Part shown: positions 1-64,000 of the stretch, piece by piece | Position numbering within the stretch: position 1 is the stretch's first letter | Layout: every line of letters begins with the position of its first letter | Origin: Rhodosorus marinus CCMP1338 | Taxonomy: Eukaryota; Plantae; Rhodophyta | Direction: 5' to 3' | DNA length: 64,000 bases | Assembly (NCBI GenBank): GCA_029953675.1 | Contig: JAMWBK010000008.1 | Coordinates: 1,674,001 to 1,738,000 of the forward strand | Position numbers and translations under genes: made by a program | Notes under the pieces: model-generated | Told to the model about the DNA's origin: nothing | Seen by the model: the letters and a program-made list of their open reading frames with translations, nothing else | Database searches by the model: none

Positions 1-468
1 AGTAAACAAGAGTTTTGGGAGGGGAGGGGGGTTTGGGTTGTTGGAGGAATTGTACGTAATTTGTTGACTGGGTTACCGAATCGATTCCCCTCCGAAAAGT
101 CGTTGTTTTTTTTCTTACCTTTCTCCTTTCATGGAAGCGGAAGCGACGTTGTTTGAGGGCGATGACACGCAATCCTGAGCCTGTGTTGAAGGGAATAGGG
201 GATTCCGGTTCGTGGAAGGGAATTGGGTGACTGGGTATTCGTTTCTTCTGGTTTCTTTAAGCTTGCGAAAATTCATTGCATGAGTGATTGAACGAAAGGA
301 TCGTTGAGTATAAATATGGCTCCGTATCGCTGCCTGGCTAATCGCGGAGGAGTCTTTCATGCAGAGCATAGCAGCCGACTCTTAGGTGACGGCTTCTGAA
401 GGGGACAGTGGAAGGCTAGTGTGAGAAAGGAAAGCGTGAGCTAGACGAAGGTTTTCCCCGGAGTGGCA

Positions 469-3400
469 ATGAAGGTTTCAACCGCAGTCTGCTTGGTGCT
501 TGTCGGACTATGCGGGTCCGCCCTGAGTGGACCTGTCGCTGCGCCGCTGAGCTCGAGACCTCAGAGCCCGCTATTACCATGCTCGGATTTTGCTGATAAT
601 TACGAGATTGTGAAGATCGGGGAGGATAACAACAGGTGCTACGATCTGCGCGTGGATGGAACCGGCGCCAAGGTCGGAACACTGTGTGTGAAAGTCAAGG
701 AGTTTCCCAACGGGAAAACTTGCATCCAGTTCTCATTTGCCGCCAAGCAAGGATGGGAATTCTACAAACTTGAGGCTGGCGCGGCGCAGGGATGCGCCCT
801 TAATCTGAGGACCGACCCCTTCCTGGTTTCTGCTGAGGGTTGGTTCACGTCGAAGAAACTCTACGTGTGTCTGAACAAGTTCCAGGCGTTCCCCGGACCA
901 AACGGAGATGGATGCTGCAACGGAACGCTTTGTCTCTACCCAGCCGTGAAGGCACGCAAGGGATCTAACTATGTCTACGTACTCCCCGAAATTGATGAGA
1001 ATGATTGCAAGCAAAAGAATGGTGACGAATTTGTTGGTTGCAGGGTTCCCTTGGTCTGCGAGACCCCAACACCCGAGCCGACTCCAACCCCCCCAATGGA
1101 ATTGCCATGCGAGGACTATGCGGATGAGTTTTCCAGTGTTGTGATTGGAAATGAAGAGAACAAGACATGCTTCCAGCTGCGCGCCAACGGAAATGCTAAT
1201 GGTGCCCGTGTCGGAACCTTGTGCCTGAGTGTGAGACCGGCTGGCGAGAAAACTTGCATCGTATTTTACTTCATCGCATTCGCCCCGTACATATTCAAGG
1301 ACGCGAAGGCAGGGTTAGCGCATGATTGTGCCGATGAAAACAAGTACCCCTTCAAGGTCGTGAAGACAGGTCCATTCAAGCTCGCGAAAATATACGTGTG
1401 CCTGAACAAGTTTAGCTCTCCGCCTGGAGTTGATAATGGAGGATGCTGCAATGAAGACATCTGTATGTTCTCGCAGGTAACTGCTCTAGACACGAGTTTG
1501 TATAATGCACAGAAGTTTAAGGCTTCTCCTAAGGACGGGGGGAAGGGTTGCGAAGAGACCGATAACGGTTTCGACACTCAATGTAATGTGCCGTTGATCT
1601 GCACTAACTCGACACCATCGCCGACACCATCGCCGACACCATCGCCGACGCCATCGCCGACGCCATCGCCGACGCCATCGCCGACGCCATCGCCGACGCC
1701 ATCGCCGACACCATCGCCGACGCCATCGCCGACGCCATCGCCGACACCATCACCGACGCCATCGCCGACGCCATCGCCGACGCCATCGCCGACGCCATCG
1801 CCGACACCATCGCCGACACCATCGCCGACGCCATCGCCGACACCATCGCCGACACCATCGCCAACGCCATCGCCAACGCCATCGCCGACACCATCGCCGA
1901 CACCATCGCCGACACCATCGCCGACACCATCGCCGACGCCATCGCCGACGCCATCGCCGACACCATCGCCGACGCCATCGCCAACGCCATCGCCGACGCC
2001 ATCGCCGACACCATCACCGACAGCACCACCAACCCCACCATGTGATGCGACCGATGTGGATTACTGCTTTTCGTTTGACTTCTCAAGCTCAATCTGGGAT
2101 CCGGTCAACGGTCTGAACGGAGGAGGAAGTACTGAGAAGTTAGAGTCGCAGAGGGAGCTGGTGTTGGGAGTCATGGACAGACTCGACACGCAGGACGTAA
2201 ATGGCCTTAACCGGTACGGATTTGTGATATTCGGAGGAAGTTCAGGAGGAAGTAACGAGAACAACGATACAATCGCAGATCTGTCCGAGAAGGTTGTGGA
2301 TCCTTTAACAGATTATGATACTGTTAAATCGGCGGTCGAGGCGTTGCAATCTCCTCCGTTGGTGCCTGAGAATCAGATCCCGGCCCAGAACACGAACATT
2401 GAGAAGGGTCTACGTTTCTGCGAGGAGATTCTGAACAGCAACGGCAATCAAAGAACGAGGGTTCTGATTCTGACGAGTGATGGAAGAGCGACGAGAGGCA
2501 ACGGTGCCGGTGATACCGACACTAACCCTGCTAATAATGACCTGGTTGCACAGGCGGTGGCAATCCAGAACAGTGGAATCATCATCGTAACTGCTGGGAC
2601 AACTGAAACGATTGACGCTCCATACTTGCCAGTATTTGATGCTCTGGCATCTTCTGGAGAAGCGATCGTGACGGAAAAACAAGAAGATTTCGATTTGTTA
2701 ATTGAGGATATTGTTGAGGCCATCTGCGGTGAACTGGAAACGCCGACACCATCGCCGACACCATCGCCGACACCATCGCCGACGCCATCGCCGACACCGT
2801 CACCGACACCGTCGCCGACACCGTCGCCGACACCGTCGCCGACACCGTCGCCGACGCCGTCACCGACACCGTCACCGACACCGTCACCGACGCCGTCACC
2901 GTCACCGACACCGTCACCGACACCGTCACCGACGCCGTCACCGACACCGTCACCGACGCCATCGCCGACGCCGTCACCGACGCCGTCACCGACGCCGTCA
3001 CCGACGCCGTCACCGACACCGTCACCGACACCGTCACCGACACCGTCACCGACACCGTCACCGACACCGTCACCGACACCATCGCCGACGCCATCGCCGA
3101 CACCGTCACCGACACCGTCACCGACACCATCGCCGACGGCACCACCAACCCCACCGTGTGATGCGACCGATGTGGATTACTGCTTTTCGTTTGACTTCTC
3201 AAGCTCAATCTGGGATCCGGTCAACGGTCTGAACGGAGGAGGAAGTACTGAGAAGTTAGAGTCGCAGAGGGAGCTGGTGTTGGGAGTCATGGACAGACTC
3301 GACACGCAGGACGTAAATGGCCTTAACCGGTACGGATTTGTGATATTCGGAGGAAGTTCAGGAGGAAGTAACGAGAACAACGATACAATCGCAGATCTGT

Positions 3401-5436
3401 CCGAGAAGGTTGTGGATCCTTTAACAGATTATGATACTGTTAAATCGGCGGTCGAGGCGTTGCAATCTCCTCCGTTGGTGCCTGAGAATCAGATCCCGGC
3501 CCAGAACACGAACATTGAGAAGGGTCTACGTTTCTGCGAGGAGATTCTGAACAGCAACGGCAATCAAAGAACGAGGGTTCTGATTCTGACGAGTGATGGA
3601 AGAGCGACGAGAGGCAACGGTGCCGGTGACACCGACACTAACCCTGCTAATAATGACCTGGTTGCACAGGCGGTGGCAATCCAGAACAGTGGAATCATCA
3701 TCGTAACTGCTGGGACAACTGAAACGATTGACGCTCCATACTTGCCAGTATTTGATGCTCTGGCATCTTCTGGAGAAGCGATCGTGACGGAAAAACAAGA
3801 AGATTTCGACTTGTTGGTTGAGGATATTGTTGAGGCCATCTGCGGTGAACTGGAAACGCCGACACCATCGCCGACACCATCGCCGACACCATCGCCGACA
3901 CCATCGCCGACACCATCGCCGACATCGTCACCGACACCGTCACCGACACCGTCGCCGACGGCACCGCCAACCCCACCGTGTGATGCGACCGATGTGGATT
4001 ACTGCTTTTCGTTTGACTTCTCAAGCTCAATCTGGGATCCGGTCAACGGTCTGAACGGAGGAGGAAGTACTGAGAAGTTAGAGTCGCAGAGGGAGCTGGT
4101 GTTGGGAGTCATGGACAGACTCGACACGCAGGACGTAAATGGCCTTAACCGGTACGGATTTGTGATATTCGGAGGAAGTTCAGGAGGAAGTAACGAGAAC
4201 AACGATACAATCGCAGATCTGTCCGAGAAGGTTGTGGATCCTTTAACAGATTATGATACTGTTAAATCGGCGGTCGAGGCGTTGCAATCTCCTCCGTTGG
4301 TGCCTGAGAATCAGATCCCGGCCCAGAACACGAACATTGAGAAGGGTCTACGTTTCTGCGAGGAGATTCTGAACAGCAACGGCAATCAAAGAACGAGGGT
4401 TCTGATTCTGACGAGTGATGGAAGAGCGACGAGAGGCAACGGTGCCGGTGACACCGACACTAACCCTGCTAATAATGACCTGGTCGCACAGGCGGTGGCA
4501 ATCCAGAACAGTGGAATCATCATCGTAACTGCTGGGACAACTGAAACGATTGACGCTCCATACTTGCCAGTATTTGATGCTCTGGCATCTTCTGGAGAAG
4601 CGATCGTGACGGAAAAACAAGAAGATTTCGACTTGTTGATTGAGGATATTGTTGAGGCCATCTGCGGTGAACTGGAAACGCCGACACCATCGCCGACGCC
4701 ATCGCCGACGGCACCACCAACCCCACCGTGTGATGCGACCGATGTGGATTACTGCTTTTCGTTTGACTTCTCAAGCTCAATCTGGGATCCAGTCAACGGT
4801 CTGAACGGAGGAGGAAGTACTGAGAAGTTAGAGTCGCAGAGGGAGCTGGTGTTGGGAGTCATGGACAGACTCGACACGCAGGACGTAAATGGCCTTAACC
4901 GGTACGGATTTGTGATATTCGGAGGAAGTTCAGGAGGAAGTAACGAGAACAACGATACAATCGCAGATCTGTCCGAGAAGGTTGTGGATCCTTTAACAGA
5001 TTATGATACTGTTAAATCGGCGGTCGAGGCGTTGCAATCTCCTCCGTTGGTGCCTGAGAATCAGATCCCGGCCCAGAACACGAACATTGAGAAGGGTCTA
5101 CGTTTCTGCGAGGAGATTCTGAACAGCAACGGCAATCAAAGAACGAGGGTTCTGATTCTGACGAGTGATGGAAGAGCGACGAGAGGCAACGGTGCCGGTG
5201 ACACCGACACTAACCCTGCTAATAATGACCTGGTTGCACAGGCGGTGGCAATCCAGAACAGTGGAATCATCATCGTAACTGCTGGGACAACTGAAACGAT
5301 TGACGCTCCATACTTGCCAGTATTTGATGCTCTGGCATCTTCTGGAGAAGCGATCGTGACGGAAAAACAAGAAGATTTCGACTTGTTGATTGAGGATATC
5401 GTCGAGGCCGTCTGCGGTGAACTGGAGGAACACTAA
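469..5436 (+). CDS. Secreted vWA-repeat adhesin/cell-wall protein: signal peptide, 2 Cys-rich domains, (SPTP)n linkers, 4 vWA domains
   Basis: Uninterrupted ORF (ATG 469; the ORF track starts at GTG 463). Hydrophobic N-terminus [20 protein letters not shown]. Each vWA has MIDAS DxSxS (FDFSSS), T (TNIEKGL) and D (LTSDG). Two 12-Cys domains precede the first linker. Confidence 0.92.
1609..2022 (+). repeat. 12-bp coding minisatellite CCGAC(A/G)CC(A/G)TC(G/A) encoding Ser-Pro-Thr-Pro; further arrays at ~2740-3138, ~3859-3960, ~4681-4710
   Basis: Read directly; roughly 34, 33, 8 and 2-3 units in the four linkers. Confidence 0.95.
2023..5433 (+). repeat. Four near-identical ~710-bp vWA-coding units
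   Basis: Units begin at CCACCAACCCCACC(A/G)TGTGATGCGACCGATGTG (~2027, ~3143, ~3965, ~4715). Only a few substitutions visible between copies. Confidence 0.95.
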
Positions 5437-5769
5437 ATACTAAAACTTTGAAGTAAAATAATTGGAAGTCATTGATTATTTACTAGATTGATAGCGTTGA
5501 ATTAAAATCCGTTATTCGGCTTCATGAGAATTGAAGATGCTCCAAGTAGCACAAACCAACAATTCACTTCGTAAAGTTCCAACGATGATAGATAAACACC
5601 TTGTAGAGCTAAGGGCGCCTTGCAACCGGCCGTATGTAGGCTTCGAAGCGTGAGCAACATTCTGCACATGAGAACCTAGTGTTTCAAGTTTGGCCATCTG
5701 ACTTCTCTGGGGTCGCAATGACCAGAGGAACAAGGCGATGAGTTTTTAGAGCCTAAGCACAAATGCCCA

Positions 5770-6610
5770 CCTACGTATTTCAACTCGTTGCGACGTCTCC
5801 TACTGGCAACGGACCCCCCCCCGTGTTGGAACTGGAAGTTCTTACAGAACTGTAGAGACCCGTGGAGGCGCATACACTGTTACCGTTTACTCGATCTAAG
5901 TCCATTGACTTAGATCGTTTGTCGAGTAATACGGTTGCTTCTCCTTCATTCGATTGAGGAAAACGTTCACATCTATCCAGCGCGAAAAAAACCCATGTTT
6001 TTTTCATACTATTTTCTGGTGATCTCGTCTTCGTCCCATTGATCGTCCTGTTGACTATGTTGCTATTTCTTCCATGGTTCCGTCTCCTTTCCAACATTAA
6101 AGCAGCGTTCAGACGCCACAGCAAGAAACTTAAACGGGTAAACAACGAGGACAGACGGTCAGGACGTTCACGGACCAATTCCCGAAGCCAACGAGAACCA
6201 ACGGAATCCATAAACCCAAAGCTCTCAATCACCAGAGGTACCAGGCGATGAGCTAGAGCCGAAGCACGAATGCCTGCTGAAGACAAGGCACCTGCATATT
6301 TCAACTCTTTGCGACGTCTCATACTGGCAGCGGCAAATCCACGGCGCTCTCCCGCAGCCAGCAAATAGCGACTAGCCTGAGGGTCAGGAACGGCAAGATT
6401 AACGTACGTCGTATGGCGGCTAAGCACGACTACCTGCTGAAGACAAGGCACCTGCACATTTCAACTCTTTGCGACGTCTCATACTGGCAGCGGCAAATCC
6501 ACGGCGCTCTCCCGCAGCCAGCAAATAGCGACTAGCCTGAGGGTCAGGAACGGCAAGATCAACGTACGTCGTATGGCGGCTATCGTCACAGGTGACCACG
6601 AGGTAATTTG
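5770..6610 (-). mobile_element. CRE-like family A RLE fragments, tandemly stacked
   Basis: TYVDLAVPDP..RRKELKY..HRLVPLVIESFG..LSFLLWRLNAALMLE. Segment 6285-6420 is duplicated at 6435-6590. Confidence 0.82.
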
Positions 6611-7254
6611 ATGCACTTGAGAACAACACGTATTTTGAATAAAACGTAATTCCGATCAACCACAAACACTGCCGATACTTTCTCACCTGAGCTTTTGCTT
6701 TTGGTTAGAGGCTGTGGACGGAGGGGAAAGGTCCTACTGCTGACACGTTTGTGCTCTCCGTATCGATAACATCATTCCCAAAGATGGGGAGGGGGAGGTG
6801 AGTTGGGTCGATAAAGAATTGGATCGCTACACACAGGGCAGAAGTTTCGATGGACTTATCTGACGACCAAATGGAGGGAGAAATATCTTGTTTTTGGCGT
6901 TCGTGTAGTAAAGAAATTTTGCGTAAGATTTGGTAGCGCGAGGAGAGGGCGTAAACCTGTTGAGTTGAAGATGTTTCGAAACAAACGTGTCTTAATCTTT
7001 TTGAAGAAGAGAGTTATCAAAAAGGCAGACAGTTTTTTTATGCTATTTCTGTTTCCACTTTCAAGGTGCAGACTTCAATGCGGGTTGTAGATAAGTTCGA
7101 AAATCCCACGGAGTAGTGCTCAGTGGCGACTCCAAAGAGGCAAGTGCTCGAGCATAGGACCCCCAATATTGAAAGGGAGCGGCATTCCTTCAACGGCGAC
7201 CGCTAGGTTTTATGTCCTGTGGACCTCCAAATTTGAAAGGGAGGGCATTCTTTC

Positions 7255-8658
7255 AAGGCGCCTTTAGCTCTAAGGTGTGTAACTCTCATCGAAGAATAGT
7301 TGTGGGTTTTTGCCTCGCTACTAGGAGCATCTTCAATTCTCATGAAGCCAATTTACTGATTTTAATTCATTGGCTATCAATCCAGTAAGCAATAAATCAC
7401 TTCCAATTATTGTACTTCGAGATTTAGGTTTAGTTTCTAGTTCACTGCAGGCGATACCCTCAATCACCAATTCGAAATCTTCGCATTTTTCCGTCCCGCA
7501 TTCTCTTATGGTATCGGCGTCGGCGTCGGTGTTTCCAAACCATCGCAGAGGTCCTCGATGATTTCCTCAATCAGCAATTCGAAGTCTTCTTGTTTTTCGG
7601 TCACAATCGTTTTTCCATTCGATGACAGGGCATCGAACACTGACAAGTATGCATCGTCAATCGTTTCAGTTGTCGCCGCTGTTACGATGATGATTCCACT
7701 CTCCTGAATTGCTAAAGCCTGTGCCACAAGCGCATTATCATTCGGACTGGTGCTGGTATTGTTGCGACCTTTGCCTCTGGTCGCCCGCCCATCGCTCGTC
7801 AGAATCAGGACCTTGGATCTTGTGTTATTGTTCTCGTTGAGAATTTCCTCGCAGAACCGCAGACCCTTCTCAATATTCGTGTTCTGCACCACGATGTCGT
7901 TCTCAGGTACTAACGCTGGAGACTGCAATGTTAAGACCGCCTCAACAACGACATTTGAACTCGTCAACGGATCAACAACCTTCGTTGACAAATCCGGGCG
8001 TGTATCGTTAAGCTCACTGGTTCCTCCCGAACTTCCTCCGAATATCACAAACCCGTACCGGTTGAGGCCCTGGACGTCCTGTACGGCGAGTCTCTCTATG
8101 ACCCCTACCACCAGCTCCTTCTGCGAATCAAACTTCTCCGTGCTTCCTCCACCGTTCAAACCGTTGATCGGGTCCCAGATCGAGCTTGAATAATCGAACG
8201 AAAAACAGTAATCCACGTCCCTTGCGTCGCACGGTGGGGTTGGCGGCAAAGTCGGCGTCGACGTTGGCGTCGATGTTGGCGTCGACGTTGGCGTCGATGT
8301 TGGCGTCGATGTTGGCGTCGATGTTGGCGTCGATGTTGCCGTCGATGTTGCCGTCGGTGTTGCCGTCGGGTTCGTGCAGATTAAGGGCACATTGCATTTA
8401 GTTTTTATTTCCTTCGACAAAACAAAATAAATTCCTTCGGCACGTGCTCAGGATTGCCTGTCATCCCCCTAAAACAACATCGGTTCCGCTCCATGAAAGG
8501 AGAAAGGTAAAGAAAAAAGCGAGAATTCGGAGAGGTCCCGATCTTCAACGGCACACTCCATTCACTTCCAGCAACCCACCCTCCCAGCCCCTACCACCAC
8601 CGCATCTATCCCCAGCCCCCCCTCCCCTGTCAGCTGTCAGGCCAAAATCTTGTTTAGT
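7255..8658 (-). pseudogene. Inverted, doubly deleted paralog of the vWA adhesin
   Basis: ORF 7506-8420 encodes CNVPLIC, a TPTS linker and one vWA (FDYSSS). 8430-8658 is reverse-complement homologous to the upstream region 1-195. 7255-7490 is homologous to the last vWA tail and 3' flank 5360-5623. No ATG or signal peptide. Confidence 0.8.
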
Positions 8659-9084
8659 GCTTGTTTTTGAGGGTCTTTCTCGTCCATTTCTGGAACCCTC
8701 TCAACAATTAATATTCGATGACAACTCCAAACACATTTTCTCATTGGACGAAAGAATCTAAATCTTACATTTAAACTAGACCCAAGGAGAACTCTCAACC
8801 CCATCCCCTGCTTCTGCGGACAAACTTCCCGCAACTCCAAAGATAAATCATCTCTTTTTCTTCTCTGAAGCAATTCAGAGAAGGTTTTGGTTTTGGGACG
8901 GCTTCCAAGCTGGAGACGTTGACGATAGGTCGGCAGTGGTAGGGATGATGGCTACATCCACAGCACCCCTCCATGCCCACCGCACCGGATTCTTACCCAT
9001 TGGAGTTAGCCGGGCTTAAGCGCATGTTGACCAGATCGAAAATCCGAGGGGGAGGTAGCTTCCATACGAGGCCGATGCAAGTGG

Positions 9085-9575
9085 TGGTTTTACTGTTTTT
9101 TATTAGCATAGCCTAATGCGCTATGCAAGGCGCGAAAAGGAACTAAGAACTAGGTAGGGAAGCGTGCAAACCCAGGTGCCGATGGCGCGCCTCGGCAAGC
9201 ATGCTGCTAGAATATCGCCACAGAGAGACACTTTAACGGCGTAAGAGTTCCAAGTATTCGGTAGGATGTCAGCGAAACATTTCCGCAACCACTCCAAACC
9301 CGACTTCTCCACGTGACCAAAGCTTTCCACAATGAAAGGCTGGAACCGGTGCCAGCGACCCTCTGCGCAAGGCAGACTGGCCATACTCTCAGCATACCGT
9401 CGTTCCTTCACTCGACGAAGGGCCGATGCGACTGCCTCCCGGCGGCGTGCGGGCAGTGGTTTTACTAGGATAGCCTGATGCGCTACGCAAGATGTAGGAG
9501 GCTTGGGGGAAAACAGGGTCCGAAGATGGGTAGTAGTTCCAGTATTTTGGAGTTTCTTAGTCCGGGGCATGTTGT
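9085..9575 (-). mobile_element. CRE-like family B tandem 3' fragments
   Basis: HRFQPFIVESFGHVEKSGLEWLRKCF; two termini GCTAT(G/C)CTA..AGTAAAACCAC. Confidence 0.8.
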
Positions 9576-10289
9576 CTTGAGCGCCCTTGAAACCCCAAAA
9601 AAGAAAAGCCGCAAAATTGCTCGCTTTGTTTAAGGTGGTTAGAGGAAACAGTTAATTTGTACAGTAAACGCGAACGCGCCCTTCGTGTTCCCAATCAACA
9701 CGACCGCAAGGAATAATATCCTGACGTTAGACTCGAGAGCGGGCGGTGGTCGGTCGTGTGATGGCCAAAATGGAATAACTGGAGGAATCTGGAGGAGCCC
9801 CTTGTGATCCGCTGGATCGAGTTGGATATTATCTCAAACAAGGCAATTGCTGTCGGTTGAAAGGAAGGTGTGCATACTTTTACCAATTGACCTCCTTTTG
9901 CCCAAAATACGGGACGGGTTTCTTCAGCTTTTGCATGAGCGTTCGGCTGACGTGGTTCCAACAGATTATGAGTCCAGCTCACTGTCTGGGAGCTGCGTGA
10001 ACTAAGAAGATGAGGATGAACTGAATTTTAGAGAATTTTAATGGTTTGGGAAGGTCCTTGGCAAAGGAACTCATCTAGCAATGCTTGTACTGAAGCGAAG
10101 AACCGGATGTGCAGGTTTCGTGGAGCATGATCATGATAGCTAACCGGACGCAGAGAGTCTACGAACTCAGGCGAAGCAAGACTTCAAAGACTCATGGAGG
10201 AAGAAGACAAAGACTGTGCTAGGCAGAGAACCAAAAACCAGCCCAACCCAGCACCATACACCCACACAAACCAAAACTCCGGAGCTGTT

Positions 10290-10672
10290 CCTAAGGCTAG
10301 TCGTTATTTGCTGGCTGCGGGAGAGCGCCGTGGATTTGCCCCTGCCAGTATGAGACGTCGAAAAGAGTTGAAATATGCGGGGCCTTTGTCTTCCGCAGGC
10401 ATTCGTGCTTCGGCTCTAGCTCATCGCCTGGTACCTCTGGTCATTGAGTGATTTAGGTTTCTAGATTCCGTTGGTTCCCGTTTGCTCCTAGAGTTGTTCC
10501 GTGAACACCCTGACCGTCTCTGCTCGTCGTTTACCCGTTTAAGTTTAGCCTGTGGCGTACGAACCCTGCTCTGATGTTGGAGGCGCGCGGTCTTCGCCGC
10601 GCGTAGCCTTTCTTTCCCCTCGGGGTTGGTTTCTTTCGCTCTCCGATTAAGCAAAAATTCATTCATTTAAAA
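10290..10672 (+). mobile_element. CRE-like family A 3' fragment with terminus
   Basis: Same RLE peptide; ends CTCCGATTAAGCAAAAATTCATTCATTT. Confidence 0.8.
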
Positions 10673-11014
10673 CATGTTAGATGTGAAGAGTATCGAATAT
10701 AGAAAAATCATGAAATTTAGAGCGACAGGCTGTCACGATCATAAATGATCACTATTCAACACCGAAAGGATCTATCCATCCACTCCAACGGGATTGCTAG
10801 CGCCAATCACGCGTACCGAAATTATTCTTTCATCCAATCGACGGTGGCCACCATTATCCCTGCATATAGATGAATCATAAAAAAAAATTAAGTTGGACAG
10901 TCTGTACAACTCGGAAATGATCAGTATTCAATATCAGACCAAGAAAACCCCAAATAGCACTTTCGGAGAATCTCGTTTTTGGGACGTTTGATACTGTGAC
11001 TGCCTCCAAGTGAG

Positions 11015-11037
11015 CTCTCTCTCTCTCTCTCTCTCTC
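11015..11037 (+). repeat. (CT)n microsatellite upstream of the first GT25 gene
   Basis: Read directly. Confidence 0.9.
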
Positions 11038-11400
11038 ACGACTGCATGCATCTCTTTGAGTTTTACTCATCTGGCACGGTAACGCTGTCGTTCGGGGGAC
11101 GGGGTTGAGACTAAAACGGATCTGATCTCTTTCCCAAGCTAGAAAAGCTGGCGTGCTCTAATCCTTTTTGGGACGTATTTCACGTTGCGGCCACGAGCGG
11201 TGTGGACGTGAAGGGAGTGGGGGGGAGAGAGAAAAGAAGAACAGTGAGTCTAGAGGGGAAAATCCAACCTGGAAAGGAAGAACATGGAGGAATCCAGAAT
11301 AGGCCGGTTAGAAGGCGTAGATTTTTAAGGTCTTATCTGGAGGGGAAGACGCACGGGTTGGTCTGTGGTACTTGAACTTGACGTCTTGAGAGTGAAAAAC

Positions 11401-12784
11401 ATGATGGTTCGGAAGGGTGGGACTCGCCTGGATAAGGTTCTTCGCCAAAAGTATCCCTACTGGGTGATGGTGATCGGTTTTTTTATGGGATTTGTCTCAA
11501 GTTGGGCGCTGATTCTCGGTTTGAAGCGAGGTGGGACATCGCCCGTCTATTCCTTCTCGCCCTCGTCCTCCGCTAGGGTGGGAAATTTCTCTGCAACTGG
11601 GTTTGCCAACGCCGTTGACAAAGTTTATGTGATCAATAGGGATGTGTAAGTGGCTTCCTTCTAGTTCTCACGCGGCTGGTTCATTCCCTCGAGCTTACCA
11701 TTCTTTTGGGGGGACGTTTTTTTGGGGGGGTGGGGGCCCAGATGCACGGATCGCTGGGAGACATCGAAGAGATTCGCAGAAGCGATTGGCGTGGAGCTGA
11801 CTCGATTCAAGGCCTACGAACCGACGAGCGAGGAGCTTCTCAACCCGCCGGACGGGATCTCCGTCCGCGGACTGAAACACGATTTCCTCACGACGGGGAT
11901 GCTGGGAGTGTACATATCCCACCGCCGGATTTGGAGGCTGGTCGTCGAGAACAACTTCGAAAAAGTTATGGTGCTCGAAGATGACGTCTTTCCAACCAAC
12001 CAGACCTGGCTACACCTGCCAGGATTGCTCCAACATGCTGACGAAGCACAAGAGGTAAAACTTTCATATTGCTCCGAGGTTTCCCCACATACCAGGCGAT
12101 TGTAGCCTCTTATCAGACACTATCTTCTCAACAAGCGCCTCTCTGCTGTTCATTCAACCTTTTAGTTCCACAAGAAGTCCTGGCACTATATGTTCCTACG
12201 TCGAAATGCTTTGGGCAACGTGAAGAAGGAGAAGACTTGGAGCCTGAGCCCACTCGGCCACCCTGTCACCATCGCTACACCGAGCTGGGGTACGGCGGCG
12301 TACATCATCAGTCTTGCGGGCGCACGCTATCTGTGGAGCGCGAGTAAGGAAGGCCAGTACCCTCTGGACGTCCAGATTGCTGACATCCAGAAGAGAAATG
12401 AGGACGATTTTGTCACTCTCAGCGCATGCTGGAACGACCAGTTCCAACCCAGATGTCCAGAGACCGTCTTCAAGTTTGAGAAAGAGGATCAAGGAGATTG
12501 TAAAAGAAGTGGTAATGATCAACGTTGACAAGGCTGAACGGGAGGATGGAAACGGCCTCCGTCGTGGATCAGTTGAACTGATTATGGACGAGGACGATTT
12601 CATCCTTTGAGGATCGAGCCGCGAGAAACAGAGGCTCTTTTCAACCCCCGGAGGACGATCTCCTAGTAGGATTTCACTGACTTTGTTGGTTTTCGTTGCT
12701 TCTTGTTCAGGTACTCAGGCGGGTTCGAGGATAACGAGAGCGACTTTGAAGGAGAAGCTTAGAGAATTGGATGCCAAGTTGTGA
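11401..12784 (+). CDS. GT25-family glycosyltransferase, type II membrane; exons 11401-11645, 11742-12054, 12166-12511, 12711-12784
   Basis: N-terminal TM helix, then DKVYVIN..DRW, LGVYISHRRIW, VMVLEDD, WGTAAYIIS, PLDVQ. GT-AG introns splice in frame and match the paralog's intron positions. Confidence 0.88.
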
Positions 12785-13443
12785 ACCTCGTTCAGAAGAG
12801 GCAGCAGGACGTCGAATGGACATGGCATAGCTTCTCTCACGGAGAGGGGGTGACGGATACTCTAAACCCTTTCCAAAAGGATCCGCCGGCAGAGAAGAAC
12901 CGAAAGCGATCAGAGGCGTGAGCGCCTGGAGAAGCGCCGTTGGTTCCTAACCGTTGTCGGCAAAATAAGAGTCGGCTCTGAGACTATATTCTGGATTCCT
13001 AGCCATAGGTTTTCATAATCTGACCGGGACGATCCTCGGGATGGGATGGTCAATTGTCCAAAGGTTTTCCGTAAACTTTTGCTGGCGTCGGGCGTTAGGA
13101 AGGGAGGTTCTGGCAGGCAGGCGCTTTAGAATGCTGGGTAGATATCTGGTTGTTGCAATCAGACATCGTTGACCAACTCGCCGAGGGGCTGACCGCTTGA
13201 TGGACTGGACTCGCTCTGGTGTGGTGGTAGTGAGCGCATGAATGGACGATTGAAGCGAGAGGATCTAGCGGCTTCGTAGAGATCCTGCGGGGTTGAGAGT
13301 TTTCAGAGACGTTTCTCCTCGGAGTACCAGGCATCGCTGGATCAGATGTGAAGAGCGGTTTTGTGGTATCGTGTTGTTCTGGTAAAATTTCTGTTCATGT
13401 ACTTTTTTACTATGTTAGGAATGGCTACAGGTTTTGTGTTCCT

Positions 13444-15741
13444 CTATGAGGATCGGCTCCCAAGCAACGCGAAGATGGGCTCGGGCGCAGTTTTGTAAAG
13501 TAAGGAGCCGAGCGGCTCTTTGAATCCGAATCGGTATAAGAGCCTTGGAATCGAGAGTAGGTACTCAGCGATGAGGGGATGCACTGACTGCGTGTATGTG
13601 GAAGCAACGACGTTGTTCACGACAATTGTTCCCTGCAGGGTGTGTGGATTGTACAGGCCAGACTTTTTCACGCGTGAGATCCGGACCACCCTCGACGAGC
13701 CGCCGTTTGCGAGCTCCATCTGATCCCCCTTGGCGACATCCTTCGCCGCTCTCAGCTCGTCACCCGTAACGAGATAGTGCGTCGGAGACAGTTCGATGAC
13801 GTGCCCGTCACTTGATTCGATGCGAATAAACTCCGAAACCACAACAGGATCCCGGTGGGAGAACGCGTAGACATCGCTGAAGGAACCATCCACAACCAGG
13901 ACTCTGTCTCCAGCCTCCAGCTCCCGCATCTCCTTGATCGTTCCGTCCGCCAGGTTCACCTTGGCATCCGCTGGGAAGCAAGCGTTCACCAGACCGGGAG
14001 CTCCTGGCTGAGGTGACTGCGGCGGCTCTGTCCCTTTAACGCACTTGTTCGAAACCTTTTGCTGGAGTTCGTCCTCTGGTTGAAGACCGTAGAGACTACA
14101 TTCAGCTTCAACCTCCCTGATGCAGTCCAGAACTGCCGAAACCAGAGTACAGCAATCGGCGGTAGGTTCATCCTCATCCATGCAGTTGAAATCTTGCTCC
14201 AGATCGCACTCATTTAACTTCAGCGCACACTTCTGGAGCTCATCGAGAGTCTGGGTGGGCGTGCTACTGGCGTCCGGATCTGTAGTCGGGGTAGGAGTTT
14301 CGATCACACTCTGAGTAGGGGTAGCGCTCTGATCAAGCGTCTGCGTAGGAGTGTTGAGTTCACTCGGAACCGCATCAGTAGGTGCCAAGCTTGAAGTAGG
14401 CAATGCGGTACCTGAGCTGGTCGGTGTTGCCGATGGAAGTTCACTGCTCGTTACTGTAGGCATTTCACTTGCTGTTGGCTCCTCGGAGCCAGTTACGGGC
14501 GGAGTAGGAGGAGCCGGTGATTCGCTAGGAGTGCCCTGCTCTGAGGGAGCCGCAGTGGGAGTCGGTACCATCGTTGTTGGCGGGCAGCTTGGCAGGACGC
14601 TCGGCGTAGAAGCTGGTGTTTCGGTGGCTTCCGCCGTGTCGGGGTCGCCAACAATCAGCTCAGCTCCGATGACCGCGACGGTGTTTCTTATGAAAGACGA
14701 GTGGGTTTCGGAGTAGATGCTCATGTAAACTTGTTCATAGGCTGGGTCACAATCTAAAAACCCACGAAAAGCGGAGCAGATACCGAGAAGGTTTTGTTAA
14801 GAAAAGTCGCTATCCAGCCCTGCTTTGCAATCCGTTCGTTCCCTCTTACCTTGAGCGCCGTAGCCATAGCTCGCGACTCCGATGAGGTAGCTATCCTCGA
14901 CACTGCCACCTCTAACCATGAGTGGACCGCCGCTATCACCGTGACAGATCGTCGCTCCGGAGTTATTAAAGTTTGGATAGGAACATATCAGATCCTCGTC
15001 GCCGTTGAAGCCATTGAGCTCGAGGAAATTGCAGTTCTCGGTGGTGACCACCACGCTCGGGGCGTAGTTCAAGGTGCCGTCCAGGTGAGGCTGGTTTGTT
15101 TCATATCTTCCGAATCCAATGGCGATGGAGTCGATTCCACTGGGCGGCTTTGAAAAGCTGATTTTCAGTGGAGGAATGTTGGGGAGCTCTTCCGCAAGCG
15201 CGAGGATCCCCACATCGTGGCCCTCGAAGGCCTGACCCTCAACGTACCCGTCTGGAATGTAGATGTCGGAAACCTCTGAACAGGTGCCCATGTTCTTGCG
15301 AAGGTTGCTCGTCCCACCGCAGGCATGCAGCTTGACGGAGCTGGGAATGCTGTAGACGCAGTGGGCGGCAGTGAGGACGACCCGTGGCGCAATCAGCGAG
15401 GCGCTGCAGAATATATACAGCGCTCCATCCTCATGCTCAGCAATGAGAGCCAAAACGTTGGGGAACTCATCATCATCACGAACCTCCTCCCCATTAAACA
15501 AAAACGTGCTCAGATCCGGCTGCTCAGAGGCCTGTCTCGACAGATTTTCCACCCGGAAGCTAGCGCCCCCGCCCGTGAACAGGCCCAAATGCCGAATGCC
15601 CAAGCCATTCAAGCTCTCAAACGACTGGACGCCAGAAAATTCCACCGGAACCCCCAGAGAAACATCAAAAAGCAGACTAAACACCGACAAAACACCGCAA
15701 AACAAGCTCAAAAACGTCATAGTATGTCCCTTCCTCCCCAT
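13444..15741 (-). CDS. Secreted trypsin-like serine protease fused to Pro/Thr/Ser stalk, 8-Cys domain and Hedgehog-type Hint domain; exons 15741-14850 and 14753-13444
   Basis: Intron 14849-14754 (CAAG/GTAAGA...TTTTTAG/AT, 96 nt) joins the two ORFs in frame as YGYGAQ-DCDPAYEQVYMSIY. Triad motifs LTAAHC, HDVGIL, GDSGGP. Hint motifs A/CFPADA, ELSPTH, YNPHTLQGTIVVNNVVAS. ATG at 15741 or 15720. Confidence 0.9.
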
Positions 15742-18179
15742 ACTACTCTCTCCACTCAAAGCTTTCCGCACACCTGCTAAACAGCGCCCTCATCTATTCG
15801 AAGATACATACATACTTTACAACACATCTATATACATACAGGATCACTAAAAAGTCCCCACACCTACCTCGCTGACTCCCCATCCCAGCCGTCAGGACCA
15901 ACCTGCCCATCCTTAAAACCAACGGCGGAACTCAAGTCCCGCTAACCATTGCCAATCCGGCCAACATCACCAACGAGGCTGTACAGGAACAAAACTATTT
16001 AATCGTCACTAGCTTTTTAAAAATAATTCACAAACCTCTATCAATCAAAATATATCCCATTTTCGTCCATAATCCAGTTATCAATCAATAAAATATCGTA
16101 TTAAATATTATAACTAAACTCATATCTAGATGACTCTTATCAAGTAGTATTCTGACTCAAACAAATCCTCAATTCAGAACAGACATCGTGCCACTAAGCG
16201 AAATTTACTGGACCCCCTTGTTGTATTACCATAAAATATATTTCATAAACTAAAGTTTCATTATTATGGATAGATTCGACAGAAGGTGAATCAGGATAGG
16301 GGGGTGAGTATTGCGATGGATATATCGTAATCGGCAGTAATCTGTATTGATTTTCAGGATTTGTAATTTTGCTGACACTCATTCATGACAAAAAAGTGTG
16401 TATTTTATTTTGAATTTTCAGGTTGGTTTGCTAGGGTTGGATTTTGGGATTGTTCGGTAGGTTTGGGTTTAGGATGATGCGCAGGTGGTGTTTGTGGTTT
16501 TACTATTGTTTCGGCGGGTAGGGTAGGTGAGTTGAGAGAGTGTGGCGGTTTAGGGACTTGGGTGTGAGTCTTGATGGACTTGAAGATGGATTTTGAACAG
16601 GTCATGTGGACATTAGTGTGTATATATCGTATACGTTGAAGTAGCAGTTTAGTATAGAGGAGTTTACACTTGGAGTACAACCTCCTGAGGTTTTTGTTTG
16701 TAGTTGTTGTGTATGTTTTTGGAGAGGGGAAAGGAATGTGGGCTAACCCGGCTGACCAACGCACCGAGATTGGCAATGGTGAAACGTGTGTGTGAGCAGT
16801 CTGTTATTGGAGGGAAGGGATGTTGTGCTGGAATGCCGGCCCTGGATTGAACGTGGTTTTGGGGTGTGTTGGGGAGGGGGCAGGGGGAGGGAGAGACACG
16901 GAGTGTTTTTGCGTTTTTTTCTTCTTTGGCAGTGGTTCTGGTTTGGTCCTGGTTTGGCTATGACTAGCTCCCCGGGGGGAGCAACAAGCAGGCTAAGCGG
17001 GAAGTTTTTCAGTTTGGGATTGCCTGCATCGGATGCGCGCGGTTAGCAGAATCGAGCTGTATCCTGTTGGAGTGTGGGGCGGGCTGATTGGGAGAGTGGA
17101 ATTGCGTATGATGCAAAGGCGCGAGCAAAAGTCTGAACATGAGAATCTGGGGTTTCAAGCTATCATTTTGACCTGACTTCTCTTGGGTCGCGTGGGGAAG
17201 CAGGGAGGTTGGATGGGAAGGACAGGATTGGGATTTGGTATTTGTTTACTTCGTTTCACTGCAGAGCACGCAGCGCGGACGGGTGATCTGTGAATAGAAT
17301 TGTCCCAGGGGAAAACCAGGGGAAGAATGACTTGGTACAAGGTGTATTGGATGGAGAGGGTTAGTTCTCGATGACATGTGGGAAGCTGTTATCCTGATAG
17401 ACTCCTCTCATGGCTGAGCACTGGTCAGGAAGATAAGCCCAAGCTTCCATTTTTGGGTGTTCGAAGAAATACGAAGCTGGAAAACCATAGTTCCCTCTAT
17501 TATCGAACATATTCGCCTTGCGTTTTGATCCTTTTTCAAACAAGATAGCGCATGCAGGCCAAAAAAAATGGCATTCCCGGTATTTAAGCTTTTTGGGTGT
17601 CATCCGAAGCAAGCCATTCGAGGAGCATGTTTACATAGCGACTACCAGATACAGGGGAGCCTGTGCGGGAAGGTGAAACAAGACAACACAAACTGTAACA
17701 ATCCATATCCGGGAATTTCACAACGTGTCCGGGAGAGTAAACTCTCCAACCCCGGGTTTTCCACACACTTTCTTGCAGAATTCGGATAGCAAAGTAACCT
17801 TCGACAATTACATCTGTGAAAATTTTGACGAAGCAACTGGAATTCGCTCTTCCCTTGATTGAAAAGTTCCCATCCGTGGCAAATTTTCGCCTCCGTTAAC
17901 GGCTCAACGCTTGGTCCGTTCCCTCCCGACATTCCCACATCCAAAAAGTTCTATTTTTATGAAATCGATCGTAGGTTAGATACGATTAGATTATGGTCGA
18001 ACCATCGGATACCGGAAAACGGAAAAAACGATATCAATTTCAAGGTTTTTTTGCGGTAGTTAACGGAAGTTAACGATAATTAACGGTAATATAGGTAATT
18101 GTCAGTAAATTATGCGATTTGGGCCAGTCTACCCTGAAGGCGTACTCATTTTGTGCGGGTGGTTAACCTGTGAATCGAT

Positions 18180-18335
18180 ATTCATTGATTCTTCTGCAGC
18201 TCCGGACCTTGTACCTTCATTTCCGTGCCACAGCAAGAAATTTAAAACGGGTAAACAACGAGGACAGACGGTCAGGGTGCTCGCAGGACAATTCCCGAAG
18301 CCAACGAGAACCAACGGAATCCATAAACCTAACTC
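18180..18335 (-). mobile_element. CRE-like family A fragment
   Basis: FMDSVGSRWLRELSCEHPDRLSSLFTR. Confidence 0.7.
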
Positions 18336-18514
18336 CTCTAGTCGTTTGCCTTTTGGGTTTTCTAGTCTGTAAGTGTCGAAGATCATTTCCTCGGTCATCT
18401 TGAAAAAGAAGTCCAAACCCGGAACTGAGCTCATCGATCCGACAGGATTTGGACCAGAGCTCCATATGTCGCGATGTTCTCTTTTATTGATTCAGATAAT
18501 GCCCTCCCCCTACT

Positions 18515-18600
18515 ACTGGCACTCTAATCTCCCCTCCAGCCAAGGCTGTGAGAATCGTACTGACGGTTGTGGTTGCCAGTTTCTGAGCCCACCGTGCGAA
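18515..18600 (+). mobile_element. Short CRE-like family B Zn-finger fragment
   Basis: GGCACTCTAATC..AGCCAAGGCTGTGAGAATCGTACTGACGGTTGTGG matches 53595-53660. Confidence 0.55.
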
Positions 18601-18890
18601 ATGCCCCAACCGAGAATTTCTGCGTGAGCGCAGAGGGATATCCTCCGGTATTTGCAGTTATACTTTGTTCAAGTCGACTCCTTTGACACCTGGTTTCGTC
18701 TCAGTGACGCGTCCGAGGCTGAAACTTGCGCCCAACAACATGTTCCTACGCATCCTGGTGTTGTAATCAATAGTGAACAGTTCGACCCAAAAAATGAAGT
18801 CCGTCTTCGCGCTTCAGGCTGCGTTGCGAAAAAAACCGCCACCCAGTGGTGGTGGCATAGTTCCCCGGGGCTTAAGGGTTTATTAGACAA

Positions 18891-21242
18891 TCAAATGACT
18901 CTAAGAGCTTTGACTCTGGCCGCCTCGAAGTCGTTGTTGGTCAGTTTGAGGCCTCCGACGGGACTCGTCATGCTATCATAGAAGGTAATCGCATACTGGT
19001 AGCTCGACGATGGCTGGAGAACTGCTCCGGAAATCTTTACAGCCCTTGAGTTTGCCAGAGTAATTGCCGAAGGGGAGCCGCTCATCCCCGAGAACCCCAA
19101 CACCCGCAAAGATAGATAATTACAACCTTCGAACTGCAGCTGGCCAGAGTAGGAGCGTAGTGAGTTTTTGACTGTTACGCCGTATACCACTGGGGCATTG
19201 ATATTCTTCATTGTTACAGCCCTGAAACTGTACCGGACCAGCATCTTGTTCAATGAAATCTCTGTGGTCGAGGGAGATTTGCTGTCAACGGAAATACCCG
19301 TATTCACTCTGCGAACCTCTACATTAGTCAGGATCACACGATTGGGTCTCATCAGTTCTCCATCGTGCGTGGTAATAACCCCATAGACACTACCTTCGGC
19401 GTAAATATCGTCCCCGAAAACACCGCCGACGCCGTTCTCGATCCTCAGCGCATGCTGCTGACTCATATCCCCGGCCCAAGCCCTTACTCTCTCCACAACG
19501 ACGTTATCCACCACTTTCCCATTCTCCACATTGCTTGAAAGCGTGATCAGACCATCTCGGTTGCTCTTGCCCGTGATTGTCCGGAGGGTCACACCATCGA
19601 TCTTATCGGTCGTTGGGAAAACCATCAACCCCACTCCGGAGGAGTACTCAAAATCACAGTGCTTAACGGCAGTTCGTCCGCTCCGGATCTGAAGCAGTGG
19701 CAATCGTGACCCATCGCTGACGAGGTTCCGAAGTCCCACAAACCTGCAGTCCTCGATGGTGACGTCTTCGGCGTAGACGACTACTGGAGTATCGTGCTTG
19801 TTCAGCTGCTGGACGTTGATTCCAGACAACGTCAACGGTTTCCTGATAACCACCGTGCTTACGTCAAAGACACAATTCGGGCCGGGTCCTACGAGCTTGA
19901 CATAGGGATCTGCTGCCAAAATCTGTTCTTCCAAGCCCACACTGCACAGTAACGTCACTATCGGTGCGGAACCCTTGATGGGTGCATCCGTAGGCTCGGG
20001 AACCGGCGTGGCGCTAGGAGAGGGTAGCGGCGAGTCTGTTGGCTCTGGTGTGGGTATTGGCGTTGGTGCCGGGGTTGGTGTGGGAGAAATCAACAACACA
20101 GACGCTATAGTAGCCTTGGAGAGCGTCGACTCTGACACATGCAGCTCACTTGCAGTCAGACCGTAGCCAATCTTGAATGAGATGCCGTATGCGTAGCTTG
20201 TTCTGTCGCCGAGGACGACGGATCTCAACTTGACGTTCTTCGACTCATCGACTTCCACAGCCGCTCTCTTTGATTGTCCCTCCGCAATGTACAAATCCTT
20301 CCCTCTCAGCCCATCACAGTTCAGGAAGGTCGCGGCTGCTCTATTCCCCCCCGGCACCGGTGCAGACACACGTACGTCCTCAACCCGAAGACGTCGTACA
20401 TTCCTCATAAGCAAGGGCTGTCGCGAGCCCGTGGAGCTAATCCTCGAGATTCTGACAGTGTCGTGGGGAATTTCGGGCTGGGTCTGGAAGATGATTCCAT
20501 ATTTGTTGTCCTTGACGCGTACATTGGATATTGTGATGTTTCTGTTCGCCTGCAGCTCTTTGTGGTGATCCTGAATGGCCAACCCATAGTAACAGCCCTC
20601 GGCGTAAACATTGCGAACTACACAGCCCGAGACACCGTCGCTTACTTCAACAGCACCTTTCAGAGTGGGACCGTAGGCCCTGACGTTCTCGACAACAATG
20701 TTTTTGGTCGTTCGTCTGTTTCCTTTTGCTGTAGTAAGGGAGACAGTTTCTCGACTGTTGTGCATCCCTACAATGTCACGCACGAAGCCGCCGTCTATGT
20801 CAGGGCCATCGTCATGTGGTGGGACGATGGTGATCCCGTCCCGCGCAGAATTTATCAACTGCCCTCGTTCGATATGGAAGTCGCTGGCACGCACAACCAG
20901 CAAGGACTCTCTCAGTTTGTCAAGCACCGTCCCATGGTTACCAATAAGAACGAAATCATAAATGCTGAACCCCTCGGCCACCACATTAAACACTGTCATC
21001 GCGAGTCCGTCCTTTAACTGAGCATGAACTCCCCGGATTGTTATGCCGGGTCTGCTTATTAGAATAGACGATTCAATGAACCACAGACACCCTCCCGCTG
21101 GAGCGAGTAGCTCCGAACCCGCCGGAGCATCCTTAACCTGCTCCTTTAAGGGTATTCTACAGTCTAATACAATCGGGTCGGCACACCGGCTGACCCCCAA
21201 AAGTAGTGCAAAGGCCACTAGAAAACATCTCAACGTCTTCAT
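18891..21242 (-). CDS. Secreted protein with two right-handed parallel beta-helix (pectin-lyase-like) domains and a Pro/Thr linker
   Basis: Intronless 783-aa ORF with signal peptide MKTLRCFLVAFALLLGVSRCA, repeated beta-coil pattern (NIVVENV, NITISNV) and internal duplication around PTPTPAPTP. Confidence 0.85.
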   Translation of the reverse strand: MKTLRCFLVAFALLLGVSRCADPIVLDCRIPLKEQVKDAPAGSELLAPAGGCLWFIESSILISRPGITIRGVHAQLKDGLAMTVFNVVAEGFSIYDFVLIGNHGTVLDKLRESLLVVRASDFHIERGQLINSARDGITIVPPHDDGPDIDGGFVRDIVGMHNSRETVSLTTAKGNRRTTKNIVVENVRAYGPTLKGAVEVSDGVSGCVVRNVYAEGCYYGLAIQDHHKELQANRNITISNVRVKDNKYGIIFQTQPEIPHDTVRISRISSTGSRQPLLMRNVRRLRVEDVRVSAPVPGGNRAAATFLNCDGLRGKDLYIAEGQSKRAAVEVDESKNVKLRSVVLGDRTSYAYGISFKIGYGLTASELHVSESTLSKATIASVLLISPTPTPAPTPIPTPEPTDSPLPSPSATPVPEPTDAPIKGSAPIVTLLCSVGLEEQILAADPYVKLVGPGPNCVFDVSTVVIRKPLTLSGINVQQLNKHDTPVVVYAEDVTIEDCRFVGLRNLVSDGSRLPLLQIRSGRTAVKHCDFEYSSGVGLMVFPTTDKIDGVTLRTITGKSNRDGLITLSSNVENGKVVDNVVVERVRAWAGDMSQQHALRIENGVGGVFGDDIYAEGSVYGVITTHDGELMRPNRVILTNVEVRRVNTGISVDSKSPSTTEISLNKMLVRYSFRAVTMKNINAPVVYGVTVKNSLRSYSGQLQFEGCNYLSLRVLGFSGMSGSPSAITLANSRAVKISGAVLQPSSSYQYAITFYDSMTSPVGGLKLTNNDFEAARVKALRVI

Positions 21243-21737
21243 CTTCAGCAGCTGGAAAATGTTGTCTTCCTGAAAGTCGTTATCTATTGCACCGCCTCAA
21301 CCACTCCTACCCTCACGTCTCACAGAACCATTCACAAGGTACACGGATCGTTCTCCTCGTCCGAGAGATTGGCAGGGAGAAGCGGAGCCATTCTACGACA
21401 CTATGTATCCTGTCACTTCCACCCATAAGCCGCACCCTGCTCTACCACCTGCCCTCAAAAAAAAAGACCTGCCGGCTCAAAACCGTACACCATCCGGGAC
21501 GGCCATAATCCCAATAGATGATAAACAACAAAAAAAAAGACACTTTCGCATCCAGCACAGAGTACACAGCGCTTGGGTAGATCCAAAATATGGAGGGCAA
21601 AAATAGGAAGACCTTCAAGAGGATCGGAGGCTAGACTGAATAGACAGACAGACTCTAAAACTGTTGTCCTACTCAAATTAGTCCCAATTCGTTGGCGAGA
21701 AGAACCTGCTCCGTTCCCCAGTTGACCAGTCGAACGA

Positions 21738-21895
21738 ATGGTTTAATCGGAGGCTGAAAAAAAAAACCCCGAGGGGAAAAAAAGACTAAGCGCGGCGAAG
21801 TACTCGCGCCTCCAACATCAGAGCGGCATTCATGCGCCACAGCAGGAAACTTAAGCGGGTAAACAACGATTGAAGACGGTCAGGGCGTTCGCGGC
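21738..21895 (-). mobile_element. CRE-like family A 3' end (other short tails at 22845-22960 +, 23915-23975 +, 24700-24920 +)
   Basis: Family A terminus ...TTTTTTTCAG(C/T)CTCCGATTAAAC..ATTCATTC. Confidence 0.72.
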
Positions 21896-22059
21896 CTTGC
21901 AGTATTCAAGGGCACCCAATGAGGGGCCATTTACTAAAAACTCAATAATTATAAATATTTAGACAACTCTTTTCATATGCGTAGCAACCTGACTAACGAC
22001 CGTAGATGATTGCACAATGAGCTCCCCAAGAAAAGGAATTAGCGAATACAATAAAAATT

Positions 22060-22750
22060 CAGACGGTGTGGCTGTCGGTGTGGCCAATTTCCTCCCGAGC
22101 GCTTTTCTCACAGGTTCCAGCCTTTGTGGAGAGCTTTGGGCATCTGACAAAAGCCCCGTTTGGAGAGGCTGCGGAAATGTTTACTAACCATTCTCCTGAA
22201 TATTTGGGACTCTTCCGCCGTTTAAAAAGGGTACGGCTCTGTATATAATCTATCAGGATCCTCGCCGAACCGCCGCCACCACCGCCCCTAGCACGATTTT
22301 GTTCTCCCTAGTTCCTAGTTACCTGGCCGGGCTGATCGCTCCTCACGTAAGAACATCTGCTTGGATGAGAGTGAGCATAGCACGTCACTTTGTCTTTGCA
22401 GACAACTGTGGCAGTCTCGCTTGACTCCTACGAAGTCACCTCTGTGTGACTGTCGACGGCTTAATTTCTGACCATGGGGAGATTCGCGTTCGCGCGACCT
22501 CCCCTAACTCCCTCATCCTACTGAATATTTGGCGCTCTTGAGGCGTTTAAGTGTCTCCCTTTGGCGATATTCCAGCGACATGCTTTCCGAGGCGCGCCAT
22601 CGGCGCCTGGGGTTGCATACTTCCCTCCCTAGTTATTAGTTCATCTTCACGCCTTGCGTAGCGCTTCAGGCTATGCTAGTAAAGTCCAGTTCCTAGTTCC
22701 TTCTCACGCCCTGTGCGTAGCACCGCGGGCTAAGCTTGTAAAACCATCAT
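22060..22750 (+). mobile_element. CRE-like family B 3' fragments
   Basis: CAGGTTCCAGCCTTTGTGGAGAGCTTTGGGC and the family B tail CCTAGTTCC...GGCTATGCTAGTAAAG. Confidence 0.7.
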
Positions 22751-23974
22751 CTCAATCCTCCTTTCCCCAGTTCACCAATCCGAACACAAGCCCCTCTGTG
22801 CACAACTTGCACCAGCTAAGCACTATTCAATCTTTCATTCGCGGCGCAAACCGCTGCCTTGATGGTGGAGGTGCGCGATGTTCTCCCCCCTGGTCATTGT
22901 TTTCCGTTCCGCTGGGGTTTTTTTTCTTTTCAGCTCCGATTAAACAAGAATTCATTCAGCGATCGTTCTAAAAGAAAACCGTCTACTGCTTATAAAATTC
23001 AGGACGCCATAAAAATCGTATAAATAAGTTTACGATTTCAGTATTCAAAACACCCAATTATAGGCCAGATACTGAAACTCAATAATCAGAAAGATTTAGG
23101 CAGCTCCGATCAGATAGATGCTATCCAACTTTCGGATCAGATGATTGCACAATGAATTCTCCAAGAATAGGAGTTATGGAATATAATAACAGAATTTATG
23201 ATCCCCTTAGCGAACCCCATGAAGGGACAGGAATCGACCTGGAAATTTGAGGTTTGAAAAACTAAATATTTTAAACCGGGAAACGGGTAGATTTAGGGTT
23301 TACGAGTTTCGATCGCCCGCATGAAAATAATTGTTTTTAAATAGTTTTTGGATTGTGAACAGAGTTTGGATGAAAAAAAACAAAAACCGCCCGTTTACTG
23401 TTAGCCATATTTGATTGGATGATTGTTCCAATGGAAGTGTTTTTAAATAGTTTTTTCGACGGCTGTGAACACAGTTCTGATATGAAACGCCTTTTTTAGA
23501 GTTTAGCCAGATGAGATCGGATGATTGGTTAAACTGCAAGTGTTTTTAGATTATTTTAATGATGGTTTTCGTCTGTTTGGAATCGCGCGAAGTTGATGAT
23601 ATGGATAGTGGATGTGTCCTTGTGGGCGAGGAGGAGCCGCCTCGGTTTTAGGTCCTGGTTTCAGATGGCACAATCTCACACGAGTCAATGCAGGATCGTT
23701 CTAGATGTTTTCAGAAAACTTCCCACCTCCTTTCGCGGGGTGGTCCTGTAGAACTCAAGCTGGTTAAAAACCCTAGAAACGAGTGTTTCCAAAGTGGGTT
23801 TACGCCCTTTCTTTTTAACTGAGTTTCCACGGCGAAATATCAACCTCCCATGTAGCCTGCCTTTGTCAGCAGAAAAATAGGCTATCTGAACTTAACTAAA
23901 GCCTCGGGGTGGCCTGTGGTTCACCTCGGGGGTTTTTCTTTCAGTCTCCGATTGCAAAAATTCACATTCGACGG

Positions 23975-24150
23975 CTAACAACCGCGAGAAGGGAGAACTA
24001 CACTCGACGCCAAGGAACGAGCCTCGAGGATAAGGGCCGCTAATCTCCGCCACAGGGCTAGACAAAGCAGAGATTGGAAACGCGTCAAGCGATCAAGTTG
24101 TTCCCCAAAGTAACTCACGCAACCAGATAACTTCTGCAACCGTCCATGAC
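23975..24150 (-). mobile_element. Divergent CRE-like 3' fragment (possible fourth family)
   Basis: YFGEQLDRLTRFQSLLCLALWRRLAALILEAR parallels family A FRERPDRLSSLFTRLSFLLWRLNAALMLEAR. Confidence 0.45.
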
Positions 24151-24209
24151 CACCAAAACAGCTCAACAGGATGAGGGACAAAGCGATGCACGAGGGCCGA
24201 TTGAAGTCC

Positions 24210-24640
24210 TCATTGATTCTGTTGGCGCACGGTTGTAGCCGGACAGAACGACACCATTAGGGCCTGGCTGACAACGGAGTAAGCCAGGGAGATGTCAAGC
24301 GAGGCGAGGCCAAGGGGTAACTGTAGCCAACTGCGACACCAAAAATAGAACATAGATGCTACCAAAAATAGCACTGTGTTTAGATGAGAGATATGTAGAG
24401 GCCTTGTCTGAGGGTATGAATAGGCTAGGACGGAGTAGAATATGATAGGGCTTAGAAAAGAGAAGTCAGGGGGAAAATATTCTTTGGACTTGTCAAGCAA
24501 CTCTTCGTGAGGGGGTTACTGAGACGCAAAAAAGTTCCAATAACTCCACTGCGGGTCAACAGTATATGATCTATGCACCGAATGTACTATCCAAGCTACG
24601 CGATATAATCTGACCATCCAACTAGGCTAAGGACGTAAGT
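24210..24640 (-). mobile_element. Possible PIF/Harbinger transposase relic
   Basis: Broken peptides QIISRSLDSTFGA and PHEELLDKSKEYFP. The ends of 24215-24520 are reverse-complement matches to 45470-45590. Confidence 0.35.
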
Positions 24641-25347
24641 CAACACACCGGCGGCGAACAAACCCGATCGTCTTTCGAACAAGCAGTAAATTAAACGTTT
24701 CCTCAGGCATTCGCCCTTCGGCTCTAGCTCATGGCCTGGTACCTCTGGTCATTGAGTGAAAAAAAAAACGCCCTGTGACCGTCTATCCTCGTTGCTTACC
24801 AGTCTAAGTTTCTTGCTGTGGCGTGTGAACGCTGCTTTGATGTTGGAGGCACACGATCTTCGCCGAGCTTTTTTCCCTCAGAGTTATTTTTTTCAGTCTC
24901 CGATTAAACAAAATCATTCAAATTAAAGGTCATATCCTCTCCATGAGGGCAGACATGTTTAGGCACTGAACAGGCAATATTGATGTATATCTAGATATAT
25001 ACAATTCTTAATTGTCAAAAAACGAGTTGTAGCCGTTAACGTAGAGGCAATATATTCCCAGAAAAACGACGAAGTTCTAGTTTCAAGTCTCATAGATTCC
25101 ACATCTATGACCAGCTCTGTTGTCAATACTAGACAGCGCTTCGAAATATTTCCAATAAAAGAAGTTTGATGCCATTGGATTCTAAATTTTTCTATTTAAG
25201 AATTGTTCATTCCTCCGTCGCCATTTCGATATAAAAGAAATAGAAATAACCTATCGCCACGCAGCGGTGAGACCATGTTCACGCACCACTGCTCCTGGCC
25301 GGCAGCTGTCCAACGAGCGCCGGTGCTAATATTAGCAAAGTGGTATA

Positions 25348-25665
25348 CTATTCTTGTTCACAAAATTGGACTTCCCCCAATCTATCCCCGAAAACGGTAA
25401 CCCCTCTTTTGTTGATCCCTAACAAGACTGAACGATTGTACAAGTCCTGCCGTTGGCAAGGGCGACATTTATGTGACATATGGGGGATGGTGTCAGCGGC
25501 GAACTGGTCGTCCGCTCCAAGACAGGTCATCGCTGAGACTTTTCCTTTACTTATTACTAGTCCGTTGGGACCTTCGCTATGGAGTCGGAACCCTTTAGCT
25601 GAAAAAGTCCTAACTGAAAGTAGATTGTAAGCTAGTCCAGGAATATAGTAGATGTCTTTCAGCAT
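25348..25665 (-). mobile_element. Ty1/Copia pol fragment (protease-to-integrase linker region)
   Basis: LKDIYYIPGLAYNLLSVRTFSAKGF fits the Copia L.DV.YVP.L..NLLSV motif. Confidence 0.65.
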
Positions 25666-25840
25666 TATTTTCCCGCCAAGCTCAGGCGCGGAATTAATAC
25701 TGAACGGCGTCTACTGTATTCCTGGACTAGCTTGTAATCTACTTTCAGTTAGGATTTTCTTAGCCAAAGGGTTTTGACTCCATAGCGTAGGTCAAAACGA
25801 AATAATAATAAGTAAAGGAAACGTCTCAGTGATGGCCTGT
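25522..25840. repeat. Fold-back inverted repeat, ~155-bp arms and ~7-nt loop, Copia-derived
   Basis: 25522-25677 is the imperfect reverse complement of 25685-25840. Confidence 0.9.
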
Positions 25841-25844
25841 AAAC

Positions 25845-28390
25845 ATAGAGCGGACGACCAGTCGAGAGCAACGATTAAAGGCACTCCTAAAGTCTACCAA
25901 GAACAAACCGTAATCTGGCGAGCAGGTGAGATCCGAGCGAAGAAGTACTGATAGCAATGCACATCCACCACGATAGCCCGGGCCCAACTGCACGTGCCCA
26001 AAGAAACGACGGGGTTCGTGGACCAAAACTTTGACCAGCCACCGAGCTGCCAGTTTATGGATCACTTCCACCATGCCAATGGGCGAATGGCAGGAGTCGA
26101 AGCAGTGTGACCCGGCTTGGAGAGCAACCATAGCTGCGTCCATTCCACTAAAAAGAAATTCTGGGACCAAAACTGGACCAACCACCGAGCTGCCAGTTTA
26201 CGGACCACTTCCACCATGCCAATAGGTCGAAGGGCTGGAGTCGAAGCAGTGTGACCCGACTTGGAGAGCCAACATAGCTGCGTCCGTCCCAGTAAAAACC
26301 AGGCGGGATCACAAAAAGGATCGCCATTGATGATTCCCTCCAACACGGACGCAACCGCTTTCATACCGTCCTCACTCAAAATACGGAGGTATTCCACCCG
26401 CAAACCCGAGGGCCCAGGAGAACGACCCTTTGGAGCAGACTGGACAAGCTCACGCACCGCCTCCGAGGTGACCACCAGCCGCTCATCCTCATTGGACGGT
26501 ACTTGGAACGCCTCCAGACCGCGTCAAAAGACGGGTCCCACCAAGAGCCTGCTGCGGAAAAAGCGAGCGTTGCGGAGAAGCCATGTCGTCAGAATTCTCG
26601 AGCACAGGTTGCCGTTGCCGGAGGATACCGGCAGCACGCTGGAGATCACCGCCTGCCACAGCCTGACGCGCCGGTGTTGGCGACTAGACCTGAAATCTGA
26701 AGGGGGCCATGTAGAGAAGGAGGGGAGGGAAGCAAAGTACAGCGTTCGAGCTCTTCAGCTGGGCAGGCGGTTCTCCTGCGAAGCAACGACAAGAAGGCTG
26801 GTCAGGTTCGAGACGAGTAACGTGCGACGACGCTTCTCGGAATGGGTGCTAAATGAGCCTACGCGCAGCTCCACGAGCTGAGAGACTGCAGCGCCAGCCA
26901 CCAGAAGAGGTGACCCAGCCATCACAAAAGAGTGTGGCGAGGAGAAGTTTCACCACAAAAGCTCCGTAAACAAAGGCGAATACCCAATACAGAGTACCCC
27001 GACCAACTTCCACCACAACCCCAAAGGAAGGAGAGAAAGCCCGCAGACAAGCCACACACCCCTCAAAAGCCGAGGGAAAGACAACGGAGGGTTTCCACGA
27101 ACAAACACTACGACAACCAAAAACGAGCGCAACCTGACACCATAGACCTTCACACACCACAAACCGTACGAAACATTTTCGCATCCACTCCAAGTTTGAC
27201 TTTTCCCGATGCCCTAAGCTTTCCGCAATGCATGGCTGGAACCTGTGAGACCGGCCCTCTGGCGGAGAGCGGCAGAAGGGAGATGGGTACCGGACATGGG
27301 GCAAGTGCAAGCGAGGTCCACATATGCTGAGGGTCTGGCGGCTGCGTCAGATACCAGGAGATCTGCGTTGCGGAGGGTGTTCGAGCAGTACCGATTCCAC
27401 CTCGATCGTGTGGCCAAATCTTGTCAAGTGTTCGCTCAGGGGGGGGGGTGGAGGGGATATTCCAGGCGTGTGTATCTCTTCGTGTGATTACCTCGCAGCA
27501 GTCCACACGAGCCCAGGAAATGGTACCCACCTCCGTCGATACGGCTGGCACAACCTTGGTAGAAGGAACGGCGATTGGAATGTAAGGGGCCAGTGGCAAA
27601 CCCAGGTAGATGCGTACCGCGGTCCGGAAGTGAAAGGCGTACAGTCGTTGACCCGGCGGCGAGGGCAGAGTTGTTAGCCATACGTGGGATAGACGACCTC
27701 CCATGCCCCGTAGACGAGCCTCAGTGGTAGGCGGAGTAAGTGGAGAGTTGAGCAAGATTGCGAGAGCAGCACTGGGTTGGCCCCAAGTGAGGCTATGTTC
27801 GATCACATCATCGCATGAGCTCCACGACTGCTCATACCCGGGTAATCGGCCGCTGGGTGACCGGGGGCTGGCTTCCCCACCGTCGTCCAGCCAGCGATTA
27901 ACCGTAGATTCCACGACGACCTCATTGCGTCCCCATAGAATTTCCCTTCAGGAATCGAATTTTGATCGATTCTCTTCCGGCACTGCATTACCGACGAAAC
28001 GGCTGGTCGAGGCCGTCATAGACGCGCATTAGCGCACCTTGAAAGGTTGACTGGGTCATCGTTCGCCAGCGCCCAGTCAAAACGCAGGCAATCCCGAACC
28101 TAAATCCCACCAGGGTATGAAGAGCGGTGGCCCAGGAGGCTACGGTCGCAGTCGAGCGGACAGGACGCCGGTTACCAACTCCAAAGCCTTTCAGGCGCAA
28201 GGGTAGAGCCATCTGGGCAGTCTGAGGTCCCTATCAGGGGACGATGCCGAAGAAAATGGTTCGTCCAAGAGTGTGCCCCAATGTGTTAGCGTCGCCTCGT
28301 CCGCCTTAGCAGCAATTCACGCTCCCCATTGAGATGGAAGACTTGGCAGCCAATAGTTGACCCGCACAAAAAAAATTCGGGAAATCAGCA
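25845..28390 (-). mobile_element. CRE-like non-LTR retrotransposon family B, largest relic (RT pieces, Zn finger, RLE)
   Basis: RT N-terminal motifs RSPGPSGLRVEYL, LRPIGMVE, QLGPG..GG, VDFRSAFN (26475-25845). RT C-terminus ALPLRLKGFG, WLTTLP, FRTAVRIYLGL and RLE (ADLLV..YVDL, RFQPCIAESLG) at 28390-27170. ~140-bp internal direct duplication at 26041-26284. Confidence 0.85.
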
Positions 28391-28414
28391 ATTTACAACA
28401 CTGGATGGATTGGC

Positions 28415-28870
28415 TGGTGGTGGTTTTACTGGCTTTATTAGCACAGCCTACAGCGCTACGCAAACCGAGAAAAGGAACTAAGAACTAGGTAGGGAAGCGT
28501 GCAAACCCAGGCGCCGATGGCGCGCCTCGGCAAGCATGCTGCTCGAACATCGCCACAAGAGACACTTAAGCGCCGCGAAAGTTCCAAGTATTCAACAGGA
28601 TGCTCAGTGAAACATTTCCGCAACCACTCCAAACCCGACTTCTCCACGTGACCAAAGCTTTCCACAATGAAAGGCTGGAACCGGTGGTTTTACTAACATA
28701 GCCTGATGCGCTGCGCAAGACGTAAAAGGAAACTGGCGACTAGGGAGATAAGCACGTAAGCCCAGGCGGCGGTGGCGCGCCTCGGCAAGCATGTTCCTAG
28801 AATACCTCCAGAGAGCGACACTTCAACGGCGGAGGAGCACCAGCTATTCTTCAGGATGTTTGGTGAAACA
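28415..28870 (-). mobile_element. CRE-like family B tandem 3' fragments
   Basis: ESFGHVEKSGLEWLRKCF...CTLPYLVLSSFSR; termini at ~28420 and ~28685. Confidence 0.8.
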
Positions 28871-29149
28871 AAGCTGCTCCTATGGAATCCAGGTGCCCAT
28901 TACAGAAGCAGCGGTTTGAGCACATTTCCTTATCCACACACCCAATACAGGTGGATTACGGGCTCCTCGAATGGTTCCAAAAATGTCCGATCAAATCGCA
29001 GCCGCACTCATCCGATACACAGCCGGAGAGCTGCGCTCCGTTGGTAGAGAGTGAGGAAGCTCGGATTACGTCCAAGCTTGTGGATGGGCCGGAAAAGGAC
29101 GGTTGCAAATACCATATTTGTGTCAATTGCCTAATTCACTTTGCAGGTT

Positions 29150-31513
29150 CTAAACGACTCTAAGAGCGCTGACAATTACATGGTCGAAGTTATTGTTCCT
29201 CCGAACCAGTCCTGAGACAGGATTCCTTATGTCATCGAAGAAGATGATCCCGTACAGGTAGCTCGAGTATGGACCGACAACTACGCTTGCAATCTTGACA
29301 GCCTTTGAATTCGCTAGGGAAATCACCGAATAACTGCCACTGGCTCCATAGCAGGTGACCGCGCGGATGCTTAAATAGTCACAGTTGTCAAATTGCATTT
29401 GTCCAGCGTACCCAAAGTCAGAGTCGTAGATTTTCACCCTGTATATTACAGCTGCTTCCGCATTTTTCATGTACACCGCCCTACGACTGGAGCTGACTGT
29501 CAAGGAATCGATTGAAATCTCAGTCAAAGTCTCAGCTTCGCCTCCGACAAGAACAGCCGTGGTGACTTCGGTGATCTCCAGGTTCACCAGGGCTATTCGA
29601 TTTGGTAGGTCAACAACCCCACTGTGGGCAACAATAACTCCGTCTTTGCAGCCACGGGCGAAGAGTCCATCCACAAAAACGTTCACGACACCATTCTCGA
29701 GTCTAAGCGCGTGCTCCTGACTCATTGAGCCAGTAAGCGCAGCAACGTCCTCGACAATCACGTTTTTCGTGCCCTTGTTGCTGACTTCGTTACCCTGAAC
29801 TGTCATCAGACCTGCACGATTGTTTTGGCCTCTGATTCTCCTCAGCGTCACCCCGTTGATTTCCTTGTTCGTCGGAGCAACCCGGATCCCCAAGCCAGGA
29901 GAGTTTGCAAAGGAACAATCTTGCACTGTACAAAGTGAGCGCTCAATGAGCAGAAGGTCCGTAGATGGGAGCGCTTGGTCGATATCCCGTATTCGAAGTC
30001 CTTTCAAGTCGCAGTTTTCCAATATGACCATTTCAGATCTCACGATCACTGGAATTTTGCCTGCGTCCCATTGGATAATGTTGACCCCAGAGAGTGTAAG
30101 CGGTTTGTCGATAACGACGCTCGTTACGTTAAAGAGACAGTCTGGACGAGGGCCTACGAGCTTGACATACGGATCGGCGGCCAAGATCTGACCTTCCAGA
30201 GGCAATTCACATTCAAGGACGATGACGGGGGCGCTCCCTACGACTGGGGCAGGCGTCGGCGATGGTGTCGGTGTCATCGGTCGCGTAGGCAGCGGTGTAC
30301 CTGTTGGCTTTGGCGTTGGCTTTGGCGTTGGTTTTGGCGTTGGTGTCGGGGACACGAAGAGTATCTTATCATCACTGCTAGCTCTCGCGAGCAGCGACTC
30401 TTCCACCACCAGTTCCGTCCTGTCCAGACCGAAATCGACCTTGAACTGGATCCCGTGACGGGCGGTCAAGTCCTCGCCGAGCACTACGGATTTCAACTTG
30501 ACGTTTCGACACTGATCAAACTCCAGCGCGGCTTTCCTGGCTTCTCCCCTCGACATGTACAAGTCTCTCATCCTGATCCCGTCAACGTTACGGAAGGAGG
30601 CAATACTTCTAGTTTTCCTGAGGTTGGACGCGCGGATGTCTTGGAGCCGTATGAGCACTATGTTCCTCATGTATAGCGCCCAATACGTATGTTCAGCGTT
30701 TATCCTGGTGATCGTGATGTTGCTGTGTATAACCGCCGGGTCCGTCTGACAATTGATACCAAAGCTGCAGTTCTTCACGAAGACGTTGGATATCGTAATG
30801 TTCTTGTTGCCGTGATCCAGCTCCTTGTGATCTTGGATTGCAACGCCGTACATGGCATTTTCAGAGTAAACATTGCGAACGATGACGTTCTCTACCCCGT
30901 CACTGACTTCCACGGCACCTCTGGCGCCGGACCTGTACGATCTGATGTTGTCGACGACGATGTTTCTGGTCCTTGGACCGCTGTTCTTTGCAGTGGAGAT
31001 TGAGACCGTCTCCCGACCATTCCGAATTCCCAGAATGTCTCTTATAACGCCGCCGTCTATATCCTCCGTTCTTCCAGTCCCCACAACGCTGATGCCGTCC
31101 CGTGAGGAGTTAATCACCTGCCCCCGTTCCAAATGGAAGTGACTGGCCCGAATCACGACCATGGACTGTCTGAGCTTGTCAAAAATCGACCCTCGGTTCC
31201 CAGTAAGAACGAAGTCGTACATGCTGAACCGGTCCCCGTTCACCAGGAAGACGGACCTCGCGTACCCAGCCTGCACACGAACGTGTACGCCTCGGAGGGT
31301 TATACCCGGTTCGAAGATTCTTATAGTCTGGAAAACAGCCCACTCACACCCTCCTGCGGGCGCAAGCAGCTCCGAATCCGCAGGTGCTGAGGTAATCTGA
31401 TTCCTCAGTGGCTTTCTGCAATCCAACACGATCGGATCTGCCCCAAGACTGATCCCAACGCACTGCCCGAAGGCCAGGAGGACTACAAACCGCAACGTAT
31501 TCATATTGTCCAT
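29150..31513 (-). CDS. Paralogous secreted double beta-helix protein
   Basis: Colinear with 18891-21242 (DPIVLDCR, RDGI, GAVEVSDGV, IQDH, DPYVKLVGP, QHAL/EHAL). ATG at 31513 or 31504; signal peptide. Confidence 0.85.
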   Translation of the reverse strand: MDNMNTLRFVVLLAFGQCVGISLGADPIVLDCRKPLRNQITSAPADSELLAPAGGCEWAVFQTIRIFEPGITLRGVHVRVQAGYARSVFLVNGDRFSMYDFVLTGNRGSIFDKLRQSMVVIRASHFHLERGQVINSSRDGISVVGTGRTEDIDGGVIRDILGIRNGRETVSISTAKNSGPRTRNIVVDNIRSYRSGARGAVEVSDGVENVIVRNVYSENAMYGVAIQDHKELDHGNKNITISNVFVKNCSFGINCQTDPAVIHSNITITRINAEHTYWALYMRNIVLIRLQDIRASNLRKTRSIASFRNVDGIRMRDLYMSRGEARKAALEFDQCRNVKLKSVVLGEDLTARHGIQFKVDFGLDRTELVVEESLLARASSDDKILFVSPTPTPKPTPKPTPKPTGTPLPTRPMTPTPSPTPAPVVGSAPVIVLECELPLEGQILAADPYVKLVGPRPDCLFNVTSVVIDKPLTLSGVNIIQWDAGKIPVIVRSEMVILENCDLKGLRIRDIDQALPSTDLLLIERSLCTVQDCSFANSPGLGIRVAPTNKEINGVTLRRIRGQNNRAGLMTVQGNEVSNKGTKNVIVEDVAALTGSMSQEHALRLENGVVNVFVDGLFARGCKDGVIVAHSGVVDLPNRIALVNLEITEVTTAVLVGGEAETLTEISIDSLTVSSSRRAVYMKNAEAAVIYRVKIYDSDFGYAGQMQFDNCDYLSIRAVTCYGASGSYSVISLANSKAVKIASVVVGPYSSYLYGIIFFDDIRNPVSGLVRRNNNFDHVIVSALRVV

Positions 31514-32629
31514 TCTTCCCTTCCTAAAGAAGAATCCGCCGCAACTCAAAAACCCCAGAAAATTGTTCAATCAAGAATCAAGCAGAGAAGTCTCATCTCC
31601 CTACCAACCCACGATCGCTCCACACCCTTCCCTCCCCATCCAATCTCACACGACCCGCAAACGCACATAATACCGGACCTGTCTCACACGCACTCTCTCC
31701 CTTTTCAACCCCCGCTTCCTACTCCCTCACATCCAGACCTGTTTATATCTCTCCAGCAAACCGCTCCATCGCAACCATCTGGTTCCTGTTTCTATTGTTT
31801 TCTTGTTTTCTTTCCGAACCCAACATGATTGCCCACTAATTTTATTTTTTTTTGGTTTCACAAGGCTGGAACCTCCCTGGTTAGGGAAACCTCTTCATCC
31901 TCAAACCACGCTCTTGAACATCAAGAAAACCAAAACCTACTATGTCCGCACCCCCCCCTCCCGGACTCCCAAACGTTTGGATGAATTCCCTTGCAAACAC
32001 ACTAAAAACAATCAAATCGAAAAAGGACACATGGTGAAGGCAGAGGCGCTGATTGTGTCCGGAGTAGACGTAGCACTTTTGTTGTCGGTAAATTCAGAAG
32101 CACTAAATGTTTGTTTGTTTTTTCTCGCTTCTTGTTCAGTGAAACCTACATTCCTACTAGAGTTTTGGAAATAATTTGTGGAAACGAAATTCATAATCCT
32201 TTTTTTACTTCTTTGGTGTACAAAAAGTTTCATAATTTCATATTCGGTACATTCCCGCGTTTCGTCCGCTGGAGCTGAACCTGTTTCTTGTTTGTTTTTC
32301 ATAGAAATTGTCCGATGTATTTTCACCCCTCAAAAGTATTTGGAAGCAAAACCCCGAAAAGAAATTGAGGCTCCACGTTCATGTTTGCACACCTTTTTTA
32401 TCTCGCCAGCATGCGTTTTCGGTTTTCCTGTGAAACTAACAAACCCGGATGGGTGTCCTGCGTTTTGGGTTGCATTCTCTTGGCATATTTGGTAGTGCTT
32501 TTTCGGGGGGCGGGTTTGGAATTGGTGTGAGGTTTAGAAGATGGGAATCAAAAGAGCTCTGTGACACTGCTACGTCAAGTAGCTGAGGTTAAAGCGGACG
32601 ATAGTTCCACACACTACTACTATGGGGGG

Positions 32630-34420
32630 AAAAAACGGTTTGGACTTGTCTGGGTTCAAAACACGGTTCTACGGCTCTGTGTTCGTAAAACCACATGGAG
32701 GGCAAAACTCGAAACGAGGAGGAGAGCGGAGAAAAACAACGAATTTACAGAATGCCAATTACAATTCATGATTGTCGATTTTAATAGTTTAGATTGTTTT
32801 CTATATATTGCGCTGAATATTTTGCCCATCCGTTGATGCGTTTCCCCTCTGAAGTGGCGGCGGAAAAAGGTTTCACCCCCATTCCGCTGAGTATCCGATA
32901 GACTCCTCCTGACGGAGCTGGCACTGTGCGTCCCGATCGCCTCCTCCTTGCCCAATAACTCATTCGTTCGGCATCCGGGGGGAGGAGGGAGGGGGAAGCT
33001 AGTTTGTGCGAAAAGGTGGCTATTTTTTCCTTTACTTTTGTTTCTCCTTCGCACCGATAGAGACGTGGAGTTCTTTCGCGAACGAACTTGTGCTCTAGAC
33101 TACTTTTTATCCAGGGAGGGGAAAGGACTTTGGGCTTGTCTGGGTTCAAAACAAGCTACTAATCGGAACTGGGGAGTGTGCCCACCCGGCTCCCGATCTC
33201 CCTTGCCGAATGACACAATCCGATCGGCATTTTTGATGCCAAAATGGTGGTTGGACTAAAACCCTATATCCAAAAACTAAAATATAAAGAACGTCATAGA
33301 AAATTCAACGTCTTTGCGTGGGCCCTCATTTATTCCTTTCATTGAAAATAATTACCAAAGAGTTTATTTACAAAATTGTTATTATTCAGTTCGTGATATC
33401 CTGTAACGTCAACGATTAATTCAAAAAAAAAGGAGGAAACTGTCCATTTTGCTGCTGTTCGGGCGTTGATATAAGACATTTTTATTTCGTCTATATGATA
33501 AATGAACCAGCCTAGTTTTTATTTTCAAAAACATGGATCTACGCTAGGTCTGATACCTGATAGTTTTGATAGAAAACCCCATTTACGTTATTTCTTTTGT
33601 ATATTATTGTAAGAATGGTTTTGGAAGAGATAATTTTGAAAGAATTGTCCAATGCCTTAAAAACGAAACCCCATGCAAAAACATGCAAGTTCAATGTAAT
33701 TTCACGCGCTTCATTGTCAAGGGCTAAACCAAACTGATGGCAAGGAGAAAAAGATTGCTATGGCGAAAAATTAAATTTTTAAAAAATTGGTTTCTTTCCG
33801 GACTCTCCCCTCCCTCCGTGTTCCGAGTTTTGCTTGAATGGAGTGGTTGGTTTTTACGAACAAGTCGTCCATAAAGCGGCCCATGCACTTGATGTGAAAC
33901 CTATTCAACAATAATATAGAATACAATCTAGATTGCTAAAATCGAACGTTATAAATTGTATTTGATATTTTGTAAATTCGGAATTTTCTCAAAAGGGCTT
34001 CCGCCATGTTTCGAGTTTTGCCCTCCAGGTGGTGATTTTTTGAACACATGGACCTGAAAAGCTACTCCCTCAGGACGGAAAGTGAACCACTACAAAACGC
34101 CAACAAAAAAAGAAGCCAGGCAAACGGTGACGTGCCTGCCTCGACGAACACCATCCGGCGAAGATATCGTCTGAGAGCAATCGGCAAGAGGAGTATCGGA
34201 TCCGCTAGACTGGACGGTGTGAAACCTTTTTACCGGCGCCCACTTCAAGCACTAACGATGTTTAGATGTGAAACGGTTGCACAAAAAAATACCATCCATT
34301 GTTGATGCGGATGGGGAAAGTATTCAACAATATATAGAAAACAATCTAAATTATTAAAATCGAAAGTCGTGAATTGTACTTGACATTTTTTGTAAATTCG
34401 AAAACATTTTCTCGGCCCTC
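32630..34420. repeat. Large imperfect inverted repeat built of tandem subunits (Foldback/MULE-like)
   Basis: 32745-32960 is the reverse complement of 34170-34400, and 32640-32750 of 33970-34050. Subunit ATATAGAA.ACAATCTA.ATT..TAAAATCGAA occurs at ~33915 and ~34330. Confidence 0.6.
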
Positions 34421-34599
34421 TTCCGTGCCGCATTAAATAAATTCATTCAATAAGGAACTGGAGCAAGAAACTCGAATATAGTACTTGCGGCCAGAATCTG
34501 ATATAAGTCCAGACGTGAAGAACAGTTGAGTGTTCCTTGCAGATACGGCATGACTCTTTTCTCCTTGTCGCATTCACCGACATGCCCTATAATTACTCA

Positions 34600-35350
34600 T
34601 CTTCCTCGCCAGGACGCACGCCCGGAGCCTCTCGGTATATCCATGGCGCTCTCCTGCAGCCGGCAAATAGCCACCATCCTGAGGATTAGGAACAGCAAGA
34701 TCAACGCCGTACGACACACGTCGTACGGCGGCAATCGTCACAGGTGACCACGAGGTCAGCCACGCGGCGATCATCATTCTGGTCGTCTGCGACAGCAGGG
34801 GCTTCTCACATTCAATTTCAAGACCGGTTTGCCGTACGATTGGCCGAAGTTCGCGGCATAACGGATTCAAGATCCGCGTATGTCGGCAGGTCGGGCGCCC
34901 TTCACAGCAGGGCAACTGGCGAGCAGGTGGGCGACAAAATCCGCGGTATATTCCTTCTGAGAGCATAGAGGGCACGGCGAAGCCATCTCGGAAGGCCAGG
35001 GCGGCTGATGCAAGCCGGGGTATAAGCGCAGAGAAGTGCGCACCTCGAAATCGGTGATTGGGAGTGGCGGAAAAGCGGGGACGGTCATGAGCCACTGAGA
35101 GCTAATACACCCTCCAAGACTACGCAGACGGGCGGGATCTCGGAAAGATGAGACCATCTGCGCGAGAAGTCGGCCGTATGCGACACGGTGCAAGTCCCAA
35201 GAAAGGGTGTTGCGTCCGTGCGTGCGGAGACGCGACTCCCAGAACCCGGTCCATTATCAGGAGGATCACGAGGGACCTCTGTTTCCTCAGAAACCACGGG
35301 ATCGCGGCAGGGAAAGGACCGGCGGCTGTTCGGGTCGCGGGGCCGCGAGC
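34600..35350 (-). mobile_element. CRE-like family A, longest copy (pre-Zn finger region, CCHC, RLE start)
   Basis: QWLMTVP..DFEVRTSLRLYPGL..CPLC..HLLASC..RHTRILN..RVADLVV. Confidence 0.82.
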
Positions 35351-35357
35351 ACGTGAA

Positions 35358-36774
35358 AAAAAGAACCCTAGATTTTGATCACAAGCAACCGCTCCGTAAC
35401 GCATAACATTCAATAGCTGCGATCTTAAGTGTCCTTCTTGCTTATCGCATATACAGGACTTCGGAGGGGTCATCCAGACTCTGAGATTGATGTCACAAAG
35501 CATCGGCATTGCGGGGCATAAGAACTCTCCAACCCCATTCTTAGGTACACATGTCTTGAAGCTACCAAATAATGAAGCTGCTGGTCATGTGGCTCGAACA
35601 GCCAGTCCAGTGGGCCAGTTCCGAGAGCAAATCCCCCGCGGCTAAGGAATACGAAGAGCACAAAGAACTCGTCTCGAAAATAAGGACGGTTGAACCCCGC
35701 CACTGGGTTAACTCAAGAAGACACTGAAACGAGACCAACCCTATATTCGATCCCCAAAGTACTCACGCTACCAGAGGACACGAGAAAACTCCCTTCGGCA
35801 TGCGCTTGTTCTACTCCTACTTGGAGTCCTTGCCACCTTTGAACGCGGACGTCTCAGCCTTGCAAGCAAGTTTAACCTTCCAGCAATATCCGGTTGAACT
35901 AAATTATGCTCGGGCTGTGCCAGAATCTATTGAGGTACAACACTTATTCTAGGCTCGGCAGTATTGCACATCCCGATGAAGGGTATAAATCTGACAAAGT
36001 AGGTGTTTCGCCTGTCATGTCTCTTGTTGCTTTATCTTAGAGTCTCCCTCGCTAGGATGACAAATGATCTTGGCTTATATAGGCAGCAGACTTGGTTAAC
36101 CCTAATGCTTCGAAGTCACTCCATGGTCTATATGTGTGTGTCCCAATTCAACAGATTAGTTTCCATTCTCGAGCCTGCACGCTCATTTGTCAGCCACCAA
36201 CAAGTTTCAGGGCCATGTGCTGGGATGGCAATTGTATCAGCAACTCTGTAAAGTGTTCATGGTGAAGGGAGTCGCTTCGACTGTACACGTTTGCTAACAA
36301 TAAATACGATGGAATCGCCGATGCTTTCGAGGTTATCTTGAAGCAAGAGAAGAAACAAGTAAGACAAAAGAACCAGAGGTCTGAACGGAAAGTTAGTTTT
36401 GGGATAAACTACCTAATTGGGGAGTAATTAGGAGGAAGGAAGTAAGCCTCGCATTCTGGAATAATCGAGGCAGTCCCAGGTAGACACCTGGGATGTATAA
36501 TCTTCAACACGTGCTTGCCAGCCTGTCGAGTCTAGAAGTAATCATGATTCATTACATGATATTGGTATTTAGTCGGGAGGAGAAGTAATGATGATACATG
36601 ATATGCGAACCATGCCATGAAGTAATCATGATTCAATACCTGGACTGAAGATGATTGATTACTTGACTAACGATGATTGAATATGGGACGATTTATCGGT
36701 CCTGACTTATCGGACGTGAAATCGGACTTTCTTTTTTTCCGGTAACGTTTATCGGACGGCACATGACAACAATA
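35358..36774 (+). mobile_element. Partial hAT-like copy H3 (internal part, right end, empty LTR target site)
   Basis: 35358-35830 matches H1 48468-48945. Contains GCCAGCCTGTCGAGTCTAGAAG-TAATCATGATTC uninterrupted. Right TIR ATGACAACAATA at 36763-36774. Confidence 0.7.
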
Positions 36775-36974
36775 GTTTACCGAACCCGAATACGAAAGAA
36801 AACATAGTTATCGTCCGATGAATGCTCCGATAACCGATTGCGGCCAATATTTTTCAATGAATTTTTCATCTTTTTCGTGCTGGTTGATTGACTTGACTAA
36901 GGTTTGATCACACTACGCGAGGTTATTAATACCTTTTTCTGTGGGATCACAACGGTAGCTTTGGTAGCTCAAGC

Positions 36975-37355
36975 TGAATGAGTTTGTTTAATCGGACGCT
37001 GAAAGAAAAAAACCCGGAGGGGAAAAAAAAGACGAAGCGCGGCGAAGATCGCGCGCCTCTAACATCAAAGCGGCGTTCATACGCCACAGCAAGAAACTTA
37101 AACGGTTGACACATCCCAGCGCACAAGTTGGGATGGATTGGCTAGGGAAGACTGGCTTGGTTGGCAGGGTTGACAGACGGTCAGGGCGTTCGCGGAACAA
37201 TTCCCGAAGTCAACGAGAACCAACGGAATCCAAAACCGAAAGCACTCAATGACCAGAGGTACCAGGCGATGAGCTAGGGCCGAAGCACGAATTCTCGCTT
37301 CTCAGGGTAGTTCGCCTCTGAATACCTGGGAAGGAAAAGGCCCCCTGCATATTTC
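36975..37355 (-). mobile_element. CRE-like family A 3' fragment cut by hAT H2, containing a ~30-bp family C tail at ~37292-37323
   Basis: Family A terminus at ~36980; TTCTCGCTTCTCAGGGTAGTTCGCCTCTGAATA inserted in the opposite orientation. Confidence 0.72.
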
Positions 37356-37626
37356 AGACAGCTAGGGTTGTCATCCGTCAGGCTACGTTTATCGGAATGT
37401 CCCATAACTTTTGAAGTGGATAGACTATTGCAAAACAGTACAGAAAGGGGATGTTCAATAGAAACTCTTCGACAAAAGAGGTCAGATAAATCGTCCGATA
37501 TTCAATCAACGTTAGTCTAGTAATCAATCATCTCCGATCCAAGTATTGAATCATGATTACTTTTGGGTTGACGAGCTCTCGCTCGAATATCATGAATCAT
37601 GATTATTTCTCGAATTGCGTAGCTCC

Positions 37627-37693
37627 ATTTTAGAACTCTTCGGGGGAGGTTCTCACACTCCTTATGACACTCTTCGGGGGAGGTTCTCACACT
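37627..37693 (-). mobile_element. Tandem ~30-bp mini solo-LTR remnants of LTR family 1
   Basis: Minus strand TGTGAGAACCTCCCCCGAAGAGTTCTAAAA equals LTR1 start fused to LTR1 end (AAAGAGTTCTAACA), followed by TGGAG. A second unit ends GTGTCA. Confidence 0.7.
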
Positions 37694-37698
37694 CCCCA

Positions 37699-39477
37699 TG
37701 ACACGTTCTCCATTAACGCGTATCGGTGATCCAAGACAAGTTTAAATTCTCTTTTTGTTTTTATCTTTTATCTATCTTGGATAGATAAAGGTCAAGGACC
37801 CTCCTCTAGCTCTAAGACGGAAGGTCGTAGCTTCCGTATTTATAGGCTTCCGGCTCATGTCCTGGGTTTGCTGGACTACTATTTTTAGATCTAGATTTAT
37901 CTATTATTAGCCTTGTTTTGGGCTACACTCCTGATGGCTGACTCGTTCGGTCAGGACGTAACAACTCCTCCCCACTGAAAGAAAGAACTATCCGGCGGAA
38001 GAAGAAGCTGCCTCGTGGAGGTTTGTATAATACCGGATTTGCTTCTTGGTATTCTGGTTCTGCGGTAGTTGATGGTAGGGTAACCATCTCAAATCGTCCG
38101 TTGTCTCGCCTTCAAAGTAAACGAAGTATTCATTCAGGTTCTTTTCATCTCGACGATGTCCCAAAACTGACTTCAACTCGCGCTGTGGTATGCCTCGTTG
38201 TAATGCAGGAACTACATGCGAGCCTTCAGGTTCCGATCCATTGAACTTCCGTAATAGCGACATGAAAAACATCATGTAGTTGAGAATCTCCCTGGAGCTC
38301 CAGCTTATATGCTACGTTACAAATTTTTCGTAGAATTTTAAACGGTCCGACATATCTGGGCCGAAAAAGTTTTGAATCTGGGAGTTGAAGATTCCGTGTT
38401 GACAAGAGCACATGTTCGCCTGGTTCAAAGTGGAGGTATCTTATGCCTCGATCATAGTAGAAGCGTTGGCGTTCTTGGGCATATCGTAGGTTGGCGCGGG
38501 CGAGGTCTCGTTGGTCCTTTTAGCGTTGTGGCAGGACCGTGGCGGCTTCAGGTATTGGTAGTGAACGGTCCCTGTCATCTGGTACTTTAAGGTCGGGAGG
38601 TAGTGTCGGGTTCTTTCCATATGTCAACTCGAAAGGAGAAAACTGCGTCGCTTCCGAGATCTGACGATTGTACACCAGCTCTGTAATCCACAGACAGACG
38701 GACAGACAGAGCGAATCAATCAGACGCTGGAGACGTACCTGAGGTGTAATTCATCTGCGACGAATTGGGCAGAAGGCCTACCGATTGCAGAGCTGGTGTA
38801 CAATCGTCAGATCTCGGAAGCGACGCAGTTTTCCTCTTTCGAGTTGACTTATGGAAAGAACCCGACACTACCTCCCGACCCTAAAGAACCAGATGACCGA
38901 GACCGTTCACTACCAATACCTGAAGCCGCCACGGTCCTGCTACAACGCCAAAAGGACCAACGAGACCTAGCCCGCGCCAACCTACGATATGCCCAAGAAC
39001 GCCAACGCTTCTACTATGATCGAAGCAAAAGATACCTCCGTGTGATGAGCAAGGCGTCGCGTCGCCCGTCGTAGGCTTTTCAGCTGCGGAGCCTGAATCT
39101 TGATGAGTGATGTCATCTTCTAGTTTTCAGAATTTTTTTTTTTTTTTTGGTTGTCAGGTTTCCAGGTTTTCAGGTTCTGGGCTCATTCATGTTCCTCAAT
39201 CGCAACTCATGCGAGGAGACCACTTGACACGTTCTCCATTAACGGGTATCGGTGATCCAAAATAATTAATAAATTCCTCTTTTTTTATCTTTTATCTATC
39301 TTGGATACCCTCCTCTAGCTCTAATCCTAAGACGGAAGGTCGTAGCTTCCGTATTTATAGGCTTCCGGTTCATGTCCTGGGTTTGCTAGACTACTAGTTT
39401 TAGATCTAGACTTATCTATTATTAGCCTTGTTTTGGGCTACACTCCTGATGCTGACTCGTTCGGTTAGGACGTAACA
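37699..39477 (-). mobile_element. Deleted Ty3/Gypsy (chromodomain) LTR retrotransposon, LTR family 2
   Basis: LTRs 37699-37963 and 39225-39477. PBS TGGTCTCCTCGC (39222-39211), PPT GGGGAGGAG, flanks CCCCA/CTCCA. Integrase C-terminus (RPRYVGPFKIL) and chromodomain (VLGHRR..EYFVYFEG...WLP). Confidence 0.9.
38432..39039. repeat. Fold-back inverted repeat, ~257-bp arms and ~94-nt spacer, Gypsy integrase-derived
   Basis: 38432-38688 is the reverse complement of 38783-39039. The spacer is plus-strand integrase core (QTDGQTERINQTLETYLRC). Confidence 0.92.
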
Positions 39478-40084
39478 CTCCACTTCTGGACTAGACAGGC
39501 TGGCGAGCGTTGGTTGAAGCAGGCGGTTTAAGGTGGCATGGACTTGGAGTAGAACGAGCATATTCCGAATGGAGTTTTCTCGTGTCCTCTGGTAGCGTGA
39601 GTACTTTGGGGATCGAATATAGGGTTGGTCGCGTTTCAGTGTCTTCTTGAGTTAACCCAGCGGCGGAGTTCAACCGCCCTTTATTCTCGAGGCGAGTTCT
39701 TTGTGCCGTTCATATTCCTTAGCCCCCGGGGGAGTTACCCTCGGAGCAAGGCGACTAGACTGGTTCTTCGAGTCACATGGCCAGTAGGTTCAGTAGTTTG
39801 GTAACCATGAGTTACTTCAAGTTATGTGTATTCTTGTGCCCGTAATGGGTTGTTTTTGACATCAAACCCAGAGTGTGCATGATCCCTCCGAAATCCTGAA
39901 TATGCGAGGTGCAACAAGTATAACTCAGTCTTATATGAGCCTTGAGGCTTGCTTTATTAGGAACATAGTATGCTAGTCAATAGATACGCCAGAGTTCTCA
40001 GGAGGATCTTCGAACCAATTTTAACATATCTCTCATGCTCGTGGAGGGGTCAATACTACTCAAGAACCCGGTCGTGTCTTCCTT

Positions 40085-40690
40085 TCATGATGGAGAGCTC
40101 TTCCGAAAGCAGATGATCAGAGTGATCTCCATCTCCGTACTGGCCGCCGGGGGTGATCCGAAGAGATGAGCGCCTGCTGAATTGCCAATGTGTTCCGTGT
40201 AATATTCTTCTTCATCTGCGAGTTCTGAGTCCGACAACGAGTGGGGAACCTCCTCTCCATCGGAAACGTTTGGATCATCCACGGCGCACAGCTCTTCCTC
40301 GATTCGACTTGACCCTTCGCGCTGCGGCTCTGACTTTTCCCTCTCCCACGCTTGGACGTCGGGGTCGGAAAGTGATCCTTCGTCGCCAAGCAAGTTTTTC
40401 AAACAGCTGAAAAATCCGCCGATCCCGATTGCGATTCGTCGGTTAATATGTGCGATAAAACAGTTTGATTGCTTCAACCTTTTTCAGCTTTGCAAGGTCG
40501 AGCCTCTTTCTGATTTGCGTCTTCGTGTTTTTCGCAGATGAAAACGGCTACGTGAGGGCTGTATCCGAGAACAAATCGAGCAACTTGGCTCAACTCTTTG
40601 CATCTCTGCGTTCCGCCAATACTCGAAGGGGTTTATTTCGCTGTTTTGCGAAAGGCCCAAAGCCGAACAGCGAAAAACCTCGAACCGAAA
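40085..40690 (-). pseudogene. Degenerate hAT transposase C-terminal dimerisation domain and acidic tail
   Basis: Across frameshifts: NPFEYWRN..ELSQVARFVLG..KTQIRKRLDLAKLKKVEAIKLFY, then an acidic stretch (SDSELADEEEYY). Lies inside H2. Confidence 0.6.
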
Positions 40691-40929
40691 AAGATGCATT
40701 GAAAAATATCGGATGCAATCGGTCGTTATCGGACCATTTATCGGACGAAGCGTATTTTCTCTTTTGCATTCAAGTCCGATAGACTCATATCGGACAGGTG
40801 GTCAACGGAATATATGGTCTATTATTACGAAATACAGATTCATTAAACTTTTCTCGGATCGTCCGATATTTATTGGACACAATCGGAAGGAGATGACAAC
40901 CCTTCTCAGCGAAGTCATTCACTCAAGCA

Positions 40930-41184
40930 ATGCTTTGACAGCCTGTCGAGATCAGAACTAATCATGATTCAATATCTGGGTCGGAGATGATTGATTAATA
41001 GACTAACGTTGATTGAATATCGGACGATTTATCTGACCTGGTTATTGAAGGCAATCGCACCTATTTTTAGAAGAATTTCAATTCATTACCGGGTTAAGTT
41101 TATACTTTTTACAATAGTCTATTCACGACGAAATTTTATCCGTCTGTCCGATAAACGTTGTCGGACGGCCCATGACAACAACTA
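40930..41184 (+). mobile_element. Lone hAT-like right end H4 (second empty target site)
   Basis: CAGCCTGTCGAGATCAGAAC-TAATCATGATTC, subterminal repeats, ending ATGACAACAACTA. Confidence 0.65.
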
Positions 41185-42517
41185 AAACTAAATGAGACAA
41201 GGAATGAACCATGGCTATGCCTATACCCGATATTAATTAGACTATGTTCAGGCTAAACTGAGGAGTTCGAGGTCGTAAACAATTGCCCTCACAAGCATCT
41301 ATCGGATATTCTTCTATATGAAATCGATTTTATCATTCGAATATATACAGTATAGCCTAGAAATATTTTTTTTCCTAGCATACACATATTTCAACAAATA
41401 ATATAGATTGTCCTTAATACTTTAAAAACGGTAATATTTTAAGGTTAATATCTTCATTAAATCGTTTTAACCGTGGAATGCGTATGCACACATCCAGGTT
41501 TTACGCATAGACGTTCTTTACTTTAGATAGTTTCTCCCTAAATATGGTGGATCTAGAAATAAGCGTAGCAATAATTGAAAATCATAATTAACAGTAGGCC
41601 GAGCTGCCCACTGCCAGACTACGCATCCTATTACATCCTAACAGCTAGGGAGTTTTCACAGTGCGAGGAGGGATTCCCTTTTTATACGCACATTCCGTCT
41701 TCGATTTAGATAGACTGGACATTTATTTAGAATATCTAGATTCGTACTCTAGATATAGGTGAAAGTTGTAGTTTTATTTGAACTAACTGGCAAACCCGCG
41801 GGCTTATCCCTACTCAGAATCCTAAGGTCGCCGAGGATTTTTTTTTAGGGTCCCGGCAAGTTAGGACCAAGTTAGACTCGTATATTCTTTGATTTAAAAA
41901 TACACTCATAAATATAAGCAAAATAGTAATAAAAATGTGCAGTAACTTCTAATTTTGCTCCCGGCAGAGCCCAGTTTTTCCTCCAAATAGAATTTGAGGG
42001 AATGAGGGCGAATGATTGATAAGAGCGGAAGGGTTTTCGGGGCTGATGGAAAAGCTAAGGCTTATGATCTTCGACGGTGTGGAGGATGGTGGGAGACACC
42101 TTTAATCTTTATGTGTTTGTCTTGTCTTTTGTCTCGGACCGAGTGAAAAGATCGATTGGTTTCTTACTCCCGGGGAATCAGGAGGACTTGGTCATAAGGG
42201 ACTGAGGTGAGAGTCCTGGACGAGGTCCGTTGGACGAGCGTGTCGGACAAGGCTGTTCTTCGGTGCGTGCCTCTTTGTTGTTTTTTTTTGGACCCTTCCT
42301 TCTAAGGGTTTGGAAGGGTAGCTTGGCGATAGAACAAGAATCTGGTTTGATCTGAATCGTCGGTCTTGAAGTGCGTCCTTTGAATGGGCATTGTTTTAGG
42401 TTCGTACTTGTAGATAGTCTTACTGTTGCGCGCGAGCGCGCGTGTGTGTGTCTGTGTTGGAGAGAGAGAGATAGGGAGAGATTCTTTTTGTTTGCTTCGC
42501 ATTGAGATCTGAAAGAG

Positions 42518-43865
42518 ATGATGAAATCGCAGAAGTTGGGTGGTTTTGGCCGCTTCAGAGCTCGAAGGGTTCAAGCCTGGACCGTGCTCGCCGCTTTTTT
42601 TGTCGGAGTACTTTTCGGTGGTCTGATAATAGAGCTGATATTCGTAGCGCAGCCCCCTGAAGGGAAGCCAACAACGGCCGTGGCTTCGTTTCGGGATGTG
42701 TTCGACAAAATATATATCATGAATATGGACCAGTAAGTTCACAGCGGCACTCCCAGCAGAGCATGTTCTTCTAGTGCGAATTCGAATTTCTGACCATAAA
42801 GCTCATCCTTTTTGTATTTGTGCGCGCCTCTCTCCGTGTCTCTGTCCGCAACCAGATGTGTGGAGAGGTGGGAGATGACAAAGCAGTACGCCAATGCGAT
42901 TGGAATCGACGTGCACAGATGGTCAGCATACCAAGCGAAGAAGGAGGAGATTATGAATCCCCCAGACGGAATCTCAACTCGAAACCTTCAACACGACTAT
43001 ATTGCGGCTGGTGCGCTTGGAAATTGCGTCTCACACCGCCGGATCTGGAAGGACGTCATAGACAAAGGATACCGACGCGTCCTAGTCTTGGAGGACGACG
43101 TTTTTCTCACGAATCAGACTTGGCTCATGCTTCCAGACCTTTTCAGACTTGTCGACGAAGCTCAGGAGGTAATAGACCCGACCCCCCCCCCCTACCCGTG
43201 TACTTTCCTGTTGTCTGGCGTGCCAAATACGTGAAGCTCGTGGTTAGTACAACCAAGGTCTGATTTCGTCATGATGCGTTTCTTCCTCGTCACTCCCAGA
43301 TCCACAAGAAAGCATGGCATTACATTTTCTTCAGGAGAAATGCAATCCGGAACGTGCGGGATGAGAAGGTATGGAGCATGAGCCCATCTGGACATCCGGT
43401 TACAATAGCAGGTCCGAGCTGGGGCACAGCAGCATACGCTGTGAGTCAAGCGGGAGCGCAATTTTTGCACAATGAGTATAGTGAGTTTAAATGGCCTGTT
43501 GACGTCCAGATGGCGGAGCTGGAAAAGCGCAATCGGGATTTCGTGTCGCTGAGCGCCTGTTACAATGACGAGTTTAAGAACATGTGTCCTGAGAACGTGA
43601 TTGAATATACGAAGGAAGAAAAAGGCAGATGCAACGGGAGTGGTACAGTTTGTTACCCGACGCTTTCAGAGCTTGAAATTGTTATCGAGGTTGTCCTTTG
43701 TCCGCTGAACGACGTGGAAACTATGTTTTTTTTGTGTTTTGTCCTCTGTTCCCGGACTTTGCGCTCACTGCAGGTACACAGCAGGGAGGCCGAATATCAA
43801 AGGAAGAACTGAACCGGAAATACAGGGAGATGGATGGAGTCGAAGGTGACCAAAGCGATGAATAA
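42518..43865 (+). CDS. GT25-family glycosyltransferase paralog; exons 42518-42732, 42856-43168, 43300-43642, 43774-43865
   Basis: TM helix, DKIYIMN, GALGNCVSHRRIW, VLVLEDD, WGTAAYAVS, PVDVQ. Three GT-AG introns at the same positions and phases as 11401-12784. Confidence 0.88.
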
Positions 43866-45062
43866 ACGATATTTGTGTAACAAAAGAGCGAGTGGGGCCC
43901 CTGATGAATGCGAAAAGACTAGCGTACGACTTCTAACACGGGTCCGGATATGACGGCTCAGATGATGAAGAAGGGCGCGTCTTGTGCGAGGGCCTTGTTC
44001 GCTTATAAACTGTGGATGTGGTGTTGGGAATTCCTCCCGGAGAGGACTTCAGTCCTAGAAGCTGTAGGGTTTTTCTAGTTTTTTTTGGTTGAGGCAATTT
44101 CCAGAATTTCACTGGTTGTTTGGAGTACTTTGTCTCGCCGTCGCAAGCGCCGTTGGCATTAGCCCGACCCGAACTCCGAATTTTTCTTGTTTAGTGTCAG
44201 GACGCGTAGCCGTGGGGCTTTTAAAACCGGAACATGCAGTGCCGGCATTGGCCCCGGGCGAAACCATTCAGTAGAGTACGTCAACCTCAGAGTTTTAGCA
44301 ACCTAAAAGGCCCCCACCGACCACCATTAGCACCACGCCCCAAGAGTGCAAATTTAGGAACCGGAAACCAACAAAAATTACGCGCGACTCGCACTCCAAA
44401 CTCAATTCTGTGTTCCTTCCAACAGGCAAAATGCCTCTGCGTGCCGATCAGATCTTTGACTGATCACGGCAAACCACCAAGGTTTTTCTTTTGGTTTACT
44501 GAAACGACATTTTCAGCGAATGTTTCAGAATTTTGGTTAAAATTCGGTTCCATTATGGTAGTCGAAGGTTTGCCACTTGGCCTCCACTTCTGGACGCGGA
44601 TGTGGAATTAGCGTAGTGGTTGGCTGCTACGGGTAGGAGGGAACGATGGGAGAAGTTTATACAGCTTGCTATCTCCACCTACTTACATCCAGTGCAATGA
44701 CTTAGCAGTTGTTCCAATGGAGAATAGTTCTACTTTGGGATTGGGTTGGAGGATTAGGAGACACAGCTCCGAAAACGTCGCACAGGGCCTAAAAATCTCA
44801 TCAGTTTTGTCCTAGAAAGCCATGTCCTCTTTCCCCGGGGGTTCAATTGTCATTAGTAACCCCAGACTAACGGATCATCGTCAATGCCTCCGGAAGACAA
44901 AGCCCCAAACAGGGGAGGCGGGGGTTCCTCCAAATGAACACAGTCAGTTATTCGGTCCGAATCCTCAATTCCATCATAGAATGCCTAGCGGGTTACCAAA
45001 TGCAAAATTCCATGGAAAACATGGACAATTATATAAAGTTATTTCAGCTCATTGAGAAAATT

Positions 45063-45990
45063 ACGTTATCACTTTAAATTATATTAATTCATAGCTGCGT
45101 CTATTTATTCCCAAAATAATAGGAGATATGCTCCAAATATTACTTTCAGACATTTTGCTGTTGCAATAAATGGTAGCAGATTATTCGATTTATGAAAGAA
45201 AAAGTTTCTCTTCGCGAAGTCTGGTGGTGTGTGTCAAGTCAGCCTTTTTCCTGAGGGGGTGGGAAGAAGCTCAGGCACATTGAAATACCTGGAAAAGAGC
45301 TGGACAGATTATTAGATCTTTTCGTCTAAGTAAAAGAAAAAGTTTCTCTTGACGAAGTCTCGCCGTGTGTCTAGTCAGCCTCTTTCCTGAGGGGGTGGGA
45401 AGAAGCTCAGGCACATCGAAATACCTGGAAAAGAGCTGGACAGACTATTGGATCTTTTCGTCCAAGTAACCCCCTCACGAAGAGTTGCTTGATAAGTCCA
45501 AAGAATTTTTTCCCAGCGCCTCCTTGACTTACTCCGTTGTCAGCCGGGCCGATAGTTGTCGTCCTATCCGGCTACAACAGTGCGCCAACACGTTATCACT
45601 TCAATTTATATTAATTCATAGCTGTGTCCATTAATTCCCGAAATAGTAGGAGAAATACTCCAAATATTACTTTCAGACATTTTGCTGTTGCGATAAATGG
45701 TACGCATATTATTCGATTTGTGAAAGAAAAAGTTTCTGATGACGAAGTCTCGTGGTTGTCTGTCTAGTCAGCCTTTTCCTGGGGAGGTGGGAAGAAGCTC
45801 ACGCACATCGAAATACTTGGAAAAGAGCTGGACAGATCGTTATCCCAGCAATGGGCTGTGAATACTAATCGCTATTGGATTTGTCGAAACAGCTCCTAGT
45901 TGATACACACTTATTCTAAATCATTTCAACGTGTTCACTGACTTCCTATTCAGTTCGTGTTTAGCTGCCTTTGACCTCAACTAAATAAAA
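45063..45990 (+). repeat. Locally duplicated AT-rich repeat, possibly Harbinger-derived
   Basis: 45063-45310 is repeated at 45592-45837, with a ~135-bp tandem unit at 45193-45470. Translation FAVAINGTHI resembles the Harbinger GAIDGTHI motif. Confidence 0.5.
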
Positions 45991-46520
45991 TTCGTTCAAC
46001 AAAGGACCTCTTAATCGAAAGAATGGCAATCGTTTCTGTTTGTTGACTGATCCGAGTTTCAATACCGTTGAAATTGGTTTGTCCTAGGTGCTGAAAAGCA
46101 AGAATTTTAACCAAAATCGGTTAAAGTTCTTGAGACGAGTGAGTTCTGAAGTGGACTGTATTGAAATTAACTCAAGATCTGCTGAAACAGAAGGCTTGTA
46201 CGCTGCAAGCTAGCTGTCCCTCACGCACACCCGTAAGTCCGGTTGTTTACTCCGCTAGCAAACCGATCTGTTTCAGAGGTTGGGTTTGGTTTCGTTTTGG
46301 TGGTGGTGGTGGTGAGGAAGTCGATAATATAAAGAAGCATTGATTGAATCAGCGCGGTTAACTGACATATCTTGTCTGTATGCTCTTCGTGGTTTGCTGT
46401 TGAAGGCTGTTTGTAGCGCCTACCGACGCGTTGGGAAGGGTCTTCTAGAGGAACCAAGGCAATCCATGGCTGCGGTGCTTCGAGTAGTGAAGAGTTGCCC
46501 ATCTAAGTGACTAGGTAACG

Positions 46521-47924
46521 ATGAAGAAGACTATGCTCAAGCTTAACGTTCTGCTCCTGGCAGGAACGCTTTCAATGATCTGCGCATTCACGGCCGAAAG
46601 CCTGCCTAGCCAGAGTCGGACTTCGGAACCAAGTGGGAAGAGCACTTGCCTGAGGGAAATTCTTCCGACTCAGTTCGTAAATTTCTTCCAGCGGGAGTGT
46701 TTCAGTCTGGTAAGCAGATCGGACAAGGTCAAGTATGCTCAGGTGTGCACAGGGACTCGTGTGAGACTCACACCGGATGCGGGGGAACCAAGTGTAAGGC
46801 TTAAGTTTAAGGCTAGAGGTGAAGGCGTTCGATTCAGGAAGGTTGCCGTCGGCGTCTACCAAAATTGCCACATAGTCCCAAACTCTTATGCTAAGTATTA
46901 CGTTAGAAAGCACATGAATAGCGAAGTGACAGTAATAGACATCCCCATAGACGATATCCCGGCGAGGAGCAACTGTTGTGACAGAAAGCTGTGCATGGTC
47001 GTTACGGCGGAAGTCTACGTAGAGCCGTCCGAACGAAAAGTCCAGCTTCGGGCGGGAGAAGAATGCTCATCCTACCCGTGGGGAGTTGGCAATGGTCGGG
47101 CATGTCGGTTCGGGATCAACTGTATCAACCGCATCGTCGGAACGCTAAACGATGATATTCTCTACGGGACCGACTATGTTGACTGGATATACGGCTACCT
47201 GGGAAATGACCTAATCAATGGGTATGGCGGCGACGATGTGATCCACGCGGATTATGGAGACGACGTCGTTCACGCCGGCAAAGGTAACGACAGAGTATAC
47301 CTTAGTGGTGGCACCGATTTTGCGCTCGGCGGCAAGGGAAACGATCTCATATTTGGCGGAGAGGGAGACGATTACATTCATGGACAGCGTGGGAACGACC
47401 GCGTCTACGCAGGTGAAGGGGACGACTTCATCCGCGGTGGTTTGGGAAAGAACGTTTTGGAGGGAGAGGAAGGTGGCGACGTTGTCGTCGGAGGCGTGTC
47501 TGCGGATGTTATCGTTGGCGGAGCAGGAGCAGATAGGCTCTACGGTGCCGCTGGGGGTGATATTATCTTGGGTGAGCTGGGCTCGGACTTGATTTACGGA
47601 GGCGCTGGAGCGGATGAAATACTCGGAGGGGAAGGTAATGACGAAATTTACGGCGGCCCGGGCAGCGATACCATTAGTGGTGGACCCGGGAACGATTCTC
47701 TTTTCGGTGGCGAAGGAGATGACGTCATCTTCGACAAAAAGGGTAACAGCTCCGTTTACGCATCGTACGGGGACGATACCATTACCACCGGGGATGGGAA
47801 CGACGACATCGACGCGGGACAAGGAGACGATGTGATTAATAGTGGACACGGGCTCGATAATGTCGATCCAGGACCAGGCAGAAATATTGTCAACGGAGAA
47901 GAAGTTGACATCCCTCCTTTCTGA
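46521..47924 (+). CDS. Secreted protein: signal peptide, Cys-rich domain, 28 contiguous RTX-type (GGxGxDxxx) nonapeptides
   Basis: Intronless 467-aa ORF; nonapeptides run in register from GTLNDDILY to PGPGRNIVN. Confidence 0.9.
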   Translation: MKKTMLKLNVLLLAGTLSMICAFTAESLPSQSRTSEPSGKSTCLREILPTQFVNFFQRECFSLVSRSDKVKYAQVCTGTRVRLTPDAGEPSVRLKFKARGEGVRFRKVAVGVYQNCHIVPNSYAKYYVRKHMNSEVTVIDIPIDDIPARSNCCDRKLCMVVTAEVYVEPSERKVQLRAGEECSSYPWGVGNGRACRFGINCINRIVGTLNDDILYGTDYVDWIYGYLGNDLINGYGGDDVIHADYGDDVVHAGKGNDRVYLSGGTDFALGGKGNDLIFGGEGDDYIHGQRGNDRVYAGEGDDFIRGGLGKNVLEGEEGGDVVVGGVSADVIVGGAGADRLYGAAGGDIILGELGSDLIYGGAGADEILGGEGNDEIYGGPGSDTISGGPGNDSLFGGEGDDVIFDKKGNSSVYASYGDDTITTGDGNDDIDAGQGDDVINSGHGLDNVDPGPGRNIVNGEEVDIPPF

Positions 47925-47972
47925 GGTGAGCAGCTCCAGTTGGAATAGGCTATTCTAGATGGTGGTTTTACT

Positions 47973-50900
47973 TAGGGTTGTCATCTCTGTCCGATAAAAA
48001 AACGTCCGATTGCGTCCGATAAATACCGGACGGTCTAATAAAAGTGTATCGGACCTGTATTACGTAACAATAGACATATATGCTGTTTACCCCCCATCCG
48101 ATACGAGTTTATCGGACCTGAATATAGAAGACAAAATGGGTTTCGTCCAAGAAATGGTCCGATAACGACCGGTTGCGTCCGATATTTTTCAATGCATCTT
48201 TTTCTGTGCATAGTGTCGTTCGCTGTGGGCTTTGGGACTTTTGCTTGGCTAACCACCCGCAAAAAAGCAACAGGCTATTGAGAACATATTGGGAAGTCCG
48301 AGTAGCCGTCGCGGAAGGAACAGGGCAAGGGGTAGAAAGAGGAGATAAGGCGGTGGCCAACTATCTTGGTATAGGGTGTGAGAATTCTGGGCGCATCTAT
48401 TGACTAGCAGGACTATGTTCTTAATAAAGCATGCCTCAAGCCTCATGTAAGAATGCTCACAGTGGAGGAACCCTAGATTTTGATCTCACAAACAACCGCT
48501 CCGTAACGCATAACATTCAATAGCTGCGATCTTATGTGTACTTGTTGCTTCTCGCATATACAGGACTTCGGAGGGGTCATCCAGACTCTGAGATTGATGT
48601 CACAAACATCGGCATTGCGGGGCACAAGAACTCTCCGACCTTATTCTTAGGTACACATGTCTTGAAGCAACTCATGGTTACCAAAATACTGAAGCTACTG
48701 GTCACGTGGCTCGAACAGCCAGTCCAGTCGGCTTGCTCCGAGAGCAAGTCCCCCGCGGGCTAGGGAATACGAACAGCACAAAGAGCTCGTCTCGAGAATA
48801 AGGACGGTTGAACTCCGCCACTGGGTCAACTCAAGAAGACACTGCAACGCGACCAACCATATACTCCATCCCCAAAGTACTCACGTACAAGAGGACACGA
48901 GAAAACTCCCTTCGGAATGCGCTTGTTCTACTCCAAGTCCTTGCCCCTTAACCGCAATCTTAAACCAATGCTTGCCAGCCTGTCGAGTCTAGAAGTAATC
49001 TGTGAGAACCTCCCCTGACAGCTGTGTAATCTGTCAATGTTTTAGAGTCGGGCACCTATTTTAGTGCAGGATGTCAATGTTTTAGTATCCACTGGTTTCT
49101 ACTTTACTGTCAGGTATGTTTTAGTTTACAGTAACCAAGACTATATAAGGCCTAGCTTTGCTAGAACTTGAGACCTAGAATTGAGTAAAGACAAGTTAGT
49201 TCAAAGAGTCCTAACAAAATGGTCTCATCGCCGGAGAAACGATCAAAAGGAAAGCAGAAGGCGACGGAGGAGGACCACGAGAAAGATGTCCGAATGGTAC
49301 TACGACAACTAGAGCAGAATCAACTAGTTGTCAAACATTCGAAGCGCCAGTGCGGAGTACGCCAAGTATGCTACGTAGGTCAAATCTTGGCGGGAGGCAC
49401 TCGTCTCCCTGATCCTAAGAAGGAGCAGGCAATCCAGAATTGGAAGGCTCCCACAAACGTAAAAATAGTACGTGCGTTCATGGGCTTCGCAAATTTTCTA
49501 CGGCGGTTTGTTCCTCGCTTTGCACAGGTGGCTGCACCACTGCACGCACTCACCAACAAGGATCAGCAGTGGAAGTGGCACCGGGAGGAGCAACACGCCT
49601 TCAACGAAGTAAAACGGGCCATATCGACCCGACGCTCCCTTTCATTGTTCAAGTGGATGCAAGTGACGCGGGTGTCGGCTGTGTTCTCTTTCAAACGCGG
49701 CAAGACCAGGAGGTGCCAGTGGCCTATATGTCGCGCTCTTTCAACGCAACGGAAATGCGCTACAGTACCTACGAGAAAGAACTGTATGCCATCGTACTGG
49801 CAGTACAACAATGGTCCGTATACCTCGACGGGCAGCAGTTCAAGGTGCGTACGGATCATAACCCCTTGCGCTTTCTGCAGACACAGAAGACGTTGACGCG
49901 ACGACAAGCGCGTTATGTCAACGTACTATTACCCTATTCCTTTACGATCGAGTATGTACGGGGCAGTCTCAATATCGCGGACGCCCTCAGCCGCGACGCA
50001 CTACGGGCTATCCGCGTCACATCAGATGCAGATTGGACTCAAGACTACGAAGCCGACGCAGAGTTCTCTACTCAATTCCGCGGCCCGGTGGGCAGCTTGA
50101 AGGTTTTTAAGGGAAGGGGGGGCTGCTGTTCTTACATGCAAGGCTTTATGTACCCGGCAACCGCGTCACCGAGGTCATTGGTACGCACCATAAATCAGTG
50201 ACGGCTGGTCATTTCGGGGCACGGGCAACGTATCGACTATTACGCCGACGATACTACTGGCCAAGCATGCGCCAGGATGTGCTCGCTCGGGTACGACAGA
50301 GCGAGGTATGTGCCCGAGAACAACCGTTGAGACGCCACCAGGGAGAGCTTCAACCGCTCCCAATCCCAGAGAACCGAGCCGTGGACTGGACCATGGATTT
50401 CATCACGGGTTCCCTCGGTGAACGGTTATGATGCAATAATGTTTGTAGTCGACCATCTCACGAAGTTTGCCGTTTTCGTCCCGACTTCGAAAACGGTGAC
50501 GGCAGAAGAGGGGGCAGATCTTGTTGGCCCACAAATCATCTCCTTGTTCGCGTTATCCCGGAGCTTCGTCACAGATCGTGATAAGGTCTTCACAGCGACT
50601 TTCTGGCGACACCTTCTGCGATTGATGGGGGTTCAGCAGCTGCTCTCTACCCCGTACCACCCCGAAACGGATGGAAAGACGGAACGGGTGAAATCAGACC
50701 CTACAAATTATGCTGAGATGCTGTTGTACCAGTCCAACATGGATGCAGTGTCTACCCCTACTTCAGCTGGCCTACAACAACCATGCGTCGGCCAGTACGG
50801 GATATACACCGTATTTTCTGTTAACCGGAGGGCATCCACGTTTGAACTTGGACGCTCTCAACTCAACCCCGGCGATTACCAGCCTTGCCGACGCGGCGAC

Positions 50901-52015
50901 TGCTTTCGTGAAACGACAACAACAAATTCTTGCAGACGCACGCAAGTCCATGGCCCTGGAGCAGGAGTTATAAACTGATCACGCGAATTCACGGCGTCAC
51001 ACCAGGGTGTTCAACATTGGTGACAAGGTTTATTTGTCCACGCGCAACCTCCCTCTGGAAGGCCGTACCCGGTTTCAATCTCGCTGGTTGGGCCCCTTTC
51101 CAGTCATCGAAAAACATTCGGACGTCGCGTACACGCTACAGTTACCTGATGAAATGCGGGTACACCCGACATTCCATGTTTCCTTACTGAAGAGCGCACC
51201 GCCTGGGACAACTGAAACCCGACATATTCCTGTGCGAACCAATCTACACCCGACGCAACCCGTGCTATCGGTATTGAGCGTGCGTACGGATGATGAAGGC
51301 ACACGCCAGTTTCTATGCTACCGCGAACATGAATCGTGGACTGATGCTATTTGGCTCCCTGAACGCGACTATCCTACGGACACTCTATCACGACAACGCC
51401 TACGACACTACCTGAACTACCGAAAAATGCTCGATGCTCTTCCTGCAACGATTTGAGTTTGTGCCCAAACTCGGCGGGAGGAAGGTGAGAACCTCCCCCT
51501 GACAGCTGTGTAATCTGCCAATGTTTTAGAGTCAGGCACCTATTTTAGTGTAGGACGTCAATGTTTTAGTATCCACTGGTTTCTACTTTACTGTTAGGTA
51601 TGTTTTAGTTTACAGTACCCAAGACTATATAAGGCCTAGCTTTGCTAGATCTTGAGACCTAGAATTGAGTAAAGGCAAGTTGGTTCAAAGAGTTCTAACA
51701 TAATGATGATTCATTACATCACAGTGTCAGCGAATCAGACGAAGAAGTAATGATGAATCATGATATGCGAACTGTATCAAGAAGTAATCATGATTCAATA
51801 TCTGAACTGAAGATGATTGATTGCTAGATTAACGTTGATTGAATACAGGACGATTTATCGGTCATGTTTATGAGAAGGGCAGCGGACCCGTTTTTTCGAA
51901 GAATTGCAATCAGACGCCCCTTCGTTTTATACTGTTTTGCAATTGTCTATCTATCCACTTCGAAAGATATCGGTACCGTCCAATAAACGTTGTCGGACGG
52001 CGCATGACAACACTA
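47973..52015 (+). mobile_element. Non-autonomous hAT-like DNA transposon copy H1 (hosts Gypsy 49001-51700)
   Basis: TIRs TAGGGTTGTCAT (47973) and ATGACAACACTA (52004-52015); subterminal TCCGAT/ATCGGA repeats; internal homology to H2 and H3. No clean 8-bp TSD seen. Confidence 0.75.
49001..51700 (+). mobile_element. Deleted Ty3/Gypsy (chromodomain) LTR retrotransposon, LTR family 1
   Basis: LTRs 49001-49216 and 51484-51700 (about a dozen differences). TSD TAATC/TAATG, PBS TGGTCTCATCGC at 49220, PPT GGCGGGAGGAAG. Frameshifted RT C-terminus, RNase H (DASD, YEKEL, TDH), integrase (GHFG..YYWP, GPF) and chromodomain-like tail; gag/PR absent. Confidence 0.93.
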
Positions 52016-52019
52016 CTAT

Positions 52020-52640
52020 ACTATGCCACCTGCTCGCCGGCTGCCCCGCTGTGAAAGGCGCCCGAGCCCGACGACATACGCGATCTTGAACCTGTTATAC
52101 CGCGAACTTCGACCTATCGTACGTCAAGCCGGTCTTGAAATTGAACGTGAGAAGCCCCGGGCTGTTGCAGGCTACCAGAATGATGAACACCGCGTGGCTG
52201 CCGTGTGGTCACCTGTGGCGATAGCCTCCGTACTACGTATGTTGATCTTGCTGTTCCTAGTCCTCAGGCTGGTCGCTATTTGCCGGCTGCGGGAGAGCGC
52301 CGTGGATTTGCTGCTGCCAATATGAGACGTCTCAACGAGTTGAAATATGCGGTAGCACTGTCTTCCCCATGCGTTCGTGCTTCGGCTCTAGCTCATCGCC
52401 TGGTACCTCTGGTCATTGAGTGCTTTGGGTTTATAGATTCCGTTGGTTCTCGTTGGCTTCGGAATTGTTCCGCGAACGCCCTGACCGTCTGTCCTCGTTG
52501 TTTACCCGTTTTAAGTTTCTTGCTATGGCGTGTGAACGCTGCTTTGATTTATGAGGCCACAATCTTCGCCGCACTTAGTCGTTTTTTTCCCCCCGAGGTT
52601 TCTTCTCTCAGGCCCGGATTAAACCAATTCATTCATTTTA
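52020..52640 (+). mobile_element. CRE-like family A CCHC-RLE-3' end
   Basis: HLLAGC..TTYVDLAVP..HRLVPLVIECFG; terminus GGATTAAACCAATTCATTCATTT. Confidence 0.82.
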
Positions 52641-53544
52641 CTGTTCTAGATTGTCCAAGTGCTCGGCGATAGCATTGCCTCTTTTGGAACGAATCATACT
52701 GCTTGTTGGCGATCTGCTGGAAACGTAGTGTTTTTTCGGTTTTTGCGAAGTGCTATCGTAGATCACCTTATTCATCACGAGGGAGGGGTGGATTAGGCAA
52801 TGACCTCGCCGCATATCTGTTCGAAACAATATTTGAAGTAGCTGAAAACCTTTAAAAAATCAAGAACCAATAAACGGTCTCGTCGTGGAGTCCCGTACTT
52901 CAAATTCGTTTTGATCAATGCATCAAACAGGAATTCGGTTCCCCTACAATAGCATCCTTAGAACATGCCTCTGCATACTTGTCACTCGCAGGATCACCAC
53001 CCAGACTGCTGCACTTTTGGAGCGCAAGGTACGCACCCAAAGGATTTCGGGAGGGCACACGTCCGAACAGACAACTCTGGCGAAGTACTGCCCGCCTGGC
53101 AACAAACGCATAACACGCGGACATGGAGGGTGGGGAGGATTGCCCCCCGCGCTCGAGAGCAGTGTGTTATCTCAATATGGGGCATCCTTAGCCAATATTA
53201 AGTCGCGCTTCTTTCGCTTGCTTGAGACTGCATACGGTACCAGTCAGTCAAGTACAAGAGACCGGTCTGCAAGAACCCTGACGAGCATCCAAAGCCGATC
53301 CCTTTATTGGTCAAACAAAACCAAAAAAATCTTATGTTAATTGGTTTGTATATTTCTGTTAACTAATTAAAATGTGCTTAGTGTCCTTCCTCACCTATTC
53401 TGAAGCGACTGATTTGCTAGGAAATTACAGTTCATATCCGAAAAGAACGACTCGAATACTCCATTTTGAGAAGATCACGAACTGTTGATTAGTAAATCAT
53501 GTTAGTACCAAATGTTTACTATCAGGCATAGAGTTCAGAGCTTA

Positions 53545-54500
53545 GCGCGATGTCCACGCGGGTTTTCAAGCTTTTGGGTCTGCCACTGGCCCCTTGGCAC
53601 TCTAATCGCACTTCCCTTAGCCAAAGATGTGAGATTCGTATTGACGGTTGTGGCTACAACTTTCTGGGCTCGTGTGGACTATTGAGAGGCAACCGTACGA
53701 AATGTCACACCTGTCTGACATCCCGAGCGAACATTTGACCAGGGTGCACACGGTTGAGGTTGAATTACAACTGCACCAATCAGCCTCGGCCACTAGACCC
53801 GCCCCCGCGTTGCATAGCAGATCTGCTGGTATCGGACCCAGCCAGCAGACGCTCAGCATATGTGGACCTCGCTGTCTCATGCCCTGGGTCAAGTACCTAA
53901 CTCCCCACTGCAGCTCCCGGCGGGGGGCAGCAGCTTCCGTACCTCGCCGACTGAAGGAACGACACCATTGCCAGTCTCGCGTTGGCAGAAGGTTCCAGCC
54001 TTCCATTTTGGAAACTTTCGGTATTGGGAAGAGTCCAGCTTGGGAGAGGCAGCGGAAATGTTTTACTGACCAACGTGTTGAATATTTGGGACTTCTACGC
54101 CGTTTAAGTGTCGCTCCCCCTGGCGATGTTCTAGCAGCATGCTCGCCAACGCGCGACACCACCGCCTAGGCCTGCACGTTTTTCTCCCTAGTTCCATTTC
54201 CCTTTCCGCCGCGCTGCGTCGCGCTTCAGGCGATGCTAGTAAAACCACTTTTACTGGGAAAGCTTTGGTCATGTGGATAAGTCGGGTTTAGAGTGGTTGC
54301 GGAAATGTTTCGCTGAGCATCCTACTGAGTACTTGGCGCTTTGGCGGCGTTTCAGTGCCGCCCTGTGGCGATATTCTAGCAGCATGCGTGCCGAGGCGCG
54401 TCATCGGCGCCTGGGTTTGCACGCTTCCCTCCCTAGTTCTTAGTTCCTTTTCACGCCTTGCGTAGCGCTTCAGGCTATGCTAGTAAAGCCCCAGTACAAC
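53545..54500 (+). mobile_element. CRE-like family B Zn finger-RLE fragment plus tandem 3' copy
   Basis: LLGLPLAP..CEIRIDGCGYNFLGSC, RFQPSILETFG; termini at ~54248 and ~54500. Confidence 0.8.
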
Positions 54501-55354
54501 CACCAACCGGTATAAAGCCTCTCGACGGCAGTTCATGCCTACGCGGGCTTCGCCAAGTGTGTGAAACTGAGTACGTTCGGTAGTGACCTTGAGCAGGGAA
54601 AGGTATCGTAATTGGCTTGTACTCAACTGTTCCACTATTGCGAGCTAAACTGGTTTCTCCTAGTCTCGGGAACGCGCATTTCCCTTCCCACTCTCGCTAC
54701 GGTTCGTTAAGTAGAAACTGATGCTCACAAAAAATCTAAGGATTATTCTAAGCTTCTTGGACTACACAGCTCACTTTCGTCGTTCATTATTGAAGCATTC
54801 CGATCTCCGATGGTGGTTGGACCGGGATGCTGTCAAGACTCATCCACGTCGGCCACCACTCATGTAGTAAGATTTGTTGTGCTGCAAGGTTTTCACCCAC
54901 GCCCGTCTGGTTGGTTCCGCTACTTCCGTTCCTACGTGTCTGAGCAAACTCCTGTATTGGGGATTGTCTTCCTCAGTATCTAATCATCATCATAATCGTC
55001 GCACTGAGCTCCCCCCGCAGCATTCACCCTTGTCCAGGCACCAGTACTTGATACAAGCTTGCGGCGTGAGTTGTCGAGGGGAAATTTTATTGGAAGGGCA
55101 CTCTGTCTCCTTTGGGATTTGTGGGATTCTCTTTTGCTACCGTTTTGTTGTAGTGATGTTCTCGTTCAGTTGAACGTGAGTCTCTAGAAGAGATGTCACA
55201 TTCAAGGCCTTCGTCCTTGGGTAGGGTCGTCCGTCTTAAGGGTCATGCTTGAGAGCAGTTGAGATGCATCGTCGGGGATGAAGAAGCTGATTGTGATCAT
55301 TCTTTCACGGGATTCAAGTAGACTTGTTCGGCTTATTGTTTCTTGCAAGAGCTG

Positions 55355-56095
55355 ATGGACTCGAAGCTGCTTGTCCCAGGGCTGCTGGTCTTCTTCGCTT
55401 TGGTTTACGGGCAAATTTCCTCTGATGGTTCAGGAGAAACTTGTATGGACTTTCTGCAAGGCGTCAAGCTTGGGACTGTTGAACATCGAGCGCTGTGTTC
55501 TGAAAGGTATTGTAGATATTTAATGGATGAAAAGGGTGTTGAAAGGGTCACTATGTGCGTGGGAAATCGAGTGATTGGGTACGGCAGGAGATGTGTGCAG
55601 ATTCGATTCGAACCAACGTTCCTGACCGATCCGTTGATTCGAGTCCGCGCTGGGATACATCCGAGTTGCGATTTGATTCCCGATGAGAGCGAGGGAAAGT
55701 TCCAGAAGGAAAGATCCACGGAGCAGCAGATGAGGAATATCCACAAACTGTTCCTATGCTTTGATGAAATCCCATCGAAGGAGGATTGTTGCGAGACCAA
55801 TCGATGCCTCATTGTGGAAGCCGATATCCATGACGTCGAGAGTGACGCTGAGGTCACTTCTACTCTATCCGACAAGCGATGCGGGGAGAAGAACAAGGGT
55901 TGGTGCCCTTTACGAATCGGTTGTGTGGATCCTACCCTGCAAACAACAGCCACAGCGACGGAACCGGTAGAACAGGCTCGGGACAGCACAGATTTGGAAC
56001 CAAAGCGTCAGGACGACGGCTTGGGGTTTATTGGGTACGTCGATTACGTTTATGAAAACGTCGATGGCGAGATGAAGAAGTTTAACATTTCTTGA
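55355..56095 (+). CDS. Small secreted protein with a single Cys-rich (CC) domain
   Basis: ATG 55355, signal peptide MDSKLLVPGLLVFFALVYG. Cys spacing matches the domains of the vWA and RTX proteins; short Thr-rich/acidic tail. Confidence 0.82.
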   Translation: MDSKLLVPGLLVFFALVYGQISSDGSGETCMDFLQGVKLGTVEHRALCSERYCRYLMDEKGVERVTMCVGNRVIGYGRRCVQIRFEPTFLTDPLIRVRAGIHPSCDLIPDESEGKFQKERSTEQQMRNIHKLFLCFDEIPSKEDCCETNRCLIVEADIHDVESDAEVTSTLSDKRCGEKNKGWCPLRIGCVDPTLQTTATATEPVEQARDSTDLEPKRQDDGLGFIGYVDYVYENVDGEMKKFNIS

Positions 56096-56801
56096 TTCTT
56101 GGAGGGTGGGCATCGAAGACAGCCACACAAAACGAGCTGTGATTGGGAGAGGACCGAGCTGGAGAGGAAGACGAACCTTGTGCGGGAATAACCCACAGAA
56201 AATGTCAAAAATTCTCTCCAAAAGAGGCTACGAAAACGAGTCCCAAGGATCTGCTTCCCTCCCCTGGAGAGTTTGCCGACGTAATCGCAGTGTACGACGT
56301 TGGCACTGGAAGCAGTTTACCAGTTGTTGATCAAACGAAATGGGATGTTGAACGTTCGCTGAAGGCGTGCGCAGAGTTTTGTTGAAGACGCGCAACGTTG
56401 ATTCAAGCACATGGGCCGAGCTCAAAGTTGGCAAAGTGTAACTGGAGTAGGACGGAGAAATCTCTCTCGTGGAGAACTGTGGTGGTAGAACCCGTCTTGT
56501 AGGGGTTCACTTCGTGTACAAACCAAGACTTTGATTATGGGTAGCAGCGTGCTATGCACGACACGAACCAGGCTCCTGGTAAGCCTTGCAAACCTTTGGG
56601 CTTGGTTTGTTACTCCGTATTCGGCACTGATCATCGAATCATGGGGAAAGGGGTCATGGATGAGACAGGGGAAACCGCTCGACAGGAGAAGTATGTCCAG
56701 TCTATATTTTGTTTTACTCTTTTCAGGGCGATTCTTTTAAAAAAAACAAGGGGTGGGGGTTGTCTGTCTGTACATTCCACCACAATACTGGCTAGACCTT
56801 T

Positions 56802-57677
56802 TTACGCCATCCGCTTCCAAGAGTCGAGCACCAGCTTCGCGAAGATCCCGGGGTATTCCGTTTCGGGCTGGTGAGCGGAGGAGCCCCCCAGGATCTCGAG
56901 GTTCAAGTTCGGAAAGTAGCTTCGGATCACTTCAATGTAAGAGCGCGGAAAGTAGGGATCCTCACCGCTGAAGACGAGAATGCCTTCGAAACTCTTCAGT
57001 TTTGCACGTAACGACTCGTGTATCTTCCGCAGGCTCGGAGTCGGGGAAATCAAAATCAAGTAGGGTTTCCTGTCCACAATCTTCTTGTTCTTTGACAAAA
57101 ACGTCATCACTACCTGAGCACCCCAGCTCCTCGCCACGATGACAATCTTCTGGTTCGGGTCTTCGCTGATGCCCTCCTCATCCATAAGAATTGAGATTGT
57201 CTGTGCGCCAGTATAAGCAGGAATATGCAGCGCGGTGTCGCTAGCAGTGGAGTTTCCGAATCCAGGCAGATCCATGAGATAAAACGAGCCCATCTTGTCA
57301 AACAGGCCCAGGTTCTTGAACCAGTGTTCAGCGCTCTGTGTCTCTCCGGGTCCATGCAAAGCAATGATCGAGACCTTGGACTCTGGTTTCTTGTGGTAGA
57401 GGTAGTGAATCGTTCCGTAGCGGAATTCGATGACGTTTGACTCAAGCTTGTTTTTGTCAAACGACGGCGCTTCAATATCCTCCACGACGGTGATCACCGA
57501 TTCCATACCTTGACGCATCCTGGGCAATGCCAACGAGAACACGGCGAACACCAGGAGGACAATCGCCAATACAACCGCCCATTGCGATTTGTACCAGACC
57601 TCACGCCGCAGCACCGTCGTCTTGGTCTGCACCCCCTCTCCGTTTTCAACTGCCATAAACGCCGTCGAATTGGCCAT
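56802..57677 (-). CDS. Membrane-anchored alpha/beta hydrolase (ABHD14-like)
   Basis: N-terminal TM helix, IALHG, MDLPGFGNS, nucleophile elbow ARSWG, putative Asp (SGEDP) and His (SAHQPE). ATG 57677. Confidence 0.82.
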   Translation of the reverse strand: MANSTAFMAVENGEGVQTKTTVLRREVWYKSQWAVVLAIVLLVFAVFSLALPRMRQGMESVITVVEDIEAPSFDKNKLESNVIEFRYGTIHYLYHKKPESKVSIIALHGPGETQSAEHWFKNLGLFDKMGSFYLMDLPGFGNSTASDTALHIPAYTGAQTISILMDEEGISEDPNQKIVIVARSWGAQVVMTFLSKNKKIVDRKPYLILISPTPSLRKIHESLRAKLKSFEGILVFSGEDPYFPRSYIEVIRSYFPNLNLEILGGSSAHQPETEYPGIFAKLVLDSWKRMA

Positions 57678-57774
57678 CTCTACCCCTAATCCAAGGAAAA
57701 CAAACTGCAACAAACGTCACCCCACAACCAAACCAAACACAGAATTGTCTCTCTAAACACTACAACCCTATCAT

Positions 57775-57822
57775 CCCCCCGCCCCGGCCCCCGCCCCCGC
57801 CCCCGCCCCCCGCCCTACCCCA
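57775..57822 (-). other. G-quadruplex-capable tract ~100 bp upstream of the hydrolase ATG
   Basis: (CCCCCG)n-like run giving at least 7 G-tracts on the coding strand. Confidence 0.5.
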
Positions 57823-58541
57823 AAAGAAAATCTGAATAACCACCACGAACAGCTAGCTCTCTCCACAGATCCCGCGCTTGGCTCTCCTTCACTCCTTCCC
57901 CTCACTCTCTCCCTTCCCCTTTTCCAACCAAAAGAAAAAACCTAAATATTTAATCCCAATCAAAGGAAATCCTCCTCACCACCCTAAAACTATAGGACGT
58001 GAATCCCAACGCAAAAAAAAAAACTTCAACACCTAGCCAGCAAAGCCACCGCACGGGCTGACCAAAAGCCACCCACCGCAGCTAAGCCACTCACTCAGTA
58101 GCCACCTCAGCTAGCCAGCCAGGAAGCACATCTCTGCCAGCCAAGCCGGTCAATCAGCCACTTCATCTACAGGAAAACAAAACAAAAAAACCCTTCGGCC
58201 AAAAAAACAGCTTAAAACAACGACAACAAAAAAATTGAAGTTTTTTGTCCCTCTGATTTTGCGGTTGCCACTGTGTCCTGTATACTGTGTCCCGTGTCTC
58301 CCCATCCCAAAGGCGTCTCTCTCCCCCCTCCCCATCCACACCCCCGTTGGCCAAGAAACCACTCCCTGGGGATGAATAATGACGGTTATGTCAACAAATC
58401 CACACACACAGCCCCCCCTGCTAGAATACCCGCCTTTGAAAAGTGCAATTGTTTTGGACCTTTTGACTGCGTGAACGGGCAGTTGTTGATGACCTGGGTG
58501 GGTGGGCCCTTTGGGAGAGAGCAGATGAATGGCTGAAGTTT

Positions 58542-59007
58542 ATAAAGTAACAAGAAACACAAGGAAAAAGCACAAAACACCCATCTTGTCAACAGGTTCA
58601 TAACCTGTGAGCCCAGTCGAGTTGCTCCTTGGAGATGTTCTTCAGGCCTTCGTGGTTGCATCGAAAACGCAGGATCAGACAGATGTCGCCCAAGCGCTGC
58701 GTGGCCTTGTACTCGGTTGCGTCGAGTTTGAATACCTTGGAGTAGTATTCTTCGAGCGATGAGACAACGCTAGGGCTACTCAGATGGCTTCGAAGAATAA
58801 TACTCCAAGATATTCAAACTCGACGCAACCGAGTACAAGGCCACGCAGCGCTTGGGCCACATCTGTCTGATCCTGAAGCATGAAAGCGTTTTCGATGCAA
58901 CCATCGAAGGCCTGATGAACATCTCCAAGGAGCAACTCGACTGGGCTCATAACCTGTTATCAAGATAGGTGTTTTGTGCCTTTTCCTTGTGTTTCTTGTT
59001 ACTTTAT
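58542..59007. repeat. Fold-back inverted repeat, ~215-bp arms and ~29-nt loop
   Basis: 58542-58757 is the reverse complement of 58787-59007 with few mismatches or indels. Confidence 0.92.
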
Positions 59008-59344
59008 CTTAGAGTCTCCCTCACTAGTATGACAATGACAATGAGCTTGACTCATATAAGCATCAAACTTGGTTAACCCCAATGCTTCTAAGCACTTCAG
59101 CAACGGGAAACCGCCGGGAAACTTTTTGGGGTGTGTGGGAAGGAGCAGGGGAGTTTGGCTAATCAAAAATACTGATTGAGGCGTTGGAGTCCAAAAAAAG
59201 ACTTGGTATGGCGCAATCTGGGTGATGGTCTGTGAAACTGGACTTTACTAGAGTCTGTGAAACTAGGACGGAATAATTTCCTTAATTGCTTTTTGTAAGT
59301 TGGGGTTCTTCTAAATTTCTCCGGGAACTAGTACCGGTTTGTCT

Positions 59345-62300
59345 ATTGATCGATGACCCGTTAATTCAGAGCCTAACTACCCTAAGAAGCGAGAAACAAG
59401 ACGCTATTGACGCGCGTTCAAAGCAGCGTTGGAACGCCAGAGGGTCAAAGACAGCTCCGTGAGGAGGCTATCAAGACGACCTGGGTTGTTGCAAAGAGCG
59501 CACGAAGCCAACGACGACCTAAACTATCAACACGTGCTCGCTTTTCAGGGTAGTTTGGCTCTGAACAAACGGATGGATCAACAAACCCAAGGCACTCGAT
59601 GATGAGTGGAACAAACCGGTATTGATCAGATTCGGAGATCCGTTTATTCATCATCATCAGTCTATTCAGAGCCTAACTACCCGGAGAAAGGAGAAACAAG
59701 ACGCTCACGATGCGCGTCCAACAATAAATTAGCGTTGGAACGCCAGAGGGTCAAGGACAGATCCGCGAGGAGACTGTCAAGGTCCACTTCGTCATGTAAC
59801 CTCCGGGTGGTGTACAGGTGCACTTTTGATCCGCTTATTCGGAGCCTAACTACCCTGAGAAGCAAGAAACAAGACGCTGATAAACCAGAAGAAGAAGATG
59901 ACGGCTTGGAACCGGCGGGTGGTATAAGTCGTTTGCGCTCAAGATGATGCTGAAACGGACGTTGTAGCCGTGCCTTCGAGGCCGCCTGATCAGTCTGTTA
60001 CCCGGTCGGGTCCGGCCCATTCGAGGACGGGTCTCGTACAAAAACCCCTGTCTTGGGACCTACATCGGAACTCGTACGCCACCCTTCTGAGTTCGCCTTC
60101 CTCTCCCGCCTTCGACCTTGGCACGGCTCCGTGGTTTTTAGGGTAGTCTGAGCTCCCACTTCTTTACTGTCATTCCTGCCTACCCGCGGTTTTTTGTGAC
60201 AGACTTCGAGCTCGTGCGAACTTGCGGTTGTACCCAGGGTCACAACCCCCATGGCCTGCGCACAGGGATTCGAGGTTCAAGGGGCCCGGACCGGACGCCA
60301 TACGCGGCTCAACCGCCTGCTTTTCCACTAGCCTCGTTCTCTATCGCTCGGTACGGACGAGAAGTGGAATATCAGGTCCCTCTGGCGGTGGCAACGAAAG
60401 CTGCTGACGAGAGTGACGCCCCAGCGGTACAGCGTGTGGCAGATCTCGATGTAAGCAGCATTTGAGCGCCACAAGGTCAAAGAAAGCTCCGTGAGCAGAC
60501 TATCTAGACGCCCTGGGTCGTTGCGAAAGAGACCTCGCAGCCAGCGAGAACCTACACTATGTATCAAGCCAAAGCATTCAATAATGAGGGGGACAAACCG
60601 GTATGTCACCGCCGAATCGCGAAAAGTAGGGTTTGACATCGCTGCGGCGTACTGCGATTCTTTCACATTCCGCATGGACTGAGCTGCAGCTCCTCGACGC
60701 GCAGCGGACGCAGGCAGGTACCTGGTCGCCTGAGGACAAGGGATGGAGAGGTCAATGTACTCACGGCGACGCACATTTAGGTCAGACACAACGAGATCCG
60801 CCACCCGCCGCCGCGTGCTATGATTCTTTCACATGCCGCATGGACGGAGCTGCAGCTCCTCGACGCCCAGCGGACGCAGGTAGGTGCCTGGTCCCCTGAG
60901 GACAAGGGATGTAGAGGTCAATGTACTCACGGCGACGCGCGTTTAGGTCATTGCTAGTCTCCTCACGGAGCTGTCCTTGACCTTATGGCGTTCCAACGCG
61001 GCTTTATTGTTCGACGCGCGTCATCAGCGTCTTGTTTCTCGCTTCTCAGCGTAGTTAGGCTCTGATAAACTGATGATAATGAGTTTTCTTTGACAAGGTG
61101 GCGCTCCAATTCTGCTTTGTTTGTGGACGCGCGTCATCAGCGTCTTGTCTCTCGCTTCTCAGGGTACTTAGCCTCTGAATAAACGGATCATCATCGTTAT
61201 AAGGCCTCAGCTCCCGCTTCTTCACGGTCATACTGCGTACCCGTGGTTGGCGCTTACCGATCTCGAACTACGTGTAAGCTTACGACTGCACCTGGGGTTG
61301 CCGCAACCTCCTTGTCCTGCTGAGCGGGATTCTCGATGTCCATTGTGCGGGGCGAATGTGCCTTGGGTGATAATGGTGCGCAGTGTTGGCGTCTTGTGCG
61401 GAGGTTCAAGGGGCCCGGACCAGACGCCATACACGGCTCAACCGCTTGTTTTCCCGCTACCTTCGTTCTCAACGTGCGCACGCGTTGATGTCCTGGGCGG
61501 AGGTTCAAGGGGCCCGGACCAGACGCCATACGCGGCTCAACCGCTTGCTTTTCCGCTACCTCATTCTCAATCGCTCGGTACCGACCGAGAAGTGGAGTAT
61601 CAGCTCTCTCTGGCGGTGGCTACGGAAATTGCTGACGAGGATCCGCCACCCCAGCGGTACAGGGGTGGCGGATCTCGTTGTGTCTGACCTAAATACGCGT
61701 CGCAGTGAGTACATCGACCTCTCAATCCCTTGTCCTCAGGCGACCAGGTACCTGCCTGCGTCCGCTGCGCGTCGAGGAACTGCAGCTCGGTCCATGCGGC
61801 ATGTGAAAGAATCGCAGTACGCCGCAGCGATGTCAAACCCTACTTTTCGCGATTCGGCGGTGACGTACCGGTTTGTCCCACTCATTATTGAATGCTTTGG
61901 CTTGACAGATAGTGTAGGTTCTCGTTGGCTGCGAGATATCTTTCGCAACGACCCAGGGCGTCTAGATAGCTGCTCACGGAGCTGTCTTTGACCCTGTGGC
62001 GCTGAAATGCTGCTTTGCTTTTAGACACGCGTCATCAGCGTCTTGTCTCTCGCTTCTCGGGGTAGTTAGCCTCAGAATAAACGTTAAGAAAAAATCGAGT
62101 CGGAGAGCCTGGAAGGGTTTTCTTCAACACATGTCATCAGAGTCTTGTCTCTCGCTTCTCAGGGTAGTTAGGCTCTGAATAAACGTGAAGGAGATCATTG
62201 TCTCTCGCTTCTCAGGGTAGTTAGGCTCTGAATAAACCAAAAGAAGATCATCATCGACCGGGAGGTGGAGTATGAGGTGCCCCTGCCGGTGGCAACGGCA

Positions 62301-63370
62301 AATACTGAAGTGGCTGATGCCCCGGTGGTGCAACGGGTGTCGGACCTACTGGTCACTGATCTGAGTCCTCGTCGGAGTGAGTACTTCGACCTTTCTATCC
62401 CTTGCCCTCACTCAGGCTGCCAGATCTGGTATACCTGCCAGCGTATGTCTGCTCGACGCCTAGGCGCTGCAGCTCGGTCAATGCGGCAACTCAAGGAATC
62501 CCAGTACGCTGCGGCTATGTTAGACTCTACGTTTCGCGATTCGGCATTGTCCTAGCGGTTTGTTCCACTCGTCACAGAGTACTTACGTTTAGTTGATAGT
62601 GTAGGTTCTCGTTGGCTTCGTGGCCTCTTTCGGACCAACCCAGGTCGTTTTGATAGCCTGCTCACGGCGCGTTATCAGCGTCTTCTCTCTCGCTTCTCAG
62701 GGTATAACTACCCTGAGAAGCGAGAGAGAAGACGCTGATAGGCTCTGAATAAACGGATCGAGATGTCCTTGACCTTGTGGCGCTACAACGCTGCTTTACT
62801 GTTGGACGCGCGTCAGCGGCGTCTTGTTTCTCGCTTGTCCGGGTAGTTTGGCTCTGAATAAACGGATCATCAAAGACCCCGAGGGGTCTCATGATCACCA
62901 TCATCCGTGGTCTCCCTGCTGGACACCGACCGGACACCGACCCGCATTTATTTGGATGAGTAACTCGTGGGTAGTAATGAAGGCTGGAGCGTCCCGAACC
63001 TAATCTTAGAAATGTATTGAACAAGTTTCGCAAAAACCAAAGGGTTTTAAGGCAGTGATGCTTCTCGCTCGCTTCGTCGTTTTTTTCCTCGAGCCCCGGG
63101 CCGCCTTGACAGCCTCCTCACGGAGCTATAACTAGGCTTGTGCGAAGTGGGTTGGGTTTTTCGCAGTTTTCCGACCCAGAAGTGGTTAAACCCGCGAAAA
63201 CAGGGGGATTGAGGGGGATATACAGCCAAAAACCCGACCCACTGTGCACAACCCTACTAAAACTGAGTCTCTAGCGTTCGAATGCTGACTTGTTGTTCGA
63301 CGCGCGTCATCATCATCAGCGTCTCCCCTTTCCGCTCCTCATGGTAGATAGTCTCTGAATAAATTGTTGT
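59345..63370. mobile_element. Dense nest of CRE-like family C fragments in both orientations
   Basis: LRVSLRLHLGL..CPLCG..RRHTRLNR..VADLVVSDL..YIDL..KESQY..YRFVPLIIECFG. At least a dozen termini CTCGCTTCTCAGGGTAGTTAGGCTCTGAATAAAC(GGATC)(ATC)n. Confidence 0.85.
62673..62740. repeat. Perfect 32-bp inverted repeat with 4-nt loop in a family C tail
   Basis: TATCAGCGTCTTCTCTCTCGCTTCTCAGGGTA-TAAC-TACCCTGAGAAGCGAGAGAGAAGACGCTGATA. Confidence 0.95.
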
Positions 63371-63504
63371 TGTTGAACTAAGATATTGCGAGGTAGCTCT
63401 GTCTTGTACGACCTCTCTTTTCGCTTTTTACTAAAGGAGACCGGGCTTAGCTACCAACACTCGCGCATCAAGAATTTTTTTCGTCGCGCAAGCGACTTTT
63501 CCCC

Positions 63505-64000
63505 GGTTTGCACGCTTCCCTCCCTAGTTCTAAGTTCCTTTTCACGCCTTGCGTAGCTCTTCAGGCTATGCTAATAAAGCCCTACCTAGTTCCTAGTGCC
63601 TTTTAACGGTTTGCGTAGCGCTGTAGGCTATGCTAATTAAGCCAATAAAGCCCAGTACCACCGCCGCTCGCCTCCGCGGCATGGGAGGCCATCTTTCACA
63701 TTTGTGGTTAACGGCCCTGCCGTCATCACTGGGTCACCGTCTGGATGCCTTCCAGTTTCGCTCTGCCGCACGGATTTACCTGGGTTTGCCACAAGCTCCG
63801 TGGCATTTCTAATCGGCCGTCTTTCTGTTAGGGATGTGAGAGTTGGATCGATGCTTGTAGTTACCATTTCTTAGGTTCATGCGGACTGTTGAGAGGTCTT
63901 CGTACGAGGCGTCACACTCGCTTCAAGTACATTCTCAGCGAATGTCTGACTCGGGTAGGGCATACGGTTGAGGTGGAATCGGAACTACCCAGATCGGTCT
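63505..64000 (+). mobile_element. CRE-like family B: two tails followed by a longer copy running off the window
   Basis: RLRGMGGHLSHLWLTALP..FRSAARIYLGL matches 27150-27914. Confidence 0.8.

Follow-up and report, generated by a model that had tools for sequence, protein, structure and literature searches.

The pherophorins of Volvox and Chlamydomonas are secreted glycoproteins of the algal matrix that have, behind the signal peptide, a globular domain rich in Cys (about 150-170 aa) and then a Pro-rich rod, and they form a large, lineage-specific family. Diatom frustulins are Ca2+-binding wall glycoproteins built of repeated acidic Cys-rich domains and Pro-rich spacers, while Ig-like and CBM-like modules in surface proteins are commonly binding or spacer units. 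To our knowledge, the proteins in the cell coverings of red algae have hardly been described, most work having been devoted to the sulfated polysaccharides. In Volvox, 118 pherophorin genes have been described, and the N-domain and C-domain of pherophorins measure about 170 and 155 aa, respectively (PMC9818292).

The family analysed in this study, from the red alga Rhodosorus marinus, resembles the pherophorins in several general respects: its members are secreted-type algal proteins with a Cys-rich globular domain of similar size, several of them continue into a Pro-rich rod, and the family is likewise large and lineage-specific. It differs in that the rod is of the (TPSP)n type rather than (SP)n or Pn, vWA or RTX units take the place of a second pherophorin domain at the far end, the family belongs to a red rather than a green alga, and the order of cysteines and motifs is another one. 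The Cys-rich domains of frustulins are much shorter, and their pattern is unrelated to that of the domain described here.

Results

Four copies of one domain in the window

The window, a stretch of 64,000 nucleotides, is nuclear DNA of R. marinus CCMP1338. Its ORFs are sparse and it has no tRNAs, which together with exact protein matches to an R. marinus nuclear contig rules out a bacterial origin. An earlier note on this DNA had placed four copies of a single domain of about 160 aa here, and the coordinates that we obtained as HMM envelopes agree with it to within about 10 nt:

568..1068, + strand: Cys-domain copy 1, adhesin aa 34-200, subfamily A, 12 conserved Cys, E 6e-40
1096..1611, + strand: Cys-domain copy 2, adhesin aa 210-381, subfamily A, 12 conserved Cys, E 1.8e-33
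46638..47132, + strand: Cys-domain copy 3, RTX protein aa 40-204, subfamily B2, 10 Cys, E 1.7e-27
55433..55933, + strand: Cys-domain copy 4, aa 27-193 of a 246-aa protein, subfamily B1, 12 conserved Cys plus one extra, E 8e-31
8370..8399, - strand: domain vestige of 10 residues (final strand, including the final two Cys), with which ORF 7506-8420 begins

The E values of copies 1 to 4 come from a profile of 29 homologous domains from which the window sequences were excluded; with the same profile, no other fragment of the window in any of the six frames scored below E 0.9. Pairwise BLASTP of the divergent copies gives E values of 5e-6, 2e-9 and 4e-4, and the two tandem copies of the adhesin are 42% identical. 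The four copies, which the earlier note had proposed to align, thus align significantly (BLASTP 4e-4 or better, profile E 1.7e-27 or better), and both methods confirm one homologous domain, of about 165 aa. All four extend across the full profile of alignment A2 (33 sequences) and carry the features that define the family, namely a length of 160-175 aa, a conserved G in the 'AG' strand, a CC pair followed by a C four residues on, three C-terminal Cys, and 12 Cys at conserved columns, of which copy 3 lacks the fourth and the sixth. The A2 consensus reads C..C[YF].L ... VG.VC ... GK.C[IL].F ... AG....C ... [FY]Q in its N-terminal part and VC[LF][DN]E[FI] ... CC[NDE]...C ... C ... C.....C in its C-terminal part.

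Further or degraded copies were not found within the window beyond the 10-residue vestige. ORF 7506-8420 on the minus strand is a 5'-truncated paralogue of the adhesin, in which the vestige is followed by a TPST linker and one vWA unit that is 74% identical to the adhesin unit; upstream of the vestige, no frame holds any further domain sequence.

Architectures of the three proteins

The three proteins that carry the complete copies are composed as follows, with signal-peptide-like N-termini called from the translation by a hydrophobic-region heuristic:

469-5436, + strand: ORF of the vWA adhesin, with copies 1 and 2, linkers and four vWA units
469..531, + strand: signal-peptide-like N-terminus of the adhesin
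1612..2019, + strand: (TPSP)n linker of the adhesin, 136 aa (translation)
2740-3135, + strand: second adhesin linker, 132 aa (translation)
2041-2739, 3157-3855, 3979-4677 and 4729-5427 (span 2041..5427), + strand: four vWA units (Pfam, repeats)
46521-47924, + strand: ORF of the RTX protein, 467 aa, with copy 3 and RTX repeats
46521..46595, + strand: signal-peptide-like N-terminus of the RTX protein
47139..47870, + strand: RTX calcium-binding nonapeptide repeats (Pfam HemolysinCabind, PF00353; motif positions)
55355-56095, + strand: ORF of the 246-aa protein, with copy 4 as a stand-alone domain
55355..55414, + strand: signal-peptide-like N-terminus of the 246-aa protein
56021..56092, + strand: C-terminal peptide LGFIGYVDYVYENVDGEMKKFNIS of the 246-aa protein (orthologue comparison)

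In each protein the domain starts at residue 27-40, directly after the signal-peptide-like N-terminus, and in the adhesin it stands in tandem, as the earlier note had described. The vWA region of the adhesin scores above the Pfam gathering score for both VWA (PF00092, 79 bits) and VWA_2 (PF13519, 80 bits), with E values around 1e-22 and four stretches; its units are 97-99% identical at the DNA level, and a MIDAS-like DFSSS motif is present in each of the four. The (TPSP)n linker of this protein is probably an O-glycosylated rod, a part that the RTX and stand-alone forms do not have. The RTX repeats belong to PF00353 (E 4.7e-66, 218.6 bits, 13 stretches), and their GGxGxD motif starts 15 times between aa 234 and 442. 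In the 246-aa protein, the C-terminal peptide hardly differs from that of its orthologues in two other strains, while the linker before it varies. The neighbourhood is also rich in other secreted-type genes, which encode, among others, a trypsin, beta-helix proteins and a Hint-module protein whose linkers are PT-rich.

An expanded family with three deep subfamilies

The family was recovered by an exhaustive profile search of 1.84 billion representative proteins, which gave 42 matches at E<=1e-3, about 39 of them real; word-indexed searches with A1, A2 and A3 gave 3, 11 and 3 proteins, respectively. All matches with an organism name are from R. marinus (NCBI KAJ89..., MMETSP and UniRef entries), except one from Bangiopsis sp. 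CCMP1999. When clustered at 50% identity, the sequences of Rhodosorus alone form at least about 35 groups. Judged from these sequences, the family has undergone expansion in R. marinus, occurs also in Bangiopsis and is known so far only from red algae of the Stylonematophyceae, a range that rests on a thin 4-sequence profile, so that members in other red algae may have been missed. In the Pfam copy used here, scans at E up to 10 with the three window proteins, ten relatives and 33 aligned domains left the Cys domain unmatched, which agrees with the earlier note's failure to assign it to a named family. We therefore suggest that it is a previously undescribed extracellular domain family and a candidate for a new Pfam entry, borne by modular matrix proteins of a familiar kind.

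The three window genes represent three deep subfamilies, A, B1 and B2. Identity between them is 16-21%, and the type of partner is particular to each subfamily and retained among its paralogues. This argues for an ancient diversification rather than recent shuffling. The earlier view of a domain shuffled onto three architectures holds in so far as vWA, RTX or no partner accompanies it, but it overstated how recent this was. Transcript evidence is limited to orthologues (82-84% identity) in the case of the 246-aa protein and to paralogues in the case of the other two genes.

Across the family, the partners are vWA units with a MIDAS-like motif, RTX repeats and Pro/Ser/Thr rods. The domain starts at or before residue 60 in 47 of the 50 relatives that begin with M, and at least 41 show a signal-like hydrophobic region. 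Such a strict position beside the signal peptide, before very different C-terminal parts, could also be expected of an N-terminal pro-region or intramolecular chaperone, which the C-terminal part would need in order to fold or to be exported and which would then be cleaved off, so that it would be missing from the mature matrix protein. We consider this very unlikely. Many members, such as P0001, P0011, P0012, P0016, P0029 and P0034, have no more than the domain and a short tail and thus nothing to chaperone; the domain is internal in P0005, which is arranged as domain-RTX-domain-RTX, and in P0028; and no conserved processing site was seen in the alignment after the last Cys.

Cysteines and disulfides

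The scaffold of 12 Cys reported in the earlier note is present in copies 1, 2 and 4, the last with one Cys more, but copy 3 of the RTX protein has only 10 of the 12. In this copy the conserved Cys 4 and Cys 6 are both lost, as they are in the relative P0018, and throughout the family losses occur only in pairs: (4,6) twice, (5,9) four times, (2,3) once and (1,7) once. This pattern implies that the domain is locked by six internal disulfides and predicts four of them, C1-C7, C2-C3, C4-C6 and C5-C9; the remaining two would lie among C8, C10, C11 and C12.

These observations bear on the possibility that the domain is mainly a unit of protein-protein oligomerisation or covalent cross-linking, not a polysaccharide binder, and that intermolecular disulfides or contacts from head to head would join the proteins into a network. 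The tandem or repeated domains of the adhesin (copies 1 and 2), P0005 and P0004, the last of which also has a repeated arrangement, would fit such a role, as would the 13 Cys of the 246-aa protein, an odd number that is kept in its orthologues; the odd Cys, found in this protein only among those of the window, is possibly free. Three of the four window copies and most relatives, however, have an even number of Cys, the losses are paired, and nothing speaks directly for oligomers, so that we find this role improbable. Since paired loss points to internal disulfides, covalent cross-linking through the scaffold cysteines, one of the functions that had been proposed for the domain, is unlikely.

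Predicted fold and structural neighbours

The AlphaFold model of copy 1 is all-beta (pLDDT 82, pTM 0.82), and that of copy 4 (pLDDT 88.6, pTM 0.84) has its secondary-structure elements in the same order. The predicted fold is a beta-sandwich that the two divergent copies, both modelled with confidence, appear to have in common. Because the copies align, the two models predict one fold and Pfam holds no match, the earlier proposal of one domain outside the named families stands.

Searches of the PDB by sequence, with the 4-sequence and the 33-sequence profiles, returned no matches at E<=10, and searches by fold with both models gave a best TM of 0.30-0.35 and nothing under E 0.02, values that are too weak to assign the domain to a superfamily; the PDB contains no structure of a pherophorin. 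Generic extracellular beta-sandwich modules of the Ig-like and CBM-like kinds (DUF3823, adaptin-ear-like, GH accessory) are of similar size and all-beta, but even the best in the PDB stay within this TM range and none has a six-disulfide scaffold. The only structural neighbour that we found is A0A481Z1W0 of Pithovirus LCPAC001, a predicted structure in BFVD, which Foldseek matches at E 5.6e-4, probability 1.0 and TM 0.60 (query-normalised) over 172 aligned columns. This uncharacterised protein of 559 aa is 12% identical to the domain, and the match is from model to model only.

Comparison with pherophorins

Three relatives, P0008, P0010 and P0052, are named 'Pherophorin domain-containing protein' in UniRef; the UniProt records concerned are A0AAV8UNN6, A0AAV8UM57 and A0AAV8UUH2. 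The domain might accordingly be related, very remotely and possibly after rearrangement, to the pherophorin domain of green algae (PF12499 / DUF3707). It would then work as in pherophorins, where it forms the globular end of rod-like glycoproteins, whose self-assembly and cross-linking yield an insoluble matrix. The resemblance in size, the richness in Cys and the common plan of signal peptide, globular domain and Pro-rich rod are in line with this idea: in the adhesin and in several relatives, a signal peptide precedes one or two copies of the domain and a Pro/Ser/Thr rod, with a distal part that is vWA or absent. Weak HMM matches to pherophorins also fell into a consistent permuted register, which was, however, lost under shuffled and reversed controls.

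Pherophorin test sequences were taken from the supplement of PMC9818292. The model PF12499.13, whose gathering score is 24 bits and from which later versions may differ, matched Volvox phV2, phV7 and phI as positive controls at 126-205 bits (E 1e-36 to 1e-60), but found no match at E<=10 in 33 family domains, nor any in the three window proteins or in full-length P0008, P0010 and P0052. Profile-profile alignment by hhalign, first to 8 and later to 24 pherophorin domains, gave probabilities of 0.2-0.4%, whether colinear or with a doubled query. Ten permutation cut points gave about 12.8, equal to the reversed-sequence controls at about 12.4, and a shuffle test gave a mean z of 0.74. Precomputed Pfam marks, which are blank for P0008 and P0010, were disregarded, since they are equally blank for the RTX gene with its strong RTX match. 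The pherophorin motif order FP[YF]xxC ... YCF.I.V ... CC..DL.KIEF.V ... CCP (A3) is absent from the A2 consensus. The UniRef label of the three relatives was thus reproduced neither by PF12499 nor by profile-profile tests, colinear or permuted, and we regard kinship with pherophorins as doubtful.

Discussion

The reading that we favour, and hold to be somewhat more probable than its alternatives taken together, is that the domain represents an undescribed, disulfide-locked beta-sandwich family that serves proteins of the cell surface and the sheath as an N-terminal head for binding or assembly. The domain nearly always comes first among the folded units that follow the signal peptide. According to this proposal, it would attach, without covalent bonds, to the sheath of sulfated polysaccharide or to other proteins of the matrix, and would present a variable C-terminal part, which may be a mucin-like TPSP rod with vWA, an RTX beta-roll or a short tail. 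The vWA units would act as metal-dependent adhesion domains and the RTX beta-roll would bind Ca2+. We infer alike that the proteins lie in the matrix, that binding is non-covalent and what is bound, and the roles in targeting, cross-linking or ligand binding that the earlier note suggested are of the same kind; no ligand-binding signature was seen in the domain.

There is also a small chance that the domain is either a heavily diverged, ancient counterpart of the pherophorin domain or a new beta-sandwich fold that it shares only with giant viruses. If the former is true, the matrix toolkit of a Cys-rich head plus a Pro-rich rod would be older than the split between red and green algae; if the latter, as the Pithovirus LCPAC001 match could suggest, an exchange between alga and virus would be indicated. 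In either case R. marinus, a small unicellular red alga, would become an entry point into the evolution of the algal extracellular matrix.

In summary, this study has no bearing on a long-standing general question. It corrects, or at least calls into question, an automatic 'pherophorin' label on relatives of the family. It provides a defined, expanded set of secreted proteins with a confidently predicted fold, a map of disulfides that can be tested and three clear architectures, which may serve as a starting point for a parts list of the red-algal matrix and allows one to ask whether the matrices of red and green algae were built from related or from independent modules.

Results

Translation of three open reading frames (ORFs) bears out the three architectures described in the earlier note, each with a signal-like N-terminus followed by one or two copies of a 12-Cys domain of about 165 residues:

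Genes bearing the Cys domain
469-5436: vWA adhesin, 1655 aa; two tandem Cys domains (copies 1 and 2), a 136-aa (TPSP)n linker, four vWA units with TPSP linkers between
46521-47924: RTX protein, 467 aa; one Cys domain (copy 3), 13 RTX repeats (Pfam HemolysinCabind, E 4.7e-66)
55355-56095: 246-aa protein; one Cys domain (copy 4), a 53-aa tail

Of the 13 columns that are invariant in an alignment of the four copies, 10 are Cys, and the divergent copies match each other by BLASTP at E 5e-6, 2e-9 and 4e-4. A profile of 29 homologous domains, all from outside the window, recovers the four copies from the six-frame translation at E 6e-40, 1.8e-33, 8e-31 and 1.7e-27, with no further copy in these frames (next best fragment E 0.94). 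These results confirm that the four copies are the same domain.

The window corresponds to about 1,674,001-1,738,000 of the 2.12-Mb contig JAMWBK010000008.1 in the nuclear assembly GCA_029953675.1 of Rhodosorus marinus CCMP1338, a unicellular member of the red-algal class Stylonematophyceae (PMC10250338). Sparse long ORFs, retroelement remnants and the lack of tRNAs within the window fit a eukaryotic nuclear region. Exact gene calls on this contig exist for the RTX and 246-aa proteins; the exact 1655-aa adhesin product is absent from public gene calls. DNA identity among the adhesin's four vWA units (2041-5427, +) is 97-99%, which points to an array that either duplicated in tandem not long ago or evolves in concert; their linkers vary widely in length (136, 132, about 40 and 16 aa). 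In the 246-aa protein, the last 24 residues (56021-56092, +), LGFIGYVDYVYENVDGEMKKFNIS, hardly differ from those of the orthologues in two other strains, in contrast to the variable linker before them, and form a peptide that may serve in sorting or docking. The remaining genes fit a secreted-protein neighbourhood, and other features of the window are as follows:

Other features of the window
7506-8420 (-): inverted, 5'-truncated adhesin paralogue that retains only the last Cys-domain strand, a TPST linker and a single vWA unit, 74% identical in aa sequence to those of the adhesin; no Cys-domain sequence found upstream; given the repeat-like ORFs on its flanks, probably the remnant of a gene broken by rearrangement or by insertion of a transposon
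13444-14724 (-) and 14797-15771 (-): adjoining genes; the first encodes a protein whose N-terminal half is rich in PT/ST and whose C-terminal part is a Hint (hedgehog/intein-type) module (E 2e-29), the second a trypsin-family serine protease (E 2e-24)
18891-21242 (-) and 29150-31570 (-): secreted-looking paralogues of about 800 aa, each with two right-handed beta-helix-like halves and a PT-rich linker between; the first has weak Pfam matches to Beta_helix, NosD and pectate-lyase-like, the second has no Pfam match
49219-51456 (+): overlapping frame-shifted ORFs resembling reverse transcriptase, RNase H and integrase in translation; apparently a Ty3/gypsy-type retroelement in decay, situated between the RTX and 246-aa genes
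5780-6457 (-), about 9000-9300 (-) and 52205-52672 (+): related stretches of the peptide ...AAGERRGFAAA.MRR..ELKYA.ALSS...ASALAHRLVPLVIE.FGF.DSVGSRWLR..., a probable dispersed repeat or transposable element

Searched exhaustively with HMMER against 1.84 billion representative proteins, a profile of the four copies gave 42 matches at E<=1e-3; an epiplakin and two RCC1 proteins among them are evident false positives. The other organism-named matches are all R. marinus proteins (NCBI gene set NDN08_, UniRef and MMETSP strains), except one pair from Bangiopsis sp. CCMP1999, also a stylonematophyte; a few more lie in Logan or JGI assemblies without organism names. On this taxonomy, and with so thin a profile, the family is expanded in Rhodosorus and so far confined to Stylonematophyceae. 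Its R. marinus members are scattered in the genome, one further paralogue lying on the window's own contig at a distance of about 290 kb, and locus tags suggest loose clusters (e.g. NDN08_005310 to 005358). We found no published description of this domain in the literature.

Identity clustering reveals deep subfamilies, each tracking an architecture.

Subfamilies of the Cys domain (P numbers are relatives outside the window)
A: both adhesin copies; Pro/Ser/Thr rods, tandem copies, vWA (P0019, P0022); 30-40% mutual identity
B2: RTX copy, P0005, P0018; long RTX arrays
B1: 246-aa protein, P0020, P0021, others; short degenerate RTX-like tails or none

Domains of different subfamilies share only 16-21% identity, so the three window genes represent three old lineages and not a recent shuffling event. 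Of the proposal that one domain was shuffled onto three architectures, the architectures stand, but 'shuffled' implies too recent an origin.

Among 50 relatives with an initiator Met, the first Cys domain begins by residue 60 in 47, and a crude rule detects a signal-like hydrophobic stretch in at least 41, the visible exceptions being fragments or mis-started models. P0005 (domain-RTX-domain-RTX) and P0028 also have internal copies. That the domain is a cleaved pro-region appears very unlikely.

In an alignment of 33 domains, the 12-Cys scaffold holds as 12 conserved columns, but the window RTX copy, like P0018, has lost Cys 4 and 6. Other conserved features are a Gly in an 'AG' strand, an aromatic-Gln motif, VC[LF][DN]E[FI] and CC[NDE]xxxC. 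No conserved Cys is ever lost singly: besides the loss of Cys 4 and 6, four proteins lack both Cys 5 and 9, one lacks both Cys 2 and 3, and one both Cys 1 and 7. Such paired losses are the expected signature of internal disulfides, and the pattern predicts C1-C7, C2-C3, C4-C6 and C5-C9, with two more among C8, C10, C11 and C12. It also argues that the scaffold Cys are structural, which makes the suggested cross-linking through them unlikely. A thirteenth Cys of the 246-aa protein, shared by its orthologues, could be free; covalent or oligomeric networking by the domain is nevertheless improbable in our judgement.

AlphaFold2 models of copy 1 (pLDDT 82, pTM 0.82; alignment of only the four copies) and copy 4 (pLDDT 88.6, pTM 0.84; 34 sequences) are both all-beta, with a short N-terminal helix and then ten or eleven strands in identical order. 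The copies therefore predict one fold, and the divergent folds that would have spoken against a shared domain were not seen. Foldseek found no PDB match for either model with E < 0.02 or TM > 0.35, and sequence profiles no PDB chain at E<=10. The sole structural match among predicted viral structures (BFVD) is A0A481Z1W0 of Pithovirus LCPAC001 (E 5.6e-4, TM 0.60, probability 1.0), an uncharacterised 559-aa giant-virus protein, and this likeness is model to model.

Discussion

Three relatives carry the UniRef name 'Pherophorin domain-containing protein'. This name is a lead, since pherophorins are the principal glycoproteins in the matrix of Volvox and Chlamydomonas; in a pherophorin, a hydroxyproline-rich rod connects globular domains of about 170 and 155 aa (PMC9818292). 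The local Pfam model PF12499 strongly detects the Volvox and Chlamydomonas sequences from the supplement of that study, but matches no Rhodosorus protein or domain even at E<=10; this model is version.13 and precomputed hits cite.14, which may behave differently. A precomputed Pfam entry of '-' does not mean absence, since the window RTX gene (contig look-up L005) has one despite its very strong HemolysinCabind match, and the same caution applies to relatives P0008 and P0010 (L002/L003). Comparison by hhalign with 8 and then 24 pherophorin domains gave probabilities of only 0.2-0.4%. Weak HMM matches hinted at a permuted register, but a doubled query and ten explicit permutations scored as reversed-sequence controls, and real exceeded shuffled sequences by a mean z of only 0.74. 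At the sequence level, therefore, pherophorin membership is not supported. A relation at the level of fold, beyond sequence, is possible; remote pherophorin-like self-assembly is in our view unlikely.

In summary, this study shows a predicted secreted, disulfide-locked beta-sandwich at the N-terminal tip of its proteins, and we are highly confident in the statements on the family and its fold. The remainder of these proteins is either a rod, extended and probably O-glycosylated, that carries metal-dependent vWA domains, or a beta-roll that binds Ca2+, or very little. The earlier interpretation, a shared N-terminal targeting, cross-linking or ligand-binding module of matrix proteins, was reasonable as a reading of sequence. 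We tentatively propose that the Cys domain may be a docking or assembly head that would tie these proteins into the cell sheath by binding sulfated polysaccharide or other matrix proteins, most likely non-covalently; such a binding-head function is possible. Ca2+ may provide a functional link between the partners, via the MIDAS motif and the RTX repeats. The Cys domain is a new domain family within a well-known type of protein, the modular matrix glycoprotein of algae.

What the first reader, a model, noticed from the sequence alone, without database searches (positions are those of the whole stretch)
37620..51720. Independent Gypsy insertions at the identical position of different hAT copies: candidate site-specific LTR targeting of another transposon
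H1 reads AACCAATGCTTGCCAGCCTGTCGAGTCTAGAAG-TAATC-[LTR1]-TAATG. H2 (minus strand) reads AACCAACGCTCGCCAGCCTGTCTAGTCCAGAAG-TGGAG-[LTR2]-TGGGGAG-[mini LTR1 x2]-TGGAG. The two unrelated LTR sequences have different TSDs, yet both start exactly 5 nt after the same motif and in the same orientation relative to the host. Empty sites survive at ~36520-36550 and ~40940-40975. Three events at one coordinate suggest a sequence- or protein-guided integration preference, a safe haven inside a DNA transposon's subterminal region, next to AATCATGATT palindromes.
Basis: partly seen in the sequence, partly recalled or inferred. Interest (0 to 1): 0.76.

Follow-up and report, generated by a model that had tools for sequence, protein, structure and literature searches.

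The report
Retrotransposons hitting one transposon site
In a red alga, two different retrovirus-like mobile elements inserted independently at exactly the same spot in separate copies of another mobile element. This hints at aimed integration, but three events do not prove it.

Summary
The window comes from the red alga Rhodosorus marinus (GCA_029953675.1).

Two degenerate Ty3/Gypsy elements are present. LTR1 lies at 49001-51700 on the + strand and LTR2 at 37699-39477 on the - strand. A 30-nt remnant made of the two LTR1 ends also lies beside LTR2. All three sit directly after GCCAGCCTGTC[G/T]AGTC[T/C]AGAAG in two diverged copies (H1, H2) of a ~1.34-kb non-autonomous, hAT-like element. All three have the host's orientation and carry 5-bp duplications, TAATC in H1 and TGGAG in H2.

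The insertions are independent. H1's closest relative, H3, is empty at the site, the duplications differ, and the LTR pairs are younger than the host copies.

Three corrections apply:
- The "two minis" are one insertion plus a 34-bp tandem duplication.
- H2 lacks 24 nt to the right of the site, so "same position" holds only when measured from the left flank.
- The hAT assignment is weakly supported.

Chance identity of site and orientation is about 4x10^-4 per pair. The best reading is a position-specific integration preference set from the left side, possibly through a bound factor. The LTR1 integrase C-terminus folds like the Ty3 SH3-plus-vestigial-chromodomain "ruler".

The genome-wide flank test could not be run. 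About 90 kb was sampled and held no further copies.

The parts
47973..49000 (+). H1 host element, left part. It has the terminal inverted repeat TAGGGTTGTCAT, CGGAC/TCCGATA subterminal repeats and an internal block from 48378. It ends with the motif GCCAGCCTGTCGAGTCTAGAAG (48974-48995) and the left target duplication TAATC (48996-49000).
   Evidence: H1 without the insert is 1338 bp.
49001..49216 (+). LTR1 5' LTR (TGTGAGAACC...AGTCCTAACA).
   Evidence: The boundaries are confirmed by the related transcript L003.
49217..51483 (+). LTR1 internal region. It holds the primer-binding site TGGTCTCATCGCC (49220-49232), a gag start fused to the RT C-terminus, RNase H, integrase (zinc finger, core, SH3), a chromodomain-fold C-terminus, and the polypurine tract GGCGGGAGGAAGG. 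Several frameshifts and stops are present, and gag, protease and the RT core are deleted.
51484..51700 (+). LTR1 3' LTR. K2P distance to the 5' LTR is 0.053.
51701..52015 (+). Right target duplication TAATG (51701-51705), followed by the H1 right arm. The arm holds three GAAG|TAAT(C/G)ATGAT units and ends in ...CATGACAACACTA.
39483..40904 (-). H2 host element, left part. It carries the terminal repeat, a weak hAT dimerisation-domain remnant at 40446-40642 and an internal block from 40000. It ends with the motif at 39504-39483.
39478..39482 (-). Left copy of the 5-bp duplication TGGAG in H2.
   Evidence: The TGG is host sequence, because it aligns with H3 TGGTA and H1 TGTCA.
37699..39477 (-). 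LTR2 element. The 5' LTR is 39225-39477 and the primer-binding site AGTGGTCTCCTCGCA is at 39210-39224. The interior is only the integrase C-terminal region, as an inverted duplication (38619-39068 on +, 37991-38741 on -). The polypurine tract GGGGAGGAGT precedes the 3' LTR at 37699-37963. K2P between the LTRs is 0.068.
37628..37698 (-). TGGGGAG, a 27-nt mini, TAAGGAG, then a 30-nt mini LTR1 (TGTGAGAACCTCCCCCGAAGAGTTCTAAAA). This is one internally deleted LTR1-family solo LTR, doubled by a 34-bp tandem duplication spanning 37635-37704.
37363..37627 (-). Right copy of TGGAG (37623-37627) and the H2 right arm, which ends in the terminal repeat (TAGGGTTGTCAT read on the + strand at 37363).
35363..36774 (+). 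H3, a 5'-truncated host copy with an EMPTY site: motif at 36517-36538 and a single TAATC at 36539-36543. It carries an unrelated 660-bp insertion at 35841-36508, 44 nt to the left of the site.
40925..41184 (+). H4, the right-hand fragment of a further host copy. The diverged motif GACAGCCTGTCGAGATCAGAAC (40937-40958) is followed by TAATC. The site is empty and the repeat units have collapsed to one. Its left edge, about 30 nt before the site, is a junction with the LINE-like F repeat into which H2 is inserted.

Best explanation
This is a nest of mobile elements in Rhodosorus marinus.

Shown: a ~1.34-kb non-autonomous, terminal-inverted-repeat element (H, hAT-like) is present in at least four copies. 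Two of them were hit by integrase-mediated insertions of Ty3/Gypsy elements, each making a 5-bp duplication. The insertions came from two distantly related families. LTR1 hit H1. In H2, an LTR1-family copy (now a 30-nt remnant) and LTR2 inserted one after the other. All three events used the same phosphodiester position, immediately 3' of ...GCCAGCCTGTC(G/T)AGTC(T/C)AGAAG, and all three lie in the host's orientation. The events are independent of each other.

Inferred: the position is not random. Something on the 5' (left) side of the site sets it, because that is the only sequence the two targets share. The duplicated 5-mers and the right-hand sequences differ.

The most likely mechanism is tethering of the intasome to a DNA-bound factor, or to the arrested fork or bent DNA that such a factor creates, at the subterminal region of H. 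The integrase C-terminal SH3 plus vestigial chromodomain would act as a ruler, as in Ty3/TFIIIB or Tf1/Sap1. Both families carry a homologous C-terminal module.

Whether this is a genome-wide property of the families is not shown.
For: - Junctions and duplications are exact.
- Motif and LTR-end counts are far above the shuffled expectation.
- The two elements are the only Gypsy pol remnants in the 64 kb. nhmmer finds no further LTR1 or LTR2 copies in about 90 kb (window, L002, L004). So 3 of 3 observed events are at this site, although H sequence covers only about 8% of the window.
- Independence: H3 is empty and is H1's nearest relative (K2P H1-H3 0.10, H1-H2 0.145, H2-H3 0.19). LTR pair distances are 0.053 and 0.068. 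The duplications differ (TAATC versus TGGAG). H1 and H2 sit in different surroundings: H1 lies beside a gene 3' end, and H2 lies inside an F repeat.
- Chance of the same site and orientation in a 1338-bp host is 3.7x10^-4 per pair.
- The two elements in H2 reuse the same 5-nt target, with a target-derived spacer between them. This matches what is described for double insertion (PMC5932611).
- The LTR1 integrase C-terminus is modelled at pLDDT 87 as SH3 plus a three-strand/helix chromodomain fold. The best PDB match is the Ty3 integrase in the TFIIIB-bound intasome (7q5b), followed by Chp1, CBX and CDY chromodomains.
- In Ty3, a vestigial chromodomain fixes the integration position with extreme precision (PMC8632968).
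- The LTR2 C-terminus is homologous to that of LTR1 (29-33% identity).
Against: - There are only two loci and three events, and the two events in H2 may not be independent of each other.
- H2 lacks 24 nt immediately to the right of the site. The left edge of that gap coincides with the insertion point and is unexplained.
- The spacer between LTR2 and the mini is 7 nt (TGGGGAG or TAAGGAG), not the expected 5 nt.
- Other kinds of junction lie 30-44 nt to the left of the site in H3 and H4. This fits a general hot or fragile zone rather than a Gypsy-specific aim.
- No factor, no binding data and no genome-wide flank statistics are available.
- The Pfam chromo domain is not detected and the aromatic cage is degenerate.
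- In a genome-wide scan, one chance coincidence among many nested insertions is not impossible.
Confidence: 0.5

Rival explanations
1. The site lies in a general hot or fragile zone. The ~50 nt before the palindromic repeat units of H would be break-prone or nucleosome-free and would collect insertions and rearrangements of any kind. On this view the Gypsy integrases have no aim of their own and simply use the most accessible bond.
For: All four H copies that include this region carry a junction within 44 nt of the site:
- a 660-bp, mostly unique insertion in H3 at -44;
- the 5' junction of the LINE-like F repeat in H4 at about -30;
- a 24-nt deletion in H2 starting exactly at the site;
- a copy-number-variable 37-47-bp repeat just to the right.
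Against: - A general zone does not predict single-nucleotide identity and identical orientation for three integrase events.
- Single-strand folding of the site region is no more stable than shuffles in H3 (z = 0.05 to 0.7).
- Other breakpoints in H copies lie far from the zone, at H positions of about 133, 230 and 495.
Confidence: 0.2
2. Regional preference plus coincidence. Chromovirus-type integrases favour silent, TE-rich chromatin, so nesting inside H copies is expected. The exact match of position would then be a chance hit picked out after the fact.
For: - Most relatives of the LTR1 pol carry a Pfam chromodomain, and the LTR1 C-terminus has that fold.
- The region is a dense TE nest.
- If a genome holds n LTR insertions in H copies, the number of same-site, same-orientation pairs expected by chance is about n(n-1)/2 divided by 2676. 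That is about 0.5 for n = 50.
Against: - Three events, not two, share the bond and the orientation.
- The two loci lie in one 64-kb window, and no other copy of either family occurs in about 90 kb.
- The probability is 3.7x10^-4 per pair.
Confidence: 0.15
3. Homing to an LTR edge. The internal block of H (48378-49000) would be an old solo LTR ('LTR0') of the LTR1 lineage that H carried along when it multiplied. New elements of the lineage would then integrate at the 3' edge of that LTR, either because it mimics a viral DNA end or because it carries the tether's binding site, as Tf LTRs carry Sap1 sites.
For: - The block starts with TGTGAGAA, the first 8 nt of LTR1, exactly where H1-H2 homology begins (alignment A5).
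- It ends GAGTCTAGAAG, which can be compared with the LTR1 end GAGTCCTAACA.
- A fragment of the block occurs alone at 24011-24128.
- Tf LTRs contain Sap1 sites (PMC5371812).
Against: - The block has no internal similarity to LTR1 or LTR2 beyond chance.
- It has no TG...CA end and no duplication around it.
- The left flanks of the block are not homologous between H1 and H2.
Confidence: 0.1
4. Integrase-independent insertion. Single-stranded primer-binding-site and polypurine-tract tails of the cDNA would anneal to homologous host sequence, as in the Rad52-dependent pathway described for Tf1.
For: - Purine runs (AGAAG, GGAG) precede every LTR start.
- TGG follows the mini.
- The pathway is documented for a Ty3/Gypsy element and produces tandem arrangements (PMC11042837).
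Against: - Clean 5-bp duplications flank the LTR1 element and the whole H2 block, which is the mark of integrase.
- Local alignment of the host right flanks to the LTR1, LTR2 and L003 primer-binding-site and leader regions is no better than shuffles (121-486 of 500 shuffles score at least as well).
Confidence: 0.03
5. One ancestral insertion was inherited by H1 and H2 and later remodelled or replaced.
For: An LTR1-family remnant is present in H2 as well as in H1.
Against: - H3, the nearest relative of H1, has an intact empty site with one TAATC and no footprint.
- The duplications differ (TAATC versus TGGAG).
- LTR pairs are younger than the host divergence.
- H1 and H2 have unrelated surroundings.
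Confidence: 0.02

Closest known systems
Ty3 of Saccharomyces cerevisiae (integration at Pol III start sites through TFIIIB)
   Same: - Both are Ty3/Gypsy elements that make 5-bp duplications.
- Both show nucleotide-precise positioning next to a fixed landmark.
- The LTR1 integrase SH3-plus-chromodomain model is closest in the PDB to the Ty3 integrase of the TFIIIB-bound intasome.
- In Ty3, a vestigial, histone-independent chromodomain acts as the ruler (PMC8632968).
   Different: - The landmark here is a motif inside a DNA transposon, not a Pol III promoter. No tRNA gene lies in the window.
- No tethering factor is known.
- Only three events have been seen.
- All three events share one orientation.
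Tf1 of Schizosaccharomyces pombe (Sap1-guided and arrested-fork-guided, single-nucleotide-specific integration)
   Same: - Tf1 is a chromodomain-bearing Ty3/Gypsy element.
- Its insertions lie at fixed positions beside the binding motif of a sequence-specific DNA-binding protein.
- Competence depends on the orientation of the barrier.
- The LTRs themselves carry the binding site, which favours clustering (PMC5371812; Hickey et al. 2015 is cited there).
   Different: - Tf1 targets Pol II promoters.
- Here the target is the subterminal region of another transposon.
- The existence of a bound factor or a fork barrier is pure inference.
Chromoviruses with heterochromatin-reading chromodomains (e.g. 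MAGGY; Gao et al. 2008, cited)
   Same: - A C-terminal chromodomain fold follows the integrase SH3 domain.
- The elements nest in TE-rich DNA.
   Different: - Histone-mark reading gives regional, not single-nucleotide, targeting.
- The module here is not detected by Pfam, and two of the three aromatic-cage positions are lost.
Double insertion at one target site (R1 in rDNA, P-element dimers; McGurk and Barbash 2018)
   Same: - Two elements lie head-to-tail with a target-derived spacer between them.
- The whole block is flanked by the same duplication (TGGAG), as in H2.
   Different: - The two partners belong to different families.
- The spacer is 7 nt, not 5 nt.
- The second element is reduced to 30 nt.
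Sequence-specific Drosophila Gypsy-group elements (gypsy, ZAM, Tirant: fixed short target motifs; from my own knowledge)
   Same: These are Ty3/Gypsy elements with reproducible targets at nucleotide resolution.
   Different: There the duplicated target itself is the conserved motif. Here the duplicated 5-mers are unrelated (TAATC, TGGAG) and the conserved sequence lies entirely to one side.

Membership tests
Ty3/Gypsy LTR retrotransposon (both inserts) | Direct long terminal repeats with TG...CA ends around an internal region | tested here: met
   LTR1: 216 and 217 bp, TGTGAG...TAACA. LTR2: 253 and 265 bp, TGTTAC...GTGTCA.
Ty3/Gypsy LTR retrotransposon (both inserts) | Primer-binding site after the 5' LTR and polypurine tract before the 3' LTR | tested here: met
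   LTR1: TGGTCTCATCGCC and GGCGGGAGGAAGG. LTR2: TGGTCTCCTCGCA and GGGGAGGAGT. The primer tRNA was not identified, and no tRNA gene lies in the window.
Ty3/Gypsy LTR retrotransposon (both inserts) | pol order RT/RNase H before integrase, with Gypsy-type RNase H and Tf2-type SH3 | tested here: met
   LTR1: RT_RNaseH 7.6e-36, rve 6.6e-05 (23.5 bits, below Pfam's 32.6-bit cut-off), SH3_Tf2-1 1.2e-16, in that order. LTR2 keeps only the integrase C-terminal part (SH3_Tf2-1 3.6e-14). The 587 homologues are all Gypsy polyproteins.
Ty3/Gypsy LTR retrotransposon (both inserts) | 4-6-bp target-site duplication | tested here: met
   TAATC/TAATG around LTR1. TGGAG/TGGAG around the H2 block. The inner junction of LTR2 is 7 nt.
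Chromovirus (Gypsy with an integrase chromodomain) | Chromodomain at the integrase C-terminus | tested here: inconclusive
   Pfam chromo is not detected, even at E = 10. The region aligns to the chromodomains of relatives, but the first and third cage aromatics are lost. The AlphaFold model has the fold, and Foldseek hits many chromodomains at TM 0.7-0.86.
hAT superfamily (host element H) | Short terminal inverted repeats beginning YARNG | tested here: met
   TAGGGTTGTCAT and TAGTGTTGTCAT in H1. TAGGG and a mutated AAGGG in H2.
hAT superfamily (host element H) | 8-bp target-site duplication | tested here: inconclusive
   H1: GTTTTACT on the left. The 8 nt directly on the right (CTATACTA) match poorly, but ATTTTACT (7/8) follows the F repeat that sits 10 nt from the H1 end. 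H2: 3/8.
hAT superfamily (host element H) | hAT transposase or its C-terminal dimerisation domain | tested here: inconclusive
   No transposase lies in the window. A frameshifted remnant in H2 (40446-40642) gives Dimer_Tnp_hAT at E = 0.036 and 14.3 bits, against a cut-off of 21.4. The stronger hit is void, because the query contained three residues I had typed in.
Site-directed (tethered) LTR retrotransposons of the Ty3/Tf1/DGLT-A type | Most copies of the family sit at the same kind of target | not testable with these tools
   The R. marinus genome cannot be searched by DNA here. Three of three events in about 90 kb are at the site. Two metagenome scans found nothing.
Site-directed (tethered) LTR retrotransposons of the Ty3/Tf1/DGLT-A type | Fixed distance from a recognisable landmark | tested here: met
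   In all three events the 5-nt duplication starts immediately after ...AGTC(T/C)AGAAG. n = 3.
Site-directed (tethered) LTR retrotransposons of the Ty3/Tf1/DGLT-A type | Integrase module that contacts a DNA-bound host factor | not testable with these tools
   Only a fold resemblance to the Ty3 CTD-chromodomain pair is available.
Double insertion at one target | A copy of the target duplication between the two elements | tested here: inconclusive
   The spacer is TGGGGAG or TAAGGAG (7 nt), against the outer TGGAG.

The most novel reading that the evidence does not exclude
Two red-algal Gypsy families with a vestigial integrase chromodomain are tethered to a factor bound at the subterminal region of a hAT-like DNA transposon. 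They integrate at one fixed nucleotide and in one orientation. A multicopy DNA transposon would thus serve as a dedicated safe haven, a target class not described for LTR retrotransposons. The repeated hits at the H site would be the footprint of that system.
Probability: 0.3. Interest if true: 0.75.

Novelty: new variant of a known kind. Interest (0 to 1): 0.55.

Why it matters
Nucleotide-precise targeting by LTR retrotransposons is understood in only a few yeast and amoeba systems (Ty1, Ty3, Ty5, Tf1, DGLT-A). In all of them the target is a host gene promoter or host chromatin.

A system in a red alga that aims at a fixed site inside another transposon would have several consequences:
- It would add an independent case of a "safe haven" strategy.
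- It would show one mobile element using another as its landing pad.
- It would give a second natural example of a vestigial chromodomain acting as a positional ruler.

The claim is cheap to test, because the genome is public. If the test fails, the locus is an ordinary TE nest with a striking coincidence.

Tried and rejected
1. Genome-wide flank collection was not possible.
- R. marinus TEs are not annotated as genes. The best protein hit to the LTR1 pol is a 72%-identical JGI transcript.
- A paralogue route gave one extra locus, L002, with no H, LTR1 or LTR2 copies.
- The window could be extended by only 3.7 kb on the right, with nothing new in it. On the left the look-up failed.
- Two metagenome DNA scans, one with the host motif and one with the LTR1 core, gave 0 hits.

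2. Insertion driven by primer-binding-site or polypurine-tract homology looked plausible by eye. It is not better than shuffles.

3. A cruciform or hairpin at the site was tested. There is no excess stability in the empty H3 site.

4. An ancestral insertion is contradicted by the empty H3 site and by the distances.

5. H1 and H2 as segmental duplicates: both have an F repeat on their right, but at different F positions (about 14 versus about 370). H1's left flank is a gene end, whereas H2 lies inside an F copy.

6. The mini as part of another repeat family: only a 9-nt chance match was found.

7. The internal block of H as a relative of LTR1 or LTR2: there is no significant internal similarity. 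It is kept only as a lead.

8. The Pfam hATC hit is withdrawn, because the query was edited by hand. The honest query is sub-threshold.

Full report
**Provenance.** The RTX-repeat gene at 46521-47924 is found, residue for residue, on contig JAMWBK010000008.1 of GCA_029953675.1. The data-availability section of PMC10250338 assigns that assembly to the red alga Rhodosorus marinus. Window base 1 corresponds to about position 1,674,001 of that contig. The sequence is therefore eukaryotic nuclear DNA carrying ordinary genes: GT25, an RTX-like protein, an alpha/beta hydrolase, and VWA, Hint, trypsin and beta-helix proteins. A dense nest of transposable elements lies between them.

**The observation.**
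- In H1 (+ strand) the motif GCCAGCCTGTCGAGTCTAGAAG (48974-48995) is followed by TAATC. Then comes an LTR element at 49001-51700, then TAATG, then ATGATTCATTAC.
- In H2 (- strand) the motif, with two mismatches, lies at 39504-39483. It is followed by TGGAG, an LTR element (39477-37699), TGGGGAG, a 27-nt mini, TAAGGAG, a 30-nt mini, TGGAG and CTACGC.
- The motif occurs three times in the window where shuffles give none. The LTR1 start occurs four times where shuffles give 0.15.
- The third motif copy, in H3 (36517-36538), is followed by a single TAATC and by the same sequence that follows the H1 insert. It is an intact empty site.
- A fourth, diverged copy (H4, 40937-40963) is also empty.

**The inserts.** Both are Ty3/Gypsy elements and both are dead.
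- LTR1 has LTRs of 216 and 217 bp, a primer-binding site and a polypurine tract. Its pol remnant runs from the RT C-terminus through RNase H and integrase, with several frameshifts and stops. Nearly all of gag, and protease and the RT core, are missing.
- LTR2 has LTRs of 253 and 265 bp. Its interior consists only of the integrase C-terminal region, present as an inverted duplication.
- Their LTRs are unrelated in sequence. Their integrase C-termini are 29-33% identical and their primer-binding sites are almost the same. They are distant relatives, not unrelated elements.
- A related, transcribed family exists in a JGI data set (L003, 71% nucleotide identity). It confirms the LTR1 boundaries.
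- These two elements are the only Gypsy pol remnants in the 64 kb.

**The minis.** The 30-nt unit is the first 16 nt of LTR1 joined to its last 13 nt. It is best read as an internally deleted solo LTR. Tandem Repeats Finder reports a 34-bp repeat with 2.1 copies at 37635-37704, and it includes the last six bases of the LTR2 3' LTR. The second mini is therefore a local duplication made after LTR2 arrived. H2 records two insertion events and H1 records one.

**The host element.**
- H1 without its insert is 1338 bp. It has inverted ends TAGGGTTGTCAT and TAGTGTTGTCAT and many CGGAC/TCCGATA subterminal repeats. Near its right end lie three 37-47-bp units, each beginning TAAT(C/G)ATGAT just after GAAG.
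- The window encodes no transposase.
- Three things speak for the hAT superfamily. The terminal repeat is of YARNG type. The 8-mer GTTTTACT before H1 reappears as ATTTTACT just beyond a LINE-like repeat (F) that sits 10 nt from the H1 end. A frameshifted remnant in H2 scores 14.3 bits against the hAT dimerisation domain, below the 21.4-bit cut-off.
- I withdraw the stronger score, because that query contained three residues I had filled in by hand. 'hAT-like' is the most that can be said.
- The nest is layered. A further H copy (fragments at 36775-36866 and 40925-41184) contains an F repeat. That F repeat contains H2, and H2 contains LTR2 and the mini.

**Independence of the events.**
- In the ~440 nt shared by three copies, the K2P distances are H1-H3 0.10, H1-H2 0.145 and H2-H3 0.19. 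The filled H1 is thus closest to the empty H3.
- LTR retrotransposons do not excise precisely, and H3 carries no footprint. The H1 insertion therefore happened after H1 and H3 separated. It cannot be the same event as anything in H2.
- The duplicated 5-mers are unrelated (TAATC versus TGGAG).
- The LTR pairs (0.053 and 0.068) are younger than the host-copy divergences.
- H1 and H2 lie in different surroundings.

**Is it the same position?** Measured from the left, yes. Thirty-three nucleotides align with four mismatches, and the duplication starts immediately after AGAAG in both copies.

Measured from the right, no. H2 lacks the 24 nt TAATCATGATTCATTACAT.A.AG that H1 and H3 have (alignment A1). 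The TGG of the H2 target aligns with TGGTA in H3 and TGTCA in H1, so TGGAG is host sequence and a genuine duplication.

Two things follow. The AATCATGATT palindrome cannot be the cue, because it is absent at the H2 site. Whatever fixes the position must lie to the left, because that is all the two targets share.

One point remains unexplained. The left edge of the 24-nt gap coincides exactly with the insertion point.

**Chance.**
- For two independent insertions that land in H copies, identity of site and orientation has probability 1/(2x1338) = 3.7x10^-4.
- H sequence covers about 8% of the window, yet both Gypsy elements are in it.
- No further copy of either family occurs in about 90 kb of R. 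marinus DNA that I could read (window, L002 and the 3.7-kb extension in L004).
- Against this, the finding was picked out of a scan. If a genome holds some fifty LTR insertions in H copies, it would be expected to contain about half a chance pair.
- The third event at the same bond, and the two loci lying 10 kb apart, make pure chance unlikely but do not exclude it.

**Mechanisms tested.**
- A documented integrase-independent pathway inserts Tf1 cDNA where the host resembles its primer-binding site or polypurine tract (PMC11042837). Purine runs do precede every LTR here. However, clean 5-bp duplications flank the LTR1 element and the whole H2 block. The host right flanks also align to the primer-binding-site and leader regions no better than shuffles do. 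I reject this pathway.
- Single-strand folding of the empty site shows no unusual stability.
- The two elements in H2 reused the same 5-nt target and left a target-derived spacer, as described for double insertion (PMC5932611). The spacer is 7 nt rather than 5 nt.
- Other junctions cluster nearby: a 660-bp, mostly unique insertion 44 nt to the left in H3 and the F-repeat junction about 30 nt to the left in H4. A general hot or fragile zone is therefore a serious rival, or a contributing cause.

**The integrase C-terminus.**
- Pfam finds no chromodomain in either family.
- The region aligns to the chromodomains of relatives, but two of the three cage aromatics are lost.
- An AlphaFold model built on 26 sequences (pLDDT 87) shows an SH3-like barrel followed by three strands and a helix.
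- Its best PDB match is the Ty3 integrase in the TFIIIB-bound intasome. Many histone-binding chromodomains follow, at TM 0.7-0.86.
- In Ty3, exactly such a vestigial chromodomain contacts Brf1 and the target DNA. There it acts as a ruler that fixes the integration position (PMC8632968).
- In Tf1, the DNA-binding protein Sap1 and the fork barrier it forms guide integration to single nucleotides, with dependence on barrier orientation (PMC5371812).
- These are the closest known systems in how they work. Membership in a 'site-directed' class cannot be claimed, because its defining feature, that most copies of the family sit at the target, could not be tested.

**A lead not followed to the end.** The internal block of H starts with TGTGAGAA, the first eight bases of LTR1, exactly where H1-H2 homology begins. 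It ends GAGTCTAGAAG, which resembles the LTR1 end GAGTCCTAACA. It may be an old solo LTR of the same lineage that H carried along. In that case the 'site' would be the 3' edge of that LTR. There is no internal similarity, no TG...CA end and no duplication around it to support this.

**Verdict.**
- Independent, integrase-mediated insertions of two Gypsy families at one bond of two copies of a hAT-like element are shown.
- A position-specific preference set from the left flank is the best explanation (about 0.5). A dedicated targeting system for this transposon is possible (about 0.3).
- The decisive test is a flank census of both families and a filled/empty census of H in the public genome. It is simple but could not be run with the tools at hand.

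Noticed in passing
window 5716-6599, 10289-10668, 18227-18332, 21732-21894, 24699-24920, 34639-34930, 36946-37362 with 40905-~40930, 52026-52635, 60328-61991; L002 4689-4910, 5174-5380, 18342-18510, 20460-21068; L004 51-532, 1708-1864: An abundant repeat family (F). Copies share one 3' end (...CCGATTAAAC.AA.TCATTCA) and have variable 5' truncation, as in LINE-like retroelements. Some copies keep an ORF with the motif ...FVPLIIECFG.TDSVGSRWLR.... One copy sits 10 nt from the H1 right end, and another contains H2.
   Followed up: partly
window 47965-47972 and 52635-52642: GTTTTACT before H1 reappears as ATTTTACT just after the F repeat that abuts H1. This is probably an 8-bp hAT-type duplication split by the later F insertion.
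   Followed up: partly
window 35841-36508: A 660-bp, mostly unique insertion in the host copy H3, 44 nt to the left of the LTR site. It has no terminal repeats or duplication. One 110-bp piece matches 58990-59099.
   Followed up: partly
window 48378-49000 (H1), 39483-40000 (H2), 24011-24128: The internal block of the host element begins with the first 8 nt of LTR1 (TGTGAGAA), exactly at the H1/H2 homology boundary. It ends in a sequence that resembles the LTR1 3' end. It may be an older solo LTR carried by the host element. A fragment of the block occurs alone at 24011-24128.
   Followed up: partly
window 37635-37704: A 34-bp tandem duplication (2.1 copies, 94% match) spans the end of the LTR2 3' LTR, the spacer and the mini LTR1.
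   Followed up: yes
window 36539-36640, 51701-51800, 37520-37622, 40959-40975: The right arm of the host element holds a copy-number-variable array of 37-47-bp units, each starting TAAT(C/G)ATGAT. H1 and H3 have three units, H2 has two plus a 22-nt stub, and H4 has one.
   Followed up: partly
window 40446-40642 (- strand): A frameshifted remnant resembling the hAT C-terminal dimerisation domain (NPFEYW...LSQVARFVLG...PFSSAKN...KRLDLAKLKKVEAIKLF). It scores 14.3 bits, below Pfam's cut-off.
   Followed up: yes
window 46521-47924; L002 1578-3245: A secreted protein in a red alga with 12 RTX (HemolysinCabind) nonapeptide repeats, and a 526-aa paralogue on another contig. Its Cys-rich N-terminal part resembles the neighbouring 246-aa gene (55355-56095). 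The repeats may have a bacterial origin.
   Followed up: no
window 37991-39068: The interior of the LTR2 element is an inverted duplication of the integrase C-terminal coding region (38619-39068 on +, 37991-38741 on -).
   Followed up: partly
L003 (JGI 3300017118, Ga0186320_103804) 1-2188: A transcript-like contig of an LTR1-related family (integrase 72% identical). Its LTR is followed directly by the primer-binding site, which indicates a tandem or circular-type assembly. The family appears to be expressed.
   Followed up: partly
window 463-5436 and 7506-8420: A large VWA-domain ORF with long internal tandem duplications (units of about 820-1220 bp at 93-99% identity) and a 12-nt periodic Thr/Pro/Ser-coding tract. 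A diverged inverted paralogue lies next to it.
   Followed up: no
window 45063-45837 and 24220-24520: A further repeat family with 138-bp tandem units. One of its ends (GTAACCCCCTCACGAAGAGTTGC) is also found at 24471-24520. It is unrelated to the finding.
   Followed up: no
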